This document shows positions 1 through 61,274 of a DNA stretch of 61,274 bases, piece by piece. Below the pieces are notes generated by a model. The model saw only the letters and a list, made by a program, of their open reading frames with translations, made no database searches and had not been told where the DNA came from. How positions within the stretch are numbered: position 1 is the first letter of the stretch; each line of letters starts with the position of its first letter. The stretch spans positions 1-61,274 of the forward strand of contig JBFMDA010000002.1 of NCBI GenBank assembly GCA_040754255.1, in the 5' to 3' direction. The DNA is from Candidatus Omnitrophota bacterium (GTDB lineage Bacteria; Omnitrophota; Gorgyraeia; Gygaellales; Profunditerraquicolaceae). The translations under genes and the position numbers were made by a program.

Positions 1-370
1 CCTTGGAAAGGTCAGCAAGAAGGGCATTAATCTTAGAGACGGTCACGGGTATATAGGGCCAAGAGCGCTTGATAAGAAAATCCAGGTTTTCTTTAAGCTC
101 AATGTTTGCGTTGATAAGGAAATTATACAGGAGTACCCCGATGAACCTCCTGGCAAAAGAAGCAAATCCCTCCTGCCTGACATCAAGGTATACATACACA
201 AGCCGGGACTCGCAGACAGAGCCGAGGAATTTTGAGATGATAGAAGTTTTGCCGATCGAATCATCCCCGATAATAGCGATATTCTGGCGGTACCCGTCCT
301 TAAATGCACACGTACGCTTTTGAAGGATCTTTAAGTATTCTTCCCGGTCAAAAATATTATCTTTTAACAT
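1..370 (-). CDS. P-loop ATPase, N-terminal part (gene runs off the left edge of the window)
   Basis: Own translation from ATG at 368-370 reads MLKDNIFDREEYLKILQKRTCAFKDGYRQNIAIIGDDSIGKTSIISKFLG... and stays open to position 1. Walker-A-like GDDSIGKTS. Absent from the ORF track because no stop lies inside the window. Confidence 0.5.
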   Translation of the reverse strand, partial: MLKDNIFDREEYLKILQKRTCAFKDGYRQNIAIIGDDSIGKTSIISKFLGSVCESRLVYVYLDVRQEGFASFARRFIGVLLYNFLINANIELKENLDFLIKRSWPYIPVTVSKINALLADLSK

Positions 371-385
371 ACTAATGCCAACAAG

Positions 386-1051
386 TTAGTTTGGAAGAAA
401 GAAATAGGGGTTTTGAGGTATGTAGCCCTTACGGACCTCAAAATGCACATACGCCGTATCCCTGCCCCCTGTCGAACCTACCTTTGCGATTGCCTCACCC
501 TTGCGCACCATATTTCCCGGTTGAACGGTTATCCCGTTGATTCTTGAATAGACGGTCAAGAAGCCATCGCTATGCTCGATGATGACCGTTTTGCCGAAAG
601 ACAGAAAATTGTCGCTGCGAAAGATTACCTTGCCCGAACGAGCAGCAACTACCGGGGTTTCCCGCGGCACCTGAATAGTAATGCCTTTATTGATGACGTT
701 GTCGGACAGCTGGCCGAAAGAAGAAACGACCTTGCCTTTTACGGGCCAGATAAAATCTTCCTGAGTATATGATGAGATGAGTTCCTTAGGCTTTTGTATC
801 CCGGGGATAAAAAGTAGCTGTCCTGTTTCAATCCGGTTTGTATCGGCAATGCGATTAAGGCTGGCAAGTTGGTTAACGTCGGTATCGTACATTCGGGATA
901 TGCCGTATAAGGTCTGGCCCCTCGCTATCTGATGATAGAAACCGGGAATTCCGGGCGAGACAATTCCGGAGCGCATGGAGGAAGCACACCCCGTAACGAT
1001 AAAAGCAAATACTACAATACTACAAAGGCCAAAATGCTTGGTTGTGTGCAT
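386..1051 (-). CDS. LysM-domain M23 metallopeptidase lipoprotein (NlpD-like)
   Basis: Lipobox-like FIVTGCAS. LysM-like GQTLYGISRMYDTDVNQLASLNRI...LLFIP. M23 core HSDGFLTVYSRI...GSTGGRDTAYVHFEVRKG. Confidence 0.85.
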   Translation of the reverse strand: MHTTKHFGLCSIVVFAFIVTGCASSMRSGIVSPGIPGFYHQIARGQTLYGISRMYDTDVNQLASLNRIADTNRIETGQLLFIPGIQKPKELISSYTQEDFIWPVKGKVVSSFGQLSDNVINKGITIQVPRETPVVAARSGKVIFRSDNFLSFGKTVIIEHSDGFLTVYSRINGITVQPGNMVRKGEAIAKVGSTGGRDTAYVHFEVRKGYIPQNPYFFLPN

Positions 1052-1068
1052 TCGCGTTTAATCTTCCA

Positions 1069-1139
1069 AGCGGGCGAAGGGAATCGAACCCTCCTATCCA
1101 GCTTGGGAAGCTGGTGTTCTACCGATGAACTACGCCCGC
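1069..1139 (-). tRNA. tRNA-Gly (anticodon CCC)
   Basis: The reverse complement GCGGGCGTAGTTCATCGGTAGAACACCAGCTTCCCAAGCTGGATAGGAGGGTTCGATTCCCTTCGCCCGCT folds by hand as a cloverleaf: 7-bp acceptor, GTTC/GAAC D stem, CCAGC/GCTGG anticodon stem with loop TTCCCAA, and T loop TTCGATT. Confidence 0.9.
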
Positions 1140-1152
1140 AAAAAATTACGAC

Positions 1153-2448
1153 TTATGGATACGCCTCTTGCGTTATTTTAATAGAGCAATATTCCCCGCA
1201 CATAGTGCATACATCCGGTAGGCGCGGTTGTGAAATGCTCCTTAGCGCACCTGCTTTTTCCGGATCCACGGAAAGGGCGATCTGTGTTTCCCAGTTTCTC
1301 TGCCTGCGTGCTTCAGACATTTTTTTATCCCACTCTTTTGTATTAGGCAGGCCCTTTACTATATCGGCAGCGTGCGCCGCAATCTTTGAAGCAATCACGC
1401 CATCCCGCACGTCTTCGATGGATGGATGCTTGAGATGCTCGGCAGGCGTGACGTAACAGAGAAAATCTGCGCCGTAACTTGCAGCCAGCGCCCCACCGAT
1501 TGCACCGCTGATATGGTCGTAACCCGACGCGACATCTGTTACCAGGGGCCCGAGAACATAAAAAGGCGCTCCGTGGCACATTCGTTTTTCAAGAAGCACA
1601 TTCTTTTTTATCTGCCCCAGCGGCACATGGCCGGGGCCTTCAATAATTACCTGGACATTCCTCTTCCTTGCGCGCTGCGCAAGCTGCCCCAGGGTCTTTA
1701 ATTCTTCAAGCTGCGGCTTATCAGTGGCATCCAGAATAGAGCCGGGCCGAAGCCCATCGCCAAGGCTTAACGTAATATCAAACTCTTCTGCGATATCAAG
1801 AACTAGGTCAAAGTATTCATAAAATGGGTTTTCTTTCTTGTGTGTATTCATCCAGCATGAAAGTATTGCGCCTCCCCGTGAAACGATACTAAGCAGCCTC
1901 TTTTGTTTTTTTAACGTCGCAAGCGCTTTCCGTGTAACGCCCGCATGGATGGTAAAAAAGTCGACGCCGTCTTCCGCCTGCTCTCGCAGGATTTTCAAGA
2001 CATTTTCGATATCAAAGCGTAAATAATCGTTATGACTTACGGCTGCATTGACTGAAATTTCATAAATCGGCACTGTGCCGACCGGAAGTGATGAAGCAGA
2101 AAGTATCTGCTGCCGGATTTTTCTGATCTGGCCTCCGATGCTTAAATCCATCACCGTATCCGCCCCATAGCGCTCAGCGGCTTCTAATTTCGCCATTTCT
2201 TCGGCAATCCCGGATTTATCGGTTGACGTGCCTATATTGGCGTTTACCTTGGTCCGCAAGCCAAGCCCTACTGCACACGGCTTCTTCACGACCCTGTTTG
2301 CATTATGAGGTATTACGATTACGCCTTCCTTGATGCGCCGCATTAAGAGCGCATCGGAAATCCCCTCTGAAGCCGCAACCCTTTTCATCAGGGGAGTAAT
2401 GACACCCAGCCTTGCCTGCCCTAATTGCGTCATGTGCGTGTCCATCAT
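1153..2448 (-). CDS. thiC: phosphomethylpyrimidine synthase ThiC
   Basis: 431 aa with GAPFYVLGPLVTDVASGYDHI and the C-terminal CTMCGEYCS cluster motif typical of ThiC. Overlaps thiE by 4 nt. Confidence 0.92.
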   Translation of the reverse strand: MMDTHMTQLGQARLGVITPLMKRVAASEGISDALLMRRIKEGVIVIPHNANRVVKKPCAVGLGLRTKVNANIGTSTDKSGIAEEMAKLEAAERYGADTVMDLSIGGQIRKIRQQILSASSLPVGTVPIYEISVNAAVSHNDYLRFDIENVLKILREQAEDGVDFFTIHAGVTRKALATLKKQKRLLSIVSRGGAILSCWMNTHKKENPFYEYFDLVLDIAEEFDITLSLGDGLRPGSILDATDKPQLEELKTLGQLAQRARKRNVQVIIEGPGHVPLGQIKKNVLLEKRMCHGAPFYVLGPLVTDVASGYDHISGAIGGALAASYGADFLCYVTPAEHLKHPSIEDVRDGVIASKIAAHAADIVKGLPNTKEWDKKMSEARRQRNWETQIALSVDPEKAGALRSISQPRLPDVCTMCGEYCSIKITQEAYP

Positions 2449-3077
2449 AATGCTTCCTTGAATATCGAGATTTCCCGGTAAAGGTCAGCAGCCCTACAGA
2501 GGGCGCCAGACACAGCGATCTTTTTTATTCCATAGCCGGTTAATTCGTTTACGTTATTCGTACGTATTCCCCCGATTGCAAAAACCGGTATGCGTATTTT
2601 CCTTACACAATCCCACAGTGCTGCCCGCTTTATCGTTTTCGCCCCCGGTTTTGTCGAAGTCGCAAAACAAGGCCCAATACCAATGTAATCGGCCCCGTCT
2701 TTTTGAGCAAGAAGCGCTTCTTCAATGCTCGTACAGGAAATACCGATAATCTTACCCCTTCCTAAAATCTTTCTCGCGTGGATAAGGGGCATATCGTGCT
2801 GGCCCAAATGCGATCCGTCAGCTTCCGCTGCAAGACAGATATCAACACGGTCATTTACAATGCAAATGGCCTTTGTGGCCTTAAGCGCTGCTTTTAGCGA
2901 AATAACCTCTTTTAAGAATGTGCGCGTGTCAGCGAGCTTATCCCTGAGCTGAAACACATTTATTCCGGCCCTTGCCATCTCCGGCGCGACTTTCCAGGCT
3001 TGTTTCCCGGCAAGCACTTGCTTATCTAGTATGGCATAAAGCTGCGAGCTGTAAAGCTGCTTTCTTTTCCAGTTCAT
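2445..3077 (-). CDS. thiE: thiamine-phosphate synthase ThiE
   Basis: LYAILD start region, GADYIGIGPCFATSTKPG and PVFAIGGI motifs. Sits directly upstream of thiC. Confidence 0.88.
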   Translation of the reverse strand: MNWKRKQLYSSQLYAILDKQVLAGKQAWKVAPEMARAGINVFQLRDKLADTRTFLKEVISLKAALKATKAICIVNDRVDICLAAEADGSHLGQHDMPLIHARKILGRGKIIGISCTSIEEALLAQKDGADYIGIGPCFATSTKPGAKTIKRAALWDCVRKIRIPVFAIGGIRTNNVNELTGYGIKKIAVSGALCRAADLYREISIFKEAL

Positions 3078-3468
3078 ACACGCGGTATCGTAATTGTTTA
3101 TAATGCAGGGCGCAACGAAAATTCTTGAGTTTGGAAAACTCTTCCAGCACCCTTACGGATTCCTTGGCACGCTGGATATTCGCAAAAAAAATATCCCTTA
3201 CATCCTTCCTAGTTAGTTCGCTATGTGTATGAATCAGGCGGCCTGAATCTTTTAATGCTGAACGCTCCTTGAGGAGGCAGGATAGTTGCGTATAGCGCGT
3301 GGCGTTTTCTTCTATTGCGTGCCTTATCTGCTTGAACTCGCTTGTCAGGCGCGCATTATCTATTACAAACCGACAAATATCCTCGCACACCCGCAACCCT
3401 TCTTTGGCACGGTTGATATTCGCATCCAAAACCCTGTCTATGCCTTTATGCGTTATATAATCGCGCAA
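3022..3468 (-). CDS. ThiE-associated N-terminal-domain-like protein (resembles the N-terminal extension of long thiamine-phosphate synthases)
   Basis: VLDANINRAKEGLRVCEDICRFV and FANIQRAKESVRVLEEF repeats, recalled from long ThiE proteins. Overlaps thiE by 56 nt in another frame. Confidence 0.5.
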   Translation of the reverse strand: MRDYITHKGIDRVLDANINRAKEGLRVCEDICRFVIDNARLTSEFKQIRHAIEENATRYTQLSCLLKERSALKDSGRLIHTHSELTRKDVRDIFFANIQRAKESVRVLEEFSKLKNFRCALHYKQLRYRVYELEKKAALQLAALCHTR

Positions 3469-3958
3469 TTTTTTTTATCAAGACGGTAGTGGACTTTCCG
3501 GGGACAAAGCGTACAGTCTCAACCTTGCCGCCGTAACTCTTCACGAATTCACTTCCTACTATATCTTTCTTTTTCCAATCCGCGCCCTTTACTAATACGT
3601 GGGGCCTGATCATTCTGATTAATGCCAAAGGGGTATCCTGGCCAAAAGGCACGACGAAACAGACGCTCTCAAGCGCTGCCACCACCCTAAGCCTGTCTCG
3701 TTGGCAGACCAGGGGCCTGTTGTTCCCCTTGATCCTTCTTACCGATGAATCGCTGTTTACTCCGACAATCAGCACATCTGCCTTTCTTGCCGCTTCTTCA
3801 AGATATTTTACGTGGCCGTAATGGATAATATCAAAACAGCCATTGGTAAACACTATTCGTTTAGCGCTTTTCCGCAGGCGCGACGCTATGCGCGTGAGTA
3901 CCGCATAATCGGTAATGATTTTGTCCTCTAACACAGCGCCTGCTCCGTAAGTTCGCAC
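3446..3958 (-). CDS. hldC: D-glycero-beta-D-manno-heptose 1-phosphate adenylyltransferase (RfaE domain II type cytidylyltransferase)
   Basis: FTNGCFDIIHYGHVKYLEEA nucleotidyltransferase motif next to gmhA. The start is uncertain: a GTG at 3932-3934 would reduce the overlap with the gmhA stop. Confidence 0.8.
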   Translation of the reverse strand: MRTYGAGAVLEDKIITDYAVLTRIASRLRKSAKRIVFTNGCFDIIHYGHVKYLEEAARKADVLIVGVNSDSSVRRIKGNNRPLVCQRDRLRVVAALESVCFVVPFGQDTPLALIRMIRPHVLVKGADWKKKDIVGSEFVKSYGGKVETVRFVPGKSTTVLIKKIARLYNA

Positions 3959-4515
3959 ACGATATGGCCAACAGTAATATGGACCTCCTGGACCCTGGCG
4001 GTATTACAGGAAGAGACCACCAGGGCTGTATCGGCTAATTTCGATAATTCCCCGCCGTCTCCTCCGGTGAACACCACTGTCTTAATCCCCATTTTTTTTG
4101 CCTGCTTTATTCCCTGGATAACGTTTTTTGCCTTGCCGCTCGTTGAAATCCCGACAGCCACATCGTTTACTGAGCCTAGCGCCTCTATTTGCTTTGCGAA
4201 TACGACATCATACCCATAATCGTTTGCGAGTGCGGTAAGTATCGAAGTGTTTGTGGTGAGCGCAATTGCGGGCAAGGCCTTGCGGTCCTTTTTAAACCTG
4301 CCCACGAGTTCTGCGGCCAGGTGTTGGCTGTCGCTGGCAGAGCCGCCGTTTCCAAAAAAGATAACCTTCCCCCCCTTTTTAAGGCATTCGATGATGGTGC
4401 CGGCGATGTCCATTATGACGGTAACACTGGTATGCAGTAAATCCTCTTTTACCTGAATACTCTCAAGAAGAGAATCCTTAATTTTATCCCTCATCCTCCA
4501 CCCCAGGTTAACCAA
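3928..4515 (-). CDS. gmhA: phosphoheptose isomerase (SIS domain)
   Basis: GNGGSASDSQHLAAELVGRF and ISTSGKAKNV SIS motifs. Confidence 0.88.
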   Translation of the reverse strand: MVNLGWRMRDKIKDSLLESIQVKEDLLHTSVTVIMDIAGTIIECLKKGGKVIFFGNGGSASDSQHLAAELVGRFKKDRKALPAIALTTNTSILTALANDYGYDVVFAKQIEALGSVNDVAVGISTSGKAKNVIQGIKQAKKMGIKTVVFTGGDGGELSKLADTALVVSSCNTARVQEVHITVGHIVCELTEQALC

Positions 4516-5536
4516 AAAATACTTTGGCTATTTCATATATTTCTTCATCTACCGTTTTTAATGCCTTTACTGCCTCTTCAAGGGAGACATCAATAACTTT
4601 ATTGCCCTGAAGCGCGACCATCCTGCCGAATTTTTTGTTCAACACAAGCTCAACCGCTTTCACGCCGAAACGTGTGCCTAATATCCTGTCGAACGCAGTC
4701 GGCGACCCTCCTCTTTGAATATGCCCGAGGACGCTGACGCGCGTCTCGTATCCTATCCTTTTCTCTATCTCTTTAGCTAAGATCTCGCCGATGCCGCCGA
4801 GCCTGACATGGCCGAATTCGTCGAGTTTTTCCTCTTGGAGCACCATACTGCCCTGCTTAAACTGCGCTCCCTCGGCGACTACCACGATACTGAAATTCTT
4901 TCCTCTGCCGTGCCGTTTTTTGATCAGTGCGCACACCTCATCCATATCAATGGGGATTTCAGGTATCAGTATTACATCTGCCCCTCCTGCAAGCCCTGAC
5001 TCGACCGCGATCCAACCGGCATGCCTGCCCATGACTTCAACAACTATGATACGGTGGTGGCTTTCGGCGGTAGTATGCAGTTTATCGATGCACTCCATAG
5101 CTGTATTAAGCGCGGTATCAAACCCAAATGTATAATCGGTGCAGGAAAGGTCGTTATCAATAGTCTTGGGCACGCCGACAATATTAGGGATGCCGTCTTT
5201 AATCAGCTTAGACGCAACACCCAGCGTATCCTCCCCTCCGACCGCAATTAACGCATGTAATCCCAGTTTTTTAAAATTTTCTTTTGTCTTTACCTCTGCA
5301 CCCTCTTTCTTGTAGGGGTTTGTCCTGCTGGTTCCTAAGATCGTGCCGCCCTTGGGTAAAATACCTGAAACGGCGCCGAGGGTGAGGGGGATTGTATCGT
5401 CTTCAATGAGCCCCTTCCATCCGTTCTTTATCCCTATCACTTCGCAGCCCGATACGCTCGCCTTTCTCACCACCGCCCTGATTACCGGGTTAAGGCCGGG
5501 ACAATCCCCACCGCCAGTCAAAATACCGATCTTCAT
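4508..5536 (-). CDS. pfkA: 6-phosphofructokinase (ATP- or PPi-dependent not resolvable by eye)
   Basis: MKIGILTGGGDCPGLNPVIRAVV, GGEDTLGVA and PKTIDNDL motifs. Confidence 0.88.
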   Translation of the reverse strand: MKIGILTGGGDCPGLNPVIRAVVRKASVSGCEVIGIKNGWKGLIEDDTIPLTLGAVSGILPKGGTILGTSRTNPYKKEGAEVKTKENFKKLGLHALIAVGGEDTLGVASKLIKDGIPNIVGVPKTIDNDLSCTDYTFGFDTALNTAMECIDKLHTTAESHHRIIVVEVMGRHAGWIAVESGLAGGADVILIPEIPIDMDEVCALIKKRHGRGKNFSIVVVAEGAQFKQGSMVLQEEKLDEFGHVRLGGIGEILAKEIEKRIGYETRVSVLGHIQRGGSPTAFDRILGTRFGVKAVELVLNKKFGRMVALQGNKVIDVSLEEAVKALKTVDEEIYEIAKVFFG

Positions 5537-5549
5537 TTCCTGTTACCTC

Positions 5550-6161
5550 CTACTTGTTAAACGTTGTGTATCCGCCGTAAGGGACAGACGGAATTTGTTG
5601 TTCGACCTGACTTCTCCTCTTATCCTTTTCTTCCTTGGTGATTATTTTTGCGATGTGTATCTTGATCACAATTGCTTCTTCTATGCCAAGCACTTCCTGA
5701 ATCCGTGTTTTAGTCACTTCCTGAAGCCTAGAGGTGAGTTCAGGCAAATTGGCCTCAGTACGCAAAACAACCCGCATATGCACGATTATCCCTTTTTTGG
5801 TTGCGATTACGTCTGGTTTAAGCTCCCTGATTTCCGGGAACACGAATGCGAGCTGCCTGATAAGGTCCTCGATTGCTGAAAGAGAAATAGTTACTTCTCC
5901 TGCTGAAGTCGCAAACGCTATCGTCTTTTCCCTTTGGAATCGCCCGAGGATAAGTTGCGCAAAAGAATAACTGACAATAATAAGCAGCCCGCCGGATAGC
6001 CCCAAAAGTATGCGGTAATTCGTATTGTACTGGGTAATCTCAAGCAGCCGGATAATGTCGACGGGGGCAAGCACGTTAAATGAAAAAACTATCATGCCTA
6101 AGCCAATCAGGATCAACATAATCATATAAAATGATATCCCCACAACGGTCAAAAATCTCAT
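5550..6161 (-). CDS. membrane protein, AmaP-like (Asp23 membrane anchor)
   Basis: Two N-terminal hydrophobic helices and a charged C-terminus. Immediately downstream of an Asp23-family gene. Confidence 0.5.
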   Translation of the reverse strand: MRFLTVVGISFYMIMLILIGLGMIVFSFNVLAPVDIIRLLEITQYNTNYRILLGLSGGLLIIVSYSFAQLILGRFQREKTIAFATSAGEVTISLSAIEDLIRQLAFVFPEIRELKPDVIATKKGIIVHMRVVLRTEANLPELTSRLQEVTKTRIQEVLGIEEAIVIKIHIAKIITKEEKDKRRSQVEQQIPSVPYGGYTTFNK

Positions 6162-6164
6162 GTA

Positions 6165-6521
6165 TTACCCCCTTTCTATGCCTACAATACCGACATTGAT
6201 ATCGATTATCGAGAGGTTCGTCATCTTATCTACTGCGGAACTGACATTTTCCTGGACCTTGCTGGCGATGTCGGGAATATTAAAACCGTATTTTACGACA
6301 AGCGGGATTTCGATGCGCACGTCGTTATTCTTATCGATCTCAACGCGTATCCCCGAATTCTTGTGCCTAAAGCCGAGCAGCTCAAGGAGGTTCGCCTTCA
6401 TATTCCTGCCGATTCCCTTAACACCCTCAATTTCTTCAGCCGCAAGATAGGCGATAGAGGCGATTACGTTCTTATGAATATTGACTGCGCCAAGCCCTGT
6501 TGCCGAATCATCCTTGGTCAT
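6165..6521 (-). CDS. Asp23/Gls24 family envelope stress protein
   Basis: 118 aa with IHKNVIASIAYLAAEEIEGVKGI, typical of Asp23. Confidence 0.8.
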   Translation of the reverse strand: MTKDDSATGLGAVNIHKNVIASIAYLAAEEIEGVKGIGRNMKANLLELLGFRHKNSGIRVEIDKNNDVRIEIPLVVKYGFNIPDIASKVQENVSSAVDKMTNLSIIDINVGIVGIERG

Positions 6522-7885
6522 TATCCCTCCTTTGCCGGCTCTTCCTCTCCGAGCATTTCATTGACAAAATGCGTGGAAAACTCCCCTTTCACGAAAAGGG
6601 AATTCGTAAGAAGCTGTGAATGAAACGGTATCGTTGTTTTAATCGGCTCGATTTTGAATTCGCTCAACGCCCGCTGCATAATTCTTAAGGCCTCATTGCG
6701 GTTTTTGCCGTGCGCAATTATCTTTGCCACCAAAGAGTCATAATAAGGGGATATTTCATACCCCTGGTAGATATGCGTGTCAATACGGATCCCCGGCCCT
6801 CCGGGAAGGATAAGCGATTCTATTTTTCCGGGGCACGGGATAAAGCCATTGCGGAAATCTTCGGCGTTTATGCGGCATTCGATTGCTGCGCCGCTGAAAT
6901 GAATATCGCTCTGCTTAAAGGGAAGCCTTGCGCGGGCAGCCACTAGGATCTGCTGTTTAATCAGGTCTATACCCGTGACCATCTCTGTTACGGGGTGCTC
7001 AACCTGTATGCGCGTGTTCATCTCCATAAAATATACGTTTTTGTCCTGGTCGAGCAAAAATTCTATGGTACCCGCACCGACATAGTTGAATGATTTTGCG
7101 GCCTTTACCGCCATCTCGCCCAAGCGCTTGCGCAATTTAGAGTCAACGATAGGCGAAGGCGACTCTTCAAGCAACTTCTGGTGCCTTCTCTGAATACTGC
7201 AGTCCCTCTCGCCAAGGTAGAGGTGATGGCCGTGGGTGTCGCTTAAAATCTGCACTTCTATATGACGCGGCTTATCGATATATTTTTCTATATAGACATT
7301 GGGGTTACCGAAGTTGGCTTCGGCTTCTGCCTGGGCAGTCATAAAACTGCTTACCAGTTTTATCTCGTTATGGCATATCCTCATACCTTTGCCGCCGCCG
7401 CCTGCAGAGGCCTTTATGATTACCGGGTATTTGATGCGGTTTGCAATTTTTATCGCTTCGTCCTTATTTTTAACGACTGAAACGCTTCCCGGGACTATGG
7501 GGAGGCCGATCTTTTGCATCGAAATACGGGCAGCCATTTTATCGCCCATAAGCTTTATGTTTTCGGGCGTAGGGCCGATAAACGTGATATGACAGGATTC
7601 ACAGATTTCCGCAAAATGGGCGTTTTCGGCCAAAAAGCCGTACCCGGGGTGTATTGCTTCGACGTCGGTTATTTCTGCGGCACTGATAACGGCGGGGATA
7701 TTCAAGTAACTGGAGCTGCTCTGGGCACGACCGATACATATTGCTTCGTCAGCCATCTGCACATGGAGCGAACTGGCATCGGCTTGGGAATATACCGCCA
7801 CCGTCCTTATTCCCATCTCTTTACATGCCCTGATTATGCGTAAGGCGATTTCGCCGCGGTTGGCAATGAGGATTTTTGAAAACAT
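6521..7885 (-). CDS. accC: acetyl-CoA carboxylase biotin carboxylase subunit
   Basis: MFSKILIANRGEIALRIIRACKEMGI, ATP-grasp GGGGKGMR, EMNTRIQVEHPVTE. Confidence 0.95.
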   Translation of the reverse strand: MFSKILIANRGEIALRIIRACKEMGIRTVAVYSQADASSLHVQMADEAICIGRAQSSSSYLNIPAVISAAEITDVEAIHPGYGFLAENAHFAEICESCHITFIGPTPENIKLMGDKMAARISMQKIGLPIVPGSVSVVKNKDEAIKIANRIKYPVIIKASAGGGGKGMRICHNEIKLVSSFMTAQAEAEANFGNPNVYIEKYIDKPRHIEVQILSDTHGHHLYLGERDCSIQRRHQKLLEESPSPIVDSKLRKRLGEMAVKAAKSFNYVGAGTIEFLLDQDKNVYFMEMNTRIQVEHPVTEMVTGIDLIKQQILVAARARLPFKQSDIHFSGAAIECRINAEDFRNGFIPCPGKIESLILPGGPGIRIDTHIYQGYEISPYYDSLVAKIIAHGKNRNEALRIMQRALSEFKIEPIKTTIPFHSQLLTNSLFVKGEFSTHFVNEMLGEEEPAKEG

Positions 7886-7894
7886 GAATTTAAA

Positions 7895-8347
7895 TTAAAG
7901 TGGCTCGACAATAAACATGGATTGCCCGAATTCGACCGGCTCGGCATTCTCGACTAAAATCTCAACGATCCGGCCTTTGATTTCGGATTTAATCTCATTC
8001 ATCAGCTTCATCGCTTCTATAATACAAAGTACCTGGCCCGCCTCGATAACCTGCCCTATTTCCACGTAAGGCGGGGCTTCCGGGGCAGGGGCACGGTAAA
8101 AAGTCCCGACCATCGGTGCCTTTATTTCGACATTCTTTGAGGAAGCTTCCTTTACGGGCTCAGAGGCAAAAGAGGCTTTTGCGGACTGCATAGCTTGCCT
8201 TTCTATGACTATCGGGCCGCTTACCCCTTCAATTCCTGAGGCGGTTTTTTTCAGGCGTATGCGCATGCCGTCCTTTTCAACTTCAAGCTCGACAAGGCCG
8301 TTTTCATTCATAAGGCTGATCATTTCCTTAATTTCTTTAATATTCAT
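7895..8347 (-). CDS. accB: biotin carboxyl carrier protein
   Basis: C-terminal lipoyl-like domain with the biotinylation motif IEAMKLMNEI. Upstream of accC. Confidence 0.93.
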   Translation of the reverse strand: MNIKEIKEMISLMNENGLVELEVEKDGMRIRLKKTASGIEGVSGPIVIERQAMQSAKASFASEPVKEASSKNVEIKAPMVGTFYRAPAPEAPPYVEIGQVIEAGQVLCIIEAMKLMNEIKSEIKGRIVEILVENAEPVEFGQSMFIVEPL

Positions 8348-8360
8348 GTATGCTCTCCCG

Positions 8361-8924
8361 TTAATATACCCTTTCTACATATTCGCCGGTCCTGGTATCA
8401 ATCTTTATTTTATCTCCACTATTGACAAACAGGGGAACCTGCACTGTAGCGCCGGTTTCAACGGTAGCAGGCTTTGTGCCGCTTTTGGCAGTATCGCCTT
8501 TAATCCCGGGCTCTGTATGCGTGATCGTAAAATGGATAAAATTAGGAAGGCTGATATTGAGGATATCGTCTTTGTATGAATAGGCGACTACCTCAAGATT
8601 GTCTTTTAAGTATTTTGCGTTATCTCCGAGCGCCGATTCAGTCACAGCTACTTCATCATAGGTCTCCTGGTCCATAAAGTGGTACATACCCGAAGAGGCG
8701 TATTGAAATTGAAGTTTACGTTCTTCAACGTATGCGCTTTCAATCTTCTCATCGCCACGGTATGTTTTTTCTAAAACGTTTCCGCTTTTCATATTCCGTA
8801 CCCTGACCCTTACGAATGCCGCGCCTTTGCCCGGCTTGACATGCTGAAAATCGATCACCTGGTAGACATCGTTGTCTACAAGGATAGTCAGCCCTGATTT
8901 GATTTCATTGATAGAGAGAGCCAC
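8361..8924 (-). CDS. efp: elongation factor P
   Basis: 187 aa with VKPGKGAAFVRVRVRN loop and a three-domain length. Confidence 0.93.
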   Translation of the reverse strand: MALSINEIKSGLTILVDNDVYQVIDFQHVKPGKGAAFVRVRVRNMKSGNVLEKTYRGDEKIESAYVEERKLQFQYASSGMYHFMDQETYDEVAVTESALGDNAKYLKDNLEVVAYSYKDDILNISLPNFIHFTITHTEPGIKGDTAKSGTKPATVETGATVQVPLFVNSGDKIKIDTRTGEYVERVY

Positions 8925-9964
8925 TAAAGTATCGCAACTCCTTTCTCAGTCACCAACACCATGTCCTCAATTCGTATTCCGAACTTGCCGTGAAGGTATA
9001 TGCCAGGCTCAACCGTAAAGACCATGCCTTCGCGTACTACCCCTTCGCTCGTTTTAGCGATTCGCGGGTCTTCGTGGATTTCCAAGCCAACGCCATGGCC
9101 TACGCTATGACCAAAAAACCCGCCAAATCCACAACGGGCTATATACTGGCGGGCTGCCGCGTCAATAACCTTCGCAGAAATCCCTGGTTTTATTTTACTT
9201 ATTGCGCTCTTTTGAGCCCGAAGCACAATCTCGTAAGTCTTTTTTACAGTGGTACTTATTTTACCCGAGTTAAAAACCCTTGTCAAGTCGGATTTATACC
9301 CCTGATAATCGACTCCCATATCGATTAACACAGGTTCATCCTTTTCAATCTTTTTATCAGAGGTAATATGGTGCGGAAAGGCGGAATTTTTACCGGAAGC
9401 AACAATAATGGGAAACGCACATGACCGTGCCCCGTGGAACCTGACAAACCTTTCTAGCTCCGCGGCAACCTCAATCTCCCTCCTGCCGGGTGAAATCAAC
9501 GAACGCGCAAACTGCATCGCGTCTTTGGTGATAGTAGCCGCGCGCTTTATCAGGGAAATCTCATTCTCTGTCTTGATGGCACGCAGGTCTTCGATAAAGT
9601 GCGTTTTCTCAACCAAGGTAACTTTTTTACCTAAGCGTTTTTTCATTAACGCGTACGCAGAGTAACTGATATAGCGCCCTTCGAAACCAACGCGTTTTAA
9701 GCCAAGACCCAGGCATTCTTTGGCAGCCAATTCTACCAGAGACCCGCTTGATGCCCTTATCTGAAAACCGCTCGTTTGCTCTTTAAGTTCATCGGAATAC
9801 CTGGCGTCGGTCAAGAAAATGCTTTTCCGGGGAGTAATTAAAAGGTAGGTGTCACGGCAAGGATACCCTGCCGTATACGAAACATTTGGGGAAGAAGAAA
9901 GCAGGATTCCGTCAAGGCGATCTGACGATAGTTTCCGCGTAACCTGCGCAAGCCTCTGATTCAT
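8924..9964 (-). CDS. M24 family Xaa-Pro peptidase
   Basis: HSVGHGVGLEIHEDP and FTVEPGIY pita-bread motifs. Confidence 0.85.
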   Translation of the reverse strand: MNQRLAQVTRKLSSDRLDGILLSSSPNVSYTAGYPCRDTYLLITPRKSIFLTDARYSDELKEQTSGFQIRASSGSLVELAAKECLGLGLKRVGFEGRYISYSAYALMKKRLGKKVTLVEKTHFIEDLRAIKTENEISLIKRAATITKDAMQFARSLISPGRREIEVAAELERFVRFHGARSCAFPIIVASGKNSAFPHHITSDKKIEKDEPVLIDMGVDYQGYKSDLTRVFNSGKISTTVKKTYEIVLRAQKSAISKIKPGISAKVIDAAARQYIARCGFGGFFGHSVGHGVGLEIHEDPRIAKTSEGVVREGMVFTVEPGIYLHGKFGIRIEDMVLVTEKGVAIL

Positions 9965-9967
9965 TGT

Positions 9968-10423
9968 TTATGTAAGCAGACTGCATAGCGCCTCCAGCCC
10001 CAAAAGATAGCTTTGAGGGCCAAAGCCCATAATCGTACCTTTTGCCACCGGGCTGATCAGCGACTTATGCCTGAATTCTTCTCTTGTGTAAATATTGGAA
10101 AGGTGGACTTCGACCGCAGGAACCTGAGCTGCGGCAAGCGCGTCTCTAATTGCCACACTCGTATGCGTATATGCGGCAGGATTAATAAGAATCCCCTCAA
10201 AAGTGCCTCTACTCTTGCAAATCAGGTCAACGATTTCGCCTTCATGGTTTGATTGCGTAATAACCAGCCGGACTTTCTTCTTTTTTGCCCGCTCCTTAAG
10301 GCTGCGGTTTATTTGAGCCAGGGTGGTTGTGCCATATACCTGCGGCTCGCGCCGACCAAGCAGATTAAGATTCGGGCCGTGGATTACTAATATCTTTCTA
10401 ACCGCCATTTTTCGCCTCGTCAA
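9968..10423 (-). CDS. aroQ: type II 3-dehydroquinate dehydratase
   Basis: [21 protein letters not shown] and [15 protein letters not shown]. The likely true start is Met6 (10408). Confidence 0.9.
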
Positions 10424-10586
10424 TTAGCATAACCGGAACGCCGTGTATAAAGGGGTAGCTCTTCCCGCATTTTTTACACACGACTTTTGCCCCTACCATA
10501 TCCACATCGCCTTTACAGTCAGGGCAGGCAAGGATATCCATAAGCAGCCGGTCTGGGCTTGTGTTACTTTTTTGTTTTTTCGACAT
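10398..10586 (-). CDS. Trm112 family protein
   Basis: 62 aa with [15 protein letters not shown]...[18 protein letters not shown] zinc-ribbon pattern. Confidence 0.75.
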
Positions 10587-10902
10587 ATTGCATTTTTAGC
10601 TCGTAAAGCACGTTTTCAAAAAATGAGCCTTCTTCGCTATCTAGGTTACCCTTAGTCTTTTCCTTTAGCATATCAAGGGTATCAATAATGAATTTTGCCT
10701 GGCTTACGTCTTCCTCTTTCTGATTGGTAACGGGGTTTTCTATTAATCCGAGGAATATCGAGGCCTGCAGCGAAAGGGTGGAAACAAAAAATTTAAAATC
10801 CGCAACAGGCGGCACGAACTCACCCCCCTGCTCGCTATGGACCTTTTCTTTCTCTACATTTTCTTTCCATGCATCGTCAATCCGTTTATTTTTTTCATCC
10901 AT
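10564..10902 (-). CDS. DUF1844-like protein
   Basis: FVSTLSLQASIFLG...AKFIIDTLDMLKEKTKGNL matches my memory of DUF1844. Confidence 0.6.
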   Translation of the reverse strand: MDEKNKRIDDAWKENVEKEKVHSEQGGEFVPPVADFKFFVSTLSLQASIFLGLIENPVTNQKEEDVSQAKFIIDTLDMLKEKTKGNLDSEEGSFFENVLYELKMQYVEKTKK

Positions 10903-10935
10903 CGCTGCTCTAACCCTCCCTATAATGACCTTCGG

Positions 10936-11754
10936 TTAATAGATTACCATGCCCGCATAACCTACTACGCTGCTTGAGTCATTGCTGGCCGCAGCACTTG
11001 TCTGGTATTTGATAAGTTCTCCCTTTGTTGCGCCAAGCGTTTTGGCTGCGGACAACATCACGGCAACCGCCGCATATCCGCACATCGAAATTCCATGCCT
11101 TGCAATCCCTTCAAAGAGGCCGGCTTCATTAAGCGCCAGTATCGCCTCAATCGCTATCCTGTCTTTCTTCTCCACGCGGTCCTGCGGTTCGTAGTGCGTC
11201 ATGTCGGTGCTGGCCGCTATAATAACCGAACCCTTCAGTCTTTTTGCAATAATCGCTTCGGCGATCTGCTCCCCGATACGTTTCAGGACCGAAAGTTCAC
11301 CCGGAAAAATCGTAAGCGGCACAATATCAAAAGATTTCCTAAAATACTGCAACACAGGCAGCTCGACTTCGAGAGAATGCTCATACCTGTGCGCAACTGT
11401 ATCTTCTTTGAGGTATGGTGAAGACGATGCCATTTGCCTGGCAAGGCCGGAGTTAACCTGCACTTCTCCCATCGGGGTCTGCCACGCCCCTTCAGTCATT
11501 ATGCTGAATTCCTCTCCGTAGCCGGAATGGTTAGGGCCTATTAATACTACGGTATCTTTTAACTTCATCGACAGCACAGTTTCAACGGCAACCCTGCCAG
11601 AATATACATACCCTGCATGAGGCAATACGCAGGCAATAACATCTTTTTTGGAAGGCTCCTTAATGACAAAACTGGCAATCAGTTTTCTTATTTCCTGACC
11701 GGTGGCAGGATAGAATTGGCCTGCAACCACGGGTTTACGGATTTCACCTGGCAT
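10936..11754 (-). CDS. amrB: AmmeMemoRadiSam system protein B (Memo-like), solitary copy
   Basis: VAGQFYP, LPHAGYVYSG and MTHYEP motifs of the Memo family. Confidence 0.8.
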   Translation of the reverse strand: MPGEIRKPVVAGQFYPATGQEIRKLIASFVIKEPSKKDVIACVLPHAGYVYSGRVAVETVLSMKLKDTVVLIGPNHSGYGEEFSIMTEGAWQTPMGEVQVNSGLARQMASSSPYLKEDTVAHRYEHSLEVELPVLQYFRKSFDIVPLTIFPGELSVLKRIGEQIAEAIIAKRLKGSVIIAASTDMTHYEPQDRVEKKDRIAIEAILALNEAGLFEGIARHGISMCGYAAVAVMLSAAKTLGATKGELIKYQTSAAASNDSSSVVGYAGMVIY

Positions 11755-12661
11755 AGGATACCCTTTCGTTCAAAAACGCGTTACCGGCCTTCAGTGCGAG
11801 TGCGCTTGAACTACGGTGTGCTTCTATGATCTTAATGGTACCTTCGCTTAAAAACTCCGACAGGATCCCGAAATCAAATTCGCCCGTTCCGGGTGCTTTA
11901 TGGTCATTACAGCCAATAATGTCGTGCATGTGCACGCCGAGAAGGCACCTTTTAAACGCTTTAATATATTCAAAGTGCCTATGGAACCCCAAATTTTGCA
12001 TTACCTGCGCATGGCCGGTATCGTGCCAATAACGAAGGCTTGAACCCCTGAATTGCGTGAAGATGTACAGGAGTTCTTCGAAAGACGGGATTTCACGATA
12101 GTAAAAGCGGTTTTCGAGCCCCAAAAGAATATTATTCTTTTCTGCAAAGCGGTTTAATTCCTCCAGGCTTCGAAGCGCGTTCTGCAAAAAAGGCTTAGCT
12201 GCTTTCTTTCTTTCCTGTATTGCTTGGTTTTTCCTCTTTAAGAGCAGACGAAAATTGTTTTTGCCGTGTAAATATATAAGGCCCCTTGTGCGGTCGGGAA
12301 TTTCTACTCTGCCGCAATGCAACACTACTGCCTTAGCTCCAAGCCAGGCAGCGGTAGTAATGGTTTTTTTGGTATAACGTAACGCAAGACGCCTTTCCTC
12401 CTCATCCAAAGAAGCTAAAGAATAACAATCGGGGAGGGCTTTTTCTCTGGACATGCCAGAGGGAATGGGACAAAAGTTATGAATACTTACTATGCGGCAG
12501 CGTTTATTAGCAATGAGCTTTTTAAACCCGTTCACAATAACAGCGTTGAGGTTATAACTCAACTCAAACGTCTTAAACCCAAGTTTTTCCAGTTCAGATA
12601 CAATGGCCCCTGCGCTACGGTGGCGGTATGCGTTCCAGGCAGTCGAAACCCCAAACACCAT
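11744..12661 (-). CDS. sugar phosphate isomerase/epimerase (xylose-isomerase-like TIM barrel)
   Basis: LGLENRFY..., WHDTGHAQV and HMHD metal-ligand pattern. Confidence 0.7.
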   Translation of the reverse strand: MVFGVSTAWNAYRHRSAGAIVSELEKLGFKTFELSYNLNAVIVNGFKKLIANKRCRIVSIHNFCPIPSGMSREKALPDCYSLASLDEEERRLALRYTKKTITTAAWLGAKAVVLHCGRVEIPDRTRGLIYLHGKNNFRLLLKRKNQAIQERKKAAKPFLQNALRSLEELNRFAEKNNILLGLENRFYYREIPSFEELLYIFTQFRGSSLRYWHDTGHAQVMQNLGFHRHFEYIKAFKRCLLGVHMHDIIGCNDHKAPGTGEFDFGILSEFLSEGTIKIIEAHRSSSALALKAGNAFLNERVSYAR

Positions 12662-12823
12662 TTACCGCCTGCCCTTAGCTTTCCTTCGCTTGCGCTCACT
12701 GGGCTTTTCATAATGCTTGCGGTCCCTGACTTCCCTTAAAATACCTTCCTGCTCAATCTGTTTCTTGAAACGCCGCATTGCCGCTTCAAACGACTCGCCT
12801 TTCCTTATCTCAATCTGCGACAT
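12662..12823 (-). CDS. rpsU: 30S ribosomal protein S21
   Basis: Own translation reads MSQIEIRKGESFEAAMRRFKKQIEQEGILREVRDRKHYEKPSERKRRKAKGRR (53 aa, too short for the track). AGGAGG lies 8 nt upstream of the ATG. Confidence 0.9.
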   Translation of the reverse strand: MSQIEIRKGESFEAAMRRFKKQIEQEGILREVRDRKHYEKPSERKRRKAKGRR

Positions 12824-12857
12824 CTAATCACCATCCTCCTCATCTTGAATTTAGTAA

Positions 12858-12886
12858 ACTATATCATTAATTTTAATGTGAGTCAA
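12858..12886 (-). promoter_or_regulatory. sigma70-like promoter upstream of rpsU
   Basis: The minus strand reads TTGACT, then 17 nt, then TATAGT (plus-strand agtcaa 12881-12886 and actata 12858-12863). Confidence 0.5.
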
Positions 12887-12928
12887 ACGTTTTAAAGGAA
12901 TATAATGAGAAAATTTAACAAATAATTC

Positions 12929-14272
12929 TTATATAAGGGTTTTAAGGACTCTTGCGACCCTGCTTTTATTAGAAAGGTTTTTGATATCCTTTACAGTAAA
13001 ATGCCGTTTTGAAAAATTATTTTGGATTTCTTCCAAGTCTTCTACAGTAAGTTCATCGTTTGCAAACGGCATAAGCGAAGGGGCTAACTCCTCCAAATCC
13101 CTACCCTTTATGAGATGTGTATACTTAGCGTATTCTTCGGTACCGGGAATGGGGGTATAAGGCAACACCACCGGCAAGCATCCCAATTTCCAAACGTCTA
13201 TCAAAGTAAGGAGAATAGATTCTAAGCTCTGTCCGGGCAGGCCTATCAGAACAAATAACCAAATGTCATTCTCGTAACGCATGGTTTTATGGCAAAAATA
13301 ACCTTCGGCCTTAAATAATTTTACGACCTTCTCAAAATACGAAAGCTTCAGGTTCTTATGAAACCTGCGCTGCAAATTAAAATCACTGCTTTCTAAGGCC
13401 AGGCCTATATAGCTAACTCCGCTTAAACGCAATTTTCTGATAAGCTCCGGGTAAATTAAGCGCGGGTCGAAACCCTCAGGGATCTGAATAGATAGATCAA
13501 GTTTTAATTTTATAATCCTATCAAGTAATTTTTCAAAGTACACTTTTGCATCCTGCAAAATATTTGACTCCCAAAAAACTATTTTTCTGATGCCGCTGTT
13601 AACGCGCGATTGTAACTCAACGATAACATCTTCTATGGGGCGGTGCGTAATAATTCTGCCTTCTATTTTCGGAACTGCACAGTAGCTGCAGTTGTTACAA
13701 CAACCGCGGGTTGTTTTTATTATAGCGTATTTATATTCCTTTTCTCTCATTAGCTCCATAGCGGGCGGCAAATCGCCGGCTCCTTTAAATTGCCCGACAA
13801 TAACAGTATCCGCCCTTGATCTTTTGGCATGCTCAGGAGCAAGAGTTGGATAAATTCCTCCGATGGTAACAGGAATGTCCGGATACGCTTTTTTACAGAT
13901 CTCCACCACCCTATGGACGCCTTCCCAATAGAAAGTCAAGGATGAGCCCACATAGATTTCATCAGGTTTTTTAATTTTTCGTAGCTCGGTAATAAAAAAG
14001 GAATAAGGCTTACCGATATGGTAACGTTTTTTAAATATTTTCTTACTTCCCATGCCGCATCTTTTTTTATCAAAATGCCTGACCGGTTCATTATAGGGGT
14101 GGTCTTCTCCTATGTATTTATACATACCTTCTAGGAAATCAAAAAGGCGTACTTGACAGCCTTGATTTTTAAAAAAGGCTCCGATTTTTAATAATCCTGT
14201 GTTGTAATCAAAGTTTGCGTTTGGACGGCTATCTAGCAAGGGAGGGTTTATTAGTAATATTTCTTTCGGCAT
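12929..14272 (-). CDS. B12-binding-domain type radical SAM protein (class B-like), last gene of the island
   Basis: N-terminal ILLINPP... Rossmann-like region. rSAM motif TTRGCCNNCSYCAVP. Confidence 0.7.
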   Translation of the reverse strand: MPKEILLINPPLLDSRPNANFDYNTGLLKIGAFFKNQGCQVRLFDFLEGMYKYIGEDHPYNEPVRHFDKKRCGMGSKKIFKKRYHIGKPYSFFITELRKIKKPDEIYVGSSLTFYWEGVHRVVEICKKAYPDIPVTIGGIYPTLAPEHAKRSRADTVIVGQFKGAGDLPPAMELMREKEYKYAIIKTTRGCCNNCSYCAVPKIEGRIITHRPIEDVIVELQSRVNSGIRKIVFWESNILQDAKVYFEKLLDRIIKLKLDLSIQIPEGFDPRLIYPELIRKLRLSGVSYIGLALESSDFNLQRRFHKNLKLSYFEKVVKLFKAEGYFCHKTMRYENDIWLFVLIGLPGQSLESILLTLIDVWKLGCLPVVLPYTPIPGTEEYAKYTHLIKGRDLEELAPSLMPFANDELTVEDLEEIQNNFSKRHFTVKDIKNLSNKSRVARVLKTLI

Positions 14273-14285
14273 ACGAATTCTGGTT

Positions 14286-15266
14286 TTATAGCGGTTTTAT
14301 TTCGGAATCACCGTAGTGATAAATGTGATTTAAAAAAACTCCGGGGCAATATTGTCCAATTTGACAATGGACACACTTGCGTAATTTGTGGTACGAAAAA
14401 ACCCTAGAGTACAAAAATATCGCATCAGATATAGTGTCGTCTGTTTTTAATAATAAGTTCTCGTTATAGCTTTTTTGGCAAGAAACTATTCTCGCAAATC
14501 TTTTTGGCGATAACTCTTTTAAGACACACAATGGATAGCCGATAAAATTTAAATCGGAATTCCTAAATTTTGCTACTATTTCTTTGTAAGATGGCATCAA
14601 ATTTTTATAAGGAAGCTTTGCTTTATATTTAAGATGCAGTATCGAAAGGGTTTCTTTTGTAACTTTAGCGCAAAGCCCTATTATTCTATCTAAGTGGGCT
14701 ATATTTTGCTTAAGTAACAACGTGTGCGGGTAAATTTTTACACCTGAATGTGCCCTTAGATTATCCATGCCGCTTCTTAGCAGTCGATAGCTCTTGCAAT
14801 TTGCAACTATCTTATTATGTAATTTGTTTATACCGTATATCGGAATAGATATATTCCTTAATCCGCATCCTAGAAGTTTTTCGGTAAATGCGTGGTCAGA
14901 GAAAAATTCGCCGGATGAAATGGTTTCAATTGTTTTAAAACCGCATGTATTCGCAAATTCTAATAATTCTAAGATCCCAGGATAACGCAAGGGTTCATTC
15001 GCGGCAAGAAGCAAATGGGGCACCTTGTTTTTTTTATTAGACCGAATTAAATTTTTAAGTTTAGTGAGGCTTGATTCGTTATAGCCTTTATCAGGTTCAT
15101 CTTTATGAAAGCAAAAGATGCAGTAATTGCCGCACCCGGTTGAAAAACTTAGAACATTATATTTTTTATTGCAGCCCATCCCCTTTAATAAATGAAGCTG
15201 TTTGTCAAATGGTGAACTAAAAATACTTAGAAGAGCCTTATTATCCTGGTTAGAATCAGAATACAT
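14286..15266 (-). CDS. radical SAM protein with C-terminal Cx2Cx5CxG motif
   Basis: STGCGNYCIFCFH, AANEPLRYPG and CVHCQIGQYCPGV. Resembles the C-terminal half of the 694-aa protein (NEPLNYPG, SIYGYN). Confidence 0.7.
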   Translation of the reverse strand: MYSDSNQDNKALLSIFSSPFDKQLHLLKGMGCNKKYNVLSFSTGCGNYCIFCFHKDEPDKGYNESSLTKLKNLIRSNKKNKVPHLLLAANEPLRYPGILELLEFANTCGFKTIETISSGEFFSDHAFTEKLLGCGLRNISIPIYGINKLHNKIVANCKSYRLLRSGMDNLRAHSGVKIYPHTLLLKQNIAHLDRIIGLCAKVTKETLSILHLKYKAKLPYKNLMPSYKEIVAKFRNSDLNFIGYPLCVLKELSPKRFARIVSCQKSYNENLLLKTDDTISDAIFLYSRVFSYHKLRKCVHCQIGQYCPGVFLNHIYHYGDSEIKPL

Positions 15267-15274
15267 CTTGGTTT

Positions 15275-16426
15275 TTAGAAATAGGCGTGACTGATTTTTC
15301 CATACAGTAACAAATTTATTATAGGAAATTTAACTAATACGGTTATCACGGCGCCCAAAAATATAAAAGGTGCCAGTGGCAACGTTTTGTATATCTCTAT
15401 TTTTATAGGTAAACTTTTTTTTGTTACAATCTTTTTTATTTCATTAACCTGGTCTTTAGTCAACCCATCGGGATAAAGTGTACCAATTCCCTTGAAACCG
15501 AATTTCAGGATTGACTCTTCAGTGAGCTGTGATTTATCAGGCAAATTGTCAACCGACACCTCTTCTATTACATCGTTTCTTAAAGACAATAATCTCTTGA
15601 GAGAATAAAAAAGCGCAAAAAAGTAAGTAACATTCCTTACATACACAATAAAACTGAAAATTACAGCTGAGCCATATACTAGTAAAAAACTAATTAAAAG
15701 GACAGCCGTTACGAAACTTATAAAGACCAGTATTGTAGTTCGCGTAGCCAAAATTTTATTAAATGTTCTGAATAATAAAAGCGGCATTAGATAACTCACC
15801 AGCGAAACACTAGAGGATGATTTAAGGTATCTAAAATTAGCATCATACATTACCAGCTGAATCAGGATAAGCAAAGTAATATAACACCAGACGAATTTCA
15901 AATATTGATTTTTTTTCTTATTCATGTACTTAAAAATATTTCCAAAAGAAAACAGAAACGCTTCGTAAAAACCGCGTGAGCCGCTCTTTTGTAGCTTATT
16001 TCTAATAAAACCGACCGCCCTGATAAGAAAAACGGCTAATAAGTAAATAAAAAGCAACGCGAACACATTTGTTAAAAAAACAACTATGGGATAAAGCGGC
16101 AACATTTTTTGAAAAGGATCTACTTTTAATAGCACAAAAAATGAAAACAAAATAAAAAGCTTGGAATCTCCGGCTGCCCAGAATCCCAAATACCAAATTA
16201 TAAACGCGAGCAAAATTATTAACGAGGCATTCACAATCATAAAAGAAAGAAAACGAAGACTTGCATATTTCCACAACAACAAATATATAATGCTGATGGC
16301 AGTAAAAAATATACCCGCAATTACCAAATTATTTTTGATTTTTGAATATCTAATATCACTATACGAGCTACACAAACCAATAATTACAAACATAACGAAA
16401 TAAACAAGGTTTTCCATATAATTCAA
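15275..16426 (-). CDS. polytopic membrane protein, A24-family (prepilin-peptidase-like) aspartyl protease with an inserted soluble domain
   Basis: First Asp motif SDIRYSKIKNN (D24). Second is WAAGDSKLF (D87, GAT at 16166-16168). C-terminal LPLAPFIFLGAVI resembles the PFGPFL end of A24 peptidases. Many hydrophobic helices. Confidence 0.55.
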   Translation of the reverse strand: MNYMENLVYFVMFVIIGLCSSYSDIRYSKIKNNLVIAGIFFTAISIIYLLLWKYASLRFLSFMIVNASLIILLAFIIWYLGFWAAGDSKLFILFSFFVLLKVDPFQKMLPLYPIVVFLTNVFALLFIYLLAVFLIRAVGFIRNKLQKSGSRGFYEAFLFSFGNIFKYMNKKKNQYLKFVWCYITLLILIQLVMYDANFRYLKSSSSVSLVSYLMPLLLFRTFNKILATRTTILVFISFVTAVLLISFLLVYGSAVIFSFIVYVRNVTYFFALFYSLKRLLSLRNDVIEEVSVDNLPDKSQLTEESILKFGFKGIGTLYPDGLTKDQVNEIKKIVTKKSLPIKIEIYKTLPLAPFIFLGAVITVLVKFPIINLLLYGKISHAYF

Positions 16427-16455
16427 TGAGTGCTGAAACTAATTCTTTTTTTGAC

Positions 16456-17442
16456 TTAATATGCTGAAATAATTTTTTTTATAATTACGTTGGGATCGCT
16501 AAAAATAGGATAGAGTTCTTGGCTTCCGTACATATTGATATATTCTTTCTGGACTCCCGCACAAATTCTATTGACAGCGCAATAGACGCAACAGTCGGCT
16601 TTAATTCTAAATTTTGTCGGTTTCACCATTCTTACCTTATCCATTCTTTTTTTACTTATAAACGAACAAATATAAAGTTCGTTCTTGACTATTTTTCTGG
16701 TTTCGGATGAAAGCTCTTCAAAGCCTTGCATATAACATAACGGGACCCGCTCGATTCTCATTGTCTTACCATGTGTTCTCAATAACTCGACAGTTTTTTT
16801 CAGCTCCAACTCGATATCTGTATATCTTGCAACAATCCATTGGTTATTTACTACCCTGCTATTCATTTCGCCATCAGCCTTTCCCGGGTCGAGATTATTG
16901 TACACAAAATGGCGTATGTCGGGAAACGCCTTAATGAAAAATCCTGCAGTAATGGAAAGATTTTTGCAATTGAGCGTATTTATAGTACTATTGAGCGCCA
17001 CTTTAAAGCCCACCTTCAGTGAGTTCTCTAGCCCTTTTATTGCTTTTTTAAAATGGCCTTTCTTTTGAGATAACCTGTCTGCGATACTGCTACTATCAGA
17101 GTGAATTGAAATATTAATATCCCTTAGCCCTGATTTAAAAAGTTTTTTTGCCAGGCAAAGGTTTTCCAGTTCGCAGCCATTCGTAATTATCCTGCTTGCA
17201 ATGCCGTTTTTCTGAATAAAAGATATTACCTCCGGTAAAAAGCTTACCAATGTCGGCTCCCCGCCCGTAAGAATGATTTCAGAGATGTCTTGTTTTTTTA
17301 AAGCGGCGATTTTGTTTTTTATTTCATTTAAGCCATAATTTTTTTTAAATTGTGGGTTAGAACAAAATAGGCACTCATTATTACATTCCCGGGTAATCTG
17401 AAGATAGGCTGCTTTTCTGGGCCTTGCGCTCGTCATATACAT
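16456..17442 (-). CDS. radical SAM protein with SPASM/twitch-like C-terminus
   Basis: ITRECNNECLFCSNP, LTGGEPTL and CCVYCAVNRICAGV. Confidence 0.75.
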   Translation of the reverse strand: MYMTSARPRKAAYLQITRECNNECLFCSNPQFKKNYGLNEIKNKIAALKKQDISEIILTGGEPTLVSFLPEVISFIQKNGIASRIITNGCELENLCLAKKLFKSGLRDINISIHSDSSSIADRLSQKKGHFKKAIKGLENSLKVGFKVALNSTINTLNCKNLSITAGFFIKAFPDIRHFVYNNLDPGKADGEMNSRVVNNQWIVARYTDIELELKKTVELLRTHGKTMRIERVPLCYMQGFEELSSETRKIVKNELYICSFISKKRMDKVRMVKPTKFRIKADCCVYCAVNRICAGVQKEYINMYGSQELYPIFSDPNVIIKKIISAY

Positions 17443-17445
17443 AGT

Positions 17446-18372
17446 CTACTTAAAAATGAATAATAGAGGCTTCTCATTTTTGATTTTACCCACCTTCTTA
17501 TCGTTATGAAAAATTGTTAATGCCTTTTTGTCAAAAATCATGCTATTTCCCTTCTTAAGCGTATTATACGCGCAAAAATAATTTCGATCCTTCTGAAAGG
17601 CGTGGTTTTGATTTGTGCTTTTATATACGAACGTATAACGTTTACTTCTTCCATACATATCAACATTATCAAAAAAAACTGTTTTTCCGTTATTCAGAAG
17701 AAGCACGGGAAGTTTTAAAAAAAACTCAATGTATTCTCGAATTTCTGCCTTCAAACCGCAAATCGCATTTAGGACTTTTTGCGCATACCTTTTTGACTCA
17801 TTGCAATCATAGGAGCAAGGAAAATGTGAAATCAACGCCCCAAATCGAGAACCCGGGTACGCGTGTAAATTATTCAAGTAGAATGAAGGCGCGTGTTTGG
17901 TATTTTCATACGCGCTGATGATCAATTTGCTTGACGGAAAATTTGTGTTTTTTTTAAAGAAATTTATGCAGCACTGAGGATAGCCTAATAAATGGCCTAT
18001 GGTTTCATCAACCACAGAGAAAAACTTTTTTCCCGACAGATACATACCTTTTATTCGCTTCACTTCCTGCTCTTTAAGGGCTTCTGCAAGTTTTGGCAAT
18101 TTCGAAGCGTACAATATTATTTGCCCGTCATGGCTATATAAAGATGCCGGCCTTAGCATCGTTTTTGTCCTTTTGATTTTGTAATCGGAATGGGTTATAT
18201 ATATTCCGTTTTTCTCATACATTTCTTTTATGCGTTTAAATTGCCTGTGGTCGATTATGCTTCTTTGCGTAGGCTTAATGCCATGTTTCAATGCCAGATA
18301 CTCAAAATTAACGTTTTCAATAACTTTGATAGTTTTCAATATATATTGCGTATCGGTCTTGACTTTTCTCAT
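17446..18372 (-). CDS. hypothetical protein with conserved-looking Cys4 pattern
   Basis: GHLLGYPQCCINFF followed by SHFPCSYDCNES. No family assigned with confidence. 4-nt overlap with the upstream gene. Confidence 0.55.
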   Translation of the reverse strand: MRKVKTDTQYILKTIKVIENVNFEYLALKHGIKPTQRSIIDHRQFKRIKEMYEKNGIYITHSDYKIKRTKTMLRPASLYSHDGQIILYASKLPKLAEALKEQEVKRIKGMYLSGKKFFSVVDETIGHLLGYPQCCINFFKKNTNFPSSKLIISAYENTKHAPSFYLNNLHAYPGSRFGALISHFPCSYDCNESKRYAQKVLNAICGLKAEIREYIEFFLKLPVLLLNNGKTVFFDNVDMYGRSKRYTFVYKSTNQNHAFQKDRNYFCAYNTLKKGNSMIFDKKALTIFHNDKKVGKIKNEKPLLFIFK

Positions 18373-19283
18373 TTGATCGGATTCAGCTCAAACCAGCCAA
18401 ACTTCTCGGCATATTTGATATCCACGCCGCTGCATATTTTATATTGCCTGCAAGATGCGCAAATCGAAGCTTTCGTCGTAACAGAACTACGGGGCAGCAT
18501 AGTCTTTTCTTTATCCTTGATATAGTACGGTGTTTCTGGAATTCCAACATAATTCTCGTAATCCGCCATAAGACAAAATGGCATGGTTTCTATCTTTATA
18601 GGAAGCTCTTTTCCGTAGCCATACAAACGCTTTAATTTATTAATCGCTTTTTTAAATTCCTTCGCAATATCAGAATATGAAATAAAAAGTTGATTGAAAA
18701 ATCTCTCGGCATTGCCTGCATACATCAGGGTGTTCAATATTATACAATCAATTTTTTCGAAAGATAGAAGCATCCTCAGGAGAGGATAGAGATCTTTGTA
18801 ATTTAGCCTGGTAAGCGTTGAACACGTATTTACCTTTAACCGAAAAATATCTTTTAAAGCAATCATATTCTTCAACCCTTGAATGGTTTGCGCATACCCA
18901 CCGGGAGTACGAGTTAAAGCTTCATGAATTTTTTTTGAACTTCCATGGACTGAAATATTGACTTCCGTTAAACCTGCTTTGACGAGCTCATCGACATAGC
19001 CCCCGTAACGCAACAATCTTCCGTTTGTTTGAAGACAAATGTGTTTATACCCTTTTTGTTTCGCCAATGTAATAAAATGAGACAAATCTTTATTTAACGT
19101 GGGTTCACAGGTAGTAAAAAGCATCGAGTCGAGCGATACGATCTTTTTACTTTGCTTTAAGAACCCTTCAGGGGTTAACCAAGCGGCGTTTTTAAAAGAC
19201 AGGTCCGGCTTTCGGTCAGAACAAAAAATACAATTATTATTACACGCAGCGCTTGTAAATATAGTAAGCCGATCGTTATCCAT
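18369..19283 (-). CDS. radical SAM protein with SPASM/twitch-like C-terminus
   Basis: FTSAACNNNCIFCSD, QTNGR, SVHGSSKKIHEALTRTPGGY and CASCRQYKICSGV. Confidence 0.75.
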   Translation of the reverse strand: MDNDRLTIFTSAACNNNCIFCSDRKPDLSFKNAAWLTPEGFLKQSKKIVSLDSMLFTTCEPTLNKDLSHFITLAKQKGYKHICLQTNGRLLRYGGYVDELVKAGLTEVNISVHGSSKKIHEALTRTPGGYAQTIQGLKNMIALKDIFRLKVNTCSTLTRLNYKDLYPLLRMLLSFEKIDCIILNTLMYAGNAERFFNQLFISYSDIAKEFKKAINKLKRLYGYGKELPIKIETMPFCLMADYENYVGIPETPYYIKDKEKTMLPRSSVTTKASICASCRQYKICSGVDIKYAEKFGWFELNPIK

Positions 19284-19322
19284 ATGTACTATGTTGCTAC
19301 CTTTCTCCTATTAGAGACTCAC

Positions 19323-21407
19323 TCAAGGTAAGCTGGTTAACGGCTTAAATTCGCCATTGCCATACAGTTTTAAATATAAATCGGGAATCCCCATACAAAA
19401 ATTATTTAATTTGCATTCGCTGCATTCAGGCAAGAAGGATATTGCATCTTCCGTATACGTCCCCTCATTACAGAAAATTATCCTGTTCATTGAAATTTTA
19501 ACGAAAGGGTTGTGCTCATAAAAATTACCTGGTAGACGCAATTCGCCCGCGGTATAGCCCGATAAGATATTTTTTAAATAAAATCTAGGCAGGACGCAGT
19601 ATGGTATCCTGATTTTGGCATGGCTCATTATCTTATTACGGTTTAACATCTTCGCTATCTCAGAGAATTTTGGCGCAAACTCAAAGTAATCGCGCTGGTC
19701 GTTGTTCCTGGGCCTTACCATACAAAAATTTATCGGGAATAGTCGAAAGTGCGAAGCAATAAAATCATATATTTTGGTTATATACAAATAGTTTTGTTTT
19801 AAAAGCAATGAATGCAACATTATTTCTATTCTGGGGAATTTCTGCAAATTCCTGATTGCATTTACCAAAATTTTAAAACTCCCGGGAGTACCAGTAATAA
19901 AATCGTGAGAATCGTCATTATATCCGTAAATGGACAATTGGACTTTATCGACACCAGAGGCAGAAAACTTACGGGTAAAATTAAAATCATTCAATTTTTC
20001 GCCGGAAGTGGACAGCCTAATTTCTCCATAACCTAATGCTTTCGCATATTTCAAAATTCTTAATACGCCGGGGTAATTTAACGGCTCGTTTCCTCCTATC
20101 CTTAGCTTGTCTATTTTCAGGTTATTGTGGATATACGCTAAATCTGCTTTTACTCTGTGCGGTTTAACTGCCGGTTCCTTGTTTTTTTTGTTTCCTATGG
20201 AACGCGAGCAAAAAATACAGCCCTTTTTACACGGAGAAGGGACTTCGAAAGAAGCAAAATAATTTTTAAAAGGTTTCTTTGGTATCGGCACTAACACGTT
20301 ATATCCGTTACTTCTAATGAAACCGCACTGCATTCCATCACAGGTAGAGGTAAATGCACATAAAGCACACCTAGGGCCTTTTACAAAATAGCGGTTTTTT
20401 ATAAAGAAATCCAGAAAATCAAAAATATCTATCGCATTGCCGTTATTGGCTATTGCGCGACTTTCAAACTTCGCCTGCAAGAACTCGCTGCCTTTTATGC
20501 AAAACGGAATACTTTTGGGCTTAACAATGCCGTCACGTTTAAATAACGCCAGGTCATTGCAAAAGCTTTTCATAAAACAATAACCGCATCGAGCACCTTT
20601 ACATTTTAAAGTCGTATTACTTTTAAAATATTGCTCAAACTCTGCTTTTCTCCCCTTTACCTCATAATATAATTTTTCAGGGCTCTGTATTAAGTTTTCA
20701 TACCCTTCGAAATATTGCGCCGGGAATCGGTTAGTGAAAATGTGCAAATTTTTATTTTTTGATAAATCAAACGCCTTCTTTAAATAGGGTAATTCTTTTT
20801 CTATATTATAAAAAAGGATTCTGCGGTTGTTCCATGCCCTGCCAAAAGGAACTATCTGCAATAGATCGAATTCACTCACGCCCATTCTTATGAAAAACTT
20901 TATAATAGTTGCAAGCCTGCGTACATTCAGCTTATTAACAACAATGTCTTGGCTTACAATTAGCCTGGGAGACTTTAACGCGTTAATTAATCCGGCTAAG
21001 GACTGTGAATAAGAACCCGCTACCTGCGTTATCCGGTCGTGGGGTTTTCCCTCGCACTCATGGATAGAAAAAGTTATCTCTTTTAATCCGGCGTCTATTG
21101 CATCCTTTAAAAAATTCTTATACGCGAACATTCTCCCGTTTGTTATAACCTGTATATGGCTATATCCTATCTTATTTGCGAATCTAACAATTTCGTGAAA
21201 TTTTGGGTGCAGAGAAGGCTCTCCTCCGCTTAAGACCGCTCTTCTTATATTTTCATTCCGCCCCTTCATTAATTCAGATTGTACTAGAGATAACTCTATG
21301 CAACTTCCGTCTTGCGATTCATAATCTAAGCAAAAAAGGCATCTATTATTGCACGCCTTAGTTAATCGTACCCAAAGCCTTTTTTCTTCTGAGGGACTTT
21401 TTGACAT
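19323..21407 (-). CDS. tandem double radical SAM protein (two complete rSAM cores plus Cys-rich auxiliary regions)
   Basis: Core 1 is LTKACNNRCLFC (C19/C23/C26) with GGEPSL, then CKGARCGYCFMKSFC and CALCAFTSTCDGMQC. Core 2 is SPCKKGCIFC (C393/C397/C400, TGT at 20229-20231) with GGNEPLNYPG, then CSECKLNNFCMGI. Confidence 0.75.
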   Translation of the reverse strand: MSKSPSEEKRLWVRLTKACNNRCLFCLDYESQDGSCIELSLVQSELMKGRNENIRRAVLSGGEPSLHPKFHEIVRFANKIGYSHIQVITNGRMFAYKNFLKDAIDAGLKEITFSIHECEGKPHDRITQVAGSYSQSLAGLINALKSPRLIVSQDIVVNKLNVRRLATIIKFFIRMGVSEFDLLQIVPFGRAWNNRRILFYNIEKELPYLKKAFDLSKNKNLHIFTNRFPAQYFEGYENLIQSPEKLYYEVKGRKAEFEQYFKSNTTLKCKGARCGYCFMKSFCNDLALFKRDGIVKPKSIPFCIKGSEFLQAKFESRAIANNGNAIDIFDFLDFFIKNRYFVKGPRCALCAFTSTCDGMQCGFIRSNGYNVLVPIPKKPFKNYFASFEVPSPCKKGCIFCSRSIGNKKNKEPAVKPHRVKADLAYIHNNLKIDKLRIGGNEPLNYPGVLRILKYAKALGYGEIRLSTSGEKLNDFNFTRKFSASGVDKVQLSIYGYNDDSHDFITGTPGSFKILVNAIRNLQKFPRIEIMLHSLLLKQNYLYITKIYDFIASHFRLFPINFCMVRPRNNDQRDYFEFAPKFSEIAKMLNRNKIMSHAKIRIPYCVLPRFYLKNILSGYTAGELRLPGNFYEHNPFVKISMNRIIFCNEGTYTEDAISFLPECSECKLNNFCMGIPDLYLKLYGNGEFKPLTSLP

Positions 21408-21417
21408 AGGAGGGTTA

Positions 21418-22344
21418 TTAGTTATCCTTCCTTATAAACTCTTTCTGGCCGTATTTTCTTAGGTATTCCTGCCAGATGCCCCAGCAATTACTATTCACTG
21501 GACAATCCTGGCACTCTTTGACCTTCACATAGGCAATGATTTTATTTTTTGATACCGCATAATACTCCTTGTACTTCGTTATTGATGAATGGGGTAAAAA
21601 GTTTTCTTCATTTCTGGAGTCCCCATATCGAATAGAGTTATTTTTAAAGTATTTATGAAAATAACAACCAACGGGCGGGTTAAGCAAGCACCATGAAAAA
21701 CCAAGATTTTGTCCTTTATCTAATGCGCCTGCGATATAAGGCGATGCTTCGGATATATGCGGAGTAAGGCTTTCAAACATTGACTCATTGTTCGTTATTA
21801 TATACATAAATTCCGCCCTCTTAATCTGATACGAAAGTAAGATTTTACTGATAGAGGGAAGATATTTGTAATTCTGTTTGGTAATGGTGGTATTGGTCCC
21901 TATTTGATTGAATCCTAATTTTTTTAAATTTTCTATCCCTTTTATCAGTTGTTGGAAACTCCCGGCTGTACTGGTAAGGAAATCGTGTACCTTGGGGCTA
22001 TTTCCGTGCAATGAAAAATCAATTTCTGAAACACCGGATTTTATTAATTGGCGGGCAAAATCATCATACGCCAGCATCCTGCCGTTTGTGCTTATTCTCA
22101 CTTTTTTAAAACCGACCTTTTTTCCATATGAGATTAACTCGCAAATGTCTTGCCTTATGGTCGGCTCTCCCCCGATTAAATTAAGCCAGCTTTTCCCCTT
22201 CTTTTTTGCTGCTAAAATTTCACTTTTAACTTCTTCTGTCGTTTTTTCGGGCAGATGACGGTTCTCCCGATCATAACAAAATAAGCAACCGTTATTGCAT
22301 TTAAATCCAAATACTATTGCCGCATGATCGCTAATGTTGTTCAT
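21418..22344 (-). CDS. radical SAM protein with SPASM/twitch-like C-terminus
   Basis: FGFKCNNGCLFCYD, IGGEPT, SLHGNSPKVHDFLTSTAGSF and CQDCPVNSNCWGI. Confidence 0.75.
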   Translation of the reverse strand: MNNISDHAAIVFGFKCNNGCLFCYDRENRHLPEKTTEEVKSEILAAKKKGKSWLNLIGGEPTIRQDICELISYGKKVGFKKVRISTNGRMLAYDDFARQLIKSGVSEIDFSLHGNSPKVHDFLTSTAGSFQQLIKGIENLKKLGFNQIGTNTTITKQNYKYLPSISKILLSYQIKRAEFMYIITNNESMFESLTPHISEASPYIAGALDKGQNLGFSWCLLNPPVGCYFHKYFKNNSIRYGDSRNEENFLPHSSITKYKEYYAVSKNKIIAYVKVKECQDCPVNSNCWGIWQEYLRKYGQKEFIRKDN

Positions 22345-23273
22345 ATAGCCAACTCCCTGCCTTGAAATTCAAGGAAATATTTTTTAAATAACCCGCCGCA
22401 GCTGCTGCCTTGAGAACAGTGTTCGCATATTTTAAGTTTAATTCTATTACGTGTCGGATAACAGGATAGTGTTTCCTTTAAAAATATATTTTTAGGGCCC
22501 TTCCATTGCTCAACGGTTATTCTCGGGGACCAGTGAGCGTCATTAGAGTAAAGTTCATAATTCTTTAATGCGCAAAGCGGAAGCCCGAAAAATCTAATAA
22601 TTAGGGCTTTCTTATGCGCATATGCAACTAATCGAGGGACTGCCCCTTGTATCTCTTTCAATGGAACGACTAATTTTTTAAAATTCGCCATGCCCCTACC
22701 TTCAGGTGCAAAATTAGAAAGAAGTATTTGTTTTACTTTTCTGAAACTACTTGCCAAATCTATGATCTTTTCAAGCGAGGCAAAATTATACCGCGTAATA
22801 ACCGTGTTAATGAATAAAAAAATACCTGATTTTGAACGCTCAACGTTCTCCAATGCGTTCGTGAGTTTACCAAAGCTTTCACAATTTGAAGTATGAAAAT
22901 TATGAAGCTTTCCGTTATGGCCATGAAGAGAAAAACAAATTTCATCAACATAAAAAAGTGCTTTATCGCAGAATCTTTTTGAGGAGAATAAACCGCCGTT
23001 AGAGCTACAATACACCGTATACATCAGCCGCTTGGCAGTTTGTATTATTTCTATAAAACGGGGGTGCAAAGTGGGCTCCCCGCCCGTCAAAGTAACGTGG
23101 TGCATGCCTTTTGCAGCGAAATAATCTAATTTACTTTTTATTGAATCGAAATTTACAAAACAATTTTTAAATTTTTGTAATTGGCCTGCTTCAGAGCAAA
23201 AAATACAGCTATTGGCACATTTATAGGAAATATGAAATTCTAGCCTCTCTACCTTAGTTGGGCTTTTCATCAT
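22341..23273 (-). CDS. radical SAM protein with SPASM/twitch-like C-terminus
   Basis: ISYKCANSCIFCSE, LTGGEPTL, SLHGHNGKLH and CEHCSQGSSCGGL. Confidence 0.75.
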   Translation of the reverse strand: MMKSPTKVERLEFHISYKCANSCIFCSEAGQLQKFKNCFVNFDSIKSKLDYFAAKGMHHVTLTGGEPTLHPRFIEIIQTAKRLMYTVYCSSNGGLFSSKRFCDKALFYVDEICFSLHGHNGKLHNFHTSNCESFGKLTNALENVERSKSGIFLFINTVITRYNFASLEKIIDLASSFRKVKQILLSNFAPEGRGMANFKKLVVPLKEIQGAVPRLVAYAHKKALIIRFFGLPLCALKNYELYSNDAHWSPRITVEQWKGPKNIFLKETLSCYPTRNRIKLKICEHCSQGSSCGGLFKKYFLEFQGRELAI

Positions 23274-23275
23274 CG

Positions 23276-24694
23276 CTATCCGTACAGTAAGTATGACAGC
23301 TGAAAATCAATATTTCGGTATTCATTTTTATTCTTTTGCACTAAACCTGCGTACCTGGTCAAAAAGCGGTCATCAAGGAAGCAATTTGAATAAATGTATC
23401 TTTCGCATCTTGTGTTCGTAGAAAATTTAATACAATTTTCGTCTTTTTCCACCGGGCACATTTTTTCTATCAACGCAAGTTCCTTTGGATATAGCTTTTC
23501 GGGTTCTTCATTGAATATTTTTTGAAACAAATTTTTATCGATTTTCCCTTCCTCCTGAATAGAACTTATTATATTGAAGCGCATTTCTAAATCCTTAGTC
23601 AATTGGAACGCGAATAGTTTTGGGAAAATATCTCGTTTGAGGTTTTTTTCATAATCCTGGTAATATAGGTCCTTTACATAGTACATCTTTTTAAACGCAT
23701 GAGAAATTGCCCCCCACCCTAATCCCAAAACCGAACTATTAAACTTATACATATCATAAAATTGTAAATTTTCTTTATCTGTGCTGTAATCCTCCAACGC
23801 ATAAGGATGCGCACTGCTAATCATCTGATACGCCAAGTCAAGCATCTTTTTGCAGCGGATTACATCAGAAAAATTCAGCGTAAGGCCGTTCTTAGCAAAT
23901 CTGGTAAAAATATCGGGACAAAAAGAGTTAACGTGAATAGTATCGGGCTTTAGTTTTAAAATGTTTTTTAATGAGGCCTGGAACGATTCAATTGATTGGT
24001 ACGGGACGCCCGCCATCAAATCGACATTAATATGGCGGATCTTCAATTTCCTGCAATTTTTATATAGCTGAAAAACTAAGTTTGCATTTTGTGGCCTCTG
24101 AAGCTTCTTGAGGACATTTTTGTCCAGTGACTGCACTCCGATGGTCACTTTGTTTACCCCATACTCCTTAAGTATTTTCACTTTCTCATACGAGCATGTG
24201 TAGGGGCTAAGCTCGACCATAAATTGTTCCATATTCCCTACATTAAAATTTTTAGAAATCATCTCCATGAGTCTTTTGAGATTTTTAAAAGACAATATCG
24301 AAGGCGTACCCCCTCCTATATACACGGTTCTTGCCTTTACTCTTTTGGGGAAATCAAGTAATGTGATTTCTTTTTCCAGCGCATTAAGGAAGCGGGAATG
24401 CGATTGATCATTAGTCTGAGGGAAAGACAGGGTATTACAATAAAAACATTTGCTGACACAAAATGGAATGTGGACATATACGCCGAACCTATCGTAACTA
24501 CCTTTCTCTTTAAGGATGGATGTCGCAACAGTTACCCACGATTTTTTTACTTCTTCTAAACTTATCGCTTTTCTCTTGAGTCTCAACAAGGAATACGGTG
24601 TTCCTAAGCCATAAAAAACCAAATCCCTGGTTATGCATTTAAACAGCTCAAGCTTCCGCCTTACTTCATTACTTAAAAGGGATGAGTTCGTCAT
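23276..24694 (-). CDS. HemN/HemW-like (class C type) radical SAM protein
   Basis: YVHIPFCVSKCFYCNT motif, YIGGGTPS, and a length typical of the coproporphyrinogen-III-oxidase-like family. Confidence 0.75.
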   Translation of the reverse strand: MTNSSLLSNEVRRKLELFKCITRDLVFYGLGTPYSLLRLKRKAISLEEVKKSWVTVATSILKEKGSYDRFGVYVHIPFCVSKCFYCNTLSFPQTNDQSHSRFLNALEKEITLLDFPKRVKARTVYIGGGTPSILSFKNLKRLMEMISKNFNVGNMEQFMVELSPYTCSYEKVKILKEYGVNKVTIGVQSLDKNVLKKLQRPQNANLVFQLYKNCRKLKIRHINVDLMAGVPYQSIESFQASLKNILKLKPDTIHVNSFCPDIFTRFAKNGLTLNFSDVIRCKKMLDLAYQMISSAHPYALEDYSTDKENLQFYDMYKFNSSVLGLGWGAISHAFKKMYYVKDLYYQDYEKNLKRDIFPKLFAFQLTKDLEMRFNIISSIQEEGKIDKNLFQKIFNEEPEKLYPKELALIEKMCPVEKDENCIKFSTNTRCERYIYSNCFLDDRFLTRYAGLVQKNKNEYRNIDFQLSYLLYG

Positions 24695-25595
24695 CTGAAT
24701 ACTTTAAAAAATATTTTTTGTAAACGCCTCCGCATACGCTGTTTTTCAAGCATTGCCTGCATTTTCGCGTTTTTATTCTTCCGATATCGATCTTGAAATT
24801 GTTTTCGACATATGTGTGCGGCTCATTCCATAAGCGTATTGCGCCATCATGGTCTTTGCGATTATCGATTTTAAACGGTTCCCATAAATCATAGGAATAC
24901 GCATACCTATCTCCTAAAATACACATCGGAATACCGGAAAATCTGATTTTAATATTTTTTAACTCGCAAAATCTTATTGCATTTATTATGTGCGGGGAAA
25001 GGACGGAAAATTTAGGAAAGATTTCATAAAATGTACGGCTCCCCTCTCCTGTAGGCACAATTGACATACATTGATATTCTGTTATTCCAAAATTATGGAT
25101 CAGTTCTGCTATTTTGGCCAGGAATCTATAATTAAGATTGGTTATTGCCGTAGTCGCTTGGAGCCTGCCTTTATAATATTTCTGCAGATTTTTCATTCCT
25201 TGCAAAACTGACATAAAAGCTGCCGGATTACGGGTATTAATTGAATGGATTTTATTATTATGCCCATGTATCGAAATCATAATTTCATCAAGATAAGGCA
25301 ATGTCCTGATGCAGAACTCATACGAACTGAACATAATTGCATTGGAAATAATAAATGTATTATACTGTAACGCTTTCGACAATTTTAGTATTTCAGGAAA
25401 ATGGGTGTGCAATGTAGGCTCCCCTCCTACAAAATGGACAAGATTTGCTCCCCTGGACCTTTCGGCGACTAAAATATTCTTAATTTTTGCGAATGAAAGC
25501 TCTGAGCCATCAAGCTTATTTCTTTCGCTGCAAAAAATACACCTATTACAGCATTTTTTTATAATAAAGAGGTCAATTCGTCTGGTTTGAGCCAT
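24669..25595 (-). CDS. radical SAM protein with SPASM/twitch-like C-terminus
   Basis: IIKKCCNRCIFCSE, VGGEPTL, SIHGHNNKIH and CRQCLKNSVCGGV. Confidence 0.75.
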   Translation of the reverse strand: MAQTRRIDLFIIKKCCNRCIFCSERNKLDGSELSFAKIKNILVAERSRGANLVHFVGGEPTLHTHFPEILKLSKALQYNTFIISNAIMFSSYEFCIRTLPYLDEIMISIHGHNNKIHSINTRNPAAFMSVLQGMKNLQKYYKGRLQATTAITNLNYRFLAKIAELIHNFGITEYQCMSIVPTGEGSRTFYEIFPKFSVLSPHIINAIRFCELKNIKIRFSGIPMCILGDRYAYSYDLWEPFKIDNRKDHDGAIRLWNEPHTYVENNFKIDIGRIKTRKCRQCLKNSVCGGVYKKYFLKYSDDELIPFK

Positions 25596-26529
25596 ATTTG
25601 CAGGGAAGAATCGAACAGTACATACTAATCTCTTTTGGCCGCGAAGCGTTTAACAAGGACAACCCCAGGGCCGTAGGATAAATACAACAGTTATATGCGC
25701 CAGAAAAATTATTTGCTCGGTAAATAAATTTATTTACGGACGAAAGGGGAACTTTCAGCTTCTTTATATCTATCCATCTTTTTTCCAGATTAGAATTGCA
25801 CTGGAATTCCCCTGTTTCATAAATTAAATAATTCTTCAGGGAATCTACTTTACCGGATTTTTTAAATTTGACCGCTGCAAGATAAAATACATTGTTCTTG
25901 GGTGAATTCTTGAAAAATGCGCTAAATTTAGTTTTGATGCCGTGGGGCAAAAAGCTAAATTTATTTAATTCTTGTAGCGAACAGTATTTAAAGTAAAGCT
26001 TCATCGACATTTGATTACTTTTCGGGGAACACACTAACGCAAGCGCACAGATTCCGTATCGCACATACAAACCCAATATATCCGGATCATAGCCCGATAT
26101 TATACACAACTTATGCAAAATGTCGTGTTTTAGAAAGGGGACGCATTCAACTTCAATCTTTAAAATGGGAGATTGATCTGATTCAATCCACTCAAGCCCC
26201 AAAGTAATTGGAAAGGATTTAATCACTTGGATTGCTTTTTCCGCTTGTCGGCGTAATTCCCCCGCATAACTCAATCTCATTATCGAACGTATTTTATTGA
26301 GAAACTCCTTCTTCTCGCCGGAATCATTAATACTAAATCTTAAAAGACGATTGGGCATTTTTTTAATTTTAAAAGAAAAATCGAACTTAAAAGAATTAGG
26401 CCTAATCTTGTGGCACCCATCAAAAAGGATTTTGGTAATACGCGGGAAATCCTTCTTTTGATAAATATTATTTTCCCTCGCAATTTTTTCAATAATGTTT
26501 CTGTAACACGCAAAGATGTTAGGGTTCAT
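25573..26529 (-). CDS. hypothetical protein, paralog of the C-terminal domain of the 625-aa rSAM fusion; possible ABBA-type prenyltransferase fold
   Basis: Shares KFDFS, LRFSxNDxGEKKxF, TxGLxWxxS...PxLK and K-x-Y strand ends (MKLYFKY, LKNYLIYE) with residues ~320-625 of ORF 27576..29453. FDFS and LYF strands resemble NphB/CloQ-type sequences from memory. Confidence 0.35.
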   Translation of the reverse strand: MNPNIFACYRNIIEKIARENNIYQKKDFPRITKILFDGCHKIRPNSFKFDFSFKIKKMPNRLLRFSINDSGEKKEFLNKIRSIMRLSYAGELRRQAEKAIQVIKSFPITLGLEWIESDQSPILKIEVECVPFLKHDILHKLCIISGYDPDILGLYVRYGICALALVCSPKSNQMSMKLYFKYCSLQELNKFSFLPHGIKTKFSAFFKNSPKNNVFYLAAVKFKKSGKVDSLKNYLIYETGEFQCNSNLEKRWIDIKKLKVPLSSVNKFIYRANNFSGAYNCCIYPTALGLSLLNASRPKEISMYCSILPCKYGSNQTN

Positions 26530-26538
26530 TTTTAAGGA

Positions 26539-27579
26539 TTAAAAACTGCGATTGCCTAATGCCTTATTTAGATATGCAACAAAATTTGACATTAATTGGC
26601 CCGCTAAGATAGTATTATTCAGGTATTTGGTAACATTATTTTCACGGAAAATTATTTCCATTGCTTCTTCGTTAGTAAGCCGCTTTTTCTCAAACTCGTC
26701 CATACTCTCTTTTATTTCGTTGATATTCCCCAGAATGAACTTCCTTTTCCTCTCGTAGTTTTGAATTAAATAACTGATGCACGCAGAGTAGATGTTCCCA
26801 TCAAAATCCACAGATATCTCAGTATTCATCCTAAACGGAGGAAACCATTCTGTCAGATTTTGCAACCGGATATCATCTTTTAGCCTTAGTTTTAAATACA
26901 GGTTCCTTAACGTAATCAGGTTTCTTGCCAAAACTATTCTATCATTATTTGACCACTTTACTCCGCAGGCAATCATTATAAATATGTTCCTAAATCCTAA
27001 TTGAACTAAATGGCTGAAATTGTCAACAATTCTTCCTACTGTCATGGGTGAAACTACCATGCTCACCTGGCAATCTGCATTATATTTAAAAATTATAGGG
27101 AGGTTGCGTACAATAAGAGAATATGAATCCGGCAAGCCATTCTTTTGCGGCCTATTTAATCTCTGCGACCCGGGCCCTCCATCAAGGCTTAGTTCAAGAA
27201 GTACATTGTGTTCTTTAAAGAACCTTACTTTTTCTTCGTTCAAGAGCACCCCGTTTGTTGTAAGAATCGGGGTTAACTTTCTTTTTCTGGCATTTGCTAC
27301 TTTGTGCGCATACAGTATGCCTTTCTTTAAAACCTTAAAAGGCAGCATGAGGGGCTCACCGCCGAAAAAATGTAATTGTAAAACGTCAGCCGAGGAAGTC
27401 ATCAAGAAGTCGACCGATTTAAGCAGCACGTCTTCGGACATATATCTCTTTGCATTTTGAGAAACAAAGCAATATTTACATTTCAAACAACAATCGTGTG
27501 TTAATAACAACAGCAATCTAGCTGTTCTAAAATCAGCCCGACCGGCCACTTGGTTGTTTCTTTTTTGTGAGGAAATCAT
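26539..27579 (-). CDS. AnSME/HxsC-like radical SAM protein without recognisable SPASM cysteines
   Basis: LTHDCCLKCKYCF, FFGGEPLM and TTNGVLLNEEKVRFF...SLDG. The C-terminal third lacks a Cx2Cx5C block. Paralog of ORF 29450..30379. Confidence 0.65.
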   Translation of the reverse strand: MISSQKRNNQVAGRADFRTARLLLLLTHDCCLKCKYCFVSQNAKRYMSEDVLLKSVDFLMTSSADVLQLHFFGGEPLMLPFKVLKKGILYAHKVANARKRKLTPILTTNGVLLNEEKVRFFKEHNVLLELSLDGGPGSQRLNRPQKNGLPDSYSLIVRNLPIIFKYNADCQVSMVVSPMTVGRIVDNFSHLVQLGFRNIFIMIACGVKWSNNDRIVLARNLITLRNLYLKLRLKDDIRLQNLTEWFPPFRMNTEISVDFDGNIYSACISYLIQNYERKRKFILGNINEIKESMDEFEKKRLTNEEAMEIIFRENNVTKYLNNTILAGQLMSNFVAYLNKALGNRSF

Positions 27580-29453
27580 CGTTTAACCGTAAAATAAACG
27601 TCGACCTTTTGCGAACGCCTTGCGTAATCTATAGCCGCAATCACCGGGAACACGTTTCTTCCTTTTAAAGCGCACAAACTGGCTATTTTTGAAAAAACTT
27701 TTTCTGACGCTTCGTCTTTTGAATTAAGTAACATTTTCCTGATTTCTGGCATAATGATTTTAGAATCCTTAATTTGCCTAATTTCATATATCTTATATAA
27801 CTTAATTGAGTGGACAAGGCCGTCCGGTTGGAATCTTCTAGTAATGTAATAAAATGCTTTTGATCTATCTCCATTGTTATCTAAAATTGATTTCAAAATT
27901 TTGGAATTTGATTCCAGCCTATTATTTTTTAAAAGGGCTAAAAAGCCTACATCAGTCAACTTATCATACTTGCAATATATTTTTAAGTTACACTTTCCCC
28001 TTGGGATAAAATCTACGCAAATCGCGCCAATAACTTCGTGAGGATTAATTTGTAATTTTCGATAATCGATATCCAATAGCTCACAAATCCGTTGGAGAAT
28101 AATCCTGATTTCTGGCTGGGCAAAGTAATGGAACAATTCTTCAAAATAAACTTTTAGTCTTGGGCAACTTGTCCCGCTTAACCAATCTAAGCCAATGGTC
28201 GTTTGCTGCTTATTGCCAAACGGGACCATTATACGTAAAAGCTCATTCAATTGATTCATAGGGAAGGAATCGCCGAAAAGTTGGAAGATTCCCTTTAATT
28301 TGTGTGTGAACCTCTTTTTTTCTCCAAAATCATTATAACTAAATCTTAAACTTCTTGGATTATTATTGCTGGCCGAAATAGAAAAATCGAATTTTTGATT
28401 ATCTCCAAGCCATGTTTCGTCAAAACCTGAAAATAAAATATCTTTTATTTCACTAACCTTGCCATCCTGTATCTTCAGGCCATAGTGCGTAATGAGTAAA
28501 TTAGAAATATCCTCAAAAATAGAAACGGTAGAATCGCTGCCTGTGTTATGTATTGGAATTCTTTTTCTAACGGGCTTAAATTCTTCCCATCCGAATTTCT
28601 GCGGATACTCCCTCCAAGGGCCTTCACACACTGCGTAGTATCGGCACGAAGGACATTTTGTTGACTTACTTTTCCCCTCCTTTTTACGCACGATCCCAAA
28701 ATTTTCTATAACTCCGTTTACATCGAATATCTTTGTTTCGGGCAAAATCTTCTCAGCGATATAATCCTCAAAACCAGCCATAAAACAGTAAGGAATTGCC
28801 TCGGTCATCACTCTCTTCCCGGCGGATATGCCTTTTTCTAGGGCCAGCTTAACAAACGGCTCGACAAGCGTCATTCGGGGTACGATAGAATCAAAGTTAT
28901 CCTTTGCGCTTCCTAAAGGGTGAGGGAATGCGAATTGGAACTGGTCAACTCCGAGCCTAATCAATACGTCTGCTATCGAGGGCAAATACGGAAAATTAGA
29001 CTTGGTTATGACGGTATTGGTAATAACCGTCTGCCCTAGTTTTTTTAAGTTTGCTATCCCATCAACAGTTTGTGTAAAGCTGCCGGGAGAACTTGTGAGG
29101 TAATCATGCATTTGGGGGGTACTTCCGTGCAAGGCGGGAGAAAACTCATTCGCACCGCACTTAATCGCTTTTTTGCAAAAATCAAGATAAGAAAAAAAAC
29201 GACCATTAGACTGGACCTGGATAGTGTTGAAATTCAATGCTCTGGCAAAGGAAACTAATTGAAAGAAGTCCTTATGCAAGGTAGGCTCTCCACCGGTGAA
29301 GACTATATCGCAACAGCTCTGCCTAGCTTGCTCCATTTCTTTTCTTATAATACTGGCATCCCTGCTTCCATATGCATTGCGTTTTTCGCCCTGAACGCAA
29401 AATTTGCAGAAATTATTACAATTGAATCCGATCTTTATATCGGCTTTCATCAA
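27576..29453 (-). CDS. radical SAM (N-terminal ~300 aa) fused to an ABBA-prenyltransferase-like domain (C-terminal ~300 aa)
   Basis: IGFNCNNFCKFC, TGGEPTL, ALHGSTPQMHDYLTSSPGSF and CPSCRYYAVCEGP. Then KFDFSISAS, LRFSYNDFGEKKRF, PRLKVYFE, LKIYCKY and IKLYKIYE. Confidence 0.5.
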   Translation of the reverse strand: MMKADIKIGFNCNNFCKFCVQGEKRNAYGSRDASIIRKEMEQARQSCCDIVFTGGEPTLHKDFFQLVSFARALNFNTIQVQSNGRFFSYLDFCKKAIKCGANEFSPALHGSTPQMHDYLTSSPGSFTQTVDGIANLKKLGQTVITNTVITKSNFPYLPSIADVLIRLGVDQFQFAFPHPLGSAKDNFDSIVPRMTLVEPFVKLALEKGISAGKRVMTEAIPYCFMAGFEDYIAEKILPETKIFDVNGVIENFGIVRKKEGKSKSTKCPSCRYYAVCEGPWREYPQKFGWEEFKPVRKRIPIHNTGSDSTVSIFEDISNLLITHYGLKIQDGKVSEIKDILFSGFDETWLGDNQKFDFSISASNNNPRSLRFSYNDFGEKKRFTHKLKGIFQLFGDSFPMNQLNELLRIMVPFGNKQQTTIGLDWLSGTSCPRLKVYFEELFHYFAQPEIRIILQRICELLDIDYRKLQINPHEVIGAICVDFIPRGKCNLKIYCKYDKLTDVGFLALLKNNRLESNSKILKSILDNNGDRSKAFYYITRRFQPDGLVHSIKLYKIYEIRQIKDSKIIMPEIRKMLLNSKDEASEKVFSKIASLCALKGRNVFPVIAAIDYARRSQKVDVYFTVKR

Positions 29454-30379
29454 TTTAAAGTAGAAATAAATTCGGTAAGCTTATTATCGATAGTATGCGT
29501 GGATTTTAAAACTCTGAAAGGAGTGCATTTTTTAACAATGTTACCGAGGTCAGCGTTACGCATCATACGCTTTATGCTTTCAAAACTTCTAACCGAGTTC
29601 ACGTTTCCAAGCTTAAATTCTTTCGCATACTCAATAAAAGGCTTGGCAAGAAAAACATTGCTTGGAAAAATATCGCCGTTGCAATCAACAGTTACATTCT
29701 GATTAAAAAGAGGGACGCTTCCTAAGTTAAATTTATTTTTTACTTTAATATTGAAATCAGCCCCGAACTTGTTTATAAATATAGAAATCCGTTTCAAAGC
29801 TGACGCTATTTTTCTAATACTAACTTGATCCCAGTAAGCGAAATAGCTGGGAAGAAAATTAAAACTTCTAAATCCTAACCTCAAGAAATTAAAGAAGCGT
29901 TCCTCCAAGTTGCGAAGAGAATGTCGATCAATAAAAAAATTAAGGCTAAGATGCGAGAGGAGAAATAGCGAACTAAGACCGCCTCTGTTAGAAAACGTAT
30001 TAGAGTTGACGATTATTTCAAAATTACTGAGAGACCTGAAAAAATTTATTTTCTCTTCAGTTAACAATAAGCCATTCGTGGTGAGGTTAAGAAAAACGGG
30101 TCTTTTTTGCCTTGCCGCAACCTTCTTGGAATATACATATATTTTTTTTACCGTTTCAAATTCCAAGAGAGGCTCTCCCCCAAACAGCCTTATTAAAAAA
30201 CCACCGGGATCTAAGGCAGAATTAGAAAATAGGCTTAGGCTCTGTTTGGCGGTAGAAAATAACATCGAACATCTTTTTTTTAATAAAGGGCAATTACGGC
30301 ATGAAAGGTTACAGCGACGGGTGACAGTGAGCGTTAAGATATTATCTTCGGAGAATACATTACCGCAAGAAAGATACAT
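29450..30379 (-). CDS. HxsC-like radical SAM protein (AnSME-like core, no SPASM cysteines)
   Basis: VTRRCNLSCRNCP, FGGEPLL, TTNGLLLTEEKINFF. Starts 9 nt after the stop of the HxS-repeat peptide gene. Confidence 0.55.
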   Translation of the reverse strand: MYLSCGNVFSEDNILTLTVTRRCNLSCRNCPLLKKRCSMLFSTAKQSLSLFSNSALDPGGFLIRLFGGEPLLEFETVKKIYVYSKKVAARQKRPVFLNLTTNGLLLTEEKINFFRSLSNFEIIVNSNTFSNRGGLSSLFLLSHLSLNFFIDRHSLRNLEERFFNFLRLGFRSFNFLPSYFAYWDQVSIRKIASALKRISIFINKFGADFNIKVKNKFNLGSVPLFNQNVTVDCNGDIFPSNVFLAKPFIEYAKEFKLGNVNSVRSFESIKRMMRNADLGNIVKKCTPFRVLKSTHTIDNKLTEFISTLN

Positions 30380-30388
30380 ATAAAAGAA

Positions 30389-30559
30389 TCACCATTGCCC
30401 GTGGGAACCGTGGGAGCTATGAGAACCGTGAGAACTATGCCCGCCCCTGTTTCCTGAGCCAAAATCATTCGATATATAACTTCCGTGGGTGTCCCATTGG
30501 GCATATACATTTTCCATGGCTTGAATAATCAAAAAGATAGTCATTAAACTTATCCCCAT
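30389..30559 (-). CDS. hxsA: exported His-Xaa-Ser repeat peptide (HxsA-like), 56 aa; candidate maturation substrate
   Basis: The internal ATG at 30557-30559 of the 124-aa track ORF gives MGISLMTIFLIIQAMENVYAQWDTHGSYISNDFGSGNRGGHSSHGSHSSHGSHGQW. This has a signal-peptide-like N-terminus and tandem HSS-HGS-HSS-HGS-HGQ encoded at 30395-30439. The start codon is uncertain because there is no strong RBS. Confidence 0.6.
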   Translation of the reverse strand: MGISLMTIFLIIQAMENVYAQWDTHGSYISNDFGSGNRGGHSSHGSHSSHGSHGQW

Positions 30560-30623
30560 TTTTACCGCATTTTTTCTTGTAATCCTTGCTTCCTCGCTAG
30601 AAAGAAAAAACTTAAGGTCCTTC

Positions 30624-31187
30624 TTAATTTGCGGAAGTTTCTTCAAGGCTCGCCTCCTTTTTTTTCCAATAATTTTCAAATACTTGACCTGCCTCTTCTT
30701 GCGTGAAACCGTGCGTAGTTTGTTCCAAAAACTTGGCCTTCTCTCTTTCTTTGATTTGGGCATCTACGGCCTTACGATCCTCAACAAGCTTAGGCTCTGA
30801 GCCATCAGGGCACGTAAGGTAGGAATGCGAGAACATCTTCGAGTCGCATACAAAACGAAGATCAACTATTTTTCTTTCCCAACCGTTTTTATACTTAAAG
30901 TCCCTTTTCCCGCTGATAGGATCGCTGTAAATTACCACCTTCAGCCCTCTCATGTATGGAGGCGGATTCTGGATATTATTAATCAAATAGGGTTTCCCTC
31001 GTACCAGGCCTATTCTCCCTTCCTCAACTTTTTGCAACTCCCCCTTACATACAGGGCATACATCGCCTTCCTTCGGTGAAATGAAAACAACCTCATCATT
31101 TGGACAGCCTCTAATTTCAACGGCACACGCAACACTTGAATGTAAAAGGACAAATACAAAAATAGCTATAAAAGGAATCCTCTTCAT
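30624..31187 (-). CDS. exported protein with CPxC motif
   Basis: Signal peptide MKRIPFIAIFVFVLLHSSVACA|VE. ISPKEGDVCPVCKGELQKV resembles the short CPxCGMxL heavy-metal-binding domain (from memory). Charged C-terminus. Confidence 0.6.
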   Translation of the reverse strand: MKRIPFIAIFVFVLLHSSVACAVEIRGCPNDEVVFISPKEGDVCPVCKGELQKVEEGRIGLVRGKPYLINNIQNPPPYMRGLKVVIYSDPISGKRDFKYKNGWERKIVDLRFVCDSKMFSHSYLTCPDGSEPKLVEDRKAVDAQIKEREKAKFLEQTTHGFTQEEAGQVFENYWKKKEASLEETSAN

Positions 31188-31200
31188 CAGCCCCTCCGCT

Positions 31201-32622
31201 TCAAGAAATCCACTTAGAAAAGATTTTTTTATACTCCTCGTCGTTCAGCCTGTCAAACAGGTATCCCAAAATAAAACTATTCATCTTGCATAATCTGCTA
31301 TTGGGCAACTGACAGAATAAGTTTCCTGTCTCTGCATAATTGATAACAGGGCAAATGCCACAATACGGCTTATACGCGCAATAATCGCAATACACGCTTT
31401 CCTGGCAAGAAGCAAAACAACTTGCAGGGATATTTACTGAATTAATGATATCTTTAAAGCTGTCTGTGCGCACGTTGCCAATCAAAAACGTGTCCTCCTG
31501 AAGCATCCTGGCTTCATCACAAGTATACACTTTTCCATCGTAATTATAGACGATCTGGCCGATGCCTGCACCACAGGGAGAGCGCAGGTCTAAGTAGGAA
31601 GGGTCTCGTTTTAATAAAATTTTGACGAGGAATATTTTTGCCGTCCTTTCAGACATTGTTGTCTTACCCGCTATGTTAAGCTTAACTAAATAGTCGAGGG
31701 CTTTTTTGTAAAAGTTAGCAAACTCTTCTGAAGTGTAACCTATTCTTTTTCTGTTTGCTTTTGACATCCCCAGGTTACTTATGGGGCGGAGATGAATTTC
31801 TTGAAATCCCCACTTGCGATATTCCTCAATTATCTCCTTAGGGTATTTGAGAGAAAATTTAGACAAGGTCAATAAAGCGCTAAGCCGCCTTTTGTGATTA
31901 TCGAATTTTTTGACCATTTTTATCTTTTGGGTAGTCAAATCGTATGAACTCCTGCCGGAAAAAAATTTCCTATTCCTGTCGTGCAGCGCCCGCGGGCCAT
32001 CTAAAGAGGTGCAGATGCCGACATTTTGATCGATGAGGAATTTGAGCTTATCTTTTGACAGAAGGCTAAGATTAGATACAAGCGTGATATTTACTAATTT
32101 TTTAAATGTTTTATTCATTGCAATTGTTTTCCGGCAAATAAATTCTATAGTTTCCCAGTTTGCTAAGGGCTCTCCTCCCTGCAATTCAATAGTAATGGCT
32201 TTTGAAGGAGATTCGAATATTGCCTCTAATGTCTTTTCTGCAGTGGCCTTGTCCATATCGTAGCCTTTTGCAGAAAACCCCTTGGCTGAGGCCTGGCAAT
32301 ATATACAGGAATGATTGCATCTTAAAGTGACTACTATGATGTGTAATGTCGGACCGCGCCAGATGAAGGAATTCTTCTGTCGGTATTGTTCAATAAGCTC
32401 GAAATTTTTAAGACGGTTCCTTATAAAACCCTTTCCTATCAACTCCTGATACACGGGTTCGTTTTTTCTTATCTCATTGTTCACTAACTTATTGAAAACA
32501 CTTTTTTTTAAAAAAATGTGCTCTCCTGCTTCAGTAGTCAACAGCACGTTTCCATTACATTCCCGGAAACGGAAAAAAGCCAAATTCCCTATCTCATCAA
32601 TTTTCTTTAACGCAGAACGCAT
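31201..32622 (-). CDS. hxsB: HxsB-like radical SAM/SPASM peptide maturase
   Basis: 473 aa. N-terminal ~90-aa non-rSAM domain, VTLRCNHSCIYCQASA, LQGGEPL and a full SPASM block CDYCAYKPYCGICP. Confidence 0.6.
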   Translation of the reverse strand: MRSALKKIDEIGNLAFFRFRECNGNVLLTTEAGEHIFLKKSVFNKLVNNEIRKNEPVYQELIGKGFIRNRLKNFELIEQYRQKNSFIWRGPTLHIIVVTLRCNHSCIYCQASAKGFSAKGYDMDKATAEKTLEAIFESPSKAITIELQGGEPLANWETIEFICRKTIAMNKTFKKLVNITLVSNLSLLSKDKLKFLIDQNVGICTSLDGPRALHDRNRKFFSGRSSYDLTTQKIKMVKKFDNHKRRLSALLTLSKFSLKYPKEIIEEYRKWGFQEIHLRPISNLGMSKANRKRIGYTSEEFANFYKKALDYLVKLNIAGKTTMSERTAKIFLVKILLKRDPSYLDLRSPCGAGIGQIVYNYDGKVYTCDEARMLQEDTFLIGNVRTDSFKDIINSVNIPASCFASCQESVYCDYCAYKPYCGICPVINYAETGNLFCQLPNSRLCKMNSFILGYLFDRLNDEEYKKIFSKWIS

Positions 32623-32623
32623 A

Positions 32624-32833
32624 TCAGGGGGATTTTATTGAAGCTAACACATAATTACAGAATTCTTGCTTTATTACCTTATGATACCCATTATCATAAT
32701 CGTATACACCTACCCGAATATAACGGTTTTTTTGTTTTATCGTAAATTTAGCTATGCCCTGGAAGGCTTTTATAGCTTTTAGAATTGATGATTGGGGATA
32801 GAGGTTTTTATGGAAATCGATGAATAACATCAA
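32624..32833 (-). CDS. small HxsD-like protein (short paralog)
   Basis: 69 aa. YPQSSILKAIKAF...FCNYVLAS parallels YPLEAIYATCYVF...FLNELLNNTLR of the neighbouring 142-aa protein. Confidence 0.35.
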   Translation of the reverse strand: MMLFIDFHKNLYPQSSILKAIKAFQGIAKFTIKQKNRYIRVGVYDYDNGYHKVIKQEFCNYVLASIKSP

Positions 32834-33258
32834 CGGGACTTTTTGCGTTTGTATTTCTCTTCCCAGGGGATCGCAATGCCCTCGGGATCATTTTGCCAAG
32901 ACTGATTTGTTTTCTCTTCCGAAGCGACAACCCCGTCGATTTCTTTCTTGGGCTGCGAGAAAAATAAAGCCTCTTTGACTATCATTTCCCGGATACGCTG
33001 ATTTCTTTTGGATATTTTAAACCGCAAGGTATTATTTAACAGTTCATTCAGGAATTCGCCTTTTAACAGATTGTGATTCCGCCTGTTGGAAGCTTTAGGC
33101 GTAAAAACGATTTTTATCCGCTGCCTCACCTCGTCTAAAAAAAGGTAGTACCTATCCACAAAGACATAACAAGTAGCGTATATTGCCTCAAGGGGATAGA
33201 TTCTGGGGTTTATAAGGAATTCCTGTTCTTTTTTGGCGTATTTAGACATAACCCGCAC
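32830..33258 (-). CDS. HxsD-like protein
   Basis: 142 aa. IYPLEAIYATCYVFVDRYY...KGEFLNELLNNTLRFKI resembles the LLNDYxLRE signature I recall for the HxsD family. 4-nt overlap with the next gene. Confidence 0.4.
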   Translation of the reverse strand: MRVMSKYAKKEQEFLINPRIYPLEAIYATCYVFVDRYYLFLDEVRQRIKIVFTPKASNRRNHNLLKGEFLNELLNNTLRFKISKRNQRIREMIVKEALFFSQPKKEIDGVVASEEKTNQSWQNDPEGIAIPWEEKYKRKKSR

Positions 33259-33261
33259 AGA

Positions 33262-33858
33262 TCATGTATGTTGGACGCAAATCATGTAACCATTGGGAGG
33301 ACATCCATATTGCGTAAGCCATGAATTCCATCTATATAATGCAGGTGCTGTAAGCCTACCAGCACCAGCTCCACAATCTCCAGAACCGCAAGCCACAGCG
33401 AAATAATTAACAGGACAACGCGAATAAGTAGTTGAACCAGCATTAGTAGCGTATTCGTAACAAGCTGAGGCGTTTATGCCTCCGGTTACGGTTAAAGTAC
33501 CATTTATAATCACGTTAATATTGCCGCTGCCAGCGTTGTCTAGCCTAAGCGTATTATCGTTTATTAATATAATTCTTGCCCTGGGAGTACAACCACCGCC
33601 TCTGTCAAACTCTACCCATGGAGTAGCAGCAGCAAAACTTCCGCCTAGCGTTACGGAAGACCCATTCGAATTTACCAGCCCGCCGCATCCGGTAGTAGCA
33701 TTACCCCATTCTAATTCCCGATAGCTTCCGTAGGGAGAGGGATAGTATGTAACAACGGAAATCTTTTCTTCTGTCTGGGCATACAAAAAAGCAAAGCTTG
33801 CCAGAAGAAACACTAAAATCACTACCCCTATTGTAGTTGTTTCAGCCCCCTTTACCAT
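33262..33858 (-). CDS. exported Gly/Cys-rich protein, first gene of the island
   Basis: N-terminal hydrophobic segment ending FLYA|QTEE. 8 Cys. Repeat-like ILINDNTLRLDNAGSGNINVIINGTLTVTGGINA. GGAGG RBS 6 nt before the ATG. Confidence 0.6.
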   Translation of the reverse strand: MVKGAETTTIGVVILVFLLASFAFLYAQTEEKISVVTYYPSPYGSYRELEWGNATTGCGGLVNSNGSSVTLGGSFAAATPWVEFDRGGGCTPRARIILINDNTLRLDNAGSGNINVIINGTLTVTGGINASACYEYATNAGSTTYSRCPVNYFAVACGSGDCGAGAGRLTAPALYRWNSWLTQYGCPPNGYMICVQHT

Positions 33859-33880
33859 GCTTTGCCTCCGTCTTAATTAA

Positions 33881-33909
33881 AGTATAATTTAAAAAAAATG
33901 ACCCGTCAA
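33881..33909 (-). promoter_or_regulatory. sigma70-like promoter of the radical-SAM island
   Basis: The minus strand reads TTGACG, then 17 nt, then TATACT (plus-strand cgtcaa 33904-33909 and agtata 33881-33886). The -35 box overlaps the mtaB stop codon. Confidence 0.5.
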
Positions 33910-35201
33910 GTTAATTTTGAGAAAATAAAATTTTTATCTATTCTTTTAAGGCTCAATGAGATAAATGCATTCATAAGGTCGGTTTTTGACTTTACCGCAA
34001 CCCTAATATAATTACTTGTATACCCTGTCCAAAGGCAATTTTGCAACCTCTCATTTGAATCAATCAGGGCCTCCATTGACTTGCCGATAAACTGTTTCTT
34101 AAACTCAAGGGCACAGGATTCGCTAACCTTAAAAAGGCGGTTTTTGCGCTCCAGTATTGTTTTTTGTTGAATTTTTTCCTGCATACGGCAGGCAAAAGTA
34201 CCCTTCCTGTCGCTATAAGGAAAAATGTGGACCTTAAGAGGCAATATTTCTTTTATTAAACGAAGAGTATTATTAAAAGCGCTTTCGGTTTCCCCGGGGA
34301 ATCCGACAATAATATCGGTGGTAATAGCGATATCCGTCACCTGCTTCTTTAGTCTTTGCGCAAGAGACACGTAATACTTGTGCGTATAGTTACGCTTCAT
34401 CGATTCCAAGACCGCGTCGTCGCCGCTCTGAAAAGGAATGTGCAGATGGCGGCATAATCTTTTAGAATTTCTCATATACCGGATAAGCGCATCATTGATA
34501 TCCCGTGCCTCTATTGAACTTAAGCGTATCCTGTATAACCCGAGCATTTTTTCAAGTTTTGATATTACCTGAATGAGGCTCTTGCGTGGGTTAAGATCTT
34601 TACCGTATGAACCCAGGCAAATGCCAGTCAGCACTATTTCTTTGAATCCATTTTTTACTAAGCGTTGCGCCTCTTCAATAATATCTCTTAGCGGCCTGCT
34701 CTTTGAATTGCCCCTCACTAACGGGACCTTGCAATAGGCGCACCGGTTATTACACCCGTCTTGAATTTTCAAAAAGGCACGGCTTCGGCCTTCAAAATGC
34801 GAAATGGCATATGGTTGGTGTTTTGTAAATTTATTTTGCCCTTCCCGCCGGTTGGAATTAACCAACTTGCCTACAACCTCACTTACGGTAAAGTCCTTCT
34901 CACTGTTTTTCTGTATAAGCGAAACTCCGGGGATACCTAAAATCACATCCTTATCTAATTCTGCCAGACAACCGGTAACTACAATTTTACCGAACGGATT
35001 TTCTCTATGAGAACGCCGAATCAGATAAAGAGATTCTCTGTCGGCCTTACCCGTAACCGTGCAGGTGTTGATTACGTAAAAATCCGCGGGCTCTTTTCCC
35101 CTTTTTTCGATAAACCCTTCCCTAATGAATTGCTCCCTAAGCGCCTGGGTTTCGTATTGGTTCACTTTACAACCGAGTGTAAGGAATTTAACTGTTGGCA
35201 T
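33906..35201 (-). CDS. mtaB: MiaB-family tRNA methylthiotransferase (MtaB-like)
   Basis: N-terminal MTTase FLTLGCKVNQYETQ, rSAM IQDGCNNRCAYCKVP, 431 aa. Confidence 0.8.
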   Translation of the reverse strand: MPTVKFLTLGCKVNQYETQALREQFIREGFIEKRGKEPADFYVINTCTVTGKADRESLYLIRRSHRENPFGKIVVTGCLAELDKDVILGIPGVSLIQKNSEKDFTVSEVVGKLVNSNRREGQNKFTKHQPYAISHFEGRSRAFLKIQDGCNNRCAYCKVPLVRGNSKSRPLRDIIEEAQRLVKNGFKEIVLTGICLGSYGKDLNPRKSLIQVISKLEKMLGLYRIRLSSIEARDINDALIRYMRNSKRLCRHLHIPFQSGDDAVLESMKRNYTHKYYVSLAQRLKKQVTDIAITTDIIVGFPGETESAFNNTLRLIKEILPLKVHIFPYSDRKGTFACRMQEKIQQKTILERKNRLFKVSESCALEFKKQFIGKSMEALIDSNERLQNCLWTGYTSNYIRVAVKSKTDLMNAFISLSLKRIDKNFIFSKLT

Positions 35202-35934
35202 GTTGGAGGCAGGAAAACCTTAAATAAGCGGCAATGGCAATAGCAGCGGTATCTACGCGTAAGACAAGCTTTCCCAAAGATACAGGTATAAAACCGAAAG
35301 ATTGTGCTAAGGCTATTTCTGAAGGCGTAAAATCCCCTTCCGGGCCGATTAATATTACTGCGTCCTTGAAGGTGCGCTTTTTTACTATTTCACGAACTGA
35401 AGCGTTATTCTCACCTAATGTAGGCATGAGGCGCAAATCAAAAGATTGCGACTCTTCAAGGAAATATTTTAGATCTTTTACCGAATCGATAACTACCGCA
35501 GAACTCCTTTTGGATTGCTGGCACGCTTGCGTTGCTATTTTTCTCCAGCGCTGGACTCTGGACATTTTCTTTTTCTCGTCTAATTTTACAATGACTCGCT
35601 CTGTGAGCAAAGGAACTATCCTTGATACCCCCAATTGCACCAGTGAATCAACAATAGCGTCCATTCTGGGGCCTTTCGGAATAGCGCAGGCAATAGTGAC
35701 AGCCGAATCCACCGTGTCGCCGGAAAGGAGTTTCTCAATGATAATTAAATCAATTAGTGACGGAGAAACCTTATTTATTGCCGCCTTGTATCTGTTTTGC
35801 TTTTCGTCGTTAATAAGAACGGTTTCATGCTCCTTAAGCCGCAAGACGTTACGCATATGATGAAGTTGGCTTGCATCCGTGATTACGGCTTTCTTTTTTG
35901 ATATATTGCGGGAAGGGCAAAAAAAACTGTGCAT
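35188..35934 (-). CDS. rsmE: 16S rRNA (uracil1498-N3)-methyltransferase RsmE
   Basis: Start moved to Met11 (MHSFFCP...), which removes the overlap with the upstream gene. HHMRNVLRLK, GPEGDFTPSEI. Confidence 0.82.
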   Translation of the reverse strand: MHSFFCPSRNISKKKAVITDASQLHHMRNVLRLKEHETVLINDEKQNRYKAAINKVSPSLIDLIIIEKLLSGDTVDSAVTIACAIPKGPRMDAIVDSLVQLGVSRIVPLLTERVIVKLDEKKKMSRVQRWRKIATQACQQSKRSSAVVIDSVKDLKYFLEESQSFDLRLMPTLGENNASVREIVKKRTFKDAVILIGPEGDFTPSEIALAQSFGFIPVSLGKLVLRVDTAAIAIAAYLRFSCLQHANS

Positions 35935-35941
35935 TATTCTC

Positions 35942-36604
35942 CTATGGACGCAACCCTGACGCAAAGAATTTCAAACCCAGCCAGACAAGGATCCCTGCGG
36001 AAACAAGCCTTGAAAAACGGTAATATCCCTGATAATTCGCCTGAAGTTTAGGAAGCAATCCTGCGAAAACAACCAAAAGTATTAAGGGGGAGAGGAATGT
36101 TCCAAGCCCAAATACAAAACTGTACGCCACACTTGATGCCAGGGTGCTTGAGATAAGACCGATATATGATAAAATTACCAAAAAAGGGCCGCAGGGAATC
36201 AGGCCGGCAAATAACCCGAGCGCAATGAGGCTTTTTTTATCGCGCTCGATAATGTGCCTTGAAAGGAACGAGCACCAGCGGTTCTTTGTCCCGCGTATGT
36301 CAAAGAAAACAATAATCCCAAGTAGTAACAATACGCTTCCTAAGGCCATTAATAGATAACGCGACATACCCCACAACGCTGACTCGACCAAAAGCCTACC
36401 TATCAAAAAGAAGAAGGCGCTTATGATGAAGTACGTAACTATCCGTGTGCAGGAAAATACTACATACGCAAATAGCCCTTGAGGTACAGTCTTTTTAGTG
36501 CCTGCAATGTAAGAAAGTAGTATTGGCCCGCAACTCAAAAGGCAAGGGCCTGCCCCAAGGAGAATTCCTGACAAAAATAGCTCTACAATTACCCGGTTAT
36601 TCAT
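35942..36604 (-). CDS. DsbD_2/TauE-like polytopic membrane protein with paired Cys-Pro motifs
   Basis: Start moved to MNNRVIVELFLSG (the ATGAATAA overlap with the upstream stop). GAGPCLLSCGPILL and GLIPCGPFLV motifs. About 6 hydrophobic helices. Confidence 0.6.
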   Translation of the reverse strand: MNNRVIVELFLSGILLGAGPCLLSCGPILLSYIAGTKKTVPQGLFAYVVFSCTRIVTYFIISAFFFLIGRLLVESALWGMSRYLLMALGSVLLLLGIIVFFDIRGTKNRWCSFLSRHIIERDKKSLIALGLFAGLIPCGPFLVILSYIGLISSTLASSVAYSFVFGLGTFLSPLILLVVFAGLLPKLQANYQGYYRFSRLVSAGILVWLGLKFFASGLRP

Positions 36605-38081
36605 CAGCCTTTGTGTCCTTTTCGGAAAATACGTCGGCGGTGAATACGTACAATTCCGTGGCTTTATCTTTCCAGGCTTTCGGGTCCAAACCGGCTTTAT
36701 GCATACACAAATTATCGAGGAACTCCTCCTTTGTCCAGCCGGTTTCGGTTGCAACCTGCGGAAGGAATACGCCGCTGTTAAAACCTCTGCGCACCAATAC
36801 CCCGTGTTCACCGAGTTTAATTTCGTCCGGTGAATCAACGCGCTTCATAGGAGACAGCACGGAGATCTCGATATCTATATTGCTGAGTTCTTCCGGTTCA
36901 AGCGGAGTAAAGCGCGGGTCTCTGACTGCTGCTTCAACAGCCATATCCCTAATAGTTAGATACAAAGGCTGTCTCCCGGTGAGGCTACCGATGCATCCGC
37001 GTAGATGCCCGTGCTCGTGCAACGTGACAAAAGCCCCCAGAACTTCAAGAAGCGCCGGGTCTTTTGTCTGAACTGCCAATTTTTTCCCGCTTTCCAAATG
37101 AGTCTTTATTGAATCCCGCGCAATCAAGAGTAATTCTTTTTTTTGTGATTGGCTCAACATAGAAACAGCTCCTTTCTCTTCGTAAACCGCCAGACTCCCA
37201 TACCCTACAGTCCAAGTCCCTGTTTGCATTCTATTGGTTACTTCAGCAGAGTTAGTACAACGTAGCGGCGTTACTTTATTGCACATGAAGGCCTTAGATA
37301 ATAATAACGTAGTCACCACGGGAAACCCGCCACAGAGCTGCGCCTTCCCCTCTTGTAAAGCAGAAAAGAGGCCACTTGAGTCCATGCGTTCAATATAAGA
37401 GACCGTTGTCATATCTATCGTTTTAGCCTCGCGAAAGTCATACCCGTGGTAGAAATCGGTTGAAGCCACTACGAGCACGTCTTTTCTTATGCCGATCGCT
37501 GACTTAAGCAGCACAGCTAATTTTTGGCATTCAGAAAAGCTGCAATTACCCATTACTACCGGAACAAGCTTAAAATCAGAGAGCGCTGCCTGTAAAAAAG
37601 GAAGTTGTACTTCAATAGAATGTTCCTTGGCAAATGCAAGCGCATCAAAGGTAACAGCCGGTTCCTTATTGAGCAATTTCGAAACAAACTCTTCGTCTAT
37701 CTCGATATCGCCCAGAGGAGTACGAAATTTTCCCTTCGGATAAACGGAAATACCGGAAAATGCATAATGATGGCTTGGCCCAATCACCACCACTGTCTTG
37801 TAAGGCTTACCCTTTATCAGGCTATAGCCAAAAGCAGCAGCGGGACCGCAAAACTGGTATCCTGCATGAGGGCACACCAGCGCAAAAATCCTACCACTTG
37901 CTTCCTTCGGGTCTGCCTTTTTGATGAAACTATCCAGTTGCTCTTTAAGAACGGTTGGATTGCTTGGATAAAATTGCCCTGAGACAGAAGGCTCTTTGAT
38001 ATCCTCGGCATACACGCACGCATAAGGAATCCCCAAAAAAAAGGCGCATAATGCAAAAATTGCTATCCCCTTGAGCCGCAT
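36597..38081 (-). CDS. fused AmmeMemoRadiSam system protein B (Memo-like) plus protein A (AMMECR1) with signal-peptide-like N-terminus
   Basis: MRLKGIAIFALCAFFLGIPYACVYA|ED. Memo motifs SGQFYP and CPHAGYQFCG. AMMECR1 motif GAFVTLHEHGHLRGCIGS. The ATG at 38079-38081 lies 1 nt after the upstream stop. Confidence 0.8.
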   Translation of the reverse strand: MRLKGIAIFALCAFFLGIPYACVYAEDIKEPSVSGQFYPSNPTVLKEQLDSFIKKADPKEASGRIFALVCPHAGYQFCGPAAAFGYSLIKGKPYKTVVVIGPSHHYAFSGISVYPKGKFRTPLGDIEIDEEFVSKLLNKEPAVTFDALAFAKEHSIEVQLPFLQAALSDFKLVPVVMGNCSFSECQKLAVLLKSAIGIRKDVLVVASTDFYHGYDFREAKTIDMTTVSYIERMDSSGLFSALQEGKAQLCGGFPVVTTLLLSKAFMCNKVTPLRCTNSAEVTNRMQTGTWTVGYGSLAVYEEKGAVSMLSQSQKKELLLIARDSIKTHLESGKKLAVQTKDPALLEVLGAFVTLHEHGHLRGCIGSLTGRQPLYLTIRDMAVEAAVRDPRFTPLEPEELSNIDIEISVLSPMKRVDSPDEIKLGEHGVLVRRGFNSGVFLPQVATETGWTKEEFLDNLCMHKAGLDPKAWKDKATELYVFTADVFSEKDTKADE

Positions 38082-38082
38082 A

Positions 38083-39180
38083 CTAACGCCACACACCTTT
38101 GATCTCCTGCCCGCAGAAACTGCACTTACCCTCTTTTAAATTATTTTCTAAAACCGTGTATCCGCTGCGCCGTATTATGATTTTTTTGCACGCGGGACAA
38201 ATAGTATTCTCTGCCGGATTACCGGCAAGATTACCGATATAGACGTATCGCAGACCTTCCTCTTCCGCAATTGCTTTTGCCCTCTTAAGGGCTTCTACCG
38301 GCGTGGGTATCAGCGCCACAAGTTTATACGTAGGGAAAAAACGGGAAAAATGCAGCGGCGTATCTAAGCCGAGGTTCTTTCTTATCCAAATACACATCCG
38401 GCGTATCGTAGCCTCATCATCATTAAAACCCGGCAGGATTAGATTGGTTATCTCAAGATGCACTCCCCCTTCTTTTAAAACTTTTAAAGTACGCAACACC
38501 GGCTCTAAGGTCCCCTCTGCCAGTTTTGCGTAATATTCGTCGGAAAACCCCTTTAAATCGATATTAGCTGCGTCAAGGTATTTGGCTAATTCCTTAAGCG
38601 GCTCTTCATTCACGTACCCGTTTGAATGCATAACGGTCTTTATCTTTGCGGCCTTTGCCAGCTTAGCAACTTCAAGCATATATTCATAGAAGATGACGGG
38701 TTCGGTATACGTAAAAGCGATAGTTTCAGCGCCGGACTTTTTTGCACGCTCGATAAGGGCGGCGGGCTCAAGATATTCATAGGCCAGATCTTCTGTTCTC
38801 TTTTGGGAAATCGCCCAATTTTGGCAGAACTTACACCGTAAATTACAGCCGGCTGTAGCGATTGAAAAGGCCTGCGAGCCGGGCAAAAAATGAAATAATG
38901 GCTTCTTTTCTATTGGGTCGATGTGAATAGCAACGAGCTTTCCATAAGATAGTGCATACAGGGTTCCTTCTCGGTTTTCGCGCACACCGCAAAACCCTCT
39001 TTTGCCCTGAGGAATAATACATCTGCGAGGGCATAACTGGCAATTAACAGAATTGTTGTCGAGTGTGCGGTAATACAGCGCTTCTTTGGGATTTTCTTGC
39101 GGGTAGGCTTGCTGAGGGAACAAAAAGTTCACGAAGGACAAAGAAGCTATTAAATAAAAGAAAAAAACTTTTGATTTCAT
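38083..39180 (-). CDS. amrS: AmmeMemoRadiSam system radical SAM enzyme with hydrophobic N-terminal segment
   Basis: Start moved to MKSKVFFFYLIASLSFVNFLF (ATG 39178-39180). CQLCPRRC...FCGVR N-terminal Cys region. ATAGCNLRCKFCQNW. Confidence 0.8.
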   Translation of the reverse strand: MKSKVFFFYLIASLSFVNFLFPQQAYPQENPKEALYYRTLDNNSVNCQLCPRRCIIPQGKRGFCGVRENREGTLYALSYGKLVAIHIDPIEKKPLFHFLPGSQAFSIATAGCNLRCKFCQNWAISQKRTEDLAYEYLEPAALIERAKKSGAETIAFTYTEPVIFYEYMLEVAKLAKAAKIKTVMHSNGYVNEEPLKELAKYLDAANIDLKGFSDEYYAKLAEGTLEPVLRTLKVLKEGGVHLEITNLILPGFNDDEATIRRMCIWIRKNLGLDTPLHFSRFFPTYKLVALIPTPVEALKRAKAIAEEEGLRYVYIGNLAGNPAENTICPACKKIIIRRSGYTVLENNLKEGKCSFCGQEIKGVWR

Positions 39181-39287
39181 ATAGCTATAAATCTCATGGT
39201 GTCGCCGCGCTCGCTGCTGTGCTTGTTGATTTACTCTCGTATCTAGTGTCGGTAAATCATCCCGGCGAATGCATATGAGTCGGGACT

Positions 39288-39346
39288 GCAACGCGACGTT
39301 CGCAGTGGCATCCACCAAAAATTTACGACAAGTAAATTTTTGGTGG
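39288..39346. repeat. 30-nt box plus 14-bp A/T-rich hairpin, copy 1
   Basis: gcaacgcgacgttcgcagtggcatccacca (39288-39317). Hairpin ccaccaaaaattta/taaatttttggtgg (39312-39346). Confidence 0.7.
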
Positions 39347-39416
39347 CACTCAAGCGAGCGTGATCCGCCGACAAGGCGGATAGCGAGCGGAGTGCCTAAC
39401 CGTGTGGTGGCGCCCC
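39341..39416 (-). other. 76-nt tRNA-sized element (possible degenerate tRNA copy or minihelix ending CCACCA)
   Basis: The minus strand reads GGGGCGCC...GGCACTC-CGCTCGCT-ATCCGCC-TTGTC-GGCGGAT-CACGCTCGCTT-GAGTGCC-ACCA. It shares GGGGCG at the 5' end and CGCTCGCT..CCACCA at the 3' end with the adjacent tRNA-Ala but does not fold as a cloverleaf. Confidence 0.3.
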
Positions 39417-39436
39417 TGCTCACTGCGTTGCTTGCC

Positions 39437-39496
39437 GCAACGCAACGTTCGCAGTGGCATCCACCATTTTTTTCTTTGTCAGAAAAAAAATGGTGG
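39437..39496. repeat. 30-nt box plus 13-bp A/T-rich hairpin, copy 2 (3' arm is the CCACCA end of tRNA-Ala)
   Basis: gcaacgcaacgttcgcagtggcatccacca (39437-39466, 29/30 identical to copy 1). Hairpin ccaccattttttt/aaaaaaatggtgg (39461-39496). Confidence 0.7.
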
Positions 39497-39566
39497 AGCG
39501 AGCGGGATTTGAACCCGCGACCTCTACAATGCGAATGTAGCGTTCTCCCAACTGAACTATCGCCCC
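39491..39566 (-). tRNA. tRNA-Ala (anticodon CGC), CCA encoded
   Basis: GGGGCGATAGTTCAGTTGGGAGAACGCTACATTCGCATTGTAGAGGTCGCGGGTTCAAATCCCGCTCGCTCCACCA. G3:U70 pair present. Anticodon loop TTCGCAT. T loop TTCAAAT. Confidence 0.92.
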
Positions 39567-39754
39567 ATATTTTTTGGTTCTACCGTCCTGCTCGGTCCGG
39601 GCACTTCAAGCGCATTTTAAACTAAAAACAGATGCTCTTAAATCAAACGCTGCCTCTAACTTTTGTGCCCTCGATTTATACCATGCAAAGGGAGCGTTTG
39701 ATTTATCCCGCGCTATGCGCGGGACTCCAGCTGAGCTACAGCCCCCATCCCCGC

Positions 39755-40885
39755 CTATTTACATTCTGGAATTTTATAAACTTTGCAATTCTTACAAACC
39801 TTAGGGAATTTATTCTGGCGCAATAACTTTATGAACTCTTTGAATTTTTCTGAATGCCAAAATTCGTAAAAATTACCTTCCAGTACATTCAAGAATGCGT
39901 TATCCCTTTGAAATTGCCGCTCGTTTGCTTCATTAATGACGCAGCATGGCTGCAAATGCCCGCTGGATAGTATAAAAGGCTCGTTCCATTTAGTACATTT
40001 ACACGGGGGATCCAAACGGGTTATATTCTCGTTCCAGTTAATATAAATACCGTGCCGGTGCGCTCTTTTATAAACCTCCCTACGGATATCTTCGGGGATA
40101 TTCCATACTTTATAAGGCATAACTTCTTTAAATTCCATTAGATTAGAGTAGAAAATTAATGTTGCCGCATTGGGAACGCCCTTAACGAGCCCGGCCACCA
40201 TATCTACAAAATCAGCCATCTCCATGAAATTATAACTATTAATAATAAAATGAAACCAAAGTTCGGGCAATAAGGCCCTGCGTTCCTTTTTAAGCGCAAG
40301 AAAAGCCCGGACATTAGTCATGGTTTTTTCAAAGCTCGCCCCTACCCTGATCTTCTCATAAGTCTTTTTAGTAGAAGCTTCGCAAGAAAGCCAAACTTTA
40401 TCAACTGAAAGGTTAATGAGATTTTCGGATAAATCAGGAGTAATCAAATCGAAGGTATCGAACATCTCAATATAAACTCCCTTTTCTTTCAAACAACCCA
40501 GCATTTTAAGAAAGTCTTTGTTCAAAAAACTGGAACCAATTCCCGTAGTCCCTATCCATTTGAGCCGAGGGAATTGGTTAATAATCTTCTTGAAATCCTC
40601 AAAACTCAAATCTTTTGGTGTTTCCTGCCAATAGGTATGTTCGCAAATGTTACACAGCAAATGGCATCGGGTGGTAGGCTCAATCTCTATGGCTTCGGGA
40701 TAAGGAGTTAGGAAAGGGAAAAGCCTCCAGATAGGGTCAAAAAGCGCGATTCCAGAATCGCGGGTAAAAACCGAGCTCCATAAATAGGAATAGGCATTAC
40801 GAAATTTGCCTTTACACAAAAGATACAGGATGTTGCGCATCCTGGAAAGAAACATTGATATAAATCTTAATCTGCGAATGTCCAT
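39755..40885 (-). CDS. radical SAM protein with Cys-rich C-terminus (glycan-locus associated)
   Basis: IEPTTRCHLLCNICEHTYW. C-terminal GHLQPCCVIN and KVCKNCKVY. Confidence 0.65.
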   Translation of the reverse strand: MDIRRLRFISMFLSRMRNILYLLCKGKFRNAYSYLWSSVFTRDSGIALFDPIWRLFPFLTPYPEAIEIEPTTRCHLLCNICEHTYWQETPKDLSFEDFKKIINQFPRLKWIGTTGIGSSFLNKDFLKMLGCLKEKGVYIEMFDTFDLITPDLSENLINLSVDKVWLSCEASTKKTYEKIRVGASFEKTMTNVRAFLALKKERRALLPELWFHFIINSYNFMEMADFVDMVAGLVKGVPNAATLIFYSNLMEFKEVMPYKVWNIPEDIRREVYKRAHRHGIYINWNENITRLDPPCKCTKWNEPFILSSGHLQPCCVINEANERQFQRDNAFLNVLEGNFYEFWHSEKFKEFIKLLRQNKFPKVCKNCKVYKIPECK

Positions 40886-40894
40886 TTTTTAAAA

Positions 40895-41623
40895 TTATAG
40901 ATGAGCAAAATAGCTATTAGCCTTACGCAACTCTTCCTCGGAATTAACATTAATATACTCTTCGCATATCGAGAATGTCCTAACAATCTCGCCTTCATCT
41001 ATAGCGCACTGAATTAGATCGGGCAGTTCTTTTTCGTGCCTTTTTTGGTTAATAGGGGTTTTAGCAATATAATCGAATATTTTATTTTTAAATAAGCAGT
41101 TGCCCGTACCCATCAAATTGTTAAAGAAATAATTCGGTTTTTCAATCAAGCGGAATATCCGTCGATCCTCGTTTTGGATAACGGCATAGGTCTTTTTAAT
41201 TAAGTTGGTGTCTGAGACTTTTACCGTTCCGCACAAGGCAAACACGCCGGTTCCCAAAAACTCTTTAATGAATTCAGGGTGATGAGGATTTAACATCAGC
41301 TCATCCCCTAGCATAAGCATGAAATCACTTGCGCCTACTTCGACGCGCGCACACTCGATGGCGTCGACCAAACCTTGTTGTTCTTGCTGGCGAACATAAC
41401 TAATATTTTTCCCGCGATATAAGCTGCCGAACTCCCGCATAATATCTTGCGCGTGGTAACCCACAACGATAATAACCTGTTCGATTTCTGGCAATGTTGC
41501 CACGCAATCAAGACTATGGGCAATAATATATTTGCCCTGAACTTTAAGCATACACTTGTTTATGCCTAGCGAAACTTCGTCTAAACGTTTTCCCCTTCCG
41601 GCTGCTAGAATCAACGCTTTCAT
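40895..41623 (-). CDS. sugar-phosphate nucleotidyltransferase
   Basis: MKALILAAGRGKRL signature and LGDELM. Confidence 0.8.
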   Translation of the reverse strand: MKALILAAGRGKRLDEVSLGINKCMLKVQGKYIIAHSLDCVATLPEIEQVIIVVGYHAQDIMREFGSLYRGKNISYVRQQEQQGLVDAIECARVEVGASDFMLMLGDELMLNPHHPEFIKEFLGTGVFALCGTVKVSDTNLIKKTYAVIQNEDRRIFRLIEKPNYFFNNLMGTGNCLFKNKIFDYIAKTPINQKRHEKELPDLIQCAIDEGEIVRTFSICEEYINVNSEEELRKANSYFAHL

Positions 41624-41641
41624 TAATGACTCCTATCAATT

Positions 41642-42667
41642 CTATTTAAACAAATCCTGATTTTGCCGTATCCACTCGATAAGCCTTTTAATGCCTTCGG
41701 CCGGACGCACCTTTGGCGACCATGCAAGATGTTTTTTTGCTTTTGTTATATTACAGACAAAATATTTTAAATCTCCAAAACGCGCATCGGCAAACCGCAA
41801 ATCCAATTTTTTAGCGGTAATCTCGGAAATTACACCGATGCTCTCTATAAGCGAAATAATATTTTCTTTTCCCCCGCCAATATTATATATTCCGGACTTA
41901 GGTTTGCGTCTGAAACTTTCAAAAGCCATCACTAAATCTTCGCAGAAAAGTATATCCCGGACTTGTTTTCCCGTCCCGAATATAGTTATAGGCAAGCCCA
42001 TCAGGGCCCTGATACAAAAATTAGCTACCCATCCATGATCTTCGCCGCCAAGCTGCCGAGGCCCATATAGCCCTGTGAGCCTAAAACTTGCCGCATTAAC
42101 CTTATAAGTATCGATGTAGGCTCGCACATACGTATCAGCCGACGACTTAGAGGCGTGCAAAGGAGTCAACAGCCCTGTCAGCGCAGGATAAGATTCATCA
42201 ATACCAACGGGCCTGCGGATATACCGGTTTTTCCCTTCTGTAAGCTCGGAATTTATCCTGTTACCATACACGTGAATGGTCGCGCATGATACAACGGGAA
42301 TCTTAAAACGACGCGCTGCCTCCAAGACGTTAACTGTCCCTACCACGTTGGTCGATATATCAAGAACGGGGTCTTCTATAGATATCGTCACTGCCGGTTG
42401 GGCTGCAGTATGAACAATAAAATCGCAACCGCTTGCATACTCCAATAATTCCAGGCCGTTGCGGATATCGGCTTTTACCATCTTCACGCCAAGGCCTTTT
42501 AGAAAATTCCAATTATAATCACGGGCCCTCTCAATATTATATCCTGTACGCATAAGTTCATTTTTAGTCATATTATCGTATGAAATTACCTTATGGCCGT
42601 TTTTTGCGTAATATTCGCATGTCCAAGATCCGATGAATCCGCAACCACCCGTAACTAAAATTTTCAT
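41642..42667 (-). CDS. NAD-dependent epimerase/dehydratase (extended SDR)
   Basis: MKILVTGGCGFIGS Rossmann motif and a Yxx(x)K-type catalytic region. Confidence 0.82.
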   Translation of the reverse strand: MKILVTGGCGFIGSWTCEYYAKNGHKVISYDNMTKNELMRTGYNIERARDYNWNFLKGLGVKMVKADIRNGLELLEYASGCDFIVHTAAQPAVTISIEDPVLDISTNVVGTVNVLEAARRFKIPVVSCATIHVYGNRINSELTEGKNRYIRRPVGIDESYPALTGLLTPLHASKSSADTYVRAYIDTYKVNAASFRLTGLYGPRQLGGEDHGWVANFCIRALMGLPITIFGTGKQVRDILFCEDLVMAFESFRRKPKSGIYNIGGGKENIISLIESIGVISEITAKKLDLRFADARFGDLKYFVCNITKAKKHLAWSPKVRPAEGIKRLIEWIRQNQDLFK

Positions 42668-42690
42668 ACCATCTCCTTTAATATACCGTT

Positions 42691-44040
42691 TTAATCTTTA
42701 TTGCTCATAAAAGGAACGTAATTTGAAATTCTTTGAAACATAACTAACGGGTTTCTTAGGAAATTAATAATAAATTTCATTCTAATCTTCGGTAAAAACA
42801 AATATATTTTGGCAATCAATCGGCGCTTTATTCTAAGAATCTCAGCTGGCGTGAAAGTCTCCGGCATTTGAATCGGCGCAAAAGTAAAATAAAAATCCGA
42901 AAAATCTAAATCTTGATGTATATAACCCTTATCCTGGCACCATTTCCACAATTGCGTCCCTGGGAAAGGCGTAGTAGTGCTAATGGCAACGCTATCCAAT
43001 GGGGTGCTTTTAATAAATTTCCAGGTTAGTTGAATGTCGGCCTTGGTTTCGGTAGGATTGCCGATCATAAAAAGCCCCAACACCCCTATATTATATTTGT
43101 TGCATAGCTTGGCAGCAATAAAATTTTTTTCTACGCTAGTTTTTTTATTCAAAACATCCAGTATCCTTTGGCTGCCGCTTTCAAAACCAAAAGAAAGCCT
43201 TCGACATCCCGCGCGCGAAGAAATACGCAATACTTCATCGTCAAGGCTATCTGCTCTGGCTGCGGTTGCCCAATTAATCTTTATATTCCCGCCTAAAAGC
43301 AATTCACAAAACTTGACTACTCTGCTTTTGATTTGAAAAAAATCGTCGTCAAGAAACAAAAAATATCTTACGCCGTGTTCGCGCATCAACTCTTCTATCT
43401 CGCTAATAATTGCCTCGGGGCTTAAAACCCTAATCGGGGTCCCGCGCCAGGTATTATGGCAGAAAATGCAGCTAAACGGACAGCCGCGCGATGTCAGCAT
43501 GCTTGCCATACGTTGGCCATAGGGGACAAATTCAAGATTGGCATCGTAAGCCAATCTATTCTTTGAGTTGAGATAAAAATTCATATTTATTAATTTTCTG
43601 TCTGGTAAACAAATTTCTTCGTTTTTTAATATATCTTGTCTAGTAGCCTTGAATATTCCTTTTTTTTCGCCTTTGGTAATAATACTGAGGAGCGTTTTTT
43701 CGCCTTCACCGACCAACACCATATCAAAGCCATCTTCGATAGCCTTTTCAGGCAAAGTGGATGCGTGGACGCCGCCGATTATAGTCAAATAGCCCATTGA
43801 TTTTACTGTTTTTAGCAATTGCAAGGCTCTCGGATAGGCACAAGTAGTTGCGGTAAAACCTACTAGATCTGGCTTAAAACTTTCAATTGCGCTCATTACG
43901 TCATCTCCAGCTACTTCATCAATGATCTTTACTGAAATTCCGAATTCCTTTAAATACGTGGCTAAAATAATTATATTTAAAGGTTCGGTCAGAAGAACAT
44001 TTCTTGCCTTAGGATTTACAATTGCAAATTTGTATTTCAT
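42691..44040 (-). CDS. B12-binding-domain radical SAM protein (tandem paralog 2)
   Basis: Start moved to MKYKFAIVNPK (parallel to MSHKLAIINPR of the neighbour, and removes the overlap). LTSRGCPFSCIFCHNTW. Confidence 0.75.
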   Translation of the reverse strand: MKYKFAIVNPKARNVLLTEPLNIIILATYLKEFGISVKIIDEVAGDDVMSAIESFKPDLVGFTATTCAYPRALQLLKTVKSMGYLTIIGGVHASTLPEKAIEDGFDMVLVGEGEKTLLSIITKGEKKGIFKATRQDILKNEEICLPDRKLINMNFYLNSKNRLAYDANLEFVPYGQRMASMLTSRGCPFSCIFCHNTWRGTPIRVLSPEAIISEIEELMREHGVRYFLFLDDDFFQIKSRVVKFCELLLGGNIKINWATAARADSLDDEVLRISSRAGCRRLSFGFESGSQRILDVLNKKTSVEKNFIAAKLCNKYNIGVLGLFMIGNPTETKADIQLTWKFIKSTPLDSVAISTTTPFPGTQLWKWCQDKGYIHQDLDFSDFYFTFAPIQMPETFTPAEILRIKRRLIAKIYLFLPKIRMKFIINFLRNPLVMFQRISNYVPFMSNKD

Positions 44041-44072
44041 GGGGCTTTTGTAACGGCTTTGTATTTTAGACG

Positions 44073-45428
44073 TTATTGGTTTTTGTTTGCGTAAAAATAA
44101 CCCAAAATTTTCCATAGCATGGCTATGGGATGCTTAAACATTTTTAAAATGAACCTTTTTCTCATTTTTTGGTTAAATAAGTATGCCTCAATTAACATGT
44201 TTCTTTTTATTCTTTCTACTTCTTTAGTCGAAAAGGTAGCCGGGATTTGAATTGTAGCATACGTATAATAAAAATTGGAGAAGTCAATCCTTCGAGCGTC
44301 AGGAAGATACCCCTGTTCTCTGCACCATTCCCATAATCGCGTACCAGGAAAAGGAGTCAAAACGCTAATACAAAGGCTGTCCGGCTTCGATTTTTTAATG
44401 AAATCTCTGGTTAATTTTATATCGTACTTGGTTTCTGTTGGATTGCCTACCATAATAAGGCCAGAGACCTCTATATTATATTTATGGCATAGGCTCGCAA
44501 TGGCTAAATTTTCCTCAACATTAGATCGCTTGTTCAAAACATCAAGTATCCGCTGACTTCCGCTTTCAAACCCAAAGGCCAACCTTTTACAGCCAGCGAG
44601 GGCGGCAATCGAAACCAAACCTTCATCTAGGCTGTCAGGGCGCACTGAAGTAGCCCAGTGGATCTTAATTCTTTTTCTTATCAATTGCTCGCAAAAAGAA
44701 CTAGCCCTCGACTTATTTAAAAAAAATTCGTCATCGAGAAACCATATATAACGAATACCGTAATGAGAAATAAGCCTTTCGATTTCTTCGATCATTACCT
44801 CCGGGCGCAAGAACCTTACGGGGATCCCGCGCCAGGTATTATGGCAAAAAATACAATTAAAGGGGCAACCGCGCGAAGAAAGCATAGTCGCCATCTTCGC
44901 TCCGATCGGAACGAAGTCAAGATTGGGGTCATGCGGAGTCCTATCTTTTACGCGAATATAGAATTCCATATTCACAAGGGTCCTATCCGGAAGCGGTATT
45001 TCTTCTGCCTTAAGGATATCAGCTTTTTCCGTGCGGAATATTCCTTTCTGTCTTTCTTCAGAAACAATTTTTAACAGTGTCTTTTCCCCTTCTCCAACCA
45101 CAACCATATCGAATCCTTCGTTCAACACGCTTTCAGGCAAAGCAGAAGCATGTACTCCACCAATGATTGTTGTGTATCCTAAGTTTTTTATCGTCTTCAT
45201 TAACTGCGCAGCCCTTGGGTAAGAGCAAGTGGTTGAAGTAAAACCTACTAAATCAGGGGAAAACTCTTTGGTTTCTTTTACCACGTCATCACCAGCAACT
45301 TCGTCAATTATCTTCACTTGAATACCGGCGTTTTTTAAATATGTACCTAGAATCATTATGTTCAAAGGCTCGGTTGATTCGATCGCTGTACTAGTTCTTG
45401 GATTGATAATTGCTAATTTGTGGCTCAC
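44073..45428 (-). CDS. B12-binding-domain radical SAM protein (tandem paralog 1)
   Basis: LSSRGCPFNCIFCHNTW. Colinear similarity to the downstream paralog over the whole length. Confidence 0.75.
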   Translation of the reverse strand: MSHKLAIINPRTSTAIESTEPLNIMILGTYLKNAGIQVKIIDEVAGDDVVKETKEFSPDLVGFTSTTCSYPRAAQLMKTIKNLGYTTIIGGVHASALPESVLNEGFDMVVVGEGEKTLLKIVSEERQKGIFRTEKADILKAEEIPLPDRTLVNMEFYIRVKDRTPHDPNLDFVPIGAKMATMLSSRGCPFNCIFCHNTWRGIPVRFLRPEVMIEEIERLISHYGIRYIWFLDDEFFLNKSRASSFCEQLIRKRIKIHWATSVRPDSLDEGLVSIAALAGCKRLAFGFESGSQRILDVLNKRSNVEENLAIASLCHKYNIEVSGLIMVGNPTETKYDIKLTRDFIKKSKPDSLCISVLTPFPGTRLWEWCREQGYLPDARRIDFSNFYYTYATIQIPATFSTKEVERIKRNMLIEAYLFNQKMRKRFILKMFKHPIAMLWKILGYFYANKNQ

Positions 45429-45435
45429 GATAACC

Positions 45436-46596
45436 TCATAGCCTACGTATTGAATGTCTGCACACTTCTTCCAACTGTGAAGTAAACCTTTTCCAGGTCA
45501 GATTGCTTTTTACCCATATGGACGCGCCTGCTGCGATATTCTCCCATTTATTCCGGTTATGCATAAAATCCAAAACCGCACTGCTAAAATCGCTCTCGAC
45601 TATACCTAGGTTATGTTTCTTGATCAGACAAGAGGCACCCATAGTTTCAGAAACAATGACCGGCTTTCCTAACGACAAGGCCTCAAAAGGCGCAAGCCAT
45701 CCGCCTTGATCCTTTACCGGAAAGAGGCAAAGATCCGCCATCATATATAATTCCATAGTTCTGGATCTGCTAAAATGCCCCGTAAATATAACTGAATCGG
45801 ACAAATTATTGCGACAAATATACTCATTTAAAACATTTTTGTAAGACGCCCCGCCATCCCCTACCAATAAAAGCCTGGCATTTATCTTTTGGCCAACCAA
45901 GACATTTAATGCCTTCAGACTTTCAAGCTGATTTTTTTGAGGAGAAATTACACCTACCTGAAGGAGGACAAAACATTCTTCCGGAATACCGAATTCTTTG
46001 CGTATTTTCGATACATCTAAGTCATTTTTGACAAAATTTTCATGATCGATGCCGTAAGGTATTATTGTGCTTTCGCGCCCATATCTTATTTTGACTCGAT
46101 GGGCGTTTAATTCGTCGGCTACGCAAATTGTATCAATGGAATGATTGACGATGAATTTATCGCAAGCCAACCCGATTCTCCTCAACGCCCTTAAGAAAAA
46201 CGAAAGATTGGGATTATTATAAAAATCAGGTGCCTCATTGCACATCCAGACCACCGGCTTCCTTAATCCCCAAGCAACCCAATTTGCAGGAAAATTATGC
46301 ACATTGATTACATCAAAATCGGAATAGTATTTTTTTACTAGCGCTCTTAAAGCTACAATCTCGCGGATAATGCCCAAACTGGATATCAGGCCAGTGCTTC
46401 TATACGCGTAAGGAAAATACCGCTCGGGAACCTTTATGTCTATACCGGCACAAAGCCTTTTGACCTCCTCTGAGATATTGAGTGTCACTACAAGGTTTCT
46501 AATTCCCCTGGTATTCAAGCATGAGGCGAACTCCTTAATGACGGTTTCCGCGCCTCCGTATATCCCCATAAAGCGGTTAACTATTAGAATTTTCAT
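45436..46596 (-). CDS. GT4-type (GT-B) glycosyltransferase
   Basis: C-terminal GGWLAPFEALSLGKPVIVSE (EX7E-like). Confidence 0.75.
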   Translation of the reverse strand: MKILIVNRFMGIYGGAETVIKEFASCLNTRGIRNLVVTLNISEEVKRLCAGIDIKVPERYFPYAYRSTGLISSLGIIREIVALRALVKKYYSDFDVINVHNFPANWVAWGLRKPVVWMCNEAPDFYNNPNLSFFLRALRRIGLACDKFIVNHSIDTICVADELNAHRVKIRYGRESTIIPYGIDHENFVKNDLDVSKIRKEFGIPEECFVLLQVGVISPQKNQLESLKALNVLVGQKINARLLLVGDGGASYKNVLNEYICRNNLSDSVIFTGHFSRSRTMELYMMADLCLFPVKDQGGWLAPFEALSLGKPVIVSETMGASCLIKKHNLGIVESDFSSAVLDFMHNRNKWENIAAGASIWVKSNLTWKRFTSQLEEVCRHSIRRL

Positions 46597-47568
46597 TTAA
46601 TGCGCAGTATTTTGTAGTAACTGGTTTCGTTTCCCATTCAGAAACAAAGACTTTAAAAATCCAAAGTGCCAACACGTGAATCCGAGTACAGAAAGCAATA
46701 CTAATTCAAAATCAAACCTTGCATATGCCAAGAAGGCAAAGAATACAGCGAGAAACAATGGCCACGTGAAGGAGAAATTTAAAATCAGAATAATAAAAAC
46801 ACCGAACAAAAAACCCGATAGGATAGGCAGAAAATGTATTTTTCTAAAAAAACCGTATTTGCGCACGAGCACTCCCTGGGCCCAGCCGTATCTTAGCATC
46901 ATCTTTAAAAAGGCTGATGCATCCCGGGGCCGGTAATGCAGGACTACCGCTTTAGGGTTATATACTATTTTCTTTCCGGCCTTCCGTAATCGATAATCGA
47001 GCTCGACATCTTCTCCGGGCCAGAGCCCCGTAAGGAACCCCCCTATCTTTAAGAAATCGTCCCTGCGATACATCACGTTACAGGAAGCGTTATGCCTCAC
47101 TTCAGTGATACTGTCTGCGCCATGGCTTTTGATATATTCGGTAATGAAACCTGCCTTTTTCATCAATACAAATACCTTTTTTTCAAAGATTGTTGCGTCT
47201 TCAGGTAGAAGCTGTGCGCCTCCGCAAGACACCACTTCGGGAAATACCCCAAATCCCCGCAGTAATTCTTTTAGCCAGTATGTATCTACAATACAATCGG
47301 CGTCGGTAAACGCAACGTATTGGCCTTTAGCGTGCTGCGCTGCAATATTTCTTGCCTGTGCCGGCCCCAGGGAACGTTCGTTTTCAATAATCTTCACCCG
47401 CTGTCCAAATTGCAACAGCAATTCGTTAGTCGTATCAGTAGAGCCATCATTGACAATAAGTATTTCATAGGTAGCGTAGTCAACGGATAAAAGCGAGCGC
47501 ATGCATTTTACAATTGTACCCGCGTTGTTTCTTGAGGCGACTATAATACTTATAAAAGGTTCGTTCAT
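46597..47568 (-). CDS. GT2 glycosyltransferase with C-terminal membrane helices
   Basis: ISIIVASRNN..., VNDGSTDTT and FTDADC. Confidence 0.78.
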   Translation of the reverse strand: MNEPFISIIVASRNNAGTIVKCMRSLLSVDYATYEILIVNDGSTDTTNELLLQFGQRVKIIENERSLGPAQARNIAAQHAKGQYVAFTDADCIVDTYWLKELLRGFGVFPEVVSCGGAQLLPEDATIFEKKVFVLMKKAGFITEYIKSHGADSITEVRHNASCNVMYRRDDFLKIGGFLTGLWPGEDVELDYRLRKAGKKIVYNPKAVVLHYRPRDASAFLKMMLRYGWAQGVLVRKYGFFRKIHFLPILSGFLFGVFIILILNFSFTWPLFLAVFFAFLAYARFDFELVLLSVLGFTCWHFGFLKSLFLNGKRNQLLQNTAH

Positions 47569-48995
47569 TTAGAAAAAAGGTAGGAAAAAAAGTTCCAGGC
47601 ACCCCTTACCTTACGGTAAAGATCGGCTAAGGAACGGGAGTGAAAAATGAATTTTAACATATAGCCTGGCCTTAAGTAAAACCGCTTAAGCCCTGAATCG
47701 ACGAAATAGTTTATTTCCTTCTGGCTTATTGTGGGATACTCGACAATCCCCGCCTGCTCTCCGGCATACAGCCAGTCAGACCACGTTTCGGTCTTCAGCC
47801 ACCCCTGCTGCTTGCAGACGTCGAATAGTTCTGTCCCGGGAAAAGGGACTGCGCCTGAGAACTGAACAGTAGTCAAGCCGAGGCTGAGTGCAAAATTAAT
47901 AGTTTGCCGGGCTGTTTCCTTCGTTTCGCCGACAAGGCCGATTACGAAACAGCCATGGACCTGCAGCCCCGCCTTTTTTGCATTCTCCATGAAAAGGCGC
48001 GATTGCGCAAGGCTGATATGTTTATTCATCTTATCCAGCATCTGCTGGTTGCCTGACTCAAACCCGACAAGCAACTCCCTGCAGCCGGCCCGTTTCATGA
48101 CCGCAAACATTTCAGGGTCCGCATTATCAACTCTGGCGTTTACGGAAAATGTTATTTTTAGATTGCGCCGCATTATTTCTTCGCAGATCTGGATTGCCCG
48201 GTCTTTATGCACTGTAAACGTATCGTCTTCAAAAAAAAATTCGCCTGTCCTGGCAACAGCCGGGCAAAGGCCGATGTCATGCTGGATCTCATCAACAACA
48301 TTTTTCGGCGAACGCAGCCTGTACCTTGTGCCGTGCATCACCTGAGGCCAAAGGCAGAAACTGCACCGGTTGGGGCAGCCCCTCCCTGAAATGACATCTA
48401 TGTACGGGTACAGCTTGCCCCCGTCAAAATACTTCATTAAATCCAACTGGTGCCATGCAGGGAACGGTAAATCGTCAAGGTTTTCGATCAGTTCCCTTGC
48501 CTGCGTTCGAACAGGCTTTCCCTCATCATAATACACAATCCCCTTGACCGCATTGAGGCCATTAAGATTCTTAGCCACCTCCCTTACCGTATAATCATAT
48601 TCCCCCAGGCAAATGACATCGACAGCTCCGTTGGCGCAGGTAAGGGTTTCTTCGGGAAGCGCTGATGCATGAGGCCCCACCATCACTACCGCGGCATTTG
48701 ATTCATCTTTTACTATGCGCGCGCATTCAATATCCGAATATACGGAAGGGGTGGTTGAATCTAAAACGACGAGGTCGGGCTTTTCTTTCCTGATGAGGTT
48801 CCTCAAGTCTGCCTTGGTCTTATTATCAGCTACAAAGTCGTATAATAATGCCGTATGGCCCGCCCTTTCCAATACGGAAGTCGCATATGCCAGCCAGTCC
48901 GGCGCACGCAATACCCTGCCCCTGGTCCTGGCTGCCCAGCGTTGCGTGCGGCAAAAGTCTTTTACGAACGGCTCGTTAATCAAAAATATTTTCAT
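47565..48995 (-). CDS. B12-binding-domain radical SAM protein
   Basis: MKIFLINEPF...FCRTQRW N-terminus. ISGRGCPNRCSFCLWPQ. Confidence 0.75.
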   Translation of the reverse strand: MKIFLINEPFVKDFCRTQRWAARTRGRVLRAPDWLAYATSVLERAGHTALLYDFVADNKTKADLRNLIRKEKPDLVVLDSTTPSVYSDIECARIVKDESNAAVVMVGPHASALPEETLTCANGAVDVICLGEYDYTVREVAKNLNGLNAVKGIVYYDEGKPVRTQARELIENLDDLPFPAWHQLDLMKYFDGGKLYPYIDVISGRGCPNRCSFCLWPQVMHGTRYRLRSPKNVVDEIQHDIGLCPAVARTGEFFFEDDTFTVHKDRAIQICEEIMRRNLKITFSVNARVDNADPEMFAVMKRAGCRELLVGFESGNQQMLDKMNKHISLAQSRLFMENAKKAGLQVHGCFVIGLVGETKETARQTINFALSLGLTTVQFSGAVPFPGTELFDVCKQQGWLKTETWSDWLYAGEQAGIVEYPTISQKEINYFVDSGLKRFYLRPGYMLKFIFHSRSLADLYRKVRGAWNFFSYLFSK

Positions 48996-49008
48996 ATTCT
49001 TAAAACAG

Positions 49009-50643
49009 TTAGTCGATTTGTATATGCTTCCGTACCTGATACACCGGCACTTGCGCCCAAGGGACCGGATACACCCTGGCCAACTTCAAAAAAAGGCTAC
49101 CGGTAAAGAAATCCTTGAAGTTTATTTTCTTACCCTCTTTTAAAACAACATAGATCAAACTCCTGTCCCCCAGCATCCCGAATTCCACGGGATGAAAATT
49201 TTCAACCACATAGCGGTACAACCTCGGGTCATCGCTTAATACTTTCTGCAAAGGCAGCGGATAGGTATATATGCAAAAATACCTTACCTTATACTTTTCC
49301 TTTATTCTCTGTAATTCACCCAGCGTCCCGGGCCATCCCGCGTAGCGGTGCGCATACCTGGCTACGGCATAGCCCTGAGAATAGGTAAACAGAAAAATCT
49401 TCTCCTCGGGTGACGTCAAGCCTTCTAGGGTTTCTCCGGCAACATCTGCACCGAAAACCACCGTGCGGTAAAACGATGTCAGAGAAAATGCGATGAGCGG
49501 AATTGCCACGGCAGTAACGGACGCCACAACAATACCCAAATTCACCGCTTTTAAAACGCGCTTCAGCATCTTAGTCAGGTAATTAATCGCATATACGCTG
49601 GCAATGCAGACGACTGCTAAAAAAGGCATTTGATAGTATGAATGCTGGTTGATATAATCCGAAAAAACAAGGCAATACACACACGCGCCCAACAGCCAGC
49701 CGAATACATATTTCCGTAAAATACCTTTTTCTTTTAAAATAACAACGCCTACGCCGAAAAATGAAAGTATAATAAACATTAGGGTAAAACTTAGGTTGAT
49801 ATTCTCCCATATCGTGGATCCGTATTCACGCCAGTAGTATGGAGAGAAAATCCTTAATACGTCAATCCTGGAAACGGTCTCATGAGTATCAAATACCCAC
49901 TGTCCCGACCATTTAAGCCAAATGAAAACCAATGCAATCAACGCGTAAGGAGAAACGAAGGAAACAATTGTTCTTAGGGCCTTACCCAGGTCTTTTAAGA
50001 AAACCTTATACGGGAAACAAAACAGCAAAGGCAGAATTCCGATCAGAAAACTTTGTTTATAGAGCCAGGCGAAGAAAAAAGACATTCCGCCCATTATAAG
50101 ATAGCGATTGCGCAGCCGCATACAGTATTTTAAATAAAAATAATTTCCAAGTAGCATAAAAAAGAAAGCCGGGCTTTCAGGCTGCAGGTTCCTGGAAAAA
50201 TAAATCGCAAGGGGCATAATCGCGCATAGAAAAGAACCTGCCAGCGCCAGCCGCTCGTCTTGAAACAACAATTTACACAAGGAATAAACCACTATGATAC
50301 TCATCAATCCGAATACTACGTTGCTCATCCTCGGCGGCCACATCTGCCTGCCGAATAGCTTCCAGGAAAGCAATGTCTGATAGGCAATGAGCGGCGGCTG
50401 CGGGTATAGGTCCATCGTGGGGGTATCTTCAAAGGCATTGTAAAAATAAACCCTGCGCGTAAGAAAGTCCTTAGTCCTCTCCATCTCCTCCGCCATACTC
50501 AGGTATTCGTTCTCTTTCATGTTATGATACCCTATAGAGGGGAAATTAAGATTATAGGACCTTAGCGCCAACCCCAGCGCGACAATCAACAATAACCACA
50601 GTAACGCAATTTTCTTATTCATGGTGTAATTGGAGCACGGCAC
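49009..50643 (-). CDS. GT39/ArnT-like polytopic membrane glycosyltransferase
   Basis: More than 10 hydrophobic helices, an early loop NMKENEYLSMAEEM and a soluble C-terminal domain. The true start is perhaps MNKKIALL (50622). Confidence 0.6.
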   Translation of the reverse strand: MPCSNYTMNKKIALLWLLLIVALGLALRSYNLNFPSIGYHNMKENEYLSMAEEMERTKDFLTRRVYFYNAFEDTPTMDLYPQPPLIAYQTLLSWKLFGRQMWPPRMSNVVFGLMSIIVVYSLCKLLFQDERLALAGSFLCAIMPLAIYFSRNLQPESPAFFFMLLGNYFYLKYCMRLRNRYLIMGGMSFFFAWLYKQSFLIGILPLLFCFPYKVFLKDLGKALRTIVSFVSPYALIALVFIWLKWSGQWVFDTHETVSRIDVLRIFSPYYWREYGSTIWENINLSFTLMFIILSFFGVGVVILKEKGILRKYVFGWLLGACVYCLVFSDYINQHSYYQMPFLAVVCIASVYAINYLTKMLKRVLKAVNLGIVVASVTAVAIPLIAFSLTSFYRTVVFGADVAGETLEGLTSPEEKIFLFTYSQGYAVARYAHRYAGWPGTLGELQRIKEKYKVRYFCIYTYPLPLQKVLSDDPRLYRYVVENFHPVEFGMLGDRSLIYVVLKEGKKINFKDFFTGSLFLKLARVYPVPWAQVPVYQVRKHIQID

Positions 50644-50683
50644 GTAATTATCTGGGTAATTCCGTGAGGGGTTATCGCAAAGA

Positions 50684-51412
50684 CTATTTACGGATTTCTT
50701 CCTTTAATAGAAACCTTTCAAGCCAGACAAAGAGTATCGAAAAAAAGTATTTCCGGCTCAGTTCCTTTATGCGGTACTTACTGACGCCGCTATCCCTGCC
50801 GTACCAACTGATGGGCACTACCGCATACCGAAAGCCTCTCACTATCGCCTTAAGGGGGATCTCTACGGTTATATTGAAATACTGCGATACAAAAGGCCTA
50901 CAGGCGGCAATCACTTCCCTGCGGTATCCCTTAAAGGCGTTTGAAACGTCATTGTACTTTATCATAAACAAAAGTTGGATGAATGCGTTTCCCGCCCGGT
51001 TCAACAAAAGTTTTACGAAAGGATACCCTGCCACCCTGCTTCCTTTAATAAAACGCGAGCCGAATACGCAGTCATACCCTTGCGCAAGCTTTTCGTAATA
51101 CATAACCACGTCCTGCGGGCTGTCAGAGCCATCCCCCATACAAATGACCACTGCATCTCCGGAAAAATTGTCAAGGCCTGTCCGGATCGCCTTGCCAAAG
51201 CCTTTTGGCGAGGAAGAATCAATGCCCCTAATGGTCGCATGCGCCTTACCAAGCCGATGTAAAATTTCCGGACTTCTGTCAGTTGAATTATCATTGACAA
51301 GCAAAAGCTCGTGCGGAATATTCTTTTCAACCAACAAGTCAACCAGCTCTAAGGACACCTTTTCTATACATTGCTCTTCGTTGTGTACAGGGATAACGAC
51401 GGATAATTTCAT
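50684..51412 (-). CDS. GT2 polyprenyl-phosphate sugar synthase-like glycosyltransferase
   Basis: MKLSVVIPVHNEE, VNDNSTDRS and MGDGSD (DxD-like). Confidence 0.75.
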   Translation of the reverse strand: MKLSVVIPVHNEEQCIEKVSLELVDLLVEKNIPHELLLVNDNSTDRSPEILHRLGKAHATIRGIDSSSPKGFGKAIRTGLDNFSGDAVVICMGDGSDSPQDVVMYYEKLAQGYDCVFGSRFIKGSRVAGYPFVKLLLNRAGNAFIQLLFMIKYNDVSNAFKGYRREVIAACRPFVSQYFNITVEIPLKAIVRGFRYAVVPISWYGRDSGVSKYRIKELSRKYFFSILFVWLERFLLKEEIRK

Positions 51413-52560
51413 TTTGTTTTAAGGGAAAGGAGGCTGATGAAGAAGGACGAAAAAATAGTTTGGATGCCGATTACCAGCAGGGTCATCGCCAGAATAGACT
51501 CGCGTATCCTGTAAAGGGCGCCGAAATTATTATTAAACCATTCAATAAAGATAAGTGCGTTTATTGCCAGACCTGCCGCAAAGAGGACAAAGCCGAGCAA
51601 GAGCCCCCGCTCAAGGTTAAAAGAACGCTGGAAGAATACAAAAAACTTATCCAGGCGGATAAGTTTTTGGTTTATCGCAAAGGTATGCGCATAAATGCCC
51701 AGATTAAGGATTTGATACGAAAGGATGCTTAATACGCTTGAAAAAATCATGAAATGCATATCCCAGTTGTGGCCAAGGAACAAGACCGGCCCAGGTAGTA
51801 AGATACACAACACAGCCAAGCCGAACAAGAATCCGAACACGCCAGGTATAAAATAGAGCCAAAACGGGCAATACAGCAGCATGAAACGGATATGGCGCCA
51901 GGCGTCGTAGAGCGGGCTCAATTTTGATGCGCCGTGCCTGGGAAAATACTCGATGGGTATTTCGTAAATCTTAAGGTTATTCATAAGCGCAGAAAAAACC
52001 ATCTCGGTCGCAAATTCCATGCCGGTTGCTCTCAGCTTCATTTTCTCAAAAGCCTCTTTGGTAAAAGAGCGCATACCGCAGTGGATATCCGATAATCTGG
52101 TCTTAAAGAAAAGGCGGCACATACCGGAGAGTATGGGGTTACCGATATAGCGGTTCATCCACGGCATTGCGCCTTTCTTGATTTTTCCCTTAAAACGCGA
52201 ACCAAGCACAAAATCATACCCTTTTTTTAACGGCTCAAGGAACTTGGGTATTTCATAAAAATCATAGCTGTTGTCGCTGTCTCCGATAACGATAAACTTG
52301 CCTTGGGCCTCTTTGAGCCCCCTTAAATACGCAGCACCGTAGCCGCGCTGCTGTTCGGTAAAGACCTTAGCGCCCAGCGTAACGGCGATCTCCCTTGAGT
52401 TGTCCGTAGAGCCGTTATCCGCCACGATGATTTCTCCGCGGATACCATGCGTATTGAAGACCTCTGTGATCTTCTTGATGCAGATGCCTATCGCTTCTTC
52501 TTCGTTCAAGCAGGGCAATACTACAGAAACCTCCAACTGTTCAGGCATAGTTAATTCCAC
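51409..52560 (-). CDS. GT2 glycosyltransferase with C-terminal transmembrane domain (GtrB-like architecture)
   Basis: VSVVLPCLNEE, ADNGSTDNS and GDSDNSYD. Four C-terminal helices. Confidence 0.75.
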   Translation of the reverse strand: MELTMPEQLEVSVVLPCLNEEEAIGICIKKITEVFNTHGIRGEIIVADNGSTDNSREIAVTLGAKVFTEQQRGYGAAYLRGLKEAQGKFIVIGDSDNSYDFYEIPKFLEPLKKGYDFVLGSRFKGKIKKGAMPWMNRYIGNPILSGMCRLFFKTRLSDIHCGMRSFTKEAFEKMKLRATGMEFATEMVFSALMNNLKIYEIPIEYFPRHGASKLSPLYDAWRHIRFMLLYCPFWLYFIPGVFGFLFGLAVLCILLPGPVLFLGHNWDMHFMIFSSVLSILSYQILNLGIYAHTFAINQKLIRLDKFFVFFQRSFNLERGLLLGFVLFAAGLAINALIFIEWFNNNFGALYRIRESILAMTLLVIGIQTIFSSFFISLLSLKTK

Positions 52561-55049
52561 TCCAGTGTAAATACGCGTATATGACCGCCAGTGTCGTTTT
52601 GGGAAAGAAATGGCTTAAAATGCTTCAACCCTCGCCCTTGAAGAAAATAAAGCCGCACGAATAGACTCTTGCCTAACTGGCGGTCAAGCCCGATTGCAGA
52701 GTACCCTTCTTCGTCTTTAATGATAAGCACTGAAAACCCGAGTTCGTTGTTTTTAAATTCATACTCCTGCAGGATGCCGTTTTCAAACAAAAACAGGCTG
52801 CGGGGGACCTTATAGCCGTTGTTATAAAACAAATAGGCAGTCTTTTTTACCGGGTTATATACCACAGAGTTTTCAAATAACACCATCCCGTCTTTTACTT
52901 CACCCTTTACGAGAGCGCCATAAAATCGTACCCTCTTGGAAATCCAATCATCGAGGTATTGCCTCGGCACAATTGTTACTTCCTGATAGTACTGTTGTGC
53001 CTTATTCCTGTCTACCCCCATGGCAATCAAGTCCCCGGCTATTCGCTTGCTTCCCTTCTGTCCGTATTTTTGCACGACGTACGATTTCACAAAATCCCAG
53101 TTACCCATAAACGATATCGCGTATATTTTATCGGGCATCGTGGGGTCAACGATAAAATATGCGGGCTCCTGAGGAATCCCAAAGACAAGGCCTAACACCT
53201 TTGCGGCTTCTTTTTCGGGCATTACCCTTAGGAGCTCGGCCTGGGCTCCTTGAGGGTTAAAAAGCACCTTCTCAAGCAGCATAATTGACGCTAATGGGTT
53301 ATGTAAATGCGCATCTATCAAGTCGAAAGAACGGTTACCGGACGCATTCAACATGCGTAACATCGCAATAGCGCGCTCTTCGTCGTTTTCAAGAAGGATT
53401 CTTGCCATCCAGTATGCCTGGGGTGTATTCTGACTCTGGCCGTCAAAGATCACGGGCCTGTCACCAATTGCTTTAAACCAATCCCCAAAATCCCACCAGC
53501 TATTAAGTACTGCGCGCGGAGGAGTTTTTTCTTTTATCGCGATCAGAAGATTGTACCAATTGTCATTTATAAGGGGATAAAGGTGCCTTGAGGTAGTAAA
53601 GGCCCTGTCAACTATAGAAAAAACGAATACAAAGCTCAGTAACAGGACAATTACCCTCCTCAATGTATCTTCAAAATATTCGATTGCATACTGCAAGAAC
53701 CAGCCAAAGGAGATGCCAAGCGGGATAATCAAAAACATAATAAAGCGTATCCCTTTAAAACAGGCAATAAACATACTGAAAAACCAAATGACCATAACCA
53801 AGATAAATTCCTTTTCGAAATGGCTGCTCTTGCGTATCCGGGTGAGCAAAAACAAGACGAGCATGCTTATGAGCGAAAATAGAAACAAAAGCTTGTCGCC
53901 GATAAGGCTTGCCACTAAGTTCAAATTTGACCGCCCGAGCTCCTGAACGGTAAAAAATACATTTGGCCAGATGCTGTATAACACAGGCTGGTTTAATCGT
54001 ATCGCGCTCCTAAGTTGAGATATTAAAATAGCAAATGTATCTGGGCCGACAAAGAGAAATGTCCAGAAAAGGCTTATAATGAAAAAACCGAATGCAGTCC
54101 AGGCGTGTGTTTTCAGGAGTTGCGTGTCCTTGCGGCCGTATTGAAGGAACGCGAAGAATAAATGCAGTATAGAGACGCATTCGTACCCTATGAGAATCCC
54201 TACAATGAACCACCAGTGATGCCAGGTAAAAGCGAACAATCCAACTAGAAGAAAGACACAAAAGGCCCTTATTACCTTTTGTCTGATAGAACTAACGTTG
54301 TACCAAGAAAGGTATGTCCAGGTAATAAGAAAAGGAAACAAGAGGCTTAACACATCCATATCGAACCAGCCTACGCAGCTGCGCGGAAGGAATATGGGGG
54401 CAAGGCCGATAAACAAAGTGCTTAAGACAGCTGCAACAGGGCCAAAGTGCAACGCGCAGAAAAAATACACAGCGACAAGCAGAAAAAACACGAATAATAA
54501 AGGAAGATAAAACAAGAAGGTGTTAAGAGCGACGGGAATAACTACGCAAAATGCTTTATAAAGAAAAGAGGAAAAATAAAACAGGAACTGGTTCCAGGCA
54601 ACCTTCTCCCCGTAAGGCGCCAGCATGTACTGGTCCCATTGTACTCCGTTGCGCAGCGTATCCCCCGGAAAGCCGTGCGCTTCTATATTACCCACGTAGC
54701 GCGCCCAATGCCAGCAGTCCAGCTCCATAAGATAGGTCTGCCCGAAACGATCCTGAAATGGCGCTTTTAGTTTTTCATACTCATTGTTGACCTGAAGTCT
54801 GTATTTGGTTTTGTCTTTTTCCTTAATTGAAGCGGCCAGATGCCTTACTGCCCGCTCCTTTGCATACGGGGACATAGAAGGATAGGCAGATTCGATTTGA
54901 AAGCGGGCTGACTCGTGTATTTTTTGATCGATATTCTGCCTGGCTAACTGCAGGAATTGGGGAAAATAAACGGGAAAAGCGCGGAAATAGATATTAATTC
55001 CCAAAACAAGGATAAGGCAAAGAATAAGAACCAATAACGACTTTTTCAT
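52551..55049 (-). CDS. STT3/PglB/AglB-family oligosaccharyltransferase
   Basis: 832 aa and polytopic. LMELDCWHWAR (first-loop D motif), GWFDMDVL (DxD, 54354-54368) and WWDFG (aa 518-522, 53484-53498) match the WWDYG signature family. Confidence 0.75.
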   Translation of the reverse strand: MKKSLLVLILCLILVLGINIYFRAFPVYFPQFLQLARQNIDQKIHESARFQIESAYPSMSPYAKERAVRHLAASIKEKDKTKYRLQVNNEYEKLKAPFQDRFGQTYLMELDCWHWARYVGNIEAHGFPGDTLRNGVQWDQYMLAPYGEKVAWNQFLFYFSSFLYKAFCVVIPVALNTFLFYLPLLFVFFLLVAVYFFCALHFGPVAAVLSTLFIGLAPIFLPRSCVGWFDMDVLSLLFPFLITWTYLSWYNVSSIRQKVIRAFCVFLLVGLFAFTWHHWWFIVGILIGYECVSILHLFFAFLQYGRKDTQLLKTHAWTAFGFFIISLFWTFLFVGPDTFAILISQLRSAIRLNQPVLYSIWPNVFFTVQELGRSNLNLVASLIGDKLLFLFSLISMLVLFLLTRIRKSSHFEKEFILVMVIWFFSMFIACFKGIRFIMFLIIPLGISFGWFLQYAIEYFEDTLRRVIVLLLSFVFVFSIVDRAFTTSRHLYPLINDNWYNLLIAIKEKTPPRAVLNSWWDFGDWFKAIGDRPVIFDGQSQNTPQAYWMARILLENDEERAIAMLRMLNASGNRSFDLIDAHLHNPLASIMLLEKVLFNPQGAQAELLRVMPEKEAAKVLGLVFGIPQEPAYFIVDPTMPDKIYAISFMGNWDFVKSYVVQKYGQKGSKRIAGDLIAMGVDRNKAQQYYQEVTIVPRQYLDDWISKRVRFYGALVKGEVKDGMVLFENSVVYNPVKKTAYLFYNNGYKVPRSLFLFENGILQEYEFKNNELGFSVLIIKDEEGYSAIGLDRQLGKSLFVRLYFLQGRGLKHFKPFLSQNDTGGHIRVFTLEWN

Positions 55050-55093
55050 GGTTCTCTTATTCTAACATGTATTTGGGTTTGCGCAAGAAAATA

Positions 55094-55693
55094 CTAATTG
55101 AGCGAAACAGAGGGCATTTTAATATCGAAGGTTGCTTCGGCCCTGGGATTCCGCGGTTCACCGCAGGGATAGGTGGCATTGGCGGGATCCCAGCACGCCT
55201 CAACGGTAACCTCTGCGAAGTTATCTCCGCTAAAATACGTAGGTTGAAAAAAAGAAACATTGCCGCTTATAATCTGCCAGCCGGTATTACAATTATTGCA
55301 ATTTACATTCTGGCACTGCGAACAGTACTGTACCTGATAGGCATCTGCGCCAGAGTCCCTCCAGCGGTAAGCGATCCATACATCATCCCTGACGCCGTTA
55401 TTATTCATATCGGCATATACTCGCAGCGCCGTATAAGGAATAATGGGGTCGCTTCTTGCGACCGTGCGAATGCCAAACAGGACCTCATTACCTATCCCCT
55501 TTGAAACCTGCTTGCTCATATGGTCGGCGACTAATGTTAATTCGTTCTGTGCCTTTGCCAGCCTGTCAGTGGTCATAACCTGGAACCTGCCAAATGTATC
55601 AAGGCTGGTAAAACCAAGTATTACCACCCCTGCCAAGGCCAGCGCCAATAACAGCTCAACTAAGGTGAATGCGTTGGTTCTAATTTTGCTCAC
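55094..55693 (-). CDS. prepilin-type N-terminal cleavage/methylation domain protein (minor pilin/pseudopilin)
   Basis: TNAFTLVELLLALALAGVVILG (Ala rather than Gly at -1). CSQCQNVNCNNC block. Confidence 0.7.
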   Translation of the reverse strand: MSKIRTNAFTLVELLLALALAGVVILGFTSLDTFGRFQVMTTDRLAKAQNELTLVADHMSKQVSKGIGNEVLFGIRTVARSDPIIPYTALRVYADMNNNGVRDDVWIAYRWRDSGADAYQVQYCSQCQNVNCNNCNTGWQIISGNVSFFQPTYFSGDNFAEVTVEACWDPANATYPCGEPRNPRAEATFDIKMPSVSLN

Positions 55694-56024
55694 TCCAGTT
55701 TATGGTCAGAATTACCCTTCTTAAATCGGTAGCGGCAACATTATTAATCGTATAGTTTGGGATATAATTTACATGATAAATAGTCTGATTCACCGGGCAG
55801 CCGGCACCGCCACTTAGGCAATTCGTGCCCCACTGGTCATTGCGTACATCCATCTGGAGAGGGTCAAGGAAAAACTTCCCCAGCTGCCCTCCGGTATTTT
55901 TATATCGGCTATGCAGCACGTATCTTTTGGCGGTGAGGTATAAATTGACCATACCGAACATAATAACGGAAAACAACAGCGTAGCTACTATAATCTCGAT
56001 TAATGTAACGCCTTTTTTTTGCAT
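55680..56024 (-). CDS. prepilin-type N-terminal cleavage/methylation domain protein
   Basis: MQKKGVTLIEIIVATLLFSVIM. Confidence 0.72.
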   Translation of the reverse strand: MQKKGVTLIEIIVATLLFSVIMFGMVNLYLTAKRYVLHSRYKNTGGQLGKFFLDPLQMDVRNDQWGTNCLSGGAGCPVNQTIYHVNYIPNYTINNVAATDLRRVILTINWSEQN

Positions 56025-56083
56025 TGCCGTAAAAAAGAACGCCCGCTCATATGAGCGGGCGTTAAGGTTTTAAATGGGATCCA

Positions 56084-56491
56084 TTAGAATGCGTTGCATC
56101 CAGAAGATGTGGGTTCTGAAGAACTCTGGGTAAATGTATATGTACACGCGCAGTAAGGCCTGCCTGTGCAATTTCTGACCGCAGTAACGGTATACGTACC
56201 TGCCCCGGTTTGAATTCTGTAATCCCAGTTTTTTTCATTAAGGGACAGGTGCAGTCCGTTATTGATATCAGTGACTGCGTCAGCGGTAAAATAGGTTGCC
56301 AGCTCCATGCCGTATGAACGCTCTGCTGCTGAAATAAGCCGGATATTGGCAACTGCTTCCTTTTGATACGTTGTCTCTCTAAGCTTGGTATAACCGGGAT
56401 AGCCAATTGCAGCAAGTGCCCCAATTATTACTATTACGATCGCTAATTCCATTAGTGTAAAGCTTCTTTTGCGTTTTGTGTGCATATACAC
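56084..56491 (-). CDS. type IV pilin / GspG-like pseudopilin
   Basis: KRSFTLMELAIVIVIIGALAAIGYPGY. Confidence 0.75.
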   Translation of the reverse strand: MYMHTKRKRSFTLMELAIVIVIIGALAAIGYPGYTKLRETTYQKEAVANIRLISAAERSYGMELATYFTADAVTDINNGLHLSLNEKNWDYRIQTGAGTYTVTAVRNCTGRPYCACTYTFTQSSSEPTSSGCNAF

Positions 56492-56499
56492 AGCCTCGC

Positions 56500-56895
56500 T
56501 TAAATGTATCCTGGTTCTCCGGTAAATGCTCCGGTTTCATCTAGGCTAATAAGATAGTTCAGGGTTGACTGAGGCGTCTTTCCACCGCCAATACACCTTT
56601 CAGCAGTCACCAGGAAGTTAGCCGGACCTGCAGCATCAACTCGATATTGAAAGTAATGCGTGGGAACGCATGCGACAGGAGCTGACACGCCTAGTTCATC
56701 TATAGCGGGAGTATAACTGTCATGCTCCAAGCGATACGCTTCCTGTGCAGTACGCAACTGCCCCAATACGGTCTTGGCTTCAGAAGTCCTTCCTTTTTCA
56801 ACCACTCTCTGATATTGCGTAAACCCGATGGTTGCCAAAACGCCCAAAATGATGATTACAATGATTAACTCCATCAATGTAAAACCTTTTTTCAT
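56500..56895 (-). CDS. type IV pilin / GspG-like major (pseudo)pilin
   Basis: MKKGFTLMELIIVIIILGVLATIGFTQY. Sits directly behind a near-consensus promoter. Confidence 0.8.
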   Translation of the reverse strand: MKKGFTLMELIIVIIILGVLATIGFTQYQRVVEKGRTSEAKTVLGQLRTAQEAYRLEHDSYTPAIDELGVSAPVACVPTHYFQYRVDAAGPANFLVTAERCIGGGKTPQSTLNYLISLDETGAFTGEPGYI

Positions 56896-56971
56896 TCTAA
56901 CCTCCTTTATTGATTATAGATAATAAAAAACCGTTTTTTAAAGGCCTCTCACCTCCTTTCATCCTACTAAA

Positions 56972-57000
56972 AGTATAAACTTTAAAGAAAACAATGTCAA
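56972..57000 (-). promoter_or_regulatory. near-consensus sigma70-like promoter upstream of the major pilin gene
   Basis: The minus strand reads TTGACA, then 17 nt, then TATACT (plus-strand tgtcaa 56995-57000 and agtata 56972-56977). An approximately 70-nt leader follows before AAGGAGG-ATG. Confidence 0.55.
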
Positions 57001-57007
57001 CGTTTTT

Positions 57008-58243
57008 TTAGCCCAACTTGGCAATCTGGAATATCGGTAAGAACATGCCTATGACCATGACCCCGATAACAAGCCCCATAAATATGAGCATTATCGGCTC
57101 AAACATCGCGGTGAGCCTGGCAAGAAAGTTTTCCACATAAGATTGATAATACGCGTTCACTTTCTTAAGCATAGGAGAGAGTTCGCCTACTTCTTCTCCA
57201 ATGGTAACCATCTGTACCACCATCGGCTCAAAAAAACCGCTTTTCTCAAGAGGCAGGCTCAAGGGCCTTCCGTCACGCACGCTTTCCTTGACATCATGTA
57301 TAATATCAGCAACGACTAAATTGCCTACGCTCTGTTCCGCTATTTCAAGCGAATACAAGATAGGCACGCCGCTTTCGATGAGAGTGGACAACTCTGAAGA
57401 AAACCTCTCAACCACCAGTGCACGGAACAACTCGCCAAAAATGGGCAGCTTAAACTGCAGGCGCTCTATCATACGCCTGCCATCTTTCGTTGAAACGAAT
57501 TTTTTAAACATATAAAATAAGGCGGCTGCGCCGCCGAACAAAAATACCCCATACTTGCGGATTACCGTACTAATATCCATAAGCACCTTGGTCAGTACGG
57601 GCAGCTCGACGTTAAAACTCTTAAAAAGCTCACCGAACGTAGGAATAATCTTGATAGTCATAAAAAGCATTGCGCTTATACCGACGATAAAAAGGATAGC
57701 AGGATATGAGAGTGCTGAAATCAGTTTTTTCTTGAATTCTGCGTTTCTTTCCAGGTATGTCGCAAGGCGGTCAAGAATAATGGCGAGATTTCCCGACGCC
57801 TCCCCGCTCTCTACCAAATTGACCCAAAGCTCTGAAAATACCTTCGGGTGCTTTGCCATGGCGTCGTGGAGGCTTAAGCCCTGCTCCATGTTTTTCTCAA
57901 GGTCCTGGATTACATTATAAAATTTTGTGCTGGCGACCTGCTTTGAAATGATATCAAGGCTTCGCAAGATCGTGACTCCCGCGCCCAGCAATGTTGCAAG
58001 CTGCCGGCAGAAAAGTACGAGGTCTCCGCTGACAATACGGTATCTCTTTCTTCTTGAGGAAGATTTGATAGCCTGGCCGGGTGATTCCTGCTTTTGCTCT
58101 GACGCGCCTTCTTGAGAGATGCTGACTACGATAAGGTCCCTGGCCTGAAGCCTGTTCAAGAGGTCCTCAGAGCTGGCAGCATCTTCCTGCCCGGTGATGA
58201 CCTTTCCCTGCCTATCCCGGCAGTTAAACTGGAATTTTGGCAT
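57008..58243 (-). CDS. GspF/PilC family inner-membrane platform protein
   Basis: 411 aa with duplicated T2SSF-type repeats (FCRQLATLLGAGV..., FSSELSTLIESGV...). Confidence 0.88.
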   Translation of the reverse strand: MPKFQFNCRDRQGKVITGQEDAASSEDLLNRLQARDLIVVSISQEGASEQKQESPGQAIKSSSRRKRYRIVSGDLVLFCRQLATLLGAGVTILRSLDIISKQVASTKFYNVIQDLEKNMEQGLSLHDAMAKHPKVFSELWVNLVESGEASGNLAIILDRLATYLERNAEFKKKLISALSYPAILFIVGISAMLFMTIKIIPTFGELFKSFNVELPVLTKVLMDISTVIRKYGVFLFGGAAALFYMFKKFVSTKDGRRMIERLQFKLPIFGELFRALVVERFSSELSTLIESGVPILYSLEIAEQSVGNLVVADIIHDVKESVRDGRPLSLPLEKSGFFEPMVVQMVTIGEEVGELSPMLKKVNAYYQSYVENFLARLTAMFEPIMLIFMGLVIGVMVIGMFLPIFQIAKLG

Positions 58244-59961
58244 TATTCGTTACCTAGGGTTACCGCAAGGGCTTCTTCGAGCGAAGTCGTTCCGTCTTCG
58301 ACTTTTTTCAGGGCAGACTCATAGAGTGTCTGCATGCCCGATGCCATGGCAACTTCGCGTATTTGCTGGAATGACGCCTTTTCATTAATCAATTCTCTGA
58401 GCTGATTATTCAAAACCATGACTTCTGCGATACAGGCCCTTCCCCTGAACCCAATCTGGTTGCATTTAGCGCAACCCTTAGGCTTATAAAGCAGATCGGC
58501 TTTGATATTAATGCCTTTGAGCTGTTCGGGGGTAGGCTCATACGCCTCCTTACAATGAACGCATAGCTTGCGCAACAATCTCTGCGCCACTACGCAGATT
58601 AAAGAAGGAGTAATCAGGTATGACTCAACGCCTATATCGATTAGCCTGCTTACCGCAGAAGGAGCGTCATTAGTATGCAGGGTGCTTAACACCAAATGGC
58701 CGGTTAAAGCCGAACGTATACAAATCTGGGCAGTTTCCAGGTCTCTCACCTCGCCGACGAGCATAATATCCGGGTCTTGCCTTAAAAAACTCCGTAATGC
58801 CGAAGCAAAGGTGAGCCCGATCTCCGGCTTTATCTGTACCTGATTAATGCCATCAAGCTTATATTCAACGGGGTCCTCAATGGTGACTATATTGGTTGTC
58901 GGGCTCCTGATTTCGCTCAAGATCGCATAAAGGGTAGTGGTTTTACCGCACCCTGTCGGCCCGGTCAGGAATAAAAGCCCGTACGGGGAATGAATGGCCT
59001 TACGAATAAGGGCATTTTGGCCGGGGTCAAATCCCAAAAGGTTCAGGTCAAGAACTACCTGCGTCCTGTCAAGAAGCCTTAATACCACCTTTTCCCCGTA
59101 TATTGTAGGGATTAAAGAAACACGGATGTCTATAGGCCGGTTTTCAATTTTTACGACGAATGAGCCGTCCTGCGGAAGCCTCTTTTCCGCAATATCCAGC
59201 TTGGATAATATTTTAACGCGGGAAATAATGGCAAGGTGCAGGTGCCTTGCCGGAGGCGGAATCTCATAGAGCCTGCCGTCAATACGGTACCGTAACGAGA
59301 TTTTCTCTTTAAATGGCTCAATGTGGATATCGGAAGCACGTTCGCTGATTGCCTGATGGATAATTAAATCTACTAACCGTACAACCGGGGCTTCTTCTGC
59401 GCGGGCAATCAGCTTATCAAGGCTTAACTCTTCTTCTGCGGCCTCTACGTCATCAATCACAGCTGATGCAGTAATGTCATAGGAAGCCTCGACCGCCTCC
59501 TTAAAAATCCCTGATTTGCCGTAAAATTCCTCTATCGCCTTGCTGATATCGGACCTTGTGACAATAACCGGGTTTATCTCGCAACCAGTCAACTTTTTTA
59601 AGCTATCTATCAAAATAAGGTCAAGTGGATCGATCATAGCGACGGTCAGCGACCGCAAGGTCCGCGAAAGCGGCAGCACCATATTCTTCATGGCAAACTC
59701 ATTTGATACTAATTTATCTAGACCCTGGTCAACCGCAGGCTTAAGCATGCCTGTGCCTAAAGAAAAATAGGGAATGCCTAATTGTTTACCCAGGGCTGCT
59801 ACGATTTGATCTTCGCGCAAAACACCCATCTTTACCAAAACTTCGCCCAGCCTGCCCCCCTCCTGTTTCTGGAGCGAAATAGCCTTATTGAGGTCGTCTT
59901 CTTTAAGGAGCCCTTCTTTAATAAGAAGTTCTCCTAATCGAAGGTATTTTTCTCTCGCCAT
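58243..59961 (-). CDS. GspE/PilB family secretion ATPase
   Basis: N-terminal GSPII_E_N-like region, Walker A GPTGCGKTTT, VGEVRD and a C-terminal tetracysteine CVHC...CAKC. Confidence 0.9.
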   Translation of the reverse strand: MAREKYLRLGELLIKEGLLKEDDLNKAISLQKQEGGRLGEVLVKMGVLREDQIVAALGKQLGIPYFSLGTGMLKPAVDQGLDKLVSNEFAMKNMVLPLSRTLRSLTVAMIDPLDLILIDSLKKLTGCEINPVIVTRSDISKAIEEFYGKSGIFKEAVEASYDITASAVIDDVEAAEEELSLDKLIARAEEAPVVRLVDLIIHQAISERASDIHIEPFKEKISLRYRIDGRLYEIPPPARHLHLAIISRVKILSKLDIAEKRLPQDGSFVVKIENRPIDIRVSLIPTIYGEKVVLRLLDRTQVVLDLNLLGFDPGQNALIRKAIHSPYGLLFLTGPTGCGKTTTLYAILSEIRSPTTNIVTIEDPVEYKLDGINQVQIKPEIGLTFASALRSFLRQDPDIMLVGEVRDLETAQICIRSALTGHLVLSTLHTNDAPSAVSRLIDIGVESYLITPSLICVVAQRLLRKLCVHCKEAYEPTPEQLKGINIKADLLYKPKGCAKCNQIGFRGRACIAEVMVLNNQLRELINEKASFQQIREVAMASGMQTLYESALKKVEDGTTSLEEALAVTLGNE

Positions 59962-61274
59962 TACTTTCCCTCTTTTTCTATCTCATTTAAAGCCCCGGAA
60001 ATTCTGCGCTGCCGGTCAAACGCGGACGCACTCTTTTGTTCGCGGTGAGGAGACGGGTATTTTGTATTTATCTGAGCTAGCATTTTTGAATCATTCTTGA
60101 TTATACGAGGAGTGATAAACACAAGCAGCTCCCGCTCTTTATCCTTGCTTTTATTTTTATGCCTGAACAAGGCCCCTAACACGGGAATATCCCCAAGCAA
60201 CGGTAGCTTTGTATCCACTTCGTTAAGTTCATTGCGGATCAAACCGCCTAACACAACGGTATCGCCGTCATTGACTCTCACAATAGACTTGGTAATACGG
60301 ATTTCAGGGTCTTTAAAAGTAGTACTGCTAAAAGTCCCCCCTGCTTTTGCTTCGGATACAGAAGGGATAATAAGCATAGTTATTTCACCGGTATCAGAAT
60401 TCACTTGCGGAGTTACCCTTAAACTTACCCCTGTTTCCGCTCTTTCTGCTTCTATGCTCGTACTGGCAGAGCCCTCTGCTGAGGTAGTGGTAGTCTTAAT
60501 CCCCACTGCTTCATTAGTTGCGATTTTTATCTCTGCTGTTTCATTATCAAGCGTCAAAATTCTTGGCCGTGCTAAATATTTGGTGTCTGTCTGTGTCCTT
60601 AAAAAATTAATGACTTCTCCGTACGTCTCCCCTAACACAAGAGAACCGGCTGTTGAGCTTGTAACGCCTGTTGCTCCTTTATAGGTGACGTCTCCAAGAA
60701 AAAATCTAGCCCCTCTACGCATAAAACCGCCCGGTAATATTAACGTAAAAGGGCTTGAGCCGTATTGTATGCCCAGATTATCAACGGTATCTCTGCTTAC
60801 ATCTAACATTTCGACATCCATAACAATCTGCGTGCGGGGCACATCCAATGCCGCAATGAGCTTTTCAATAACAGGCATATTCGCCGGGACATCCGTAACT
60901 ATGATGCTGTTGGTTACGCTGTCTTCGGTAATCTTACCGTATTGGGTTAACATTGCGGCTACAGACGCAACAATTCCTGACGGCACTTCAGTGCCTCCTT
61001 TTGCGTCTGCGCTGTCATCCCCGCCTCCGCCGCCCTGCTGAGTATCCGCTAATGTCGGTTCTACATACTTTTTAATAATTTTTCTTTCCCGTGTCAAATT
61101 CGCACTTGTCACAGTCCCGTATTTTAGGCGGAAGACTTTCGTAACCGTCAGCACGGGAGGCCTCCCGGAATTACGCACAATGAAAATATTGGAGTCGCGG
61201 TCGAAATCGTACTCCAGGTTATTGGCTTTGAAAATTTTATCCATCGCGTCTCTAATCGAAACCTTATCCAGGTA
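59961..61274 (-). CDS. secretin (GspD/PilQ family), C-terminal part; frame stays open to the right edge of the window
   Basis: LPLLGDIPVLGALFR secretin motif and a repeated N-domain pattern. Translation upstream of the track Met (YLDKVSIRDAMDKIF) has no stop, so the gene is truncated by the window. Confidence 0.85.
   Translation of the reverse strand, partial: YLDKVSIRDAMDKIFKANNLEYDFDRDSNIFIVRNSGRPPVLTVTKVFRLKYGTVTSANLTRERKIIKKYVEPTLADTQQGGGGGDDSADAKGGTEVPSGIVASVAAMLTQYGKITEDSVTNSIIVTDVPANMPVIEKLIAALDVPRTQIVMDVEMLDVSRDTVDNLGIQYGSSPFTLILPGGFMRRGARFFLGDVTYKGATGVTSSTAGSLVLGETYGEVINFLRTQTDTKYLARPRILTLDNETAEIKIATNEAVGIKTTTTSAEGSASTSIEAERAETGVSLRVTPQVNSDTGEITMLIIPSVSEAKAGGTFSSTTFKDPEIRITKSIVRVNDGDTVVLGGLIRNELNEVDTKLPLLGDIPVLGALFRHKNKSKDKERELLVFITPRIIKNDSKMLAQINTKYPSPHREQKSASAFDRQRRISGALNEIEKEGK

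What the first reader, a model, noticed from the sequence alone, without database searches (positions are those of the whole stretch)
12929..33909. A 21-kb, 21-gene co-directional island carrying 14 radical-SAM domains behind its own promoter
I counted CxxxCxxC cores in the supplied translations. They are 447aa CNNCSYC, 326aa CGNYCIFC, 328aa CNNECLFC, 304aa CNNNCIFC, 694aa CNNRCLFC plus CKKGCIFC, 308aa CNNGCLFC, 310aa CANSCIFC, 472aa CVSKCFYC, 308aa CCNRCIFC, 346aa CCLKCKYC, 625aa CNNFCKFC, 309aa CNLSCRNC and 473aa CNHSCIYC. That is 14 domains in 13 proteins. All 21 genes are on one strand with gaps of at most 64 nt. Five junctions overlap by 4 nt (18369-18372, 22341-22344, 27576-27579, 29450-29453, 32830-32833), which argues for a single translationally coupled operon. 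It starts at a TTGACG-17-TATACT promoter (33881-33909). The island also holds a His-Xaa-Ser repeat peptide, an A24-type membrane protease, two ABBA-like domains and three exported proteins. The Hxs system as I recall it has only two rSAMs, and I know of no characterised pathway with this composition. Working hypothesis: multi-step radical maturation of an exported peptide or protein, RiPP-like and possibly metal-binding. Alternative: tailoring of a cofactor, lipid or glycan.
Basis: partly seen in the sequence, partly recalled or inferred. Interest (0 to 1): 0.9.

Follow-up and report, generated by a model that had tools for sequence, protein, structure and literature searches.

The report
Expanded His-Xaa-Ser radical SAM operon
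An uncultured Omnitrophota bacterium carries a 21-gene block that encodes a short histidine-serine repeat peptide plus 13 radical-SAM enzymes, two prenyltransferase-like domains and a membrane protease that most likely modify and export it; it is a much enlarged, uncharacterised relative of the four-gene HXS system recently shown to block phage DNA entry.

Summary
There are 21 tightly packed minus-strand genes at 12929-33858. Thirteen proteins pass the Pfam Radical_SAM threshold, giving 14 domains, each with an intact CxxxCxxC.

The island is an expanded His-Xaa-Ser (Hxs) system. HxsD, an HxsD-like protein and HxsB pass NCBIfam cut-offs. The precursor is 85 aa (true start TTG 30646, not the downstream ATG). 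It has a leader conserved in 49 distinct precursors from other genomes and metagenomes, then five H-x-S repeats.

The other enzymes are:
- nine HxsC-like domains, all ancient paralogs;
- two SPASM-less HxsB-like enzymes;
- one HemN-like and one B12-type radical-SAM enzyme.

The two "ABBA-like" domains do fold like aromatic prenyltransferases. The A24-like membrane protein keeps both catalytic Asp motifs.

The same core recurs in 32 of 80 species-representative loci (Omnitrophota, CPR/Patescibacteria, Elusimicrobiota and others). A sister Omnitrophota MAG has it at the same chromosomal site, with dN/dS of 0.06-0.29.

Co-directionality is not distinctive, because the whole window is minus-strand. 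The promoter match is not statistically special.

Chemistry and biological role are unknown. I found no published description, but the literature search was cut short by time-outs. It is a new variant of a known kind, of high interest.

The parts
33881..33909 (-). Sigma-70-like promoter match TTGACG-17-TATACT in the 47-nt gap before the first gene. The -35 hexamer overlaps the stop codon of the upstream mtaB-like gene.
   Evidence: It scores 10 of 12 and is the best match in 32300-36000, but the number of such matches is not above the shuffled controls.
33262..33858 (-). g01: a 198-aa protein with an N-terminal hydrophobic anchor or signal sequence and a YYPSPYGSY motif. Function unknown. It is preceded by a GGAGG Shine-Dalgarno.
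   Evidence: Homologues sit directly upstream of hxsD in one Omnitrophota and two Elusimicrobia loci (L027, L030, L031). No Pfam, NCBIfam or PDB match.
32830..33258 (-). g02: HxsD, 142 aa.
   Evidence: TIGR03976 scores 59.8 bits against a cut-off of 50. The family alignment shows the GEFxNELLNxxLR core and a conserved DPLGIAxPWE tail.
32624..32833 (-). g03: HxsD-like protein, 69 aa, core domain only.
   Evidence: NF038315 scores 63 bits against a cut-off of 41. It has the EFxNYVL motif and overlaps g02 by 4 nt.
31201..32622 (-). g04: HxsB, a radical-SAM/SPASM maturase of 473 aa.
   Evidence: TIGR03978 scores 481 bits against a cut-off of 370. It also hits PF04055 and PF13186 SPASM. It is 37% identical to Aeromonas HxsB.
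30624..31187 (-). g05: a 187-aa protein with a signal peptide and several cysteines. Function unknown. It is preceded by a GGAGG Shine-Dalgarno.
   Evidence: Homologues lie between hxsD-like and hxsA in Omnitrophota loci L013 and L027.
30389..30646 (-). g06: HxsA-like precursor peptide of 85 aa with a TTG start. It has a leader (KKLPQIKKDLKFFLSSEEARITRKNAVK), a hydrophobic helix, a VYA|Q signal-peptidase-like site, and the core HSS-HGS-HSS-HGS-HGQW.
   Evidence: An AGGAGG lies 6 nt before the TTG. HxsA3 scores 49.6 against 65, and HxsA4 scores 33.9 against 55. The leader is conserved in 49 distinct precursors.
29450..30379 (-). g07: radical-SAM enzyme of 309 aa, HxsB/PapB-like N-terminal half, with no SPASM domain.
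   Evidence: PF04055 scores 31.8 bits. PapB and HxsB models align only over the first ~110 residues. No C-terminal Cys motif.
27576..29453 (-). g08: a 625-aa fusion. Residues 1-300 are an HxsC-like radical-SAM domain. Residues ~300-625 are an ABBA (aromatic prenyltransferase)-like domain.
   Evidence: The C-terminal half is 28% identical to g10 (E = 7e-17). The N-terminal half is the best-conserved core enzyme, up to 63% identical across phyla.
26539..27579 (-). g09: radical-SAM enzyme of 346 aa, HxsB/PapB-like, with no SPASM domain.
   Evidence: PapB scores 145 bits over model positions 5-220 of 330, and HxsB scores 99 bits. dN/dS is 0.06.
25573..26529 (-). g10: stand-alone ABBA-fold domain, 318 aa, a putative prenyltransferase.
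   Evidence: The AF2 model has pLDDT 72 and pTM 0.73, with five alpha-alpha-beta-beta repeats. The listed top 50 Foldseek PDB hits are all ABBA prenyltransferases, probability 0.97-1.00 (1.00 for the first 42) and TM 0.42-0.61. Lys/Tyr on the barrel strands are conserved. It has no Pfam family. The family is rare, with 91 cluster representatives.
24669..25595 (-). g11: HxsC-like radical-SAM enzyme, 308 aa.
   Evidence: Best NCBIfam hits are HxsC4 (104 bits) and HxsC (73 bits), both below cut-off. It has the C-terminal CxxCx5CxG motif.
23276..24694 (-). g12: HemN-like (class C-type) radical-SAM enzyme, 472 aa.
   Evidence: STM4012, HemN, HemZ and HemW models score 150-169 bits, all below their cut-offs. 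It recurs in 18 loci.
22341..23273 (-). g13: HxsC-like radical-SAM enzyme, 310 aa.
   Evidence: HxsC scores 90 bits and HxsC4 88 bits. Orthologues are 31-57% identical in 21 loci.
21418..22344 (-). g14: HxsC-like radical-SAM enzyme, 308 aa.
   Evidence: HxsC4 scores 135 bits. It has a 40%-identical orthologue in Omnitrophota locus L005.
19323..21407 (-). g15: a 694-aa protein with two HxsC-like radical-SAM domains (CNNRCLFC and CKKGCIFC).
   Evidence: Two PF04055 stretches. 204 homologues were found, with full-length ones in Omnitrophota and Moranbacteria. It is a core gene of the system.
18369..19283 (-). g16: HxsC-like radical-SAM enzyme, 304 aa. It is the window protein closest to NCBIfam HxsC4.
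   Evidence: HxsC4 scores 184.7 bits against a cut-off of 500. The best score for this orthogroup elsewhere is 284.5 bits.
17446..18372 (-). g17: DUF483 protein of 308 aa, with GYPxCC and HxPCSYDC motifs. Function unknown.
   Evidence: PF04467 scores 33.2 bits against a cut-off of 25. Elsewhere it is fused to a g15N-type radical-SAM domain (P0044). The AF2 model failed.
16456..17442 (-). g18: HxsC-like radical-SAM enzyme, 328 aa, a core gene.
   Evidence: HxsC scores 97.8 bits. Orthologues are found in 46 loci.
15275..16426 (-). g19: polytopic membrane protein with an N-terminal A24 (prepilin-peptidase-type) aspartyl-protease domain. The likely start is the ATG at 16417 (380 aa).
   Evidence: PF01478 gives E = 6.7e-4 and 20.5 bits, below the 26.5 cut-off. 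The D-x4-KI(K/R)N and W(A/P)AGD(A/S)KL motifs are conserved in nearly all of the 36 aligned homologues. It closes the cluster in most loci.
14286..15266 (-). g20: divergent HxsC-like radical-SAM enzyme, 326 aa.
   Evidence: HxsC4 scores 71.7 bits and HxsC 50.9 bits. It has the CxxCx5CxG motif.
12929..14272 (-). g21: B12-binding-domain radical-SAM enzyme, 447 aa. It is the last gene of the island.
   Evidence: PF04055 scores 53 bits and PF02310 scores 29 bits. It recurs in Elusimicrobia and Omnitrophota loci. dN/dS is 0.06.

Best explanation
The island is a greatly expanded member of the His-Xaa-Ser (Hxs) family of radical-SAM peptide-maturation systems, in a Candidatus Omnitrophota chromosome.

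Proposed mechanism:
1. The 85-aa HxsA-like precursor is made in excess. It is one of only three genes with a strong Shine-Dalgarno.
2. Its conserved N-terminal leader (KK(D/N)(L/I)KxFLxSEEGKIxKK) is recognised in the cytoplasm by HxsB and by the HxsD and HxsD-like adaptor proteins.
3. The C-terminal H-x-S repeat core is then modified stepwise by HxsB, two SPASM-less HxsB-like enzymes and nine specialised HxsC-like radical-SAM domains. These would make radical cross-links or carbon insertions, by analogy with the +8 Da change on SHRSS in E. coli HXS.
4. A HemN-like enzyme and a B12-type radical-SAM enzyme probably add C-methyl groups or one-carbon units.
5. Two ABBA-fold domains, one of them fused to an HxsC-like enzyme, probably add a prenyl group. 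His or the conserved C-terminal Trp are candidate sites.
6. The peptide's own hydrophobic helix inserts into the membrane. The leader is removed by the dedicated A24-type aspartyl protease and/or by signal peptidase at VYA|Q. This leaves a roughly 36-residue hypermodified peptide outside the cytoplasm.

Its role is most likely in the cell envelope, either phage or host-interface defence as in HXS, or metal binding.

Shown here: family memberships, precursor architecture, predicted fold, catalytic motifs, conserved synteny and purifying selection. Inferred: every chemical step, the order of steps, the cleavage site and the biological role.
For: - Curated-model membership: HxsB 481 against 370, HxsD 59.8 against 50, HxsD-like 63 against 41.
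- All nine further small radical-SAM domains have HxsC4 or HxsC as their best NCBIfam hits. All share an N-terminal CxxxCxxC and a C-terminal CxxCx5CxG.
- Precursor: five H-x-S repeats. The leader is conserved in 49 distinct precursors, with F, E and E invariant, while the repeat number varies from 4 to 54. Several relatives pass the HxsA4 cut-off.
- Conserved order D-(D')-B-A-[g07/g09]-g08-g15-g18-A24 in Omnitrophota, CPR/Patescibacteria, Elusimicrobiota, Spirochaetes and others. 32 of 80 loci carry an Hxs marker plus the core, and 24 also carry the A24-like gene.
- Orthologues across phyla are up to 40-63% identical for six of the eight HxsC-like proteins (g11 up to 38%, g20 up to 31%). Paralogs inside the window are only 20-33% identical, so the paralogs are old and specialised. 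No recent DNA-level duplication was found.
- A sister MAG has the same genes g07-g21 at the same site, with dN/dS of 0.06-0.29, like the flanking housekeeping genes.
- ABBA fold, with recurrent fusion to radical-SAM domains.
- A24 catalytic motifs.
- Strong Shine-Dalgarno only before g01, g05 and the precursor gene.
- Experimental precedent in E. coli: HxsB, HxsC and HxsD are needed for N-terminal processing, a +8 Da modification and export of HxsA, and HxsC binds HxsD (PMC13128918).
Against: - No enzyme here passes the HxsC or HxsC4 cut-offs. Identity to classical HxsC is only 21-25%, and the ~105-residue N-terminal domain of HxsC is missing.
- The precursor is below the HxsA3 and HxsA4 cut-offs and has no match to classical HxsA. 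It lacks the peptidoglycan-binding domain needed for HXS defence (PMC13128918).
- The A24 match is below Pfam's gathering score. The residue before the hydrophobic helix is Gly in only about two-thirds of precursors, which is unusual for prepilin-type cleavage.
- The ABBA model is of medium confidence (pLDDT 72, five-sequence alignment). ABBA domains occur in only about 10 of the 80 loci, so prenylation cannot be a core step.
- With only five repeats, it is unclear why 14 radical-SAM domains are needed. Other substrates, such as g01 and g05, cannot be excluded.
- There are no expression data.
Confidence: 0.65

Rival explanations
1. Same biochemistry, specific role: an antiphage barrier. The matured His-rich peptide sits in the envelope and blocks phage DNA entry, as shown for the four-gene HXS system. 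The extra enzymes diversify or harden the effector.
For: HXS (HxsDBCA) confers broad antiphage defence through a matured periplasmic HxsA whose HxS repeats are all required (PMC13128918). The window shares HxsB, HxsD, HxS repeats and an export signal. G+C is lower than in the flanks, which hints at horizontal acquisition.
Against: The precursor has no peptidoglycan-binding domain, which was essential in E. coli. The flanks are housekeeping genes, with no defence or mobile genes. PADLOC gives only generic radical-SAM similarity. The island sits at a conserved chromosomal position in a sister MAG. It is broadly retained in very small CPR genomes, and 99.7% of classical HXS systems are in Pseudomonadota.
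Confidence: 0.25
2. Same biochemistry, different role: a metal-binding peptide, either a metallophore or metallochaperone or the scaffold of a peptide-derived cofactor. The radical-SAM enzymes would convert His/Ser (and Cys in CPR versions) into chelating heterocycles or cross-links.
For: The core is poly-(His-Gly/Ser-Ser), with 4-54 repeats. In CPR it is often bracketed by Cys and ends in GGWC or CCCGTTGY. Exported Cys-rich partner proteins g01 and g05 are present. The system is retained in reduced genomes and in a housekeeping context.
Against: No transporter, TonB-type receptor or metal-regulated element is present in the island. The only experimental precedent for this family points to DNA binding and defence.
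Confidence: 0.2
3. The precursor is a pilin-like subunit. A long basic leader followed by a hydrophobic helix is a class-III-type signal. The A24 protease cleaves it, and the modified peptides assemble into, or decorate, a surface filament.
For: An A24-family protease with both catalytic Asp motifs is a near-constant terminal gene of the system. A [K/R]-[L/M/I]-[G/A/T] junction lies directly before the hydrophobic segment. Type IV pilus or T2SS ATPase and platform genes lie elsewhere in the window at 57008-59961.
Against: There is no Glu at +5 and Gly at -1 is not invariant. Most precursors also have an AxA-type signal-peptidase site after the helix, which would release the core from the helix. 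No pilus assembly genes are in the island.
Confidence: 0.1
4. Not one pathway: a chance or loosely linked run of radical-SAM genes serving unrelated housekeeping tasks such as heme, lipid or cofactor tailoring.
For: HemN-like and B12-type radical-SAM enzymes also occur in heme and lipid pathways. The same window holds six more radical-SAM genes outside the island. Operon structure is not demonstrated.
Against: Gene content and order are conserved across at least five phyla together with the precursor. No protein reaches any housekeeping equivalog cut-off. Intergenic gaps are at most 39 nt and there are eight overlaps. Domains are fused across component types: radical-SAM with ABBA, and radical-SAM with DUF483.
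Confidence: 0.04

Closest known systems
HXS / His-Xaa-Ser system (HxsD-HxsB-HxsC-HxsA; TIGR03976-03979). Predicted by Haft & Basu 2011 and characterised as antiphage by Li et al., Nat Commun 2026 (PMC13128918).
   Same: It has bona fide HxsB and HxsD, a neighbouring exported protein with tandem His-Xaa-Ser repeats, and small radical-SAM enzymes whose nearest family is HxsC, carrying a second C-terminal Cys cluster. N-terminal processing of the substrate is expected.
   Different: - 21 genes rather than 4, and 14 radical-SAM domains rather than 2.
- The HxsC-like enzymes are only 21-25% identical to HxsC and lack its N-terminal domain.
- The precursor is an 85-aa peptide with a long conserved leader and no peptidoglycan-binding domain.
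- It has a second HxsD-like protein, HemN-like and B12-type radical-SAM enzymes, ABBA-fold domains, DUF483 and a dedicated A24-type protease.
- It is found in Omnitrophota, CPR and Elusimicrobiota rather than Pseudomonadota.
NCBIfam variant-Hxs models: HxsA3 (NF038309), HxsA4 (NF038313), HxsC4 (NF038332, labelled 'rare') and HxsD-like (NF038315).
   Same: The HxsD-like model is passed. The precursor aligns end to end with HxsA3. Precursors in related loci (L010, L013, L040, L049) pass HxsA4. g16 belongs to the orthogroup nearest HxsC4. NCBI's curators have therefore already noticed this class of variant system.
   Different: The window's precursor scores 49.6 against 65 and 33.9 against 55, and all of its HxsC-like proteins score at most 185 against 500, so all fall below cut-off. 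These models name single proteins. I found no description of the multi-enzyme architecture, the A24 protease or the ABBA domains.
Radical-SAM/SPASM RiPP pathways (ranthipeptides/PapB, SCIFF, sactipeptides, polytheonamides).
   Same: It follows leader-core precursor logic, with a SPASM maturase that has an N-terminal extension (HxsB), PapB-like catalytic domains (g07, g09), B12-dependent radical-SAM tailoring and a dedicated leader protease.
   Different: To my knowledge, known RiPP clusters carry one to a few radical-SAM enzymes, not 13. The core is a His/Ser repeat rather than a Cys-rich motif. g07 and g09 lack the SPASM domain.
ABBA aromatic prenyltransferases, including the peptide-prenylating cyanobactin enzymes (LimF, PagF) and indole prenyltransferases (AmbP1/3, FamD1, IptA, CloQ, NphB).
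   Same: The predicted ten-strand barrel has five alpha-alpha-beta-beta units, with conserved Lys/Tyr on alternate strands, as in the diphosphate-binding ring. LimF prenylates His in peptides.
   Different: There is no detectable sequence similarity and no Pfam hit. The family is rare and unannotated, and is often fused to radical-SAM domains. Activity and substrate are unknown.
Peptidase family A24 (prepilin and preflagellin peptidases PilD, TadV/CpaA, FlaK).
   Same: It is a polytopic membrane protein with the two Asp motifs (D...IxN and GxGD-like AGDxKL).
   Different: It scores below the Pfam gathering threshold, and it has a long extra C-terminal membrane and soluble part. Its presumed substrate lacks the canonical G|F/M...E5 site, and it is not linked to pilus genes.

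Membership tests
His-Xaa-Ser (Hxs/HXS) system | HxsB radical-SAM/SPASM maturase (TIGR03978 equivalog) | tested here: met
   481.4 bits against a cut-off of 370, full length. 37% identical to Aeromonas HxsB.
His-Xaa-Ser (Hxs/HXS) system | HxsD small protein (TIGR03976) | tested here: met
   59.8 bits against a cut-off of 50. A second, HxsD-like protein scores 63 against 41.
His-Xaa-Ser (Hxs/HXS) system | HxsC radical-SAM maturase (TIGR03977 equivalog) | tested here: not met
   The best scores are 146.7 bits (summed over two domains) and 101.5 bits (single domain), against a cut-off of 267.9. Identity to classical HxsC is 21-25%, and the N-terminal ~105 residues are absent. The relationship is family-level only.
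His-Xaa-Ser (Hxs/HXS) system | HxsA substrate with tandem His-Xaa-Ser repeats | tested here: inconclusive
   Five H-x-S repeats are present. There is no hit to TIGR03979, HxsA3 scores 49.6 against 65, and HxsA4 scores 33.9 against 55. The leader is shared with peptides that do pass HxsA4.
His-Xaa-Ser (Hxs/HXS) system | Four-gene architecture D-B-C-A, as in more than 99% of described systems | tested here: not met
   There are 21 genes, in the order x-D-D'-B-x-A followed by 15 more. The comparison is from PMC13128918.
His-Xaa-Ser (Hxs/HXS) system | HxsA peptidoglycan-binding domain; antiphage block of DNA entry | tested here: not met
   The domain is absent, because the precursor is only 85 aa. 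The antiphage phenotype cannot be tested with these tools.
NCBIfam HxsC4 (NF038332) | Score of at least 500 bits | tested here: not met
   g16 scores 184.7, g15 171.8 and g08 166. The best related orthologue scores 284.5.
RiPP (ribosomally synthesised, post-translationally modified peptide) | Short precursor with a conserved leader and a distinct core, encoded beside its maturases | tested here: met
   The leader is conserved in 49 distinct precursors while the core repeat number varies from 4 to 54.
RiPP (ribosomally synthesised, post-translationally modified peptide) | Demonstrated post-translational modification of the core | not testable with these tools
   This needs expression and mass spectrometry.
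Radical SAM superfamily (PF04055) | CxxxCxxC cluster motif and a Pfam gathering score, for each of the 14 domains | tested here: met
   The lowest-scoring protein (g07) has 31.8 bits against a cut-off of 29.5.
ABBA aromatic prenyltransferase fold | Ten-strand antiparallel barrel of five alpha-alpha-beta-beta repeats | tested here: met
   The AF2 model has pLDDT 72 and pTM 0.73 with five repeats. The listed top 50 PDB matches are all ABBA prenyltransferases.
ABBA aromatic prenyltransferase fold | Sequence membership in a known prenyltransferase family; prenyl-transfer activity | tested here: not met
   Neither the window domains nor relatives hit any Pfam family. Activity is not testable here.
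Peptidase A24 (prepilin-type aspartyl protease) | Two catalytic Asp in conserved motifs within a polytopic membrane domain | tested here: met
   D-x4-KI(K/R)N and W(A/P)AGD(A/S)KL are conserved in nearly all of the 36 aligned homologues.
Peptidase A24 (prepilin-type aspartyl protease) | Pfam PF01478 gathering score | tested here: not met
   20.5 bits against a cut-off of 26.5.
Ranthipeptide/SPASM maturases (PapB, NF047865) | Full-length match including the SPASM auxiliary-cluster domain (for g07 and g09) | tested here: not met
   g09 scores 145 bits against 340 and g07 scores 83.6 bits. The matches stop at model position 220 or 110 of 330. There are no C-terminal Cys motifs.

The most novel reading that the evidence does not exclude
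This may be the largest radical-SAM peptide-maturation pathway yet seen. About a dozen specialised radical-SAM enzymes, plus prenyltransferase-like domains and a dedicated intramembrane protease, would convert a simple (His-Xaa-Ser)n peptide into a chemically new, hypermodified envelope molecule. The pathway is conserved across ultra-small and episymbiotic lineages (Omnitrophota, CPR/Patescibacteria, Elusimicrobiota), where it takes up roughly 1-2% of a genome. That share is my estimate from typical CPR genome sizes, not a figure measured here. It implies a central role at the cell surface, in phage exclusion, host attachment or metal handling, that has no characterised counterpart.
Probability: 0.35. 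Interest if true: 0.85.

Novelty: new variant of a known kind. Interest (0 to 1): 0.7.

Why it matters
- The chemistry of Hxs maturation is still unsolved. Only a +8 Da change has been seen in E. coli. A natural system with nine diverged HxsC-type domains, methyltransferase-type radical-SAM enzymes and prenyltransferase-like partners offers a set of separable steps for working out what these enzymes do to His and Ser residues.
- It extends a newly discovered antiphage family from Pseudomonadota into candidate phyla with tiny genomes. There, a cluster of about 20 kb is a large investment, which points to an important envelope function in organisms that are otherwise poorly understood.
- It defines three unannotated families that could be named and modelled:
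  1. the leader-bearing short HxsA precursors;
  2. an ABBA-fold domain that is repeatedly fused to radical-SAM enzymes;
  3. an A24-like protease tied to a RiPP-like system.

Tried and rejected
- **Exact-sequence contig look-up of the central HemN-like protein:** not on record.
- **PADLOC defence models:** only generic viperin-type radical-SAM similarity, nothing specific.
- **Word-indexed homology search for the ABBA-like protein:** only 3-4 hits, even with a profile. The exhaustive search gave 91 representatives, none with a known prenyltransferase Pfam domain, and one was a PH-domain false positive.
- **Structure prediction of the DUF483 protein from a two-sequence alignment:** failed (pLDDT 38.7). 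DUF483 therefore remains unassigned. The PDB sequence search also found nothing.
- **PDB sequence or profile searches for g01 and HxsD:** nothing significant. I could not test whether HxsD is an RRE/PqqD-like leader binder.
- **Metagenome scan with HxsB:** 149 relatives, all at most 53% identical, so no further close relatives of this island. The genome scan's best match to the double radical-SAM protein was 42%. The only close relative (L084) came from cluster membership, and that contig ends before hxsA.
- **Repeat search:** only short motif-coding repeats (GGEPT, CxxxCxxC, LRFSxND). This rules out recent duplication.
- **Rfam scan:** no riboswitch or other RNA in the island.
- **Literature searches:** timed out. 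Only the His-Xaa-Ser/Hxs* query and one radical-SAM/Omnitrophota/RiPP query completed, so the novelty check is incomplete.
- **Rejected idea — the island is delimited by strand:** the whole window is minus-strand.
- **Rejected idea — the HemN-like or B12-type enzymes are housekeeping HemN, HemW or MiaB:** all are far below the equivalog cut-offs.

Full report
**1. Observation**

The region 12929-33858 holds 21 consecutive minus-strand ORFs. All 13 proteins pass the Pfam Radical_SAM gathering score, and the 694-aa protein passes with two separate stretches.

Two more junctions overlap by 26 and 23 nt, and the remaining gaps are at most 39 nt.

TTGACG-17-TATACT sits at 33909-33881, in the 47-nt gap after the upstream mtaB-like gene and before a GGAGG-ATG start.

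Three points need qualifying:
- Every real gene in the 61-kb window is on the minus strand, so co-directionality does not define the island.
- Promoter-like matches are no more frequent than in shuffled sequence, so the promoter is only plausible.
- The precursor gene was annotated too short (see section 2).

The island is set apart by lower G+C (0.34-0.42 against about 0.47). It is flanked by housekeeping genes. Upstream are mtaB, rsmE and AmmeMemoRadiSam genes. Downstream are rpsU with its own promoter-like site, an AP-endonuclease-fold protein, a Memo-like gene, aroQ and a PepQ-like peptidase.

**2. Identity of the parts**

NCBIfam places three proteins in the His-Xaa-Ser system above curated cut-offs:
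- HxsD (142 aa): 59.8 against 50.
- An HxsD-like protein (69 aa): 63 against 41.
- HxsB (473 aa): 481 against 370.

The small ORF after the 187-aa gene aligns end to end with the HxsA3 model, starting at residue 43 of the longest ORF. An AGGAGG lies 6 nt before a TTG at 30646. The peptide from that start is MKKLPQIKKDLKFFLSSEEARITRKNAVKMGISLMTIFLIIQAMENVYAQWDTHGSYISNDFGSGNRGGHSSHGSHSSHGSHGQW. It consists of a basic leader, a hydrophobic helix, a VYA|Q signal-peptidase-like site, and five H-x-S repeats ending in GQW.

Nine further radical-SAM domains have HxsC4 or HxsC as their best NCBIfam hits, all well below cut-off. They are g08N, g11, g13, g14, g15N, g15C, g16, g18 and g20. Each is about 300 aa, with an N-terminal CxxxCxxC and a C-terminal CxxCx5CxG motif.

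g07 and g09 are HxsB/PapB-like catalytic domains without a SPASM domain. g12 is HemN-like, and g21 is a B12-domain radical-SAM enzyme.

g19 matches Peptidase_A24 only weakly (20.5 bits against 26.5). An alignment of 36 homologues, however, shows both catalytic aspartate motifs, D-x4-KI(K/R)N and W(A/P)AGD(A/S)KL, conserved in nearly all.

g10 and the C-terminal half of g08 are paralogs (28% identity, E = 7e-17). They match no Pfam family. An AlphaFold2 model of g10 (pLDDT 72, pTM 0.73) shows five alpha-alpha-beta-beta repeats. The listed top 50 Foldseek matches in the PDB are all ABBA aromatic prenyltransferases, including AmbP1/3, FamD1, IptA, CloQ, NphB and the His-prenylating LimF. Probabilities are 0.97-1.00 and TM-scores 0.42-0.61. 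The invariant residues are Lys and Tyr on alternate barrel strands, as in the diphosphate-binding ring of such enzymes; that comparison rests on my own knowledge of the fold.

The ABBA-like family is rare, with 91 cluster representatives among 1.84 billion proteins. It is repeatedly fused to radical-SAM domains on either side.

g17 is a DUF483 protein that is fused elsewhere to a g15N-type radical-SAM domain. Its structure prediction failed. g01 and g05 are exported proteins with no family assignment.

**3. Organism and recurrence**

The window's AccC falls in a 90%-identity cluster with Candidatus Omnitrophota proteins.

A sister MAG contig (QZKA01000024.1, L084) carries g07 to g21, rpsU and the same downstream genes in the same order. 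Amino-acid identities are 67-92%. dN/dS is 0.06-0.29 for all 15 shared island genes, against 0.09-0.16 for three flanking housekeeping genes and 0.01 for rpsU. All 15 are therefore maintained by selection.

A scan of one genome per species, using a profile of the double radical-SAM protein, found more than 512 relatives and returned 80 loci. Comparing each locus with the window shows a recurring core: HxsD, sometimes HxsD-like, HxsB, HxsA, a g07- or g09-type enzyme, g08N, g15, g18 and the A24-like protein. The variable accessories are g13, g16, HemN-like, g20, g11, g14, DUF483, B12-type radical-SAM and ABBA.

32 of the 80 loci carry an Hxs marker plus the g08, g15 and g18 core within 10 kb, and 24 of those also carry the A24-like gene. 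They come from Omnitrophota, Moraniibacteriota, Parcubacteria, Saccharibacteria and other Patescibacteria, Elusimicrobiota and Spirochaetes. There are also two MAGs labelled Gammaproteobacteria and some Myxococcota.

Radical-SAM ORFs per locus range from 1 to 13 (4-12 in the 32 loci that carry the core). The window, with 13, is at the top. One other Omnitrophota locus has at least 13 to 15, and a Moraniibacteriota locus has 12.

Orthologues across phyla reach 40-63% identity for six of the eight HxsC-like proteins (g11 reaches 38% and g20 31%). The paralogs within the window are only 20-33% identical to each other. DNA repeats are limited to motif-coding stretches. The paralogs are therefore ancient and specialised, not a recent amplification.

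**4. The precursor family**

Harvesting H-x-S repeat ORFs from all loci, including 80 metagenome loci found with HxsB, gave 58 distinct peptides carrying the leader motif; 49 of them, including the window's own, could be aligned on the motif.

The leader consensus is K-(L/I/F)-P-x-I-K-K-(D/N)-(L/I)-K-x-F-L-x-S-E-E-G-K-I-x-K-K-(N/D)-x-x-K-(L/M/I)-(G/A/T), with Phe, Glu and Glu invariant. It is followed by a hydrophobic helix and a spacer that often ends in an AxA-like site. Then come 4 to 54 H-x-S repeats (median 10; the middle residue is mostly Gly or Ser). The tails vary (GQW, GGWC, CCCGTTGY...).

A conserved leader with a variable repeat core is the signature of a recognition sequence for maturases. 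Four of the ten related precursors tested pass the NCBIfam HxsA4 cut-off. The HxsC4 model is nearest the g16 orthogroup, but nothing I tested reaches it.

Strong Shine-Dalgarno sequences occur only before g01, g05 and the precursor gene. Most enzyme genes lack one and abut or overlap their neighbours. This fits high precursor output with translationally coupled enzymes.

**5. Comparison with the known system**

The classical four-gene HXS system (order D-B-C-A) is now experimentally characterised. HxsB, HxsC and HxsD are all needed for N-terminal processing, a site-specific +8 Da change on an SHRSS motif, and periplasmic accumulation of HxsA. HxsC binds HxsD, and the matured protein blocks phage DNA entry. 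In that study, 99.7% of systems are in Pseudomonadota and more than 99.8% have exactly four genes (PMC13128918).

I made a direct comparison with an Aeromonas plasmid system:
- HxsB is 37% identical to the window's HxsB.
- HxsC is only 21-25% identical to the window's paralogs (closest is g08N). It carries an extra N-terminal domain of about 105 residues.
- HxsA is a 192-aa protein with a plain signal peptide and a C-terminal peptidoglycan-binding domain. It is unlike the 85-aa peptide here apart from the repeats.

The window is therefore a relative of HXS, not a member of it in the strict sense.

**6. Most likely mechanism**

See the best explanation for the full statement. In short, the leader guides iterative radical-SAM modification of the H-x-S core in the cytoplasm, with HxsD-type adaptors. 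HemN-like and B12-type enzymes supply one-carbon chemistry. ABBA domains may add a prenyl group. The peptide then inserts into the membrane through its own helix, and the leader is removed by the A24-type protease and/or signal peptidase. The result is a small, hypermodified peptide in the envelope.

What is shown here is family membership, architecture, predicted fold, catalytic motifs, synteny and selection. All the chemistry and the biological role are inferred.

The roles I consider, in order, are an envelope barrier against phage (by analogy with HXS), metal binding, and a pilin-like surface structure. A chance collection of unrelated radical-SAM genes is effectively excluded by the conserved synteny and the domain fusions.

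**7. Novelty and limits**

I found no description of this multi-enzyme arrangement. A full-text search for His-Xaa-Ser and the Hxs gene names returned only the 2026 HXS paper, incidental genome reports, and one RiPP-mining paper that does not cover it. A search on Omnitrophota, radical SAM and RiPP returned only general biosynthetic-cluster surveys. Later searches timed out, so the check is incomplete.

The NCBIfam models HxsA3, HxsA4, HxsC4 and HxsD-like show that curators have met variant systems.

I rate this a new variant of a known kind. A specialist would find the scale (14 radical-SAM domains serving one short peptide), the unannotated ABBA-fold and A24-like partners, and the spread through candidate phyla with small genomes surprising. 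The system also makes the open question of Hxs chemistry more tractable.

Noticed in passing
window 39755-52560 (minus strand): A second radical-SAM-rich block that looks like a glycan or envelope cluster. It holds a radical-SAM/SPASM protein (39755-40885), a nucleotidyltransferase, an epimerase/dehydratase, three B12-binding radical-SAM enzymes (42691-44115, 44073-45428, 47565-48995), GT1 and GT2 glycosyltransferases and a PMT_2-type membrane glycosyltransferase. Together with MtaB and the AmmeMemoRadiSam enzyme, the window encodes 19 radical-SAM proteins in 61 kb.
   Followed up: partly
window 36597-39423 and 10936-11754: AmmeMemoRadiSam components lie on both sides of the island. Upstream are a fused AmmeMemoSam B+A protein and the system's radical-SAM enzyme. 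Downstream is a second Memo-like (AmmeMemoSam_B) gene. The low-G+C island may have inserted into, or next to, this neighbourhood.
   Followed up: no
window 12662-12823 and 12858-12886: A 53-aa ORF is ribosomal protein S21 (rpsU). It is preceded by an extended -10 promoter-like site, TTGACT-17-(TG)TATAGT. This marks the downstream end of the island.
   Followed up: yes
window 33859-33880, 31188-31200, 30647-30660: Strong Shine-Dalgarno sequences (GGAGG or AGGAGG) occur only before g01, g05 and the precursor gene. Most of the 18 other genes have none (g14-g16 show only weak 4-nt matches) and abut or overlap their neighbours.
   Followed up: partly
L099 7445-8212 and 12294-12791; L086-L147 generally: Metagenome relatives encode much longer precursors, with up to 54 H-x-S repeats, internal 'TPPSxGEHTSxFxNVxG' spacers, and Cys-rich tails such as CCCGTTGY. 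One locus carries two precursor genes about 5 kb apart.
   Followed up: partly
L063 10010-16698 (MAG labelled Nanoarchaeota): Orthologues of g08N, g15 and g18, 48-52% identical, appear in a contig binned as Nanoarchaeota. This is either cross-domain transfer among ultra-small cells or a binning error.
   Followed up: no
L057-L083 (Myxococcota, including Nannocystis punicea FL3 chromosome, L080): Many Myxococcota carry a g15N-like radical-SAM gene alone or with one partner, without the rest of the system. A few Myxococcota loci (L049, L073) do have HxsD, HxsB, an HxsA4-passing precursor and several HxsC-like genes. A cultured host with a partial system could be a route to experiments.
   Followed up: partly
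window 57008-61244: Type IV pilus or type II secretion genes lie at the window's right end: a PilB/GspE-like ATPase of 572 aa, a PilC-like platform protein of 411 aa and a further 427-aa protein. I identified them only from their N-terminal sequences.
   Followed up: no
window 1069-1139 and 39494-39566: Two tRNA genes on the minus strand are the only Rfam matches in the window.
   Followed up: no

Follow-up and report, generated by a model that had tools for sequence, protein, structure and literature searches.

The window, by which we mean the whole stretch of 61,274 nucleotides analysed here, carries on its minus strand an operon of some 20 genes read in one direction, which encodes about 14 radical SAM (rSAM) domains and has two genes for predicted ABBA barrels; all features described below are on this strand. 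Both barrel ORFs lie where the original prediction had placed them. The first (27576..29453) is an rSAM-ABBA fusion gene of 625 amino acids from the TTG in the ORF list, or 624 from the next codon, an ATG at 29448-29450, which is the likelier start; base 29450 is common to this ATG and to the stop codon of the upstream rSAM gene. The second (25573..26529) encodes a free-standing paralog of 318 amino acids, referred to as type B. Between them is a gene for a 346-amino acid rSAM protein with a PapB/HxsB-like N-terminal part (26539..27579), which overlaps the fusion stop by 4 nt. Immediately upstream of the fusion is the gene for a 309-amino acid rSAM protein (29450..30379); beyond it come those for an HxsA3-like precursor peptide (30389..30763), the radical SAM/SPASM maturase HxsB (31201..32622; TIGR03978, 481.4 bits, cut-off 370), a short HxsD-like protein (32624-32833; NF038315, 63 bits, cut-off 41) and HxsD (32830-33258; TIGR03976, 59.8 bits, cut-off 50), so that HxsB, HxsD and a HxS-repeat HxsA-like peptide are encoded together. 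The remainder of the operon (12929..25595) comprises six HxsC/HxsC4-like rSAMs (24669-25595, 22341-23273, 21418-22344, 18369-19283, 16456-17442 and 14286-15266), a HemN-like rSAM (23276-24694), a double rSAM (19323-21407), a DUF483 protein (17446-18372), an uncharacterised 383-amino acid protein (15275-16426) and a B12-binding rSAM (12929-14272). In the operon genes that were scanned we found no prenyl-diphosphate synthase and no family of proteases or macrocyclases, and PADLOC returned generic viperin-like rSAM matches only, with no HXS model.

The HxsA-like peptide of the original prediction is real. It matches the HxsA3 model NF038309 [2.6e-13; 49.6 bits, under the cut-off of 65], has visible HSS/HGS repeats and ends in ...GGHSSHGSHSSHGSHGQW; its true start is probably internal to the ORF. 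It combines a leader that is conserved with a hydrophobic segment and with (SHG)n repeats whose end is SHGSHGQW; homologous peptides with this ending occur at eight sequence-distinct loci, the window included. With the exception of L001, every locus for which 3 kb or more of upstream sequence was available contains HxsD, HxsB, an HxsA3-like peptide and 4-13 further candidate rSAM ORFs. At L001 two ABBA genes are accompanied by rSAM genes, and the 13.9 kb examined contain no gene for HxsA, HxsB or HxsD.

The N-terminal half of the fusion protein (residues 1-300; 28554..29453) is a genuine radical SAM domain, as had been claimed: it scores 65.7 bits with PF04055 (cut-off 29.5) and has the CxxxCxxC motif as CNNFCKFC at residues 12-19 (nt 29397-29420). 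Its top-scoring NCBIfam models are the equivalogs HxsC4 (NF038332; 166 bits, cut-off 500) and HxsC (TIGR03977; 101.5 bits, cut-off 267.9), both well under their cut-offs. An alignment with the full-length fused homologs of 618-642 amino acids (P0009, P0012-15 and P0017) reveals conservation of C223 and of C267, C270 and C276 (nt 28626-28655), which are candidate ligands of an auxiliary Fe-S cluster. The identity of this half to the remaining rSAMs of the window is just 20-32%; a 57%-identical ortholog lies directly upstream of a free ABBA gene at each of five other loci (L003, L008, L014, L015 and L019).

Fusion residues ~309-625 and the 318-amino acid protein are paralogs, at a level of similarity far beyond chance. 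The homology claimed in the original prediction is borne out by BLASTP over the C-terminal 306 amino acids [7e-17; 28% identity over 231 amino acids] and by a family HMM which spans both proteins end to end, with 428.6 bits for the fusion and 317.7 bits for the 318-amino acid protein (residues 1-307). The motif pairs which had been quoted (KFDFSISAS/KFDFSFKIK, LRFSYNDFGEKKRF/LRFSINDSGEKKEF, LKIYCKY/MKLYFKY and IKLYKIYE/LKNYLIYE) are all present. Loci L005, L001 and L002 likewise each have a second, more divergent ORF of this family.

The C-terminal domain (residues 309-625; 27579..28529) is supported by modelling as an ABBA fold. From a 20-sequence alignment AlphaFold2 returned a model of residues 310-625 with a pLDDT of 90.8 and a pTM of 0.90, containing ten strands (46-53, 59-65, 108-116, 123-129, 165-173, 180-187, 224-232, 238-247, 291-302 and 305-315), each pair of which is preceded by two helices, i.e. 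5 x (alpha-alpha-beta-beta). Ten antiparallel beta-strands in a barrel of five alpha-alpha-beta-beta repeats are the hallmark of the ABBA superfamily (PMC7973389). A Foldseek search of the PDB with this model gave 107 matches at E ≤ 1e-3, and the best 50 of these are all ABBA prenyltransferases (probability 1.00, E down to 1.6e-10, query-normalised TM 0.41-0.75), IptA, TleC, 5/6-DMATS, PriB, CymD and PagF being among the matches listed. The check on structure suggested with the original prediction thus gave an ABBA fold. For the full-length fusion AlphaFold2 gave a pLDDT of 75 and a pTM of 0.54 with no confident domain docking; since the rSAM half was poorly modelled (7 sequences), nothing is concluded about docking.

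An alpha/beta repeat pattern can be over-read, and if that were the case here the ABBA resemblance would be an artefact of an unrelated fold. The identity to the solved prenyltransferases is just 10-16%, and sequence searches with the window proteins failed to reach any of them: no Pfam or NCBIfam family matches the barrel or its 318-amino acid paralog at E ≤ 0.01, this holding for PF11991 (Trp_DMAT, gathering cut-off 25 bits), and there was no match to PF11468 (PTase_Orf2; NphB/CloQ); phmmer with both proteins against PDB sequences found rSAM matches only, none of them on the barrel. Profile searches yielded two independent sequence bridges which argue against an artefact. In a search of 1.84 billion proteins the family profile reaches a distant relative, P0105, at E 5.8e-4, and this protein passes the Trp_DMAT model with 29.3 bits; it is the only one to pass, P0097 and P0101 being sub-threshold, and ten tail matches (P0082-P0092) showed no Pfam families. 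The second bridge is to SmiF, a cyanobactin peptide prenyltransferase and the best sequence-level match in the PDB, with a marginal E of 0.038 using core profile A3 and an E of 1.9e-4 using the distant-subfamily profile A5. Core-family profile A1 found nothing relevant in the PDB and phmmer with P0105 found no match there. The distant-subfamily profile also aligns marginally (E 0.45) with 6-DMATS (6zrx), in register at EFS / LR / KxY / D...KxY; strands 1-6 are in register with both this enzyme and SmiF. An hhalign comparison of the 74-sequence profile with the single NphB sequence aligned the wrong repeat, at a probability of 0.3, and is uninformative rather than evidence against the fold. With a confident model and Foldseek probabilities of 1.00 for dozens of independent ABBA structures, nothing else appearing among the matches listed, we regard an artefact as highly improbable.

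The residues conserved in the family are K354, D356, S358, R370, E378, K434, Y436, E438, D481, K491, Y493, K551, Y553 and Y620 in full-length numbering. In domain numbering, K125 is invariant across 74 sequences, and for K45, D47, S49, R61, E129, K182, Y184, K242, Y244 and Y311 the conservation in them reaches 90% or more. All ten strands display an i, i+2 pattern of conserved polar residues, and K45, R61, K125, K182 and K242 together with Y127, Y184, Y244 and Y311 are 84-100% conserved in this register; judging from strand periodicity, they would face the barrel lumen. In ABBA enzymes basic residues and tyrosines bind the diphosphate, with a shield of four tyrosines (PMC7973389). At the sequence level the conservation of the barrel matches that arrangement, and Lys, Arg, Tyr and Asp at every second strand position fit a predicted active diphosphate-binding site.

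The barrel might instead be a non-catalytic peptide-binding or chaperone scaffold, which like an RRE or PatF presents the HxsA3 repeats to the rSAM enzymes. PatF is a catalytically inactive ABBA protein, and members of its family are related in sequence to SmiF. Moreover, the barrel always adjoins or is fused to rSAM enzymes, and the type B paralog, which keeps most of the conserved residues, has Glu in place of Tyr436 (LKIEVE) and has lost Asp481, both in full-length numbering. A scaffold would, however, have no need of an invariant Lys with four further Lys/Arg, four Tyr and an Asp kept at 84-100% among proteins of 17-40% identity, nor of conserved residues in register with the donor-site motifs of SmiF and, by the marginal alignment, of 6-DMATS. 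That no prenyl-diphosphate synthase was seen in the scanned operon genes favours a scaffold at first sight; to our knowledge all bacteria make DMAPP and IPP, so a dedicated enzyme is not needed. On balance we think a scaffold unlikely.

The ABBA family consists of 92 cluster representatives among the 1.84 billion proteins, and its loci are distributed over Omnitrophota, Elusimicrobia, Schekmanbacteria and CPR. Apart from radical-SAM domains, a single 2Fe-2S ferredoxin domain is the one fusion partner that was found. The radical-SAM fusions occur in three arrangements, rSAM-ABBA, ABBA-rSAM (P0061) and rSAM-ABBA-rSAM (P0056); where the ABBA gene is unfused the orthologous rSAM gene is usually directly upstream. 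Fusion or adjacency to one rSAM lineage is recurrent, as is co-occurrence with HxsA3, HxsB and HxsD. Literature searches found no described case of an rSAM-ABBA fusion, in agreement with the original prediction, and nothing relevant to SmiF and HxsA3/HxsC4.

Our preferred explanation, to which we assign a probability of roughly 50% as a whole, is that the 625-amino acid protein is a two-module maturase, with an HxsC-like rSAM and an ABBA barrel, encoded by a greatly expanded HXS 'type 3' operon that acts on the HxsA3-like peptide as its substrate; the barrels would then constitute a new and divergent family of ABBA prenyltransferases with predicted activity, and the 318-amino acid gene a second, specialised copy. 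The donor, an allylic diphosphate (DMAPP, GPP or longer), would be bound by the conserved Lys/Arg and four to five Tyr of the barrel, which would pass its prenyl group on to a nucleophilic side chain of the C-terminal region of the peptide, candidate acceptors being the indole of the invariant terminal Trp, or an imidazole of the repeat His or hydroxyl of the repeat Ser. The fused rSAM module may take as its target this peptide or the attached prenyl group, and may do so before or after the transfer.

An active barrel could also serve a small-molecule acceptor, aromatic or cofactor-like and made or modified by an rSAM, or could employ a non-isoprenoid diphosphate as donor. The best structural matches, among those listed, are to small-molecule indole prenyltransferases, HxsA, HxsB and HxsD are lacking in the examined part of L001, which has ABBA and rSAM genes, and the HemN-like, B12-rSAM and DUF483 genes of the operon are atypical of peptide maturation. 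Against this stand the HxsA3-like peptide, whose eight sequence-distinct loci with the invariant ending are spread over four phyla, the fact that the best sequence-level relative in the PDB is a peptide prenyltransferase, and the HxsC-like nature of the rSAM partner, HxsC acting on HxsA in the canonical system. We consider a small-molecule acceptor or unusual donor improbable, if worth keeping in mind.

Returning to the two-module maturase, the position of an rSAM-barrel fusion beside a His-Gly-Ser repeat peptide suggests that radical chemistry and peptide lipidation are here combined in a way hitherto undescribed. Its most specific form, which we advance tentatively and as possible rather than probable, is that a bifunctional rSAM/prenyltransferase and a second barrel lipidate and radically cross-link or cyclise the His-Gly-Ser repeat peptide within a giant, horizontally mobile HXS-type system of uncultured phyla. 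Were this bifunctional reading true, the product would be a peptide or protein of a new class, prenylated and carrying multiple rSAM modifications, and might serve as an antiphage effector anchored in the membrane. As biocatalysts ABBA prenyltransferases are in wide use, and each known subfamily has been informative. The present family is without a model in Pfam or NCBIfam, occurs only in phyla that have been little studied and is the only ABBA family found physically fused to radical SAM enzymes. If the barrel is active, it could open a new chemical route to peptides prenylated on His, Ser or a C-terminal Trp, with coupling to radical chemistry. The fusion is a concrete handle on the products of large HXS-type rSAM operons, one prediction being a His/Ser-repeat peptide that is lipidated and has a conserved Trp at its end.

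Among known proteins, the best structural matches are the bacterial DMATS-type indole prenyltransferases: IptA [7w8u], TleC [4yzj], 5-/6-DMATS [6zs0/6zrx], PriB [5jxm], CymD [6os3] and MpnD [4yl7], with Foldseek E values of 1.6e-10 to 1e-7 and TM up to 0.75. They have the same ten-strand PT barrel as is predicted here, and 6zrx and our barrel are alike, on the marginal profile match, in having a carboxylate on strand 1, an Arg on strand 2 and K-x-Y on strands 4 and 6. They differ in sequence and in being longer (about 350-370 amino acids against about 310), and are stand-alone enzymes acting on free Trp or indole metabolites, for which no rSAM fusion or pairing was found. The cyanobactin F-family (LynF/TruF/PatF, including PagF, LimF, PirF, SmiF and PatF) comprises ABBA barrels of about 290-300 amino acids whose substrates are ribosomal peptides, prenylated at Tyr, Trp, His, Ser/Thr or Arg; PagF is a Foldseek match at 3.3e-7. 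Cyanobactin genes are accompanied by those for PatA/PatG-type proteases and a PatE-type precursor, whereas the window operon has an Hxs-type repeat precursor and rSAM partners, with no protease or macrocyclase among the genes scanned, and the family occurs in the candidate and other phyla listed above and not in cyanobacteria.

The likeness to NphB, CloQ and DMATS asserted in the original prediction thus stands for the superfamily fold and for the DMATS-type enzymes, which with the cyanobactin F-type are the nearest relatives; NphB and CloQ (PF11468) are not. Their relatives AmbP1, AmbP3 and FamD1 are among the Foldseek matches listed, with lower scores (TM 0.41-0.57). The NphB motifs quoted in the original prediction, LDFSISV, VNLYFSE and YYKLGAYY, are indeed present in PDB 1ZB6. 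A positional match of FDFSIS to NphB LDFSIS was rejected: KFDFS lies on strand 1 of the model and LDFSIS, with the Mg-binding Asp62, on strand 2, so that with this difference in strand order the resemblance is probably not positional. By strand order the counterpart of Asp62 in the model is more likely Arg61 of LRFSYN.

Two further systems may be set beside the window. NctPC is an ABBA prenyltransferase fused to a terpene-cyclase domain which processes the product (PMC13290415); by description it resembles our fusion as an ABBA barrel with a second domain attached, the partner being a terpene cyclase and not an rSAM. In the canonical HXS antiphage system, HxsABCD, HxsB, HxsC and HxsD covalently mature HxsA, a protein with a peptidoglycan-binding domain whose modification amounts to +8 Da; its four genes are arranged hxsD-B-C-A and 99.7% of occurrences are in Pseudomonadota (PMC13128918). 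The window shares with it an HxsB and an HxsD which pass their NCBIfam cut-offs, an adjoining His-Xaa-Ser repeat protein and, in the fusion, an HxsC/HxsC4-like rSAM half. It departs from the four-gene architecture with its roughly 14 rSAM domains, its pair of ABBA barrels and a short peptide of the HxsA3 type, and in belonging to candidate phyla.

The fusion protein (625 aa) is encoded at 27576–29453 on the minus strand and the free-standing paralog (318 aa) at 25573–26529 on the same strand. The likely start of the former is an ATG one codon into the ORF; the upstream radical SAM (rSAM) gene ends at 29450, and its stop codon and this ATG share that base. The proposed homology between the C-terminal domain of the fusion and the paralog was confirmed: its last 306 residues match the 318-aa protein in BLASTP with an E value of 7e-17 (28% identity over 231 aa), and one family HMM spans residues 309–624 of the fusion (428.6 bits) and 1–307 of the paralog (317.7 bits). 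The motif pairs quoted in the original prediction were all found in both proteins. The N-terminal half is, as had been claimed, a radical SAM domain (PF04055, 65.7 bits) with CNNFCKFC at residues 12–19; among NCBIfam models it scores best with HxsC4 (166 bits) and HxsC (101.5 bits), each far under its cut-off. Conserved C223 and the motif C267-x2-C270-x5-C276 suggest a putative auxiliary cluster.

Neither the C-terminal domain nor the paralog gave a match in Pfam, NCBIfam or PDB sequence searches. Word-indexed searches of 5.8 billion proteins returned eight relatives for one query sequence and 19 for a profile; when 1.84 billion cluster representatives were searched exhaustively with HMMER, 92 matched at E ≤ 1e-3. 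Family members are publicly annotated as "hypothetical protein", "MoaA/NifB/PqqE/SkfB family radical SAM enzyme" or "pyruvate-formate lyase-activating enzyme". The AlphaFold2 model of the domain (mean pLDDT 90.8, pTM 0.90; 20-sequence alignment) has ten strands in five consecutive alpha-alpha-beta-beta units, the arrangement by which the PT barrel is defined (PMC7973389). Foldseek against the PDB gave 107 matches at E ≤ 1e-3, and all 50 of those listed are ABBA prenyltransferases, including IptA, TleC, 5- and 6-DMATS, PriB, MpnD, CymD, DMATS1, AnaPT, AuraA, PagF, AmbP1, AmbP3 and FamD1 (best E value 1.6e-10; query-normalised TM up to 0.75; identity 10–16%). Structure prediction thus returned the suspected ABBA barrel and not another fold, and it is very improbable that the resemblance is an artefact. 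The C-terminal domain is a new, unannotated family inside the ABBA superfamily.

Independent sequence evidence comes from the weakest matches of the exhaustive HMMER search, which link the family to known prenyltransferases. The distant homolog P0105 (family-profile E value 5.8e-4 against 1.84 billion proteins) scores 29.3 bits with Pfam Trp_DMAT (cut-off 25), and P0097 and P0101 score just under the threshold. A profile built from the P0105-type distant subfamily matched SmiF in the PDB (9vt8; E value 1.9e-4), which was also the top PDB match of the 74-sequence core profile (E value 0.038). SmiF is a member of the LynF/TruF/PatF family of cyanobactin peptide prenyltransferases, whose relatives include LimF, PirF, PagF and PatF. 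The distant-subfamily profile also aligned in register with 6-DMATS (6zrx) across strands 1–6 in a marginal match (E value 0.45), pairing EFS with K-F-D-F-S, LR with L-R-F-S, F-K-V-Y with L-K-V-Y, and VD...V-K-L-Y with VD...L-K-I-Y.

Fused proteins of 591–649 aa (P0009, P0012–15, P0017, P0021, P0041, P0050, P0052, P0058 and P0065), together with the 759-aa P0072, occur among close and distant relatives alike. In P0061 the order is reversed (ABBA then rSAM), and P0056 is rSAM-ABBA-rSAM. The rSAM half of the window protein is 90% identical to that of the fused protein in the Omnitrophota locus L005 and 57–61% identical to those in loci L010 and L011; a 57%-identical ortholog lies directly 5' of a free-standing ABBA gene in L003/L007, L008, L014, L015 and L019, as in the L003 pair (6521–7414 and 7407–8375). 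Identity to the remaining rSAM paralogs of the window is just 20–32%. The two modules are a classical fused-or-adjacent pair, which argues for a common substrate. The packing of the two halves was not resolved by the full-length model (pLDDT 75, pTM 0.54), in which the rSAM half was built from seven sequences. The sole partner seen other than rSAM is a 2Fe-2S ferredoxin domain, in the distant member P0102 (415 aa). P0089, P0090 and P0104, also distant, are free-standing Ala/Arg/Gly-rich proteins of ~300 aa in which the motifs K-x-D-x-S, RFSxND and QTTxG are retained; with these members the family therefore reaches past candidate phyla.

Both genes belong to a co-directional minus-strand run extending from ~33.3 kb down to 12.9 kb. 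The run encodes HxsD (59.8 bits, cut-off 50) with a short HxsD-like protein beside it, HxsB (481 bits, cut-off 370), followed in transcription order by an HxsA3-like peptide, and some 12 rSAM genes with ~14 rSAM domains, mostly HxsC/HxsC4-like, one HemN-like and one B12-binding. A tandem protein of 694 aa (19323–21407, minus) has two complete radical SAM domains; such double rSAMs also occur in L001, L002, L003 and L005. Inside the rSAM run, a DUF483 protein (17446–18372, minus; 33.2 bits) is 80% identical to its counterpart in L005; none was found elsewhere among the loci. A 383-aa protein (15275–16426, minus) shows a weak, below-cut-off match to the prepilin peptidase family Peptidase_A24 (E value 6.7e-4), has 22–29%-identical counterparts near the operon end in L002, L003, L006 and L008, and is a possible leader peptidase of the HxsA3-like precursor. 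A 187-aa ORF (30624–31187, minus), whose N-terminus (MKRIPFIAIFVFVLLHSSVACA) resembles a signal peptide, shares 140 nt with the 5' part of the HxsA3-like ORF but is read in a different frame; probably one of the two starts is misassigned. Just upstream of HxsD, a 198-aa protein (33262–33858, minus) carries a hydrophobic segment in its N-terminal region and is rich in Cys and Gly in its C-terminal part. Neither of these last two has a family match or a counterpart in the other loci.

The whole operon forms a low-GC block (12929–33858, minus), with 34–41% GC versus 42–48% in its flanks, and in L001 the ABBA/rSAM genes are directly preceded by the same flanking genes (DsbD_2, RsmE, MtaB), which together suggests an island at a conserved insertion site or a variable region. 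The block is flanked on the minus strand by a Memo-AMMECR1 fusion protein (36597–38096) and a separate Memo-like protein (10936–11754). These families normally accompany a radical SAM activase in the "AmmeMemoRadiSam" system.

Related loci were found in Candidatus Omnitrophota SURF_25, an Elusimicrobia MAG, Candidatus Schekmanbacteria GWA2_38_11, the CPR lineage Candidatus Azambacteria, and metagenomes. The proteins of the Omnitrophota locus are 71–92% identical to those of the window, in unchanged order, which makes an Omnitrophota relative the probable source of the window. Eight sequence-distinct loci, the window included, encode an HxsA3-like peptide, among them the window (30389–30763), L002 (4967–5341), L003 (4393–4656), L006 (7665–7970), L008 (6852–7151), L010 (4632–4940) and L015 (6944–7198); these eight are, bar L001, every locus whose sequence reaches 3 kb or more upstream of the ABBA gene. 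The peptides consist of a conserved leader (KKxIKxFLxSEEGKIxKK), a hydrophobic segment and (SHG)n, with ~4 to ~14 repeats and an invariant C-terminus, SHGSHGQW. Seven to 13 same-strand ORFs with CxxxCxxC accompany them, except in L008 (four). In L001, which encodes a pair of ABBA proteins and seven rSAM ORFs, Hxs A/B/D were not found within the 13.9 kb examined. This locus is one of just two points in favour of a barrel that is catalytic but uses a small-molecule acceptor or an unusual donor, the other being that the best structural matches are small-molecule enzymes; we consider such an activity unlikely.

Conservation was assessed in 74 sequences with mutual identity down to 17–40% (domain numbering; add 309 for the full-length protein). 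K125 is invariant, and conservation is 90% or higher at K45, D47, S49, R61, F62, E69, T110, G112, E129, K182, Y184, F225, K242, Y244, P294 and Y311. The conserved polar residues are spaced i, i+2 in each barrel strand, the spacing expected were they all to lie on the same side of the sheet, facing the lumen. The set includes five or six Lys/Arg, the carboxylates D47, E129 and D172, and four or five Tyr (Y127, Y184, Y244, Y311 and, less strictly, Y227). In ABBA donor sites the diphosphate is neutralised by basic residues and hydrogen-bonded by tyrosines, and four tyrosines shield the carbocation (PMC7973389); judged from sequence, the family's residues match as a candidate site of this kind. 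Their conservation speaks against a non-catalytic scaffold that merely presents the peptide, which we regard as a doubtful reading. The type B paralogs (the 318-aa protein, P0018 and P0019) keep most of these residues, have Glu for Y127, lack D172, and are probably specialised. One detail of the original prediction probably does not hold: KFDFS is in strand 1 and LDFSIS of NphB (1ZB6 residues 61–66), by order, in strand 2, and their equivalence is therefore probably not positional. By strand order the counterpart of LDFSIS would be LRFSYN, with Arg61 in place of the Mg-binding Asp62.

The reading we find most likely, with a probability of about 0.5, makes the barrel a catalytically active prenyltransferase, or other allylic-diphosphate transferase, that would modify the C-terminal region of the HxsA3-like peptide. 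Structural matches to indole prenyltransferases make the invariant terminal Trp an appealing candidate acceptor; His or Ser are alternatives. The fused HxsC-like module would target the same peptide or the prenyl group.

The analysis supports the original prediction as to fold and fusion. The latter had been thought undescribed, and literature searches on the pairing of rSAM with ABBA or aromatic prenyltransferases likewise gave no description; a 2026 review nowhere mentions radical SAM (PMC13290415). As far as could be found, an ABBA domain systematically fused to, or encoded beside, a single rSAM lineage in giant operons of the His-Xaa-Ser (HXS) type is undescribed. ABBA prenylation of ribosomal peptides is itself well established through the cyanobactin F-family enzymes, including the His-geranyltransferase LimF, and a described ABBA fusion, NctPC, joins a prenyltransferase to a terpene cyclase and acts on peptide Trp (PMC13290415). 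The four-gene HXS is an antiphage system in which HxsB/C/D process HxsA and modify its last HxS repeat by +8 Da. Its hosts are 99.7% Pseudomonadota, and the number of genes is nearly always four (PMC13128918). The window operon is related to it, is much larger and has a different putative substrate, a short HxsA3-type peptide.

What the first reader, a model, noticed from the sequence alone, without database searches (positions are those of the whole stretch)
30389..30559. A 56-aa exported peptide ending in tandem His-Xaa-Ser triplets is the candidate precursor
The minus strand, read from the internal ATG at 30557-30559, gives MGISLMTIFLIIQAMENVYAQWDTHGSYISNDFGSGNRGGHSSHGSHSSHGSHGQW. It has a Sec-type signal peptide with a VYA|Q site. 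A 36-residue Gly/Ser/His tail follows, containing HGS once and then perfectly tandem HSS-HGS-HSS-HGS-HGQ (DNA 30395-30439). His-Xaa-Ser repeats define the TIGRFAMs HxsA family, whose chemistry is, to my knowledge, experimentally uncharacterised. The stop codon lies 9 nt before the next rSAM gene. This is the only peptide-sized gene I could place in any island gap.
Basis: partly seen in the sequence, partly recalled or inferred. Interest (0 to 1): 0.8.

Follow-up and report, generated by a model that had tools for sequence, protein, structure and literature searches.

The report
HxsA3/A4-type His-Xaa-Ser repeat peptide gene
This is a real, conserved small gene (85 residues, not 56) for a His-Xaa-Ser repeat peptide of a family already named in databases; it lies in a 20-gene string with 15 radical-SAM motifs, so it is a good but not new candidate substrate for unusual peptide chemistry.

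Summary
The His-Xaa-Ser tail is present at the stated coordinates and is the only such run in the window. It is not chance. At least 772 cluster representatives share the architecture. A close ortholog (L032) gives dN/dS = 0.06. The two 18-nt repeat units differ only at synonymous sites.

The gene boundary was wrong. Translation most likely starts at TTG 30646-30644, preceded by AAGGAGG and a 6-nt spacer, giving 85 aa. The extra 29 residues (KKLPxIKKDLKxFLxSEEG/AKIxKK) are the most conserved part of the family.

The peptide matches NCBIfam HxsA3/HxsA4 over its full length but below both cutoffs. It does not match TIGR03979. HxsD, an HxsD-like 69-aa gene and HxsB lie upstream and pass their cutoffs; there is no canonical HxsC, only HxsC-like paralogs.

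HxsD-HxsB-peptide synteny recurs in Omnitrophota, CPR bacteria, Elusimicrobia and DPANN archaea. The related HXS system was characterised in 2026 as an anti-phage system, so "uncharacterised" is outdated.

New here: two ABBA prenyltransferase-fold domains in the island, one fused to a radical-SAM enzyme.

Verdict: a new member of a known kind, of moderate interest.

The parts
30389..30646 (-). Revised peptide gene, 85 aa plus stop: MKKLPQIKKDLKFFLSSEEARITRKNAVKMGISLMTIFLIIQAMENVYAQWDTHGSYISNDFGSGNRGGHSSHGSHSSHGSHGQW
   Evidence: The start aligns with the homolog Met. The HxsA3 profile is covered at positions 2-79 of 81. L032 keeps the same TTG and L030 has ATG at that codon. dN/dS is 0.063.
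30653..30659 (-). Shine-Dalgarno AAGGAGG, 6 nt upstream of the TTG start; it lies inside the 3' end of the upstream 187-aa gene
   Evidence: Read directly from the sequence. It is identical in L032.
30560..30646 (-). Conserved, highly charged N-terminal extension (residues 1-29; 9 K/R and 3 D/E), family motif LPxIKKDIKxFLxSEEGKIxKK. Proposed leader or recognition segment.
   Evidence: Consensus and near-invariant columns P5, K8, F14, L15, E18, E19. The same motif occurs in CPR, DPANN and Elusimicrobia peptides. Charge count.
30500..30559 (-). Hydrophobic segment with a possible signal-peptidase site (residues 30-49, MGISLMTIFLIIQAMENVYA).
   Evidence: The most hydrophobic 15-mer starts at median residue 31 in 176 relatives. 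AxA-like motifs are only weakly enriched, 149 observed against 124 expected.
30392..30499 (-). Core or tail (residues 50-85, 36 aa): a variable linker followed by the HxS repeats and the conserved C-terminal ...SHGSHGQW
   Evidence: Invariant H73, H76, S78, H79 and W85. The C-terminal residue is W in 89, Y in 22 and C in 21 of 176 relatives.
30395..30439 (-).
   Evidence: The repeat units differ only at synonymous positions.
32830..33258 (-). HxsD
   Evidence: TIGR03976, 59.8 bits against a cutoff of 50. There are 444 homologs carrying PF27806. AF2 model at pLDDT 81 with no significant PDB fold match.
32624..32833 (-). HxsD-like 69-aa protein
   Evidence: NF038315, 63 bits against a cutoff of 41. 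A gene at the same position occurs in L001, L004, L006-L011, L013, L015, L026 and L030-L032.
31201..32622 (-). HxsB radical SAM/SPASM maturase
   Evidence: TIGR03978, 481 bits against a cutoff of 370. Pfam Radical_SAM and SPASM. The nearest solved structure is CteB, 5WGG.
30624..31187 (-). 187-aa Cys-rich protein with an N-terminal hydrophobic leader; its last 23 nt overlap the peptide start
   Evidence: No family hit. A weakly similar gene sits at the same position in L008, and L032 has the same 23-nt overlap.
29450..30379 (-). 309-aa radical-SAM gene starting 9 nt after the peptide stop (CNLSCRNC motif)
   Evidence: The ortholog directly follows the peptide in L001.
28557..29453 (-). HxsC4-like radical-SAM domain (N-terminal half of the 625-aa gene). 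This is the best-conserved accessory enzyme of the family.
   Evidence: NF038332, 166 bits against a cutoff of 500; TIGR03977, 101.5 bits against 267.9. Separate ~300-aa genes in other loci are 50-60% identical to it.
27576..28556 (-). ABBA prenyltransferase-fold domain fused to the HxsC4-like enzyme
   Evidence: AF2 model at pLDDT 88.9 and pTM 0.89. Foldseek top hits are bacterial dimethylallyl-tryptophan synthases, E about 1e-9 and TM 0.65-0.74. The R-x-K-x-Y and K-x-Y motifs are invariant.
25573..26529 (-). Stand-alone paralog (318 aa) of the prenyltransferase-fold domain
   Evidence: BLASTP gives 28% identity at E = 7e-17. hmmsearch with A4 gives 2.8e-96.
12929..27579 (-). Rest of the co-directional gene string: 11 further radical-SAM genes (12 of the island's 15 CX3CX2C motifs), the 318-aa prenyltransferase-fold paralog listed above, a DUF483 protein and a 383-aa unknown. 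The radical-SAM genes include HxsC-like paralogs, a HemN-like enzyme, a two-domain 694-aa enzyme and a B12-binding enzyme.
   Evidence: Intergenic gaps run from -26 to +39 nt.

Best explanation
The ORF is a real gene of 85 codons, from TTG 30646 to TGA 30389. It encodes an HxsA3/HxsA4-type His-Xaa-Ser repeat peptide, the dedicated substrate of an expanded Hxs-like radical-SAM maturation operon.

Shown:
- The frame is under strong purifying selection.
- The three-part architecture is conserved across hundreds of relatives: a charged 29-residue N-terminal extension, a roughly 20-residue hydrophobic segment, and a tail of HxS triplets ending in an aromatic residue.
- The gene almost always follows HxsD-(HxsD-like)-HxsB and precedes several further radical-SAM genes.

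Inferred:
- The N-terminal extension acts as a leader that holds the peptide for the cytoplasmic enzymes. The ~97-residue N-terminal extension of HxsB corresponds in position to the N-terminal region of CteB, which is an RRE domain by my recollection. HxsD and HxsD-like proteins are the other candidates for this role.
- HxsB and the HxsC-like paralogs install covalent modifications in the HxS triplets. In E. coli HXS, a +8 Da change was mapped to one repeat.
- In this genome, one or both prenyltransferase-fold proteins may alkylate the invariant C-terminal Trp.
- The hydrophobic segment then takes the product across or into the membrane, possibly with cleavage after VYA49. That would leave a 36-residue His-rich, net-acidic peptide outside the cytoplasm.
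- Its physiological role is unknown. Metal binding or another envelope-associated function is more likely than electrostatic DNA capture.
For: - Gene reality and start codon.
- Family size and architecture.
- All 32 aligned relatives hit both HxsA4 and HxsA3, and NCBI names two Omnitrophota relatives HxsA4.
- Neighbouring HxsB, HxsD and HxsD-like proteins score above their curated cutoffs.
- HxsD-HxsB-peptide synteny occurs in Omnitrophota, CPR, Elusimicrobia and an Aenigmatarchaeota archaeon. Locus L001 is gene-for-gene collinear with the window, including the flanking housekeeping genes.
- The operon is tight: gaps of -26 to +39 nt and 15 CX3CX2C motifs.
- Precedent for rSAM-dependent modification within an HxS repeat, and for export: PMC13128918.
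- Prenyltransferase fold.
- The C-terminal residue is W, Y or WC in about 75% of 176 relatives.
- X in H-X-S is Gly, Ser or Ala in 84% of cases and never among the common basic residues, and the tail carries 1 K/R against 2 D/E.
Against: - There is no expression or mass-spectrometry data for any HxsA3/A4 member.
- The peptide scores below the curated cutoffs of both HxsA3 (51.3 against 65) and HxsA4 (33.7 against 55).
- No protein reaches the HxsC or HxsC4 cutoffs.
- Signal-peptidase cleavage is only weakly supported, 149 sites observed against 124 expected.
- The HxsD model shows no significant match to any solved structure, peptide-binding folds included.
- Prenyltransferase-fold homologs were found in only 4-6 of about 30 loci, although the C-terminal Trp is near-universal. 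Prenylation therefore cannot explain the conservation of that Trp.
- No protease or transporter gene was identified among the genes examined (12929-33858).
- None of the 85-, 124- or 56-aa forms is present in the protein collection, although this contig is.
Confidence: 0.62

Rival explanations
1. One reading: a 56-aa pre-peptide starting at ATG 30559 with an ordinary Sec signal peptide, belonging to the TIGR03979 HxsA family.
For: ATG is the commoner start codon. The segment MGISLMTIFLIIQAMENVYA looks like the h- and c-regions of a signal peptide.
Against: - There is no Shine-Dalgarno sequence before this ATG, whereas AAGGAGG precedes the TTG.
- The 29 upstream codons are the best-conserved part of the family.
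- Those codons evolve under purifying selection. The window and L032 differ there by only two amino acids despite many silent changes.
- L030 has Ile at this position.
- The 56-aa form covers only positions 31-79 of the HxsA3 profile.
- TIGR03979 gives no hit at E <= 10.
Confidence: 0.04
2. The protein is not a cleaved, diffusible peptide. It is a membrane-anchored envelope protein (N-terminus in, HxS tail out) that acts like E. coli HxsA as a matured protein effector against phage genome entry.
For: - The characterised homologous system is anti-phage, and its HxsA acts in the periplasm after HxsBCD-dependent maturation.
- AxA enrichment is weak, so the hydrophobic segment may be an uncleaved anchor.
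- Some relatives carry large extra domains after the HxS run, so they behave as proteins rather than peptides.
Against: - There is no peptidoglycan-binding domain.
- X in H-X-S is Gly, Ser or Ala rather than the Arg of the one canonical HxsA compared here (A. salmonicida), and the tail is net acidic. The proposed electrostatic DNA binding therefore does not carry over.
- The locus is collinear, housekeeping flanks included, between genomes whose proteins are only 40-48% identical. That pattern is unlike a mobile defence island.
- By contrast, canonical hxs lies largely on conjugative plasmids, next to restriction and transposon genes.
- PADLOC returns only generic rSAM hits.
- No relatives were found on viral contigs.
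Confidence: 0.2
3. The peptide is a sacrificial precursor of a small cofactor or metallophore built from a few C-terminal residues, as with PqqA/PQQ, MftA/mycofactocin or methanobactin. The many radical-SAM enzymes would build a non-peptidic product.
For: - The last ~13 residues are near-invariant, with a terminal aromatic residue.
- An unusually large number of radical-SAM enzymes surrounds one tiny gene, including HemN-like and B12-binding types.
- The cluster is retained in small CPR and DPANN genomes.
Against: - By my recollection, PqqA and MftA carry no hydrophobic export segment, whereas this family always does.
- Repeat number varies from 1 to 21, which is unexpected if only the C-terminal residues matter.
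- No peptidase gene that could release a small product was found among the genes examined.
Confidence: 0.1
4. The ORF is a chance low-complexity ORF, or a slippage-generated repeat with no coding function.
For: The gene is short, overlaps the upstream gene by 23 nt, and was not found in the protein collection under any of three start choices.
Against: dN/dS is 0.063. Differences between repeat units are synonymous only. There are 772 homologous representatives. Position next to HxsB is conserved.
Confidence: 0.01

Closest known systems
NCBIfam NF038309 (HxsA3) and NF038313 (HxsA4) His-Xaa-Ser repeat proteins, with the companion models NF038315 (HxsD-like) and NF038332 (HxsC4)
   Same: - The window peptide aligns over the full length of both profiles: HxsA3 positions 2-79 of 81 at E = 7.6e-14, and HxsA4 positions 1-79 of 93 at E = 5e-8.
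- All 32 aligned relatives hit both models. Two Omnitrophota relatives are named HxsA4 by NCBI, one of them in a locus collinear with the window.
- The 69-aa neighbour passes the HxsD-like cutoff.

   Different: - The scores are below both curated cutoffs: 51.3 against 65, and 33.7 against 55.
- The HxsC4-like enzyme reaches only 166 of the 500 bits required.
- These families exist as database models only. I found no paper that describes or tests them; one search for those names timed out and a repeat with one name also timed out, and the HxsB and His-Xaa-Ser searches returned only the canonical system.
Canonical HXS anti-phage system (HxsA/TIGR03979, HxsB, HxsC, HxsD) of Pseudomonadota (Li et al., Nat Commun 2026, PMC13128918; family first defined by Haft and Basu 2011, as cited in PMC9062424)
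   Same: - It has tandem H-x-S triplets in an exported substrate.
- HxsB and HxsD orthologs score above cutoff, and the genes lie in one operon with the D-B order upstream.
- An N-terminal region is required in addition to the hydrophobic signal.

   Different: - Canonical HxsA is about 190-215 aa, has a C-terminal peptidoglycan-binding domain and has its HxS repeats in mid-protein. In the one canonical HxsA compared here (A. salmonicida) the repeats are Arg-rich.
- There is no BLASTP alignment to the window peptide and no TIGR03979 hit.
- The canonical system has four genes in the order D-B-C-A, is 99.7% Pseudomonadota and is often plasmid-borne.
- Here there is no canonical HxsC but 15 radical-SAM motifs, two prenyltransferase-fold domains and a stable chromosomal position.
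Radical-SAM/SPASM RiPP systems with leader-guided maturation, such as the SCIFF/CteB thioether peptides
   Same: - HxsB's nearest solved relative is CteB (5WGG), with a comparable ~100-residue N-terminal extension before the radical-SAM core.
- The system has a short precursor, a conserved N-terminal region, a repetitive three-residue core motif and maturase genes adjacent.
- From my own knowledge, not tested here: three-residue cyclophane ('triceptide') systems likewise act on three-residue motifs.
   Different: The precursor carries a hydrophobic export segment between the leader and the core, which is unusual for radical-SAM RiPPs. The chemistry on H-x-S is unknown. No leader peptidase or ABC exporter was identified.
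ABBA-fold indole prenyltransferases (bacterial DMATS such as 5-DMATS, IptA, PriB and CymD; the cyanobactin enzyme PagF)
   Same: The predicted 10-strand barrel of the 625-aa gene's C-terminal half matches them at TM 0.65-0.74 and E 1e-9 to 1e-7. It keeps R-x-K-x-Y and K-x-Y strand motifs.
   Different: - Sequence identity is 10-15% and there is no Pfam hit.
- The domain is fused to a radical-SAM enzyme here, whereas the 8 detectable homologs are 318-403 aa, with no precomputed Pfam domain.
- The substrate and the prenyl donor are untested.

Membership tests
HxsA, TIGR03979 (canonical His-Xaa-Ser repeat protein) | Score at or above the curated cutoff of the TIGR03979 HMM | tested here: not met
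   No hit even at E <= 10 for the 85-, 56- or 124-aa forms. Only 4 of 32 relatives touch this model.
HxsA, TIGR03979 (canonical His-Xaa-Ser repeat protein) | Tandem His-Xaa-Ser triplets | tested here: met
   HSS-HGS-HSS-HGS(-HGQ) at 30395-30439, plus one earlier HGS.
HxsA, TIGR03979 (canonical His-Xaa-Ser repeat protein) | C-terminal peptidoglycan-binding domain and basic residues in the repeats, as in the characterised E. coli and A. salmonicida proteins | tested here: not met
   No Pfam domain. X is Gly or Ser. The tail has 1 K/R against 2 D/E. BLASTP against A. salmonicida HxsA gives no alignment.
HXS four-gene system (HxsA-B-C-D) | Adjacent HxsB above cutoff | tested here: met
   TIGR03978, 481.4 bits against a cutoff of 370.
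HXS four-gene system (HxsA-B-C-D) | Adjacent HxsD above cutoff | tested here: met
   TIGR03976, 59.8 bits against a cutoff of 50.
HXS four-gene system (HxsA-B-C-D) | Adjacent HxsC above cutoff | tested here: not met
   Best TIGR03977 scores are 146.7 bits (the 694-aa gene) and 101.5 bits (the 625-aa gene), against a cutoff of 267.9.
HXS four-gene system (HxsA-B-C-D) | Anti-phage activity by blocking DNA entry | not testable with these tools
   Indirect evidence only: no PADLOC model hit beyond generic rSAM, stable chromosomal synteny, and no viral-contig relatives.
HxsA3, NF038309 | Score at or above the curated cutoff (65 bits) | tested here: not met
   51.3 bits, E = 7.6e-14, profile positions 2-79 of 81. 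This is clear homology that falls short of the equivalog threshold.
HxsA4, NF038313 | Score at or above the curated cutoff (55 bits) | tested here: not met
   33.7 bits, E = 5e-8, profile positions 1-79 of 93. Relatives P0019 and P0020 are named HxsA4 by NCBI, and P0020's locus is collinear with the window.
HxsA3/A4 clade (as delimited here by alignment A1) | Architecture: LPxIKKDIKxFLxSEEGKIxKK extension, a ~20-residue hydrophobic segment, HxS repeats and an aromatic C-terminus | tested here: met
   The window sequence carries every near-invariant column of A1.
HxsA3/A4 clade (as delimited here by alignment A1) | Gene position immediately downstream of HxsD-(HxsD-like)-HxsB | tested here: met
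   In the window the order is HxsD, HxsD-like, HxsB, a 187-aa gene, then the peptide. The same order is seen in most related loci that reach far enough upstream.
Sec-exported pre-protein with a cleavable signal peptide | Hydrophobic core followed by a -3/-1 small-residue site; experimental or SignalP support | tested here: inconclusive
   The hydrophobic core is present and conserved. AxA-like sites occur in 149 of 176 relatives against 124 expected by shuffling. SignalP is not available, and the 29-residue n-region is atypical.
RiPP precursor (leader and core, modified by adjacent enzymes) | Demonstrated post-translational modification of the core by the neighbouring enzymes | not testable with these tools
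   The only precedent is the canonical system: +8 Da on the SHRSS motif (PMC13128918).

The most novel reading that the evidence does not exclude
The HxsA3/A4 peptides of Omnitrophota, CPR bacteria and DPANN archaea are not phage-defence effectors. They are precursors of a heavily cross-linked, exported His-rich product, made by an assembly line of ten or more radical-SAM enzymes. In some lineages the product would also be prenylated on its invariant C-terminal Trp by an ABBA prenyltransferase fused to a radical-SAM enzyme. The result would be a new RiPP class, for example a lipidated metal-binding peptide at the cell surface. Its importance would explain why organisms with small genomes keep a cluster of roughly 15-20 kb.
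Probability: 0.15. Interest if true: 0.8.

Novelty: new member of a known kind. Interest (0 to 1): 0.4.

Why it matters
- The canonical HXS system has only just been shown to be a radical-SAM-matured anti-phage effector, and its chemistry is still unsolved (+8 Da within one HxS repeat).
- The A3/A4 branch documented here is the minimal form of the substrate: about 85 aa with no extra domain. It is widespread in uncultivated lineages and is surrounded by far more radical-SAM enzymes.
- A correct gene model matters in practice. Any co-expression experiment using the 56-aa form would omit the 29 residues that are most likely needed for enzyme recognition.
- The prenyltransferase-fold domains suggest a modification beyond those expected of the radical-SAM enzymes.
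- As a database-level identification, however, the finding repeats what NCBIfam already encodes.

Tried and rejected
- TIGR03979 membership: no hit.
- HxsD as a leader-binding domain: the AF2 model is good in its core, but Foldseek against the PDB finds nothing significant. The best match has E = 0.015 and TM 0.31, with only weak Pcc1/ferredoxin-like resemblance. A profile search against PDB sequences also found nothing.
- The DUF5838 protein in locus L004 as a relative of the prenyltransferase-fold domain: rejected by hhalign, probability 0.4%.
- Defence-system signal: PADLOC gives only generic radical-SAM similarity to viperins. No relatives were found in IMG/VR viral contigs.
- Prenyltransferase homolog co-occurring with a C-terminal Trp: the homolog is present in the window, L001 and L002/L003, and weakly in L016 and L025. 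It is absent within +/-10 kb in other loci whose peptides also end in GQW. It is therefore an accessory and not the reason the Trp is conserved.
- AxA cleavage-site enrichment: only modest, 149 observed against 124 expected.
- Promoter and terminator scans: not above the shuffle expectation. The only notable site is a 10/12 promoter-like match just upstream of the 198-aa gene, at 33909-33881.
- Exact look-up of the 85-, 124- and 56-aa forms in the protein collection: none present.
- Literature: one search for HxsA3/HxsA4/HxsC4/HxsA2 timed out, as did a repeat with HxsA4 alone. An Omnitrophota, radical SAM and peptide search also timed out.
- Literature, continued: the Omnitrophota plus radical SAM search, and the two of its papers I opened, and the titles and abstracts from the Patescibacteria plus ranthipeptide search, showed nothing on this cluster.
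- The 318-aa protein against PDB sequences: no hit.
Full report
**1. Observation**

On the minus strand, the frame that ends at TGA 30391-30389 reads ...NRGGHSSHGSHSSHGSHGQW*. The five triplets HSS-HGS-HSS-HGS-HGQ occupy 30395-30439, exactly as stated. A radical-SAM gene starts at ATG 30379, 9 nt after the stop. A six-frame scan of the 61,274-nt window finds no other run of two or more H-x-S/T units.

The repeat is not a recent slippage product. The two 18-nt HSSHGS units differ at three positions, all synonymous.

**2. Gene model**

Several lines of evidence place the start 29 codons upstream.

- An in-frame TTG lies at 30646-30644, preceded by AAGGAGG (30659-30653) and a 6-nt spacer. No such site precedes the ATG.
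- From the TTG the product is 85 aa. It aligns over the full length of NCBIfam HxsA3 (profile positions 2-79 of 81, 51.3 bits, E = 7.6e-14). The 56-aa form covers only positions 31-79 and scores 26.5 bits.
- In an alignment of 32 homologs, the window's first residue falls on the homologs' initiator Met.
- Two closer orthologs were recovered through their HxsD genes. L032 (HxsD 78% identical) has the same AAGGAGG-N6-TTG and the same 23-nt overlap with the upstream gene.
- Window against L032 gives 21.8 synonymous and 8.2 non-synonymous differences over 83 codons, so dN/dS = 0.063.
- The longer 124-aa ORF from ATG 30763 adds 39 residues that have no counterpart in any homolog.

None of the three forms is in the 15-billion-protein collection, although this contig is (its HxsD is P0041). 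The gene therefore seems not to have been called with any of these starts.

**3. Family**

A word-indexed search found 40 homologs of 76-136 aa, all from metagenomes or MAGs. NCBI names two Omnitrophota proteins 'His-Xaa-Ser repeat protein HxsA4'. A profile search of 1.84 billion representatives found 772 at E <= 1e-3 and 189 at E <= 1e-10. All 32 aligned members hit both HxsA4 and HxsA3, and only 4 touch TIGR03979.

Statistics for 176 members:

- The most hydrophobic 15-mer starts at median residue 31.
- The count of H-x-S/T units has median 6 and range 1-21.
- The C-terminal residue is W in 89, Y in 22 and C in 21 (mostly ...GGWC). GQW is the commonest ending.
- The middle residue X is Gly 44%, Ser 22% and Ala 19%. 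Basic residues are essentially absent.

It returned 24 loci from Omnitrophota, Parcubacteria/Paceibacterota, Moranbacteria, Saccharibacteria, Gracilibacteria, Elusimicrobia, Myxococcales/Deltaproteobacteria, and the DPANN archaea Iainarchaeum and Aenigmatarchaeota. No relative was found on IMG/VR viral contigs.

**4. Genomic context**

Upstream on the same strand lie four genes:

- HxsD: TIGR03976, 59.8 bits against a cutoff of 50.
- A 69-aa HxsD-like gene: NF038315, 63 bits against 41.
- HxsB: TIGR03978, 481 bits against 370.
- A 187-aa Cys-rich protein with a hydrophobic N-terminus and no family match.

Downstream there are 13 further radical-SAM genes as far as 12929. With HxsB, that makes 15 CX3CX2C motifs in 14 co-directional genes, with gaps of -26 to +39 nt. 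Several of these genes are HxsC- or HxsC4-like and share a C-terminal CxxCx5C motif. None reaches the curated cutoffs; the best scores are TIGR03977 146.7 against 267.9 and NF038332 171.8 against 500.

The order HxsD-(HxsD-like)-HxsB-[0 or 1 gene]-peptide recurs in most of the related loci that reach far enough upstream, including an Aenigmatarchaeota locus. Two accessory radical-SAM enzymes are also widely conserved:

- a ~300-aa enzyme, 50-60% identical to the N-terminal half of the window's 625-aa gene;
- a ~380-aa enzyme, 42-48% identical to the first half of the 694-aa gene.

Locus L001, from an Omnitrophota MAG, is collinear with the window gene for gene, including the flanking Memo/AMMECR1, RsmE and MtaB genes, at 30-60% amino-acid identity. 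This suggests that the window comes from an Omnitrophota relative and that the locus is vertically inherited.

**5. Prenyltransferase fold**

The C-terminal 326 residues of the 625-aa gene have no Pfam match. With a 10-sequence alignment they fold at pLDDT 88.9 and pTM 0.89 into five ββαα units.

Foldseek against the PDB returns bacterial dimethylallyl-tryptophan synthases as the top hits: 5-DMATS, IptA, PriB, CymD, TleC and MpnD, at E 1e-9 to 1e-7 and TM 0.65-0.74. The cyanobactin enzyme PagF also appears.

The invariant residues include R133-x-K135-x-Y137, K192-x-Y194, K252-x-Y254, Y321, R71 and E79. From my own knowledge, this is the DMATS-type diphosphate-binding pattern.

The 318-aa gene at 25573-26529 is a paralog, at E = 7e-17. 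In L001 the two halves of the 625-aa gene are separate genes.

Homologs of this domain were detected only in the window, L001 and L002/L003, and weakly in L016 and L025. It is therefore an accessory module. It cannot by itself explain the near-universal aromatic C-terminus.

**6. Comparison with the known system**

A 2026 paper (PMC13128918) shows that the four-gene HXS system of Pseudomonadota is an anti-phage system. In that system:

- HxsA has a signal peptide, five HxS repeats and a peptidoglycan-binding domain.
- The gene order is D-B-C-A in 99.6% of systems, and 99.7% of systems are in Pseudomonadota.

I retrieved a canonical locus from an Aeromonas salmonicida plasmid. Its HxsA is 192 aa, with HRSHRSHSSHRSHSSHRSHYS in mid-protein, and it does not align with the window peptide.

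The window system shares the substrate motif, HxsB and HxsD. It differs as follows:

- The substrate is an 85-aa peptide with no peptidoglycan-binding domain.
- Its repeats are neutral.
- It has a conserved 29-residue N-terminal extension.
- There is no canonical HxsC.
- There are many additional radical-SAM enzymes.
- There are two prenyltransferase-fold domains.
- The locus is chromosomal and syntenic.

**7. Mechanism**

Shown: the gene is real, selected and syntenic with the Hxs maturases.

Inferred:

- The N-terminal extension acts as a leader for cytoplasmic maturation. HxsB's nearest solved relative is CteB (5WGG), which has a comparable N-terminal extension; that the CteB extension is an RRE is my recollection, not a result here.
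- HxsD's predicted fold has no significant match in the PDB.
- Radical-SAM enzymes modify the HxS triplets.
- The prenyltransferase-fold proteins may alkylate Trp85.
- The hydrophobic segment mediates export, possibly with cleavage after VYA49.

Support for cleavage is weak: 149 of 176 relatives have an AxA-like site, against 124 expected by shuffling.

Function remains open. The acidic, Arg-free tail argues against the DNA-binding model proposed for E. coli HxsA.

**8. Verdict**

The gene model, the named HMM and the claim that the chemistry is uncharacterised need correction.

The family is already encoded in NCBIfam (HxsA3, HxsA4, HxsD-like and HxsC4), so this is a new member of a known kind, although that kind is known only bioinformatically. 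Interest is moderate, at 0.4. The main added value lies in three things:

- the corrected 85-aa gene model;
- the breadth of distribution in CPR, DPANN and Omnitrophota;
- the prenyltransferase-fold domains.

Noticed in passing
window 27576-28556 (-) and 25573-26529 (-): Two paralogous domains with no Pfam match are predicted with high confidence to adopt the ABBA aromatic-prenyltransferase barrel. Their top structural matches are bacterial dimethylallyl-tryptophan synthases. One of the two is fused to an HxsC4-like radical-SAM domain in a 625-aa ORF. In the collinear Omnitrophota locus L001 the two halves are separate genes.
   Followed up: yes
window 12929-32622 (-): There are 15 CX3CX2C radical-SAM motifs in 14 co-directional, tightly packed genes (gaps -26 to +39 nt). 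They include a HemN-like enzyme, a two-domain 694-aa enzyme and a B12-binding enzyme, and they are interspersed with a DUF483 protein and a 383-aa unknown.
   Followed up: partly
window 32624-32833 (-): A 69-aa TTG-start gene between HxsD and HxsB passes the NCBIfam HxsD-like (NF038315) cutoff. It recurs at the same position in many related loci.
   Followed up: yes
P0285, P0241, P0278; L010 3311-4825; L013 11223-12890; P0230, P0267: Some family members continue past the HxS run. Three carry a Hint/intein-like domain that begins at a Cys right after the repeats; P0285 hits PT-HINT at 64 bits. Others carry a ~300-aa domain of unknown family that begins ...SCCPF(I/V)xxWNG. The short '...GGWC' peptides end at what looks like the same junction, which hints at C-terminal autoprocessing in part of the family.
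   Followed up: partly
L017 (Iainarchaeum), L027 (Aenigmatarchaeota), L007, L010-L012, L014-L016, L018-L022, L025 (CPR): The same peptide family occurs in DPANN archaea and many CPR bacteria, and HxsD-HxsB are adjacent to it wherever the locus reaches far enough upstream. The cluster is large for lineages usually described as having small genomes.
   Followed up: partly
window 30624-31187 (-): A 187-aa protein with a hydrophobic N-terminus and CxxC-type Cys pairs has no family match. Its last 23 nt overlap the peptide's start codon and contain the peptide's Shine-Dalgarno sequence. L032 has the same overlap, and a weak homolog sits at this position in L008.
   Followed up: partly
window 33262-33858 (-): A 198-aa protein with a hydrophobic N-terminus and a VVTYYPSPYGSY motif has no family match. 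Weakly similar genes sit just upstream of HxsD in L001, L002 and L006. The best promoter-like site of the region (10/12 match) lies just upstream, at 33909-33881.
   Followed up: no
window 36597-39423 (-) and 10936-11754 (-): An AmmeMemoRadiSam set lies just upstream of the island: a Memo+AMMECR1 fusion of 499 aa and a radical-SAM enzyme matching TIGR04337 at 389 bits. A second stand-alone Memo gene lies at the island's far end. A further radical-SAM gene is at 39755-40885.
   Followed up: no
window 30389-30763 (-): None of the 85-, 124- or 56-aa translations is present in the 15-billion-protein collection, even though the contig's HxsD is. The peptide gene was apparently not called with any of these starts in the source annotation.
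   Followed up: yes
window 1069-1139 (-) and 39491-39566 (-): tRNA-Gly(CCC) and tRNA-Ala(CGC) genes. The second lies between the AmmeMemoRadiSam radical-SAM gene and the next radical-SAM gene.
   Followed up: no
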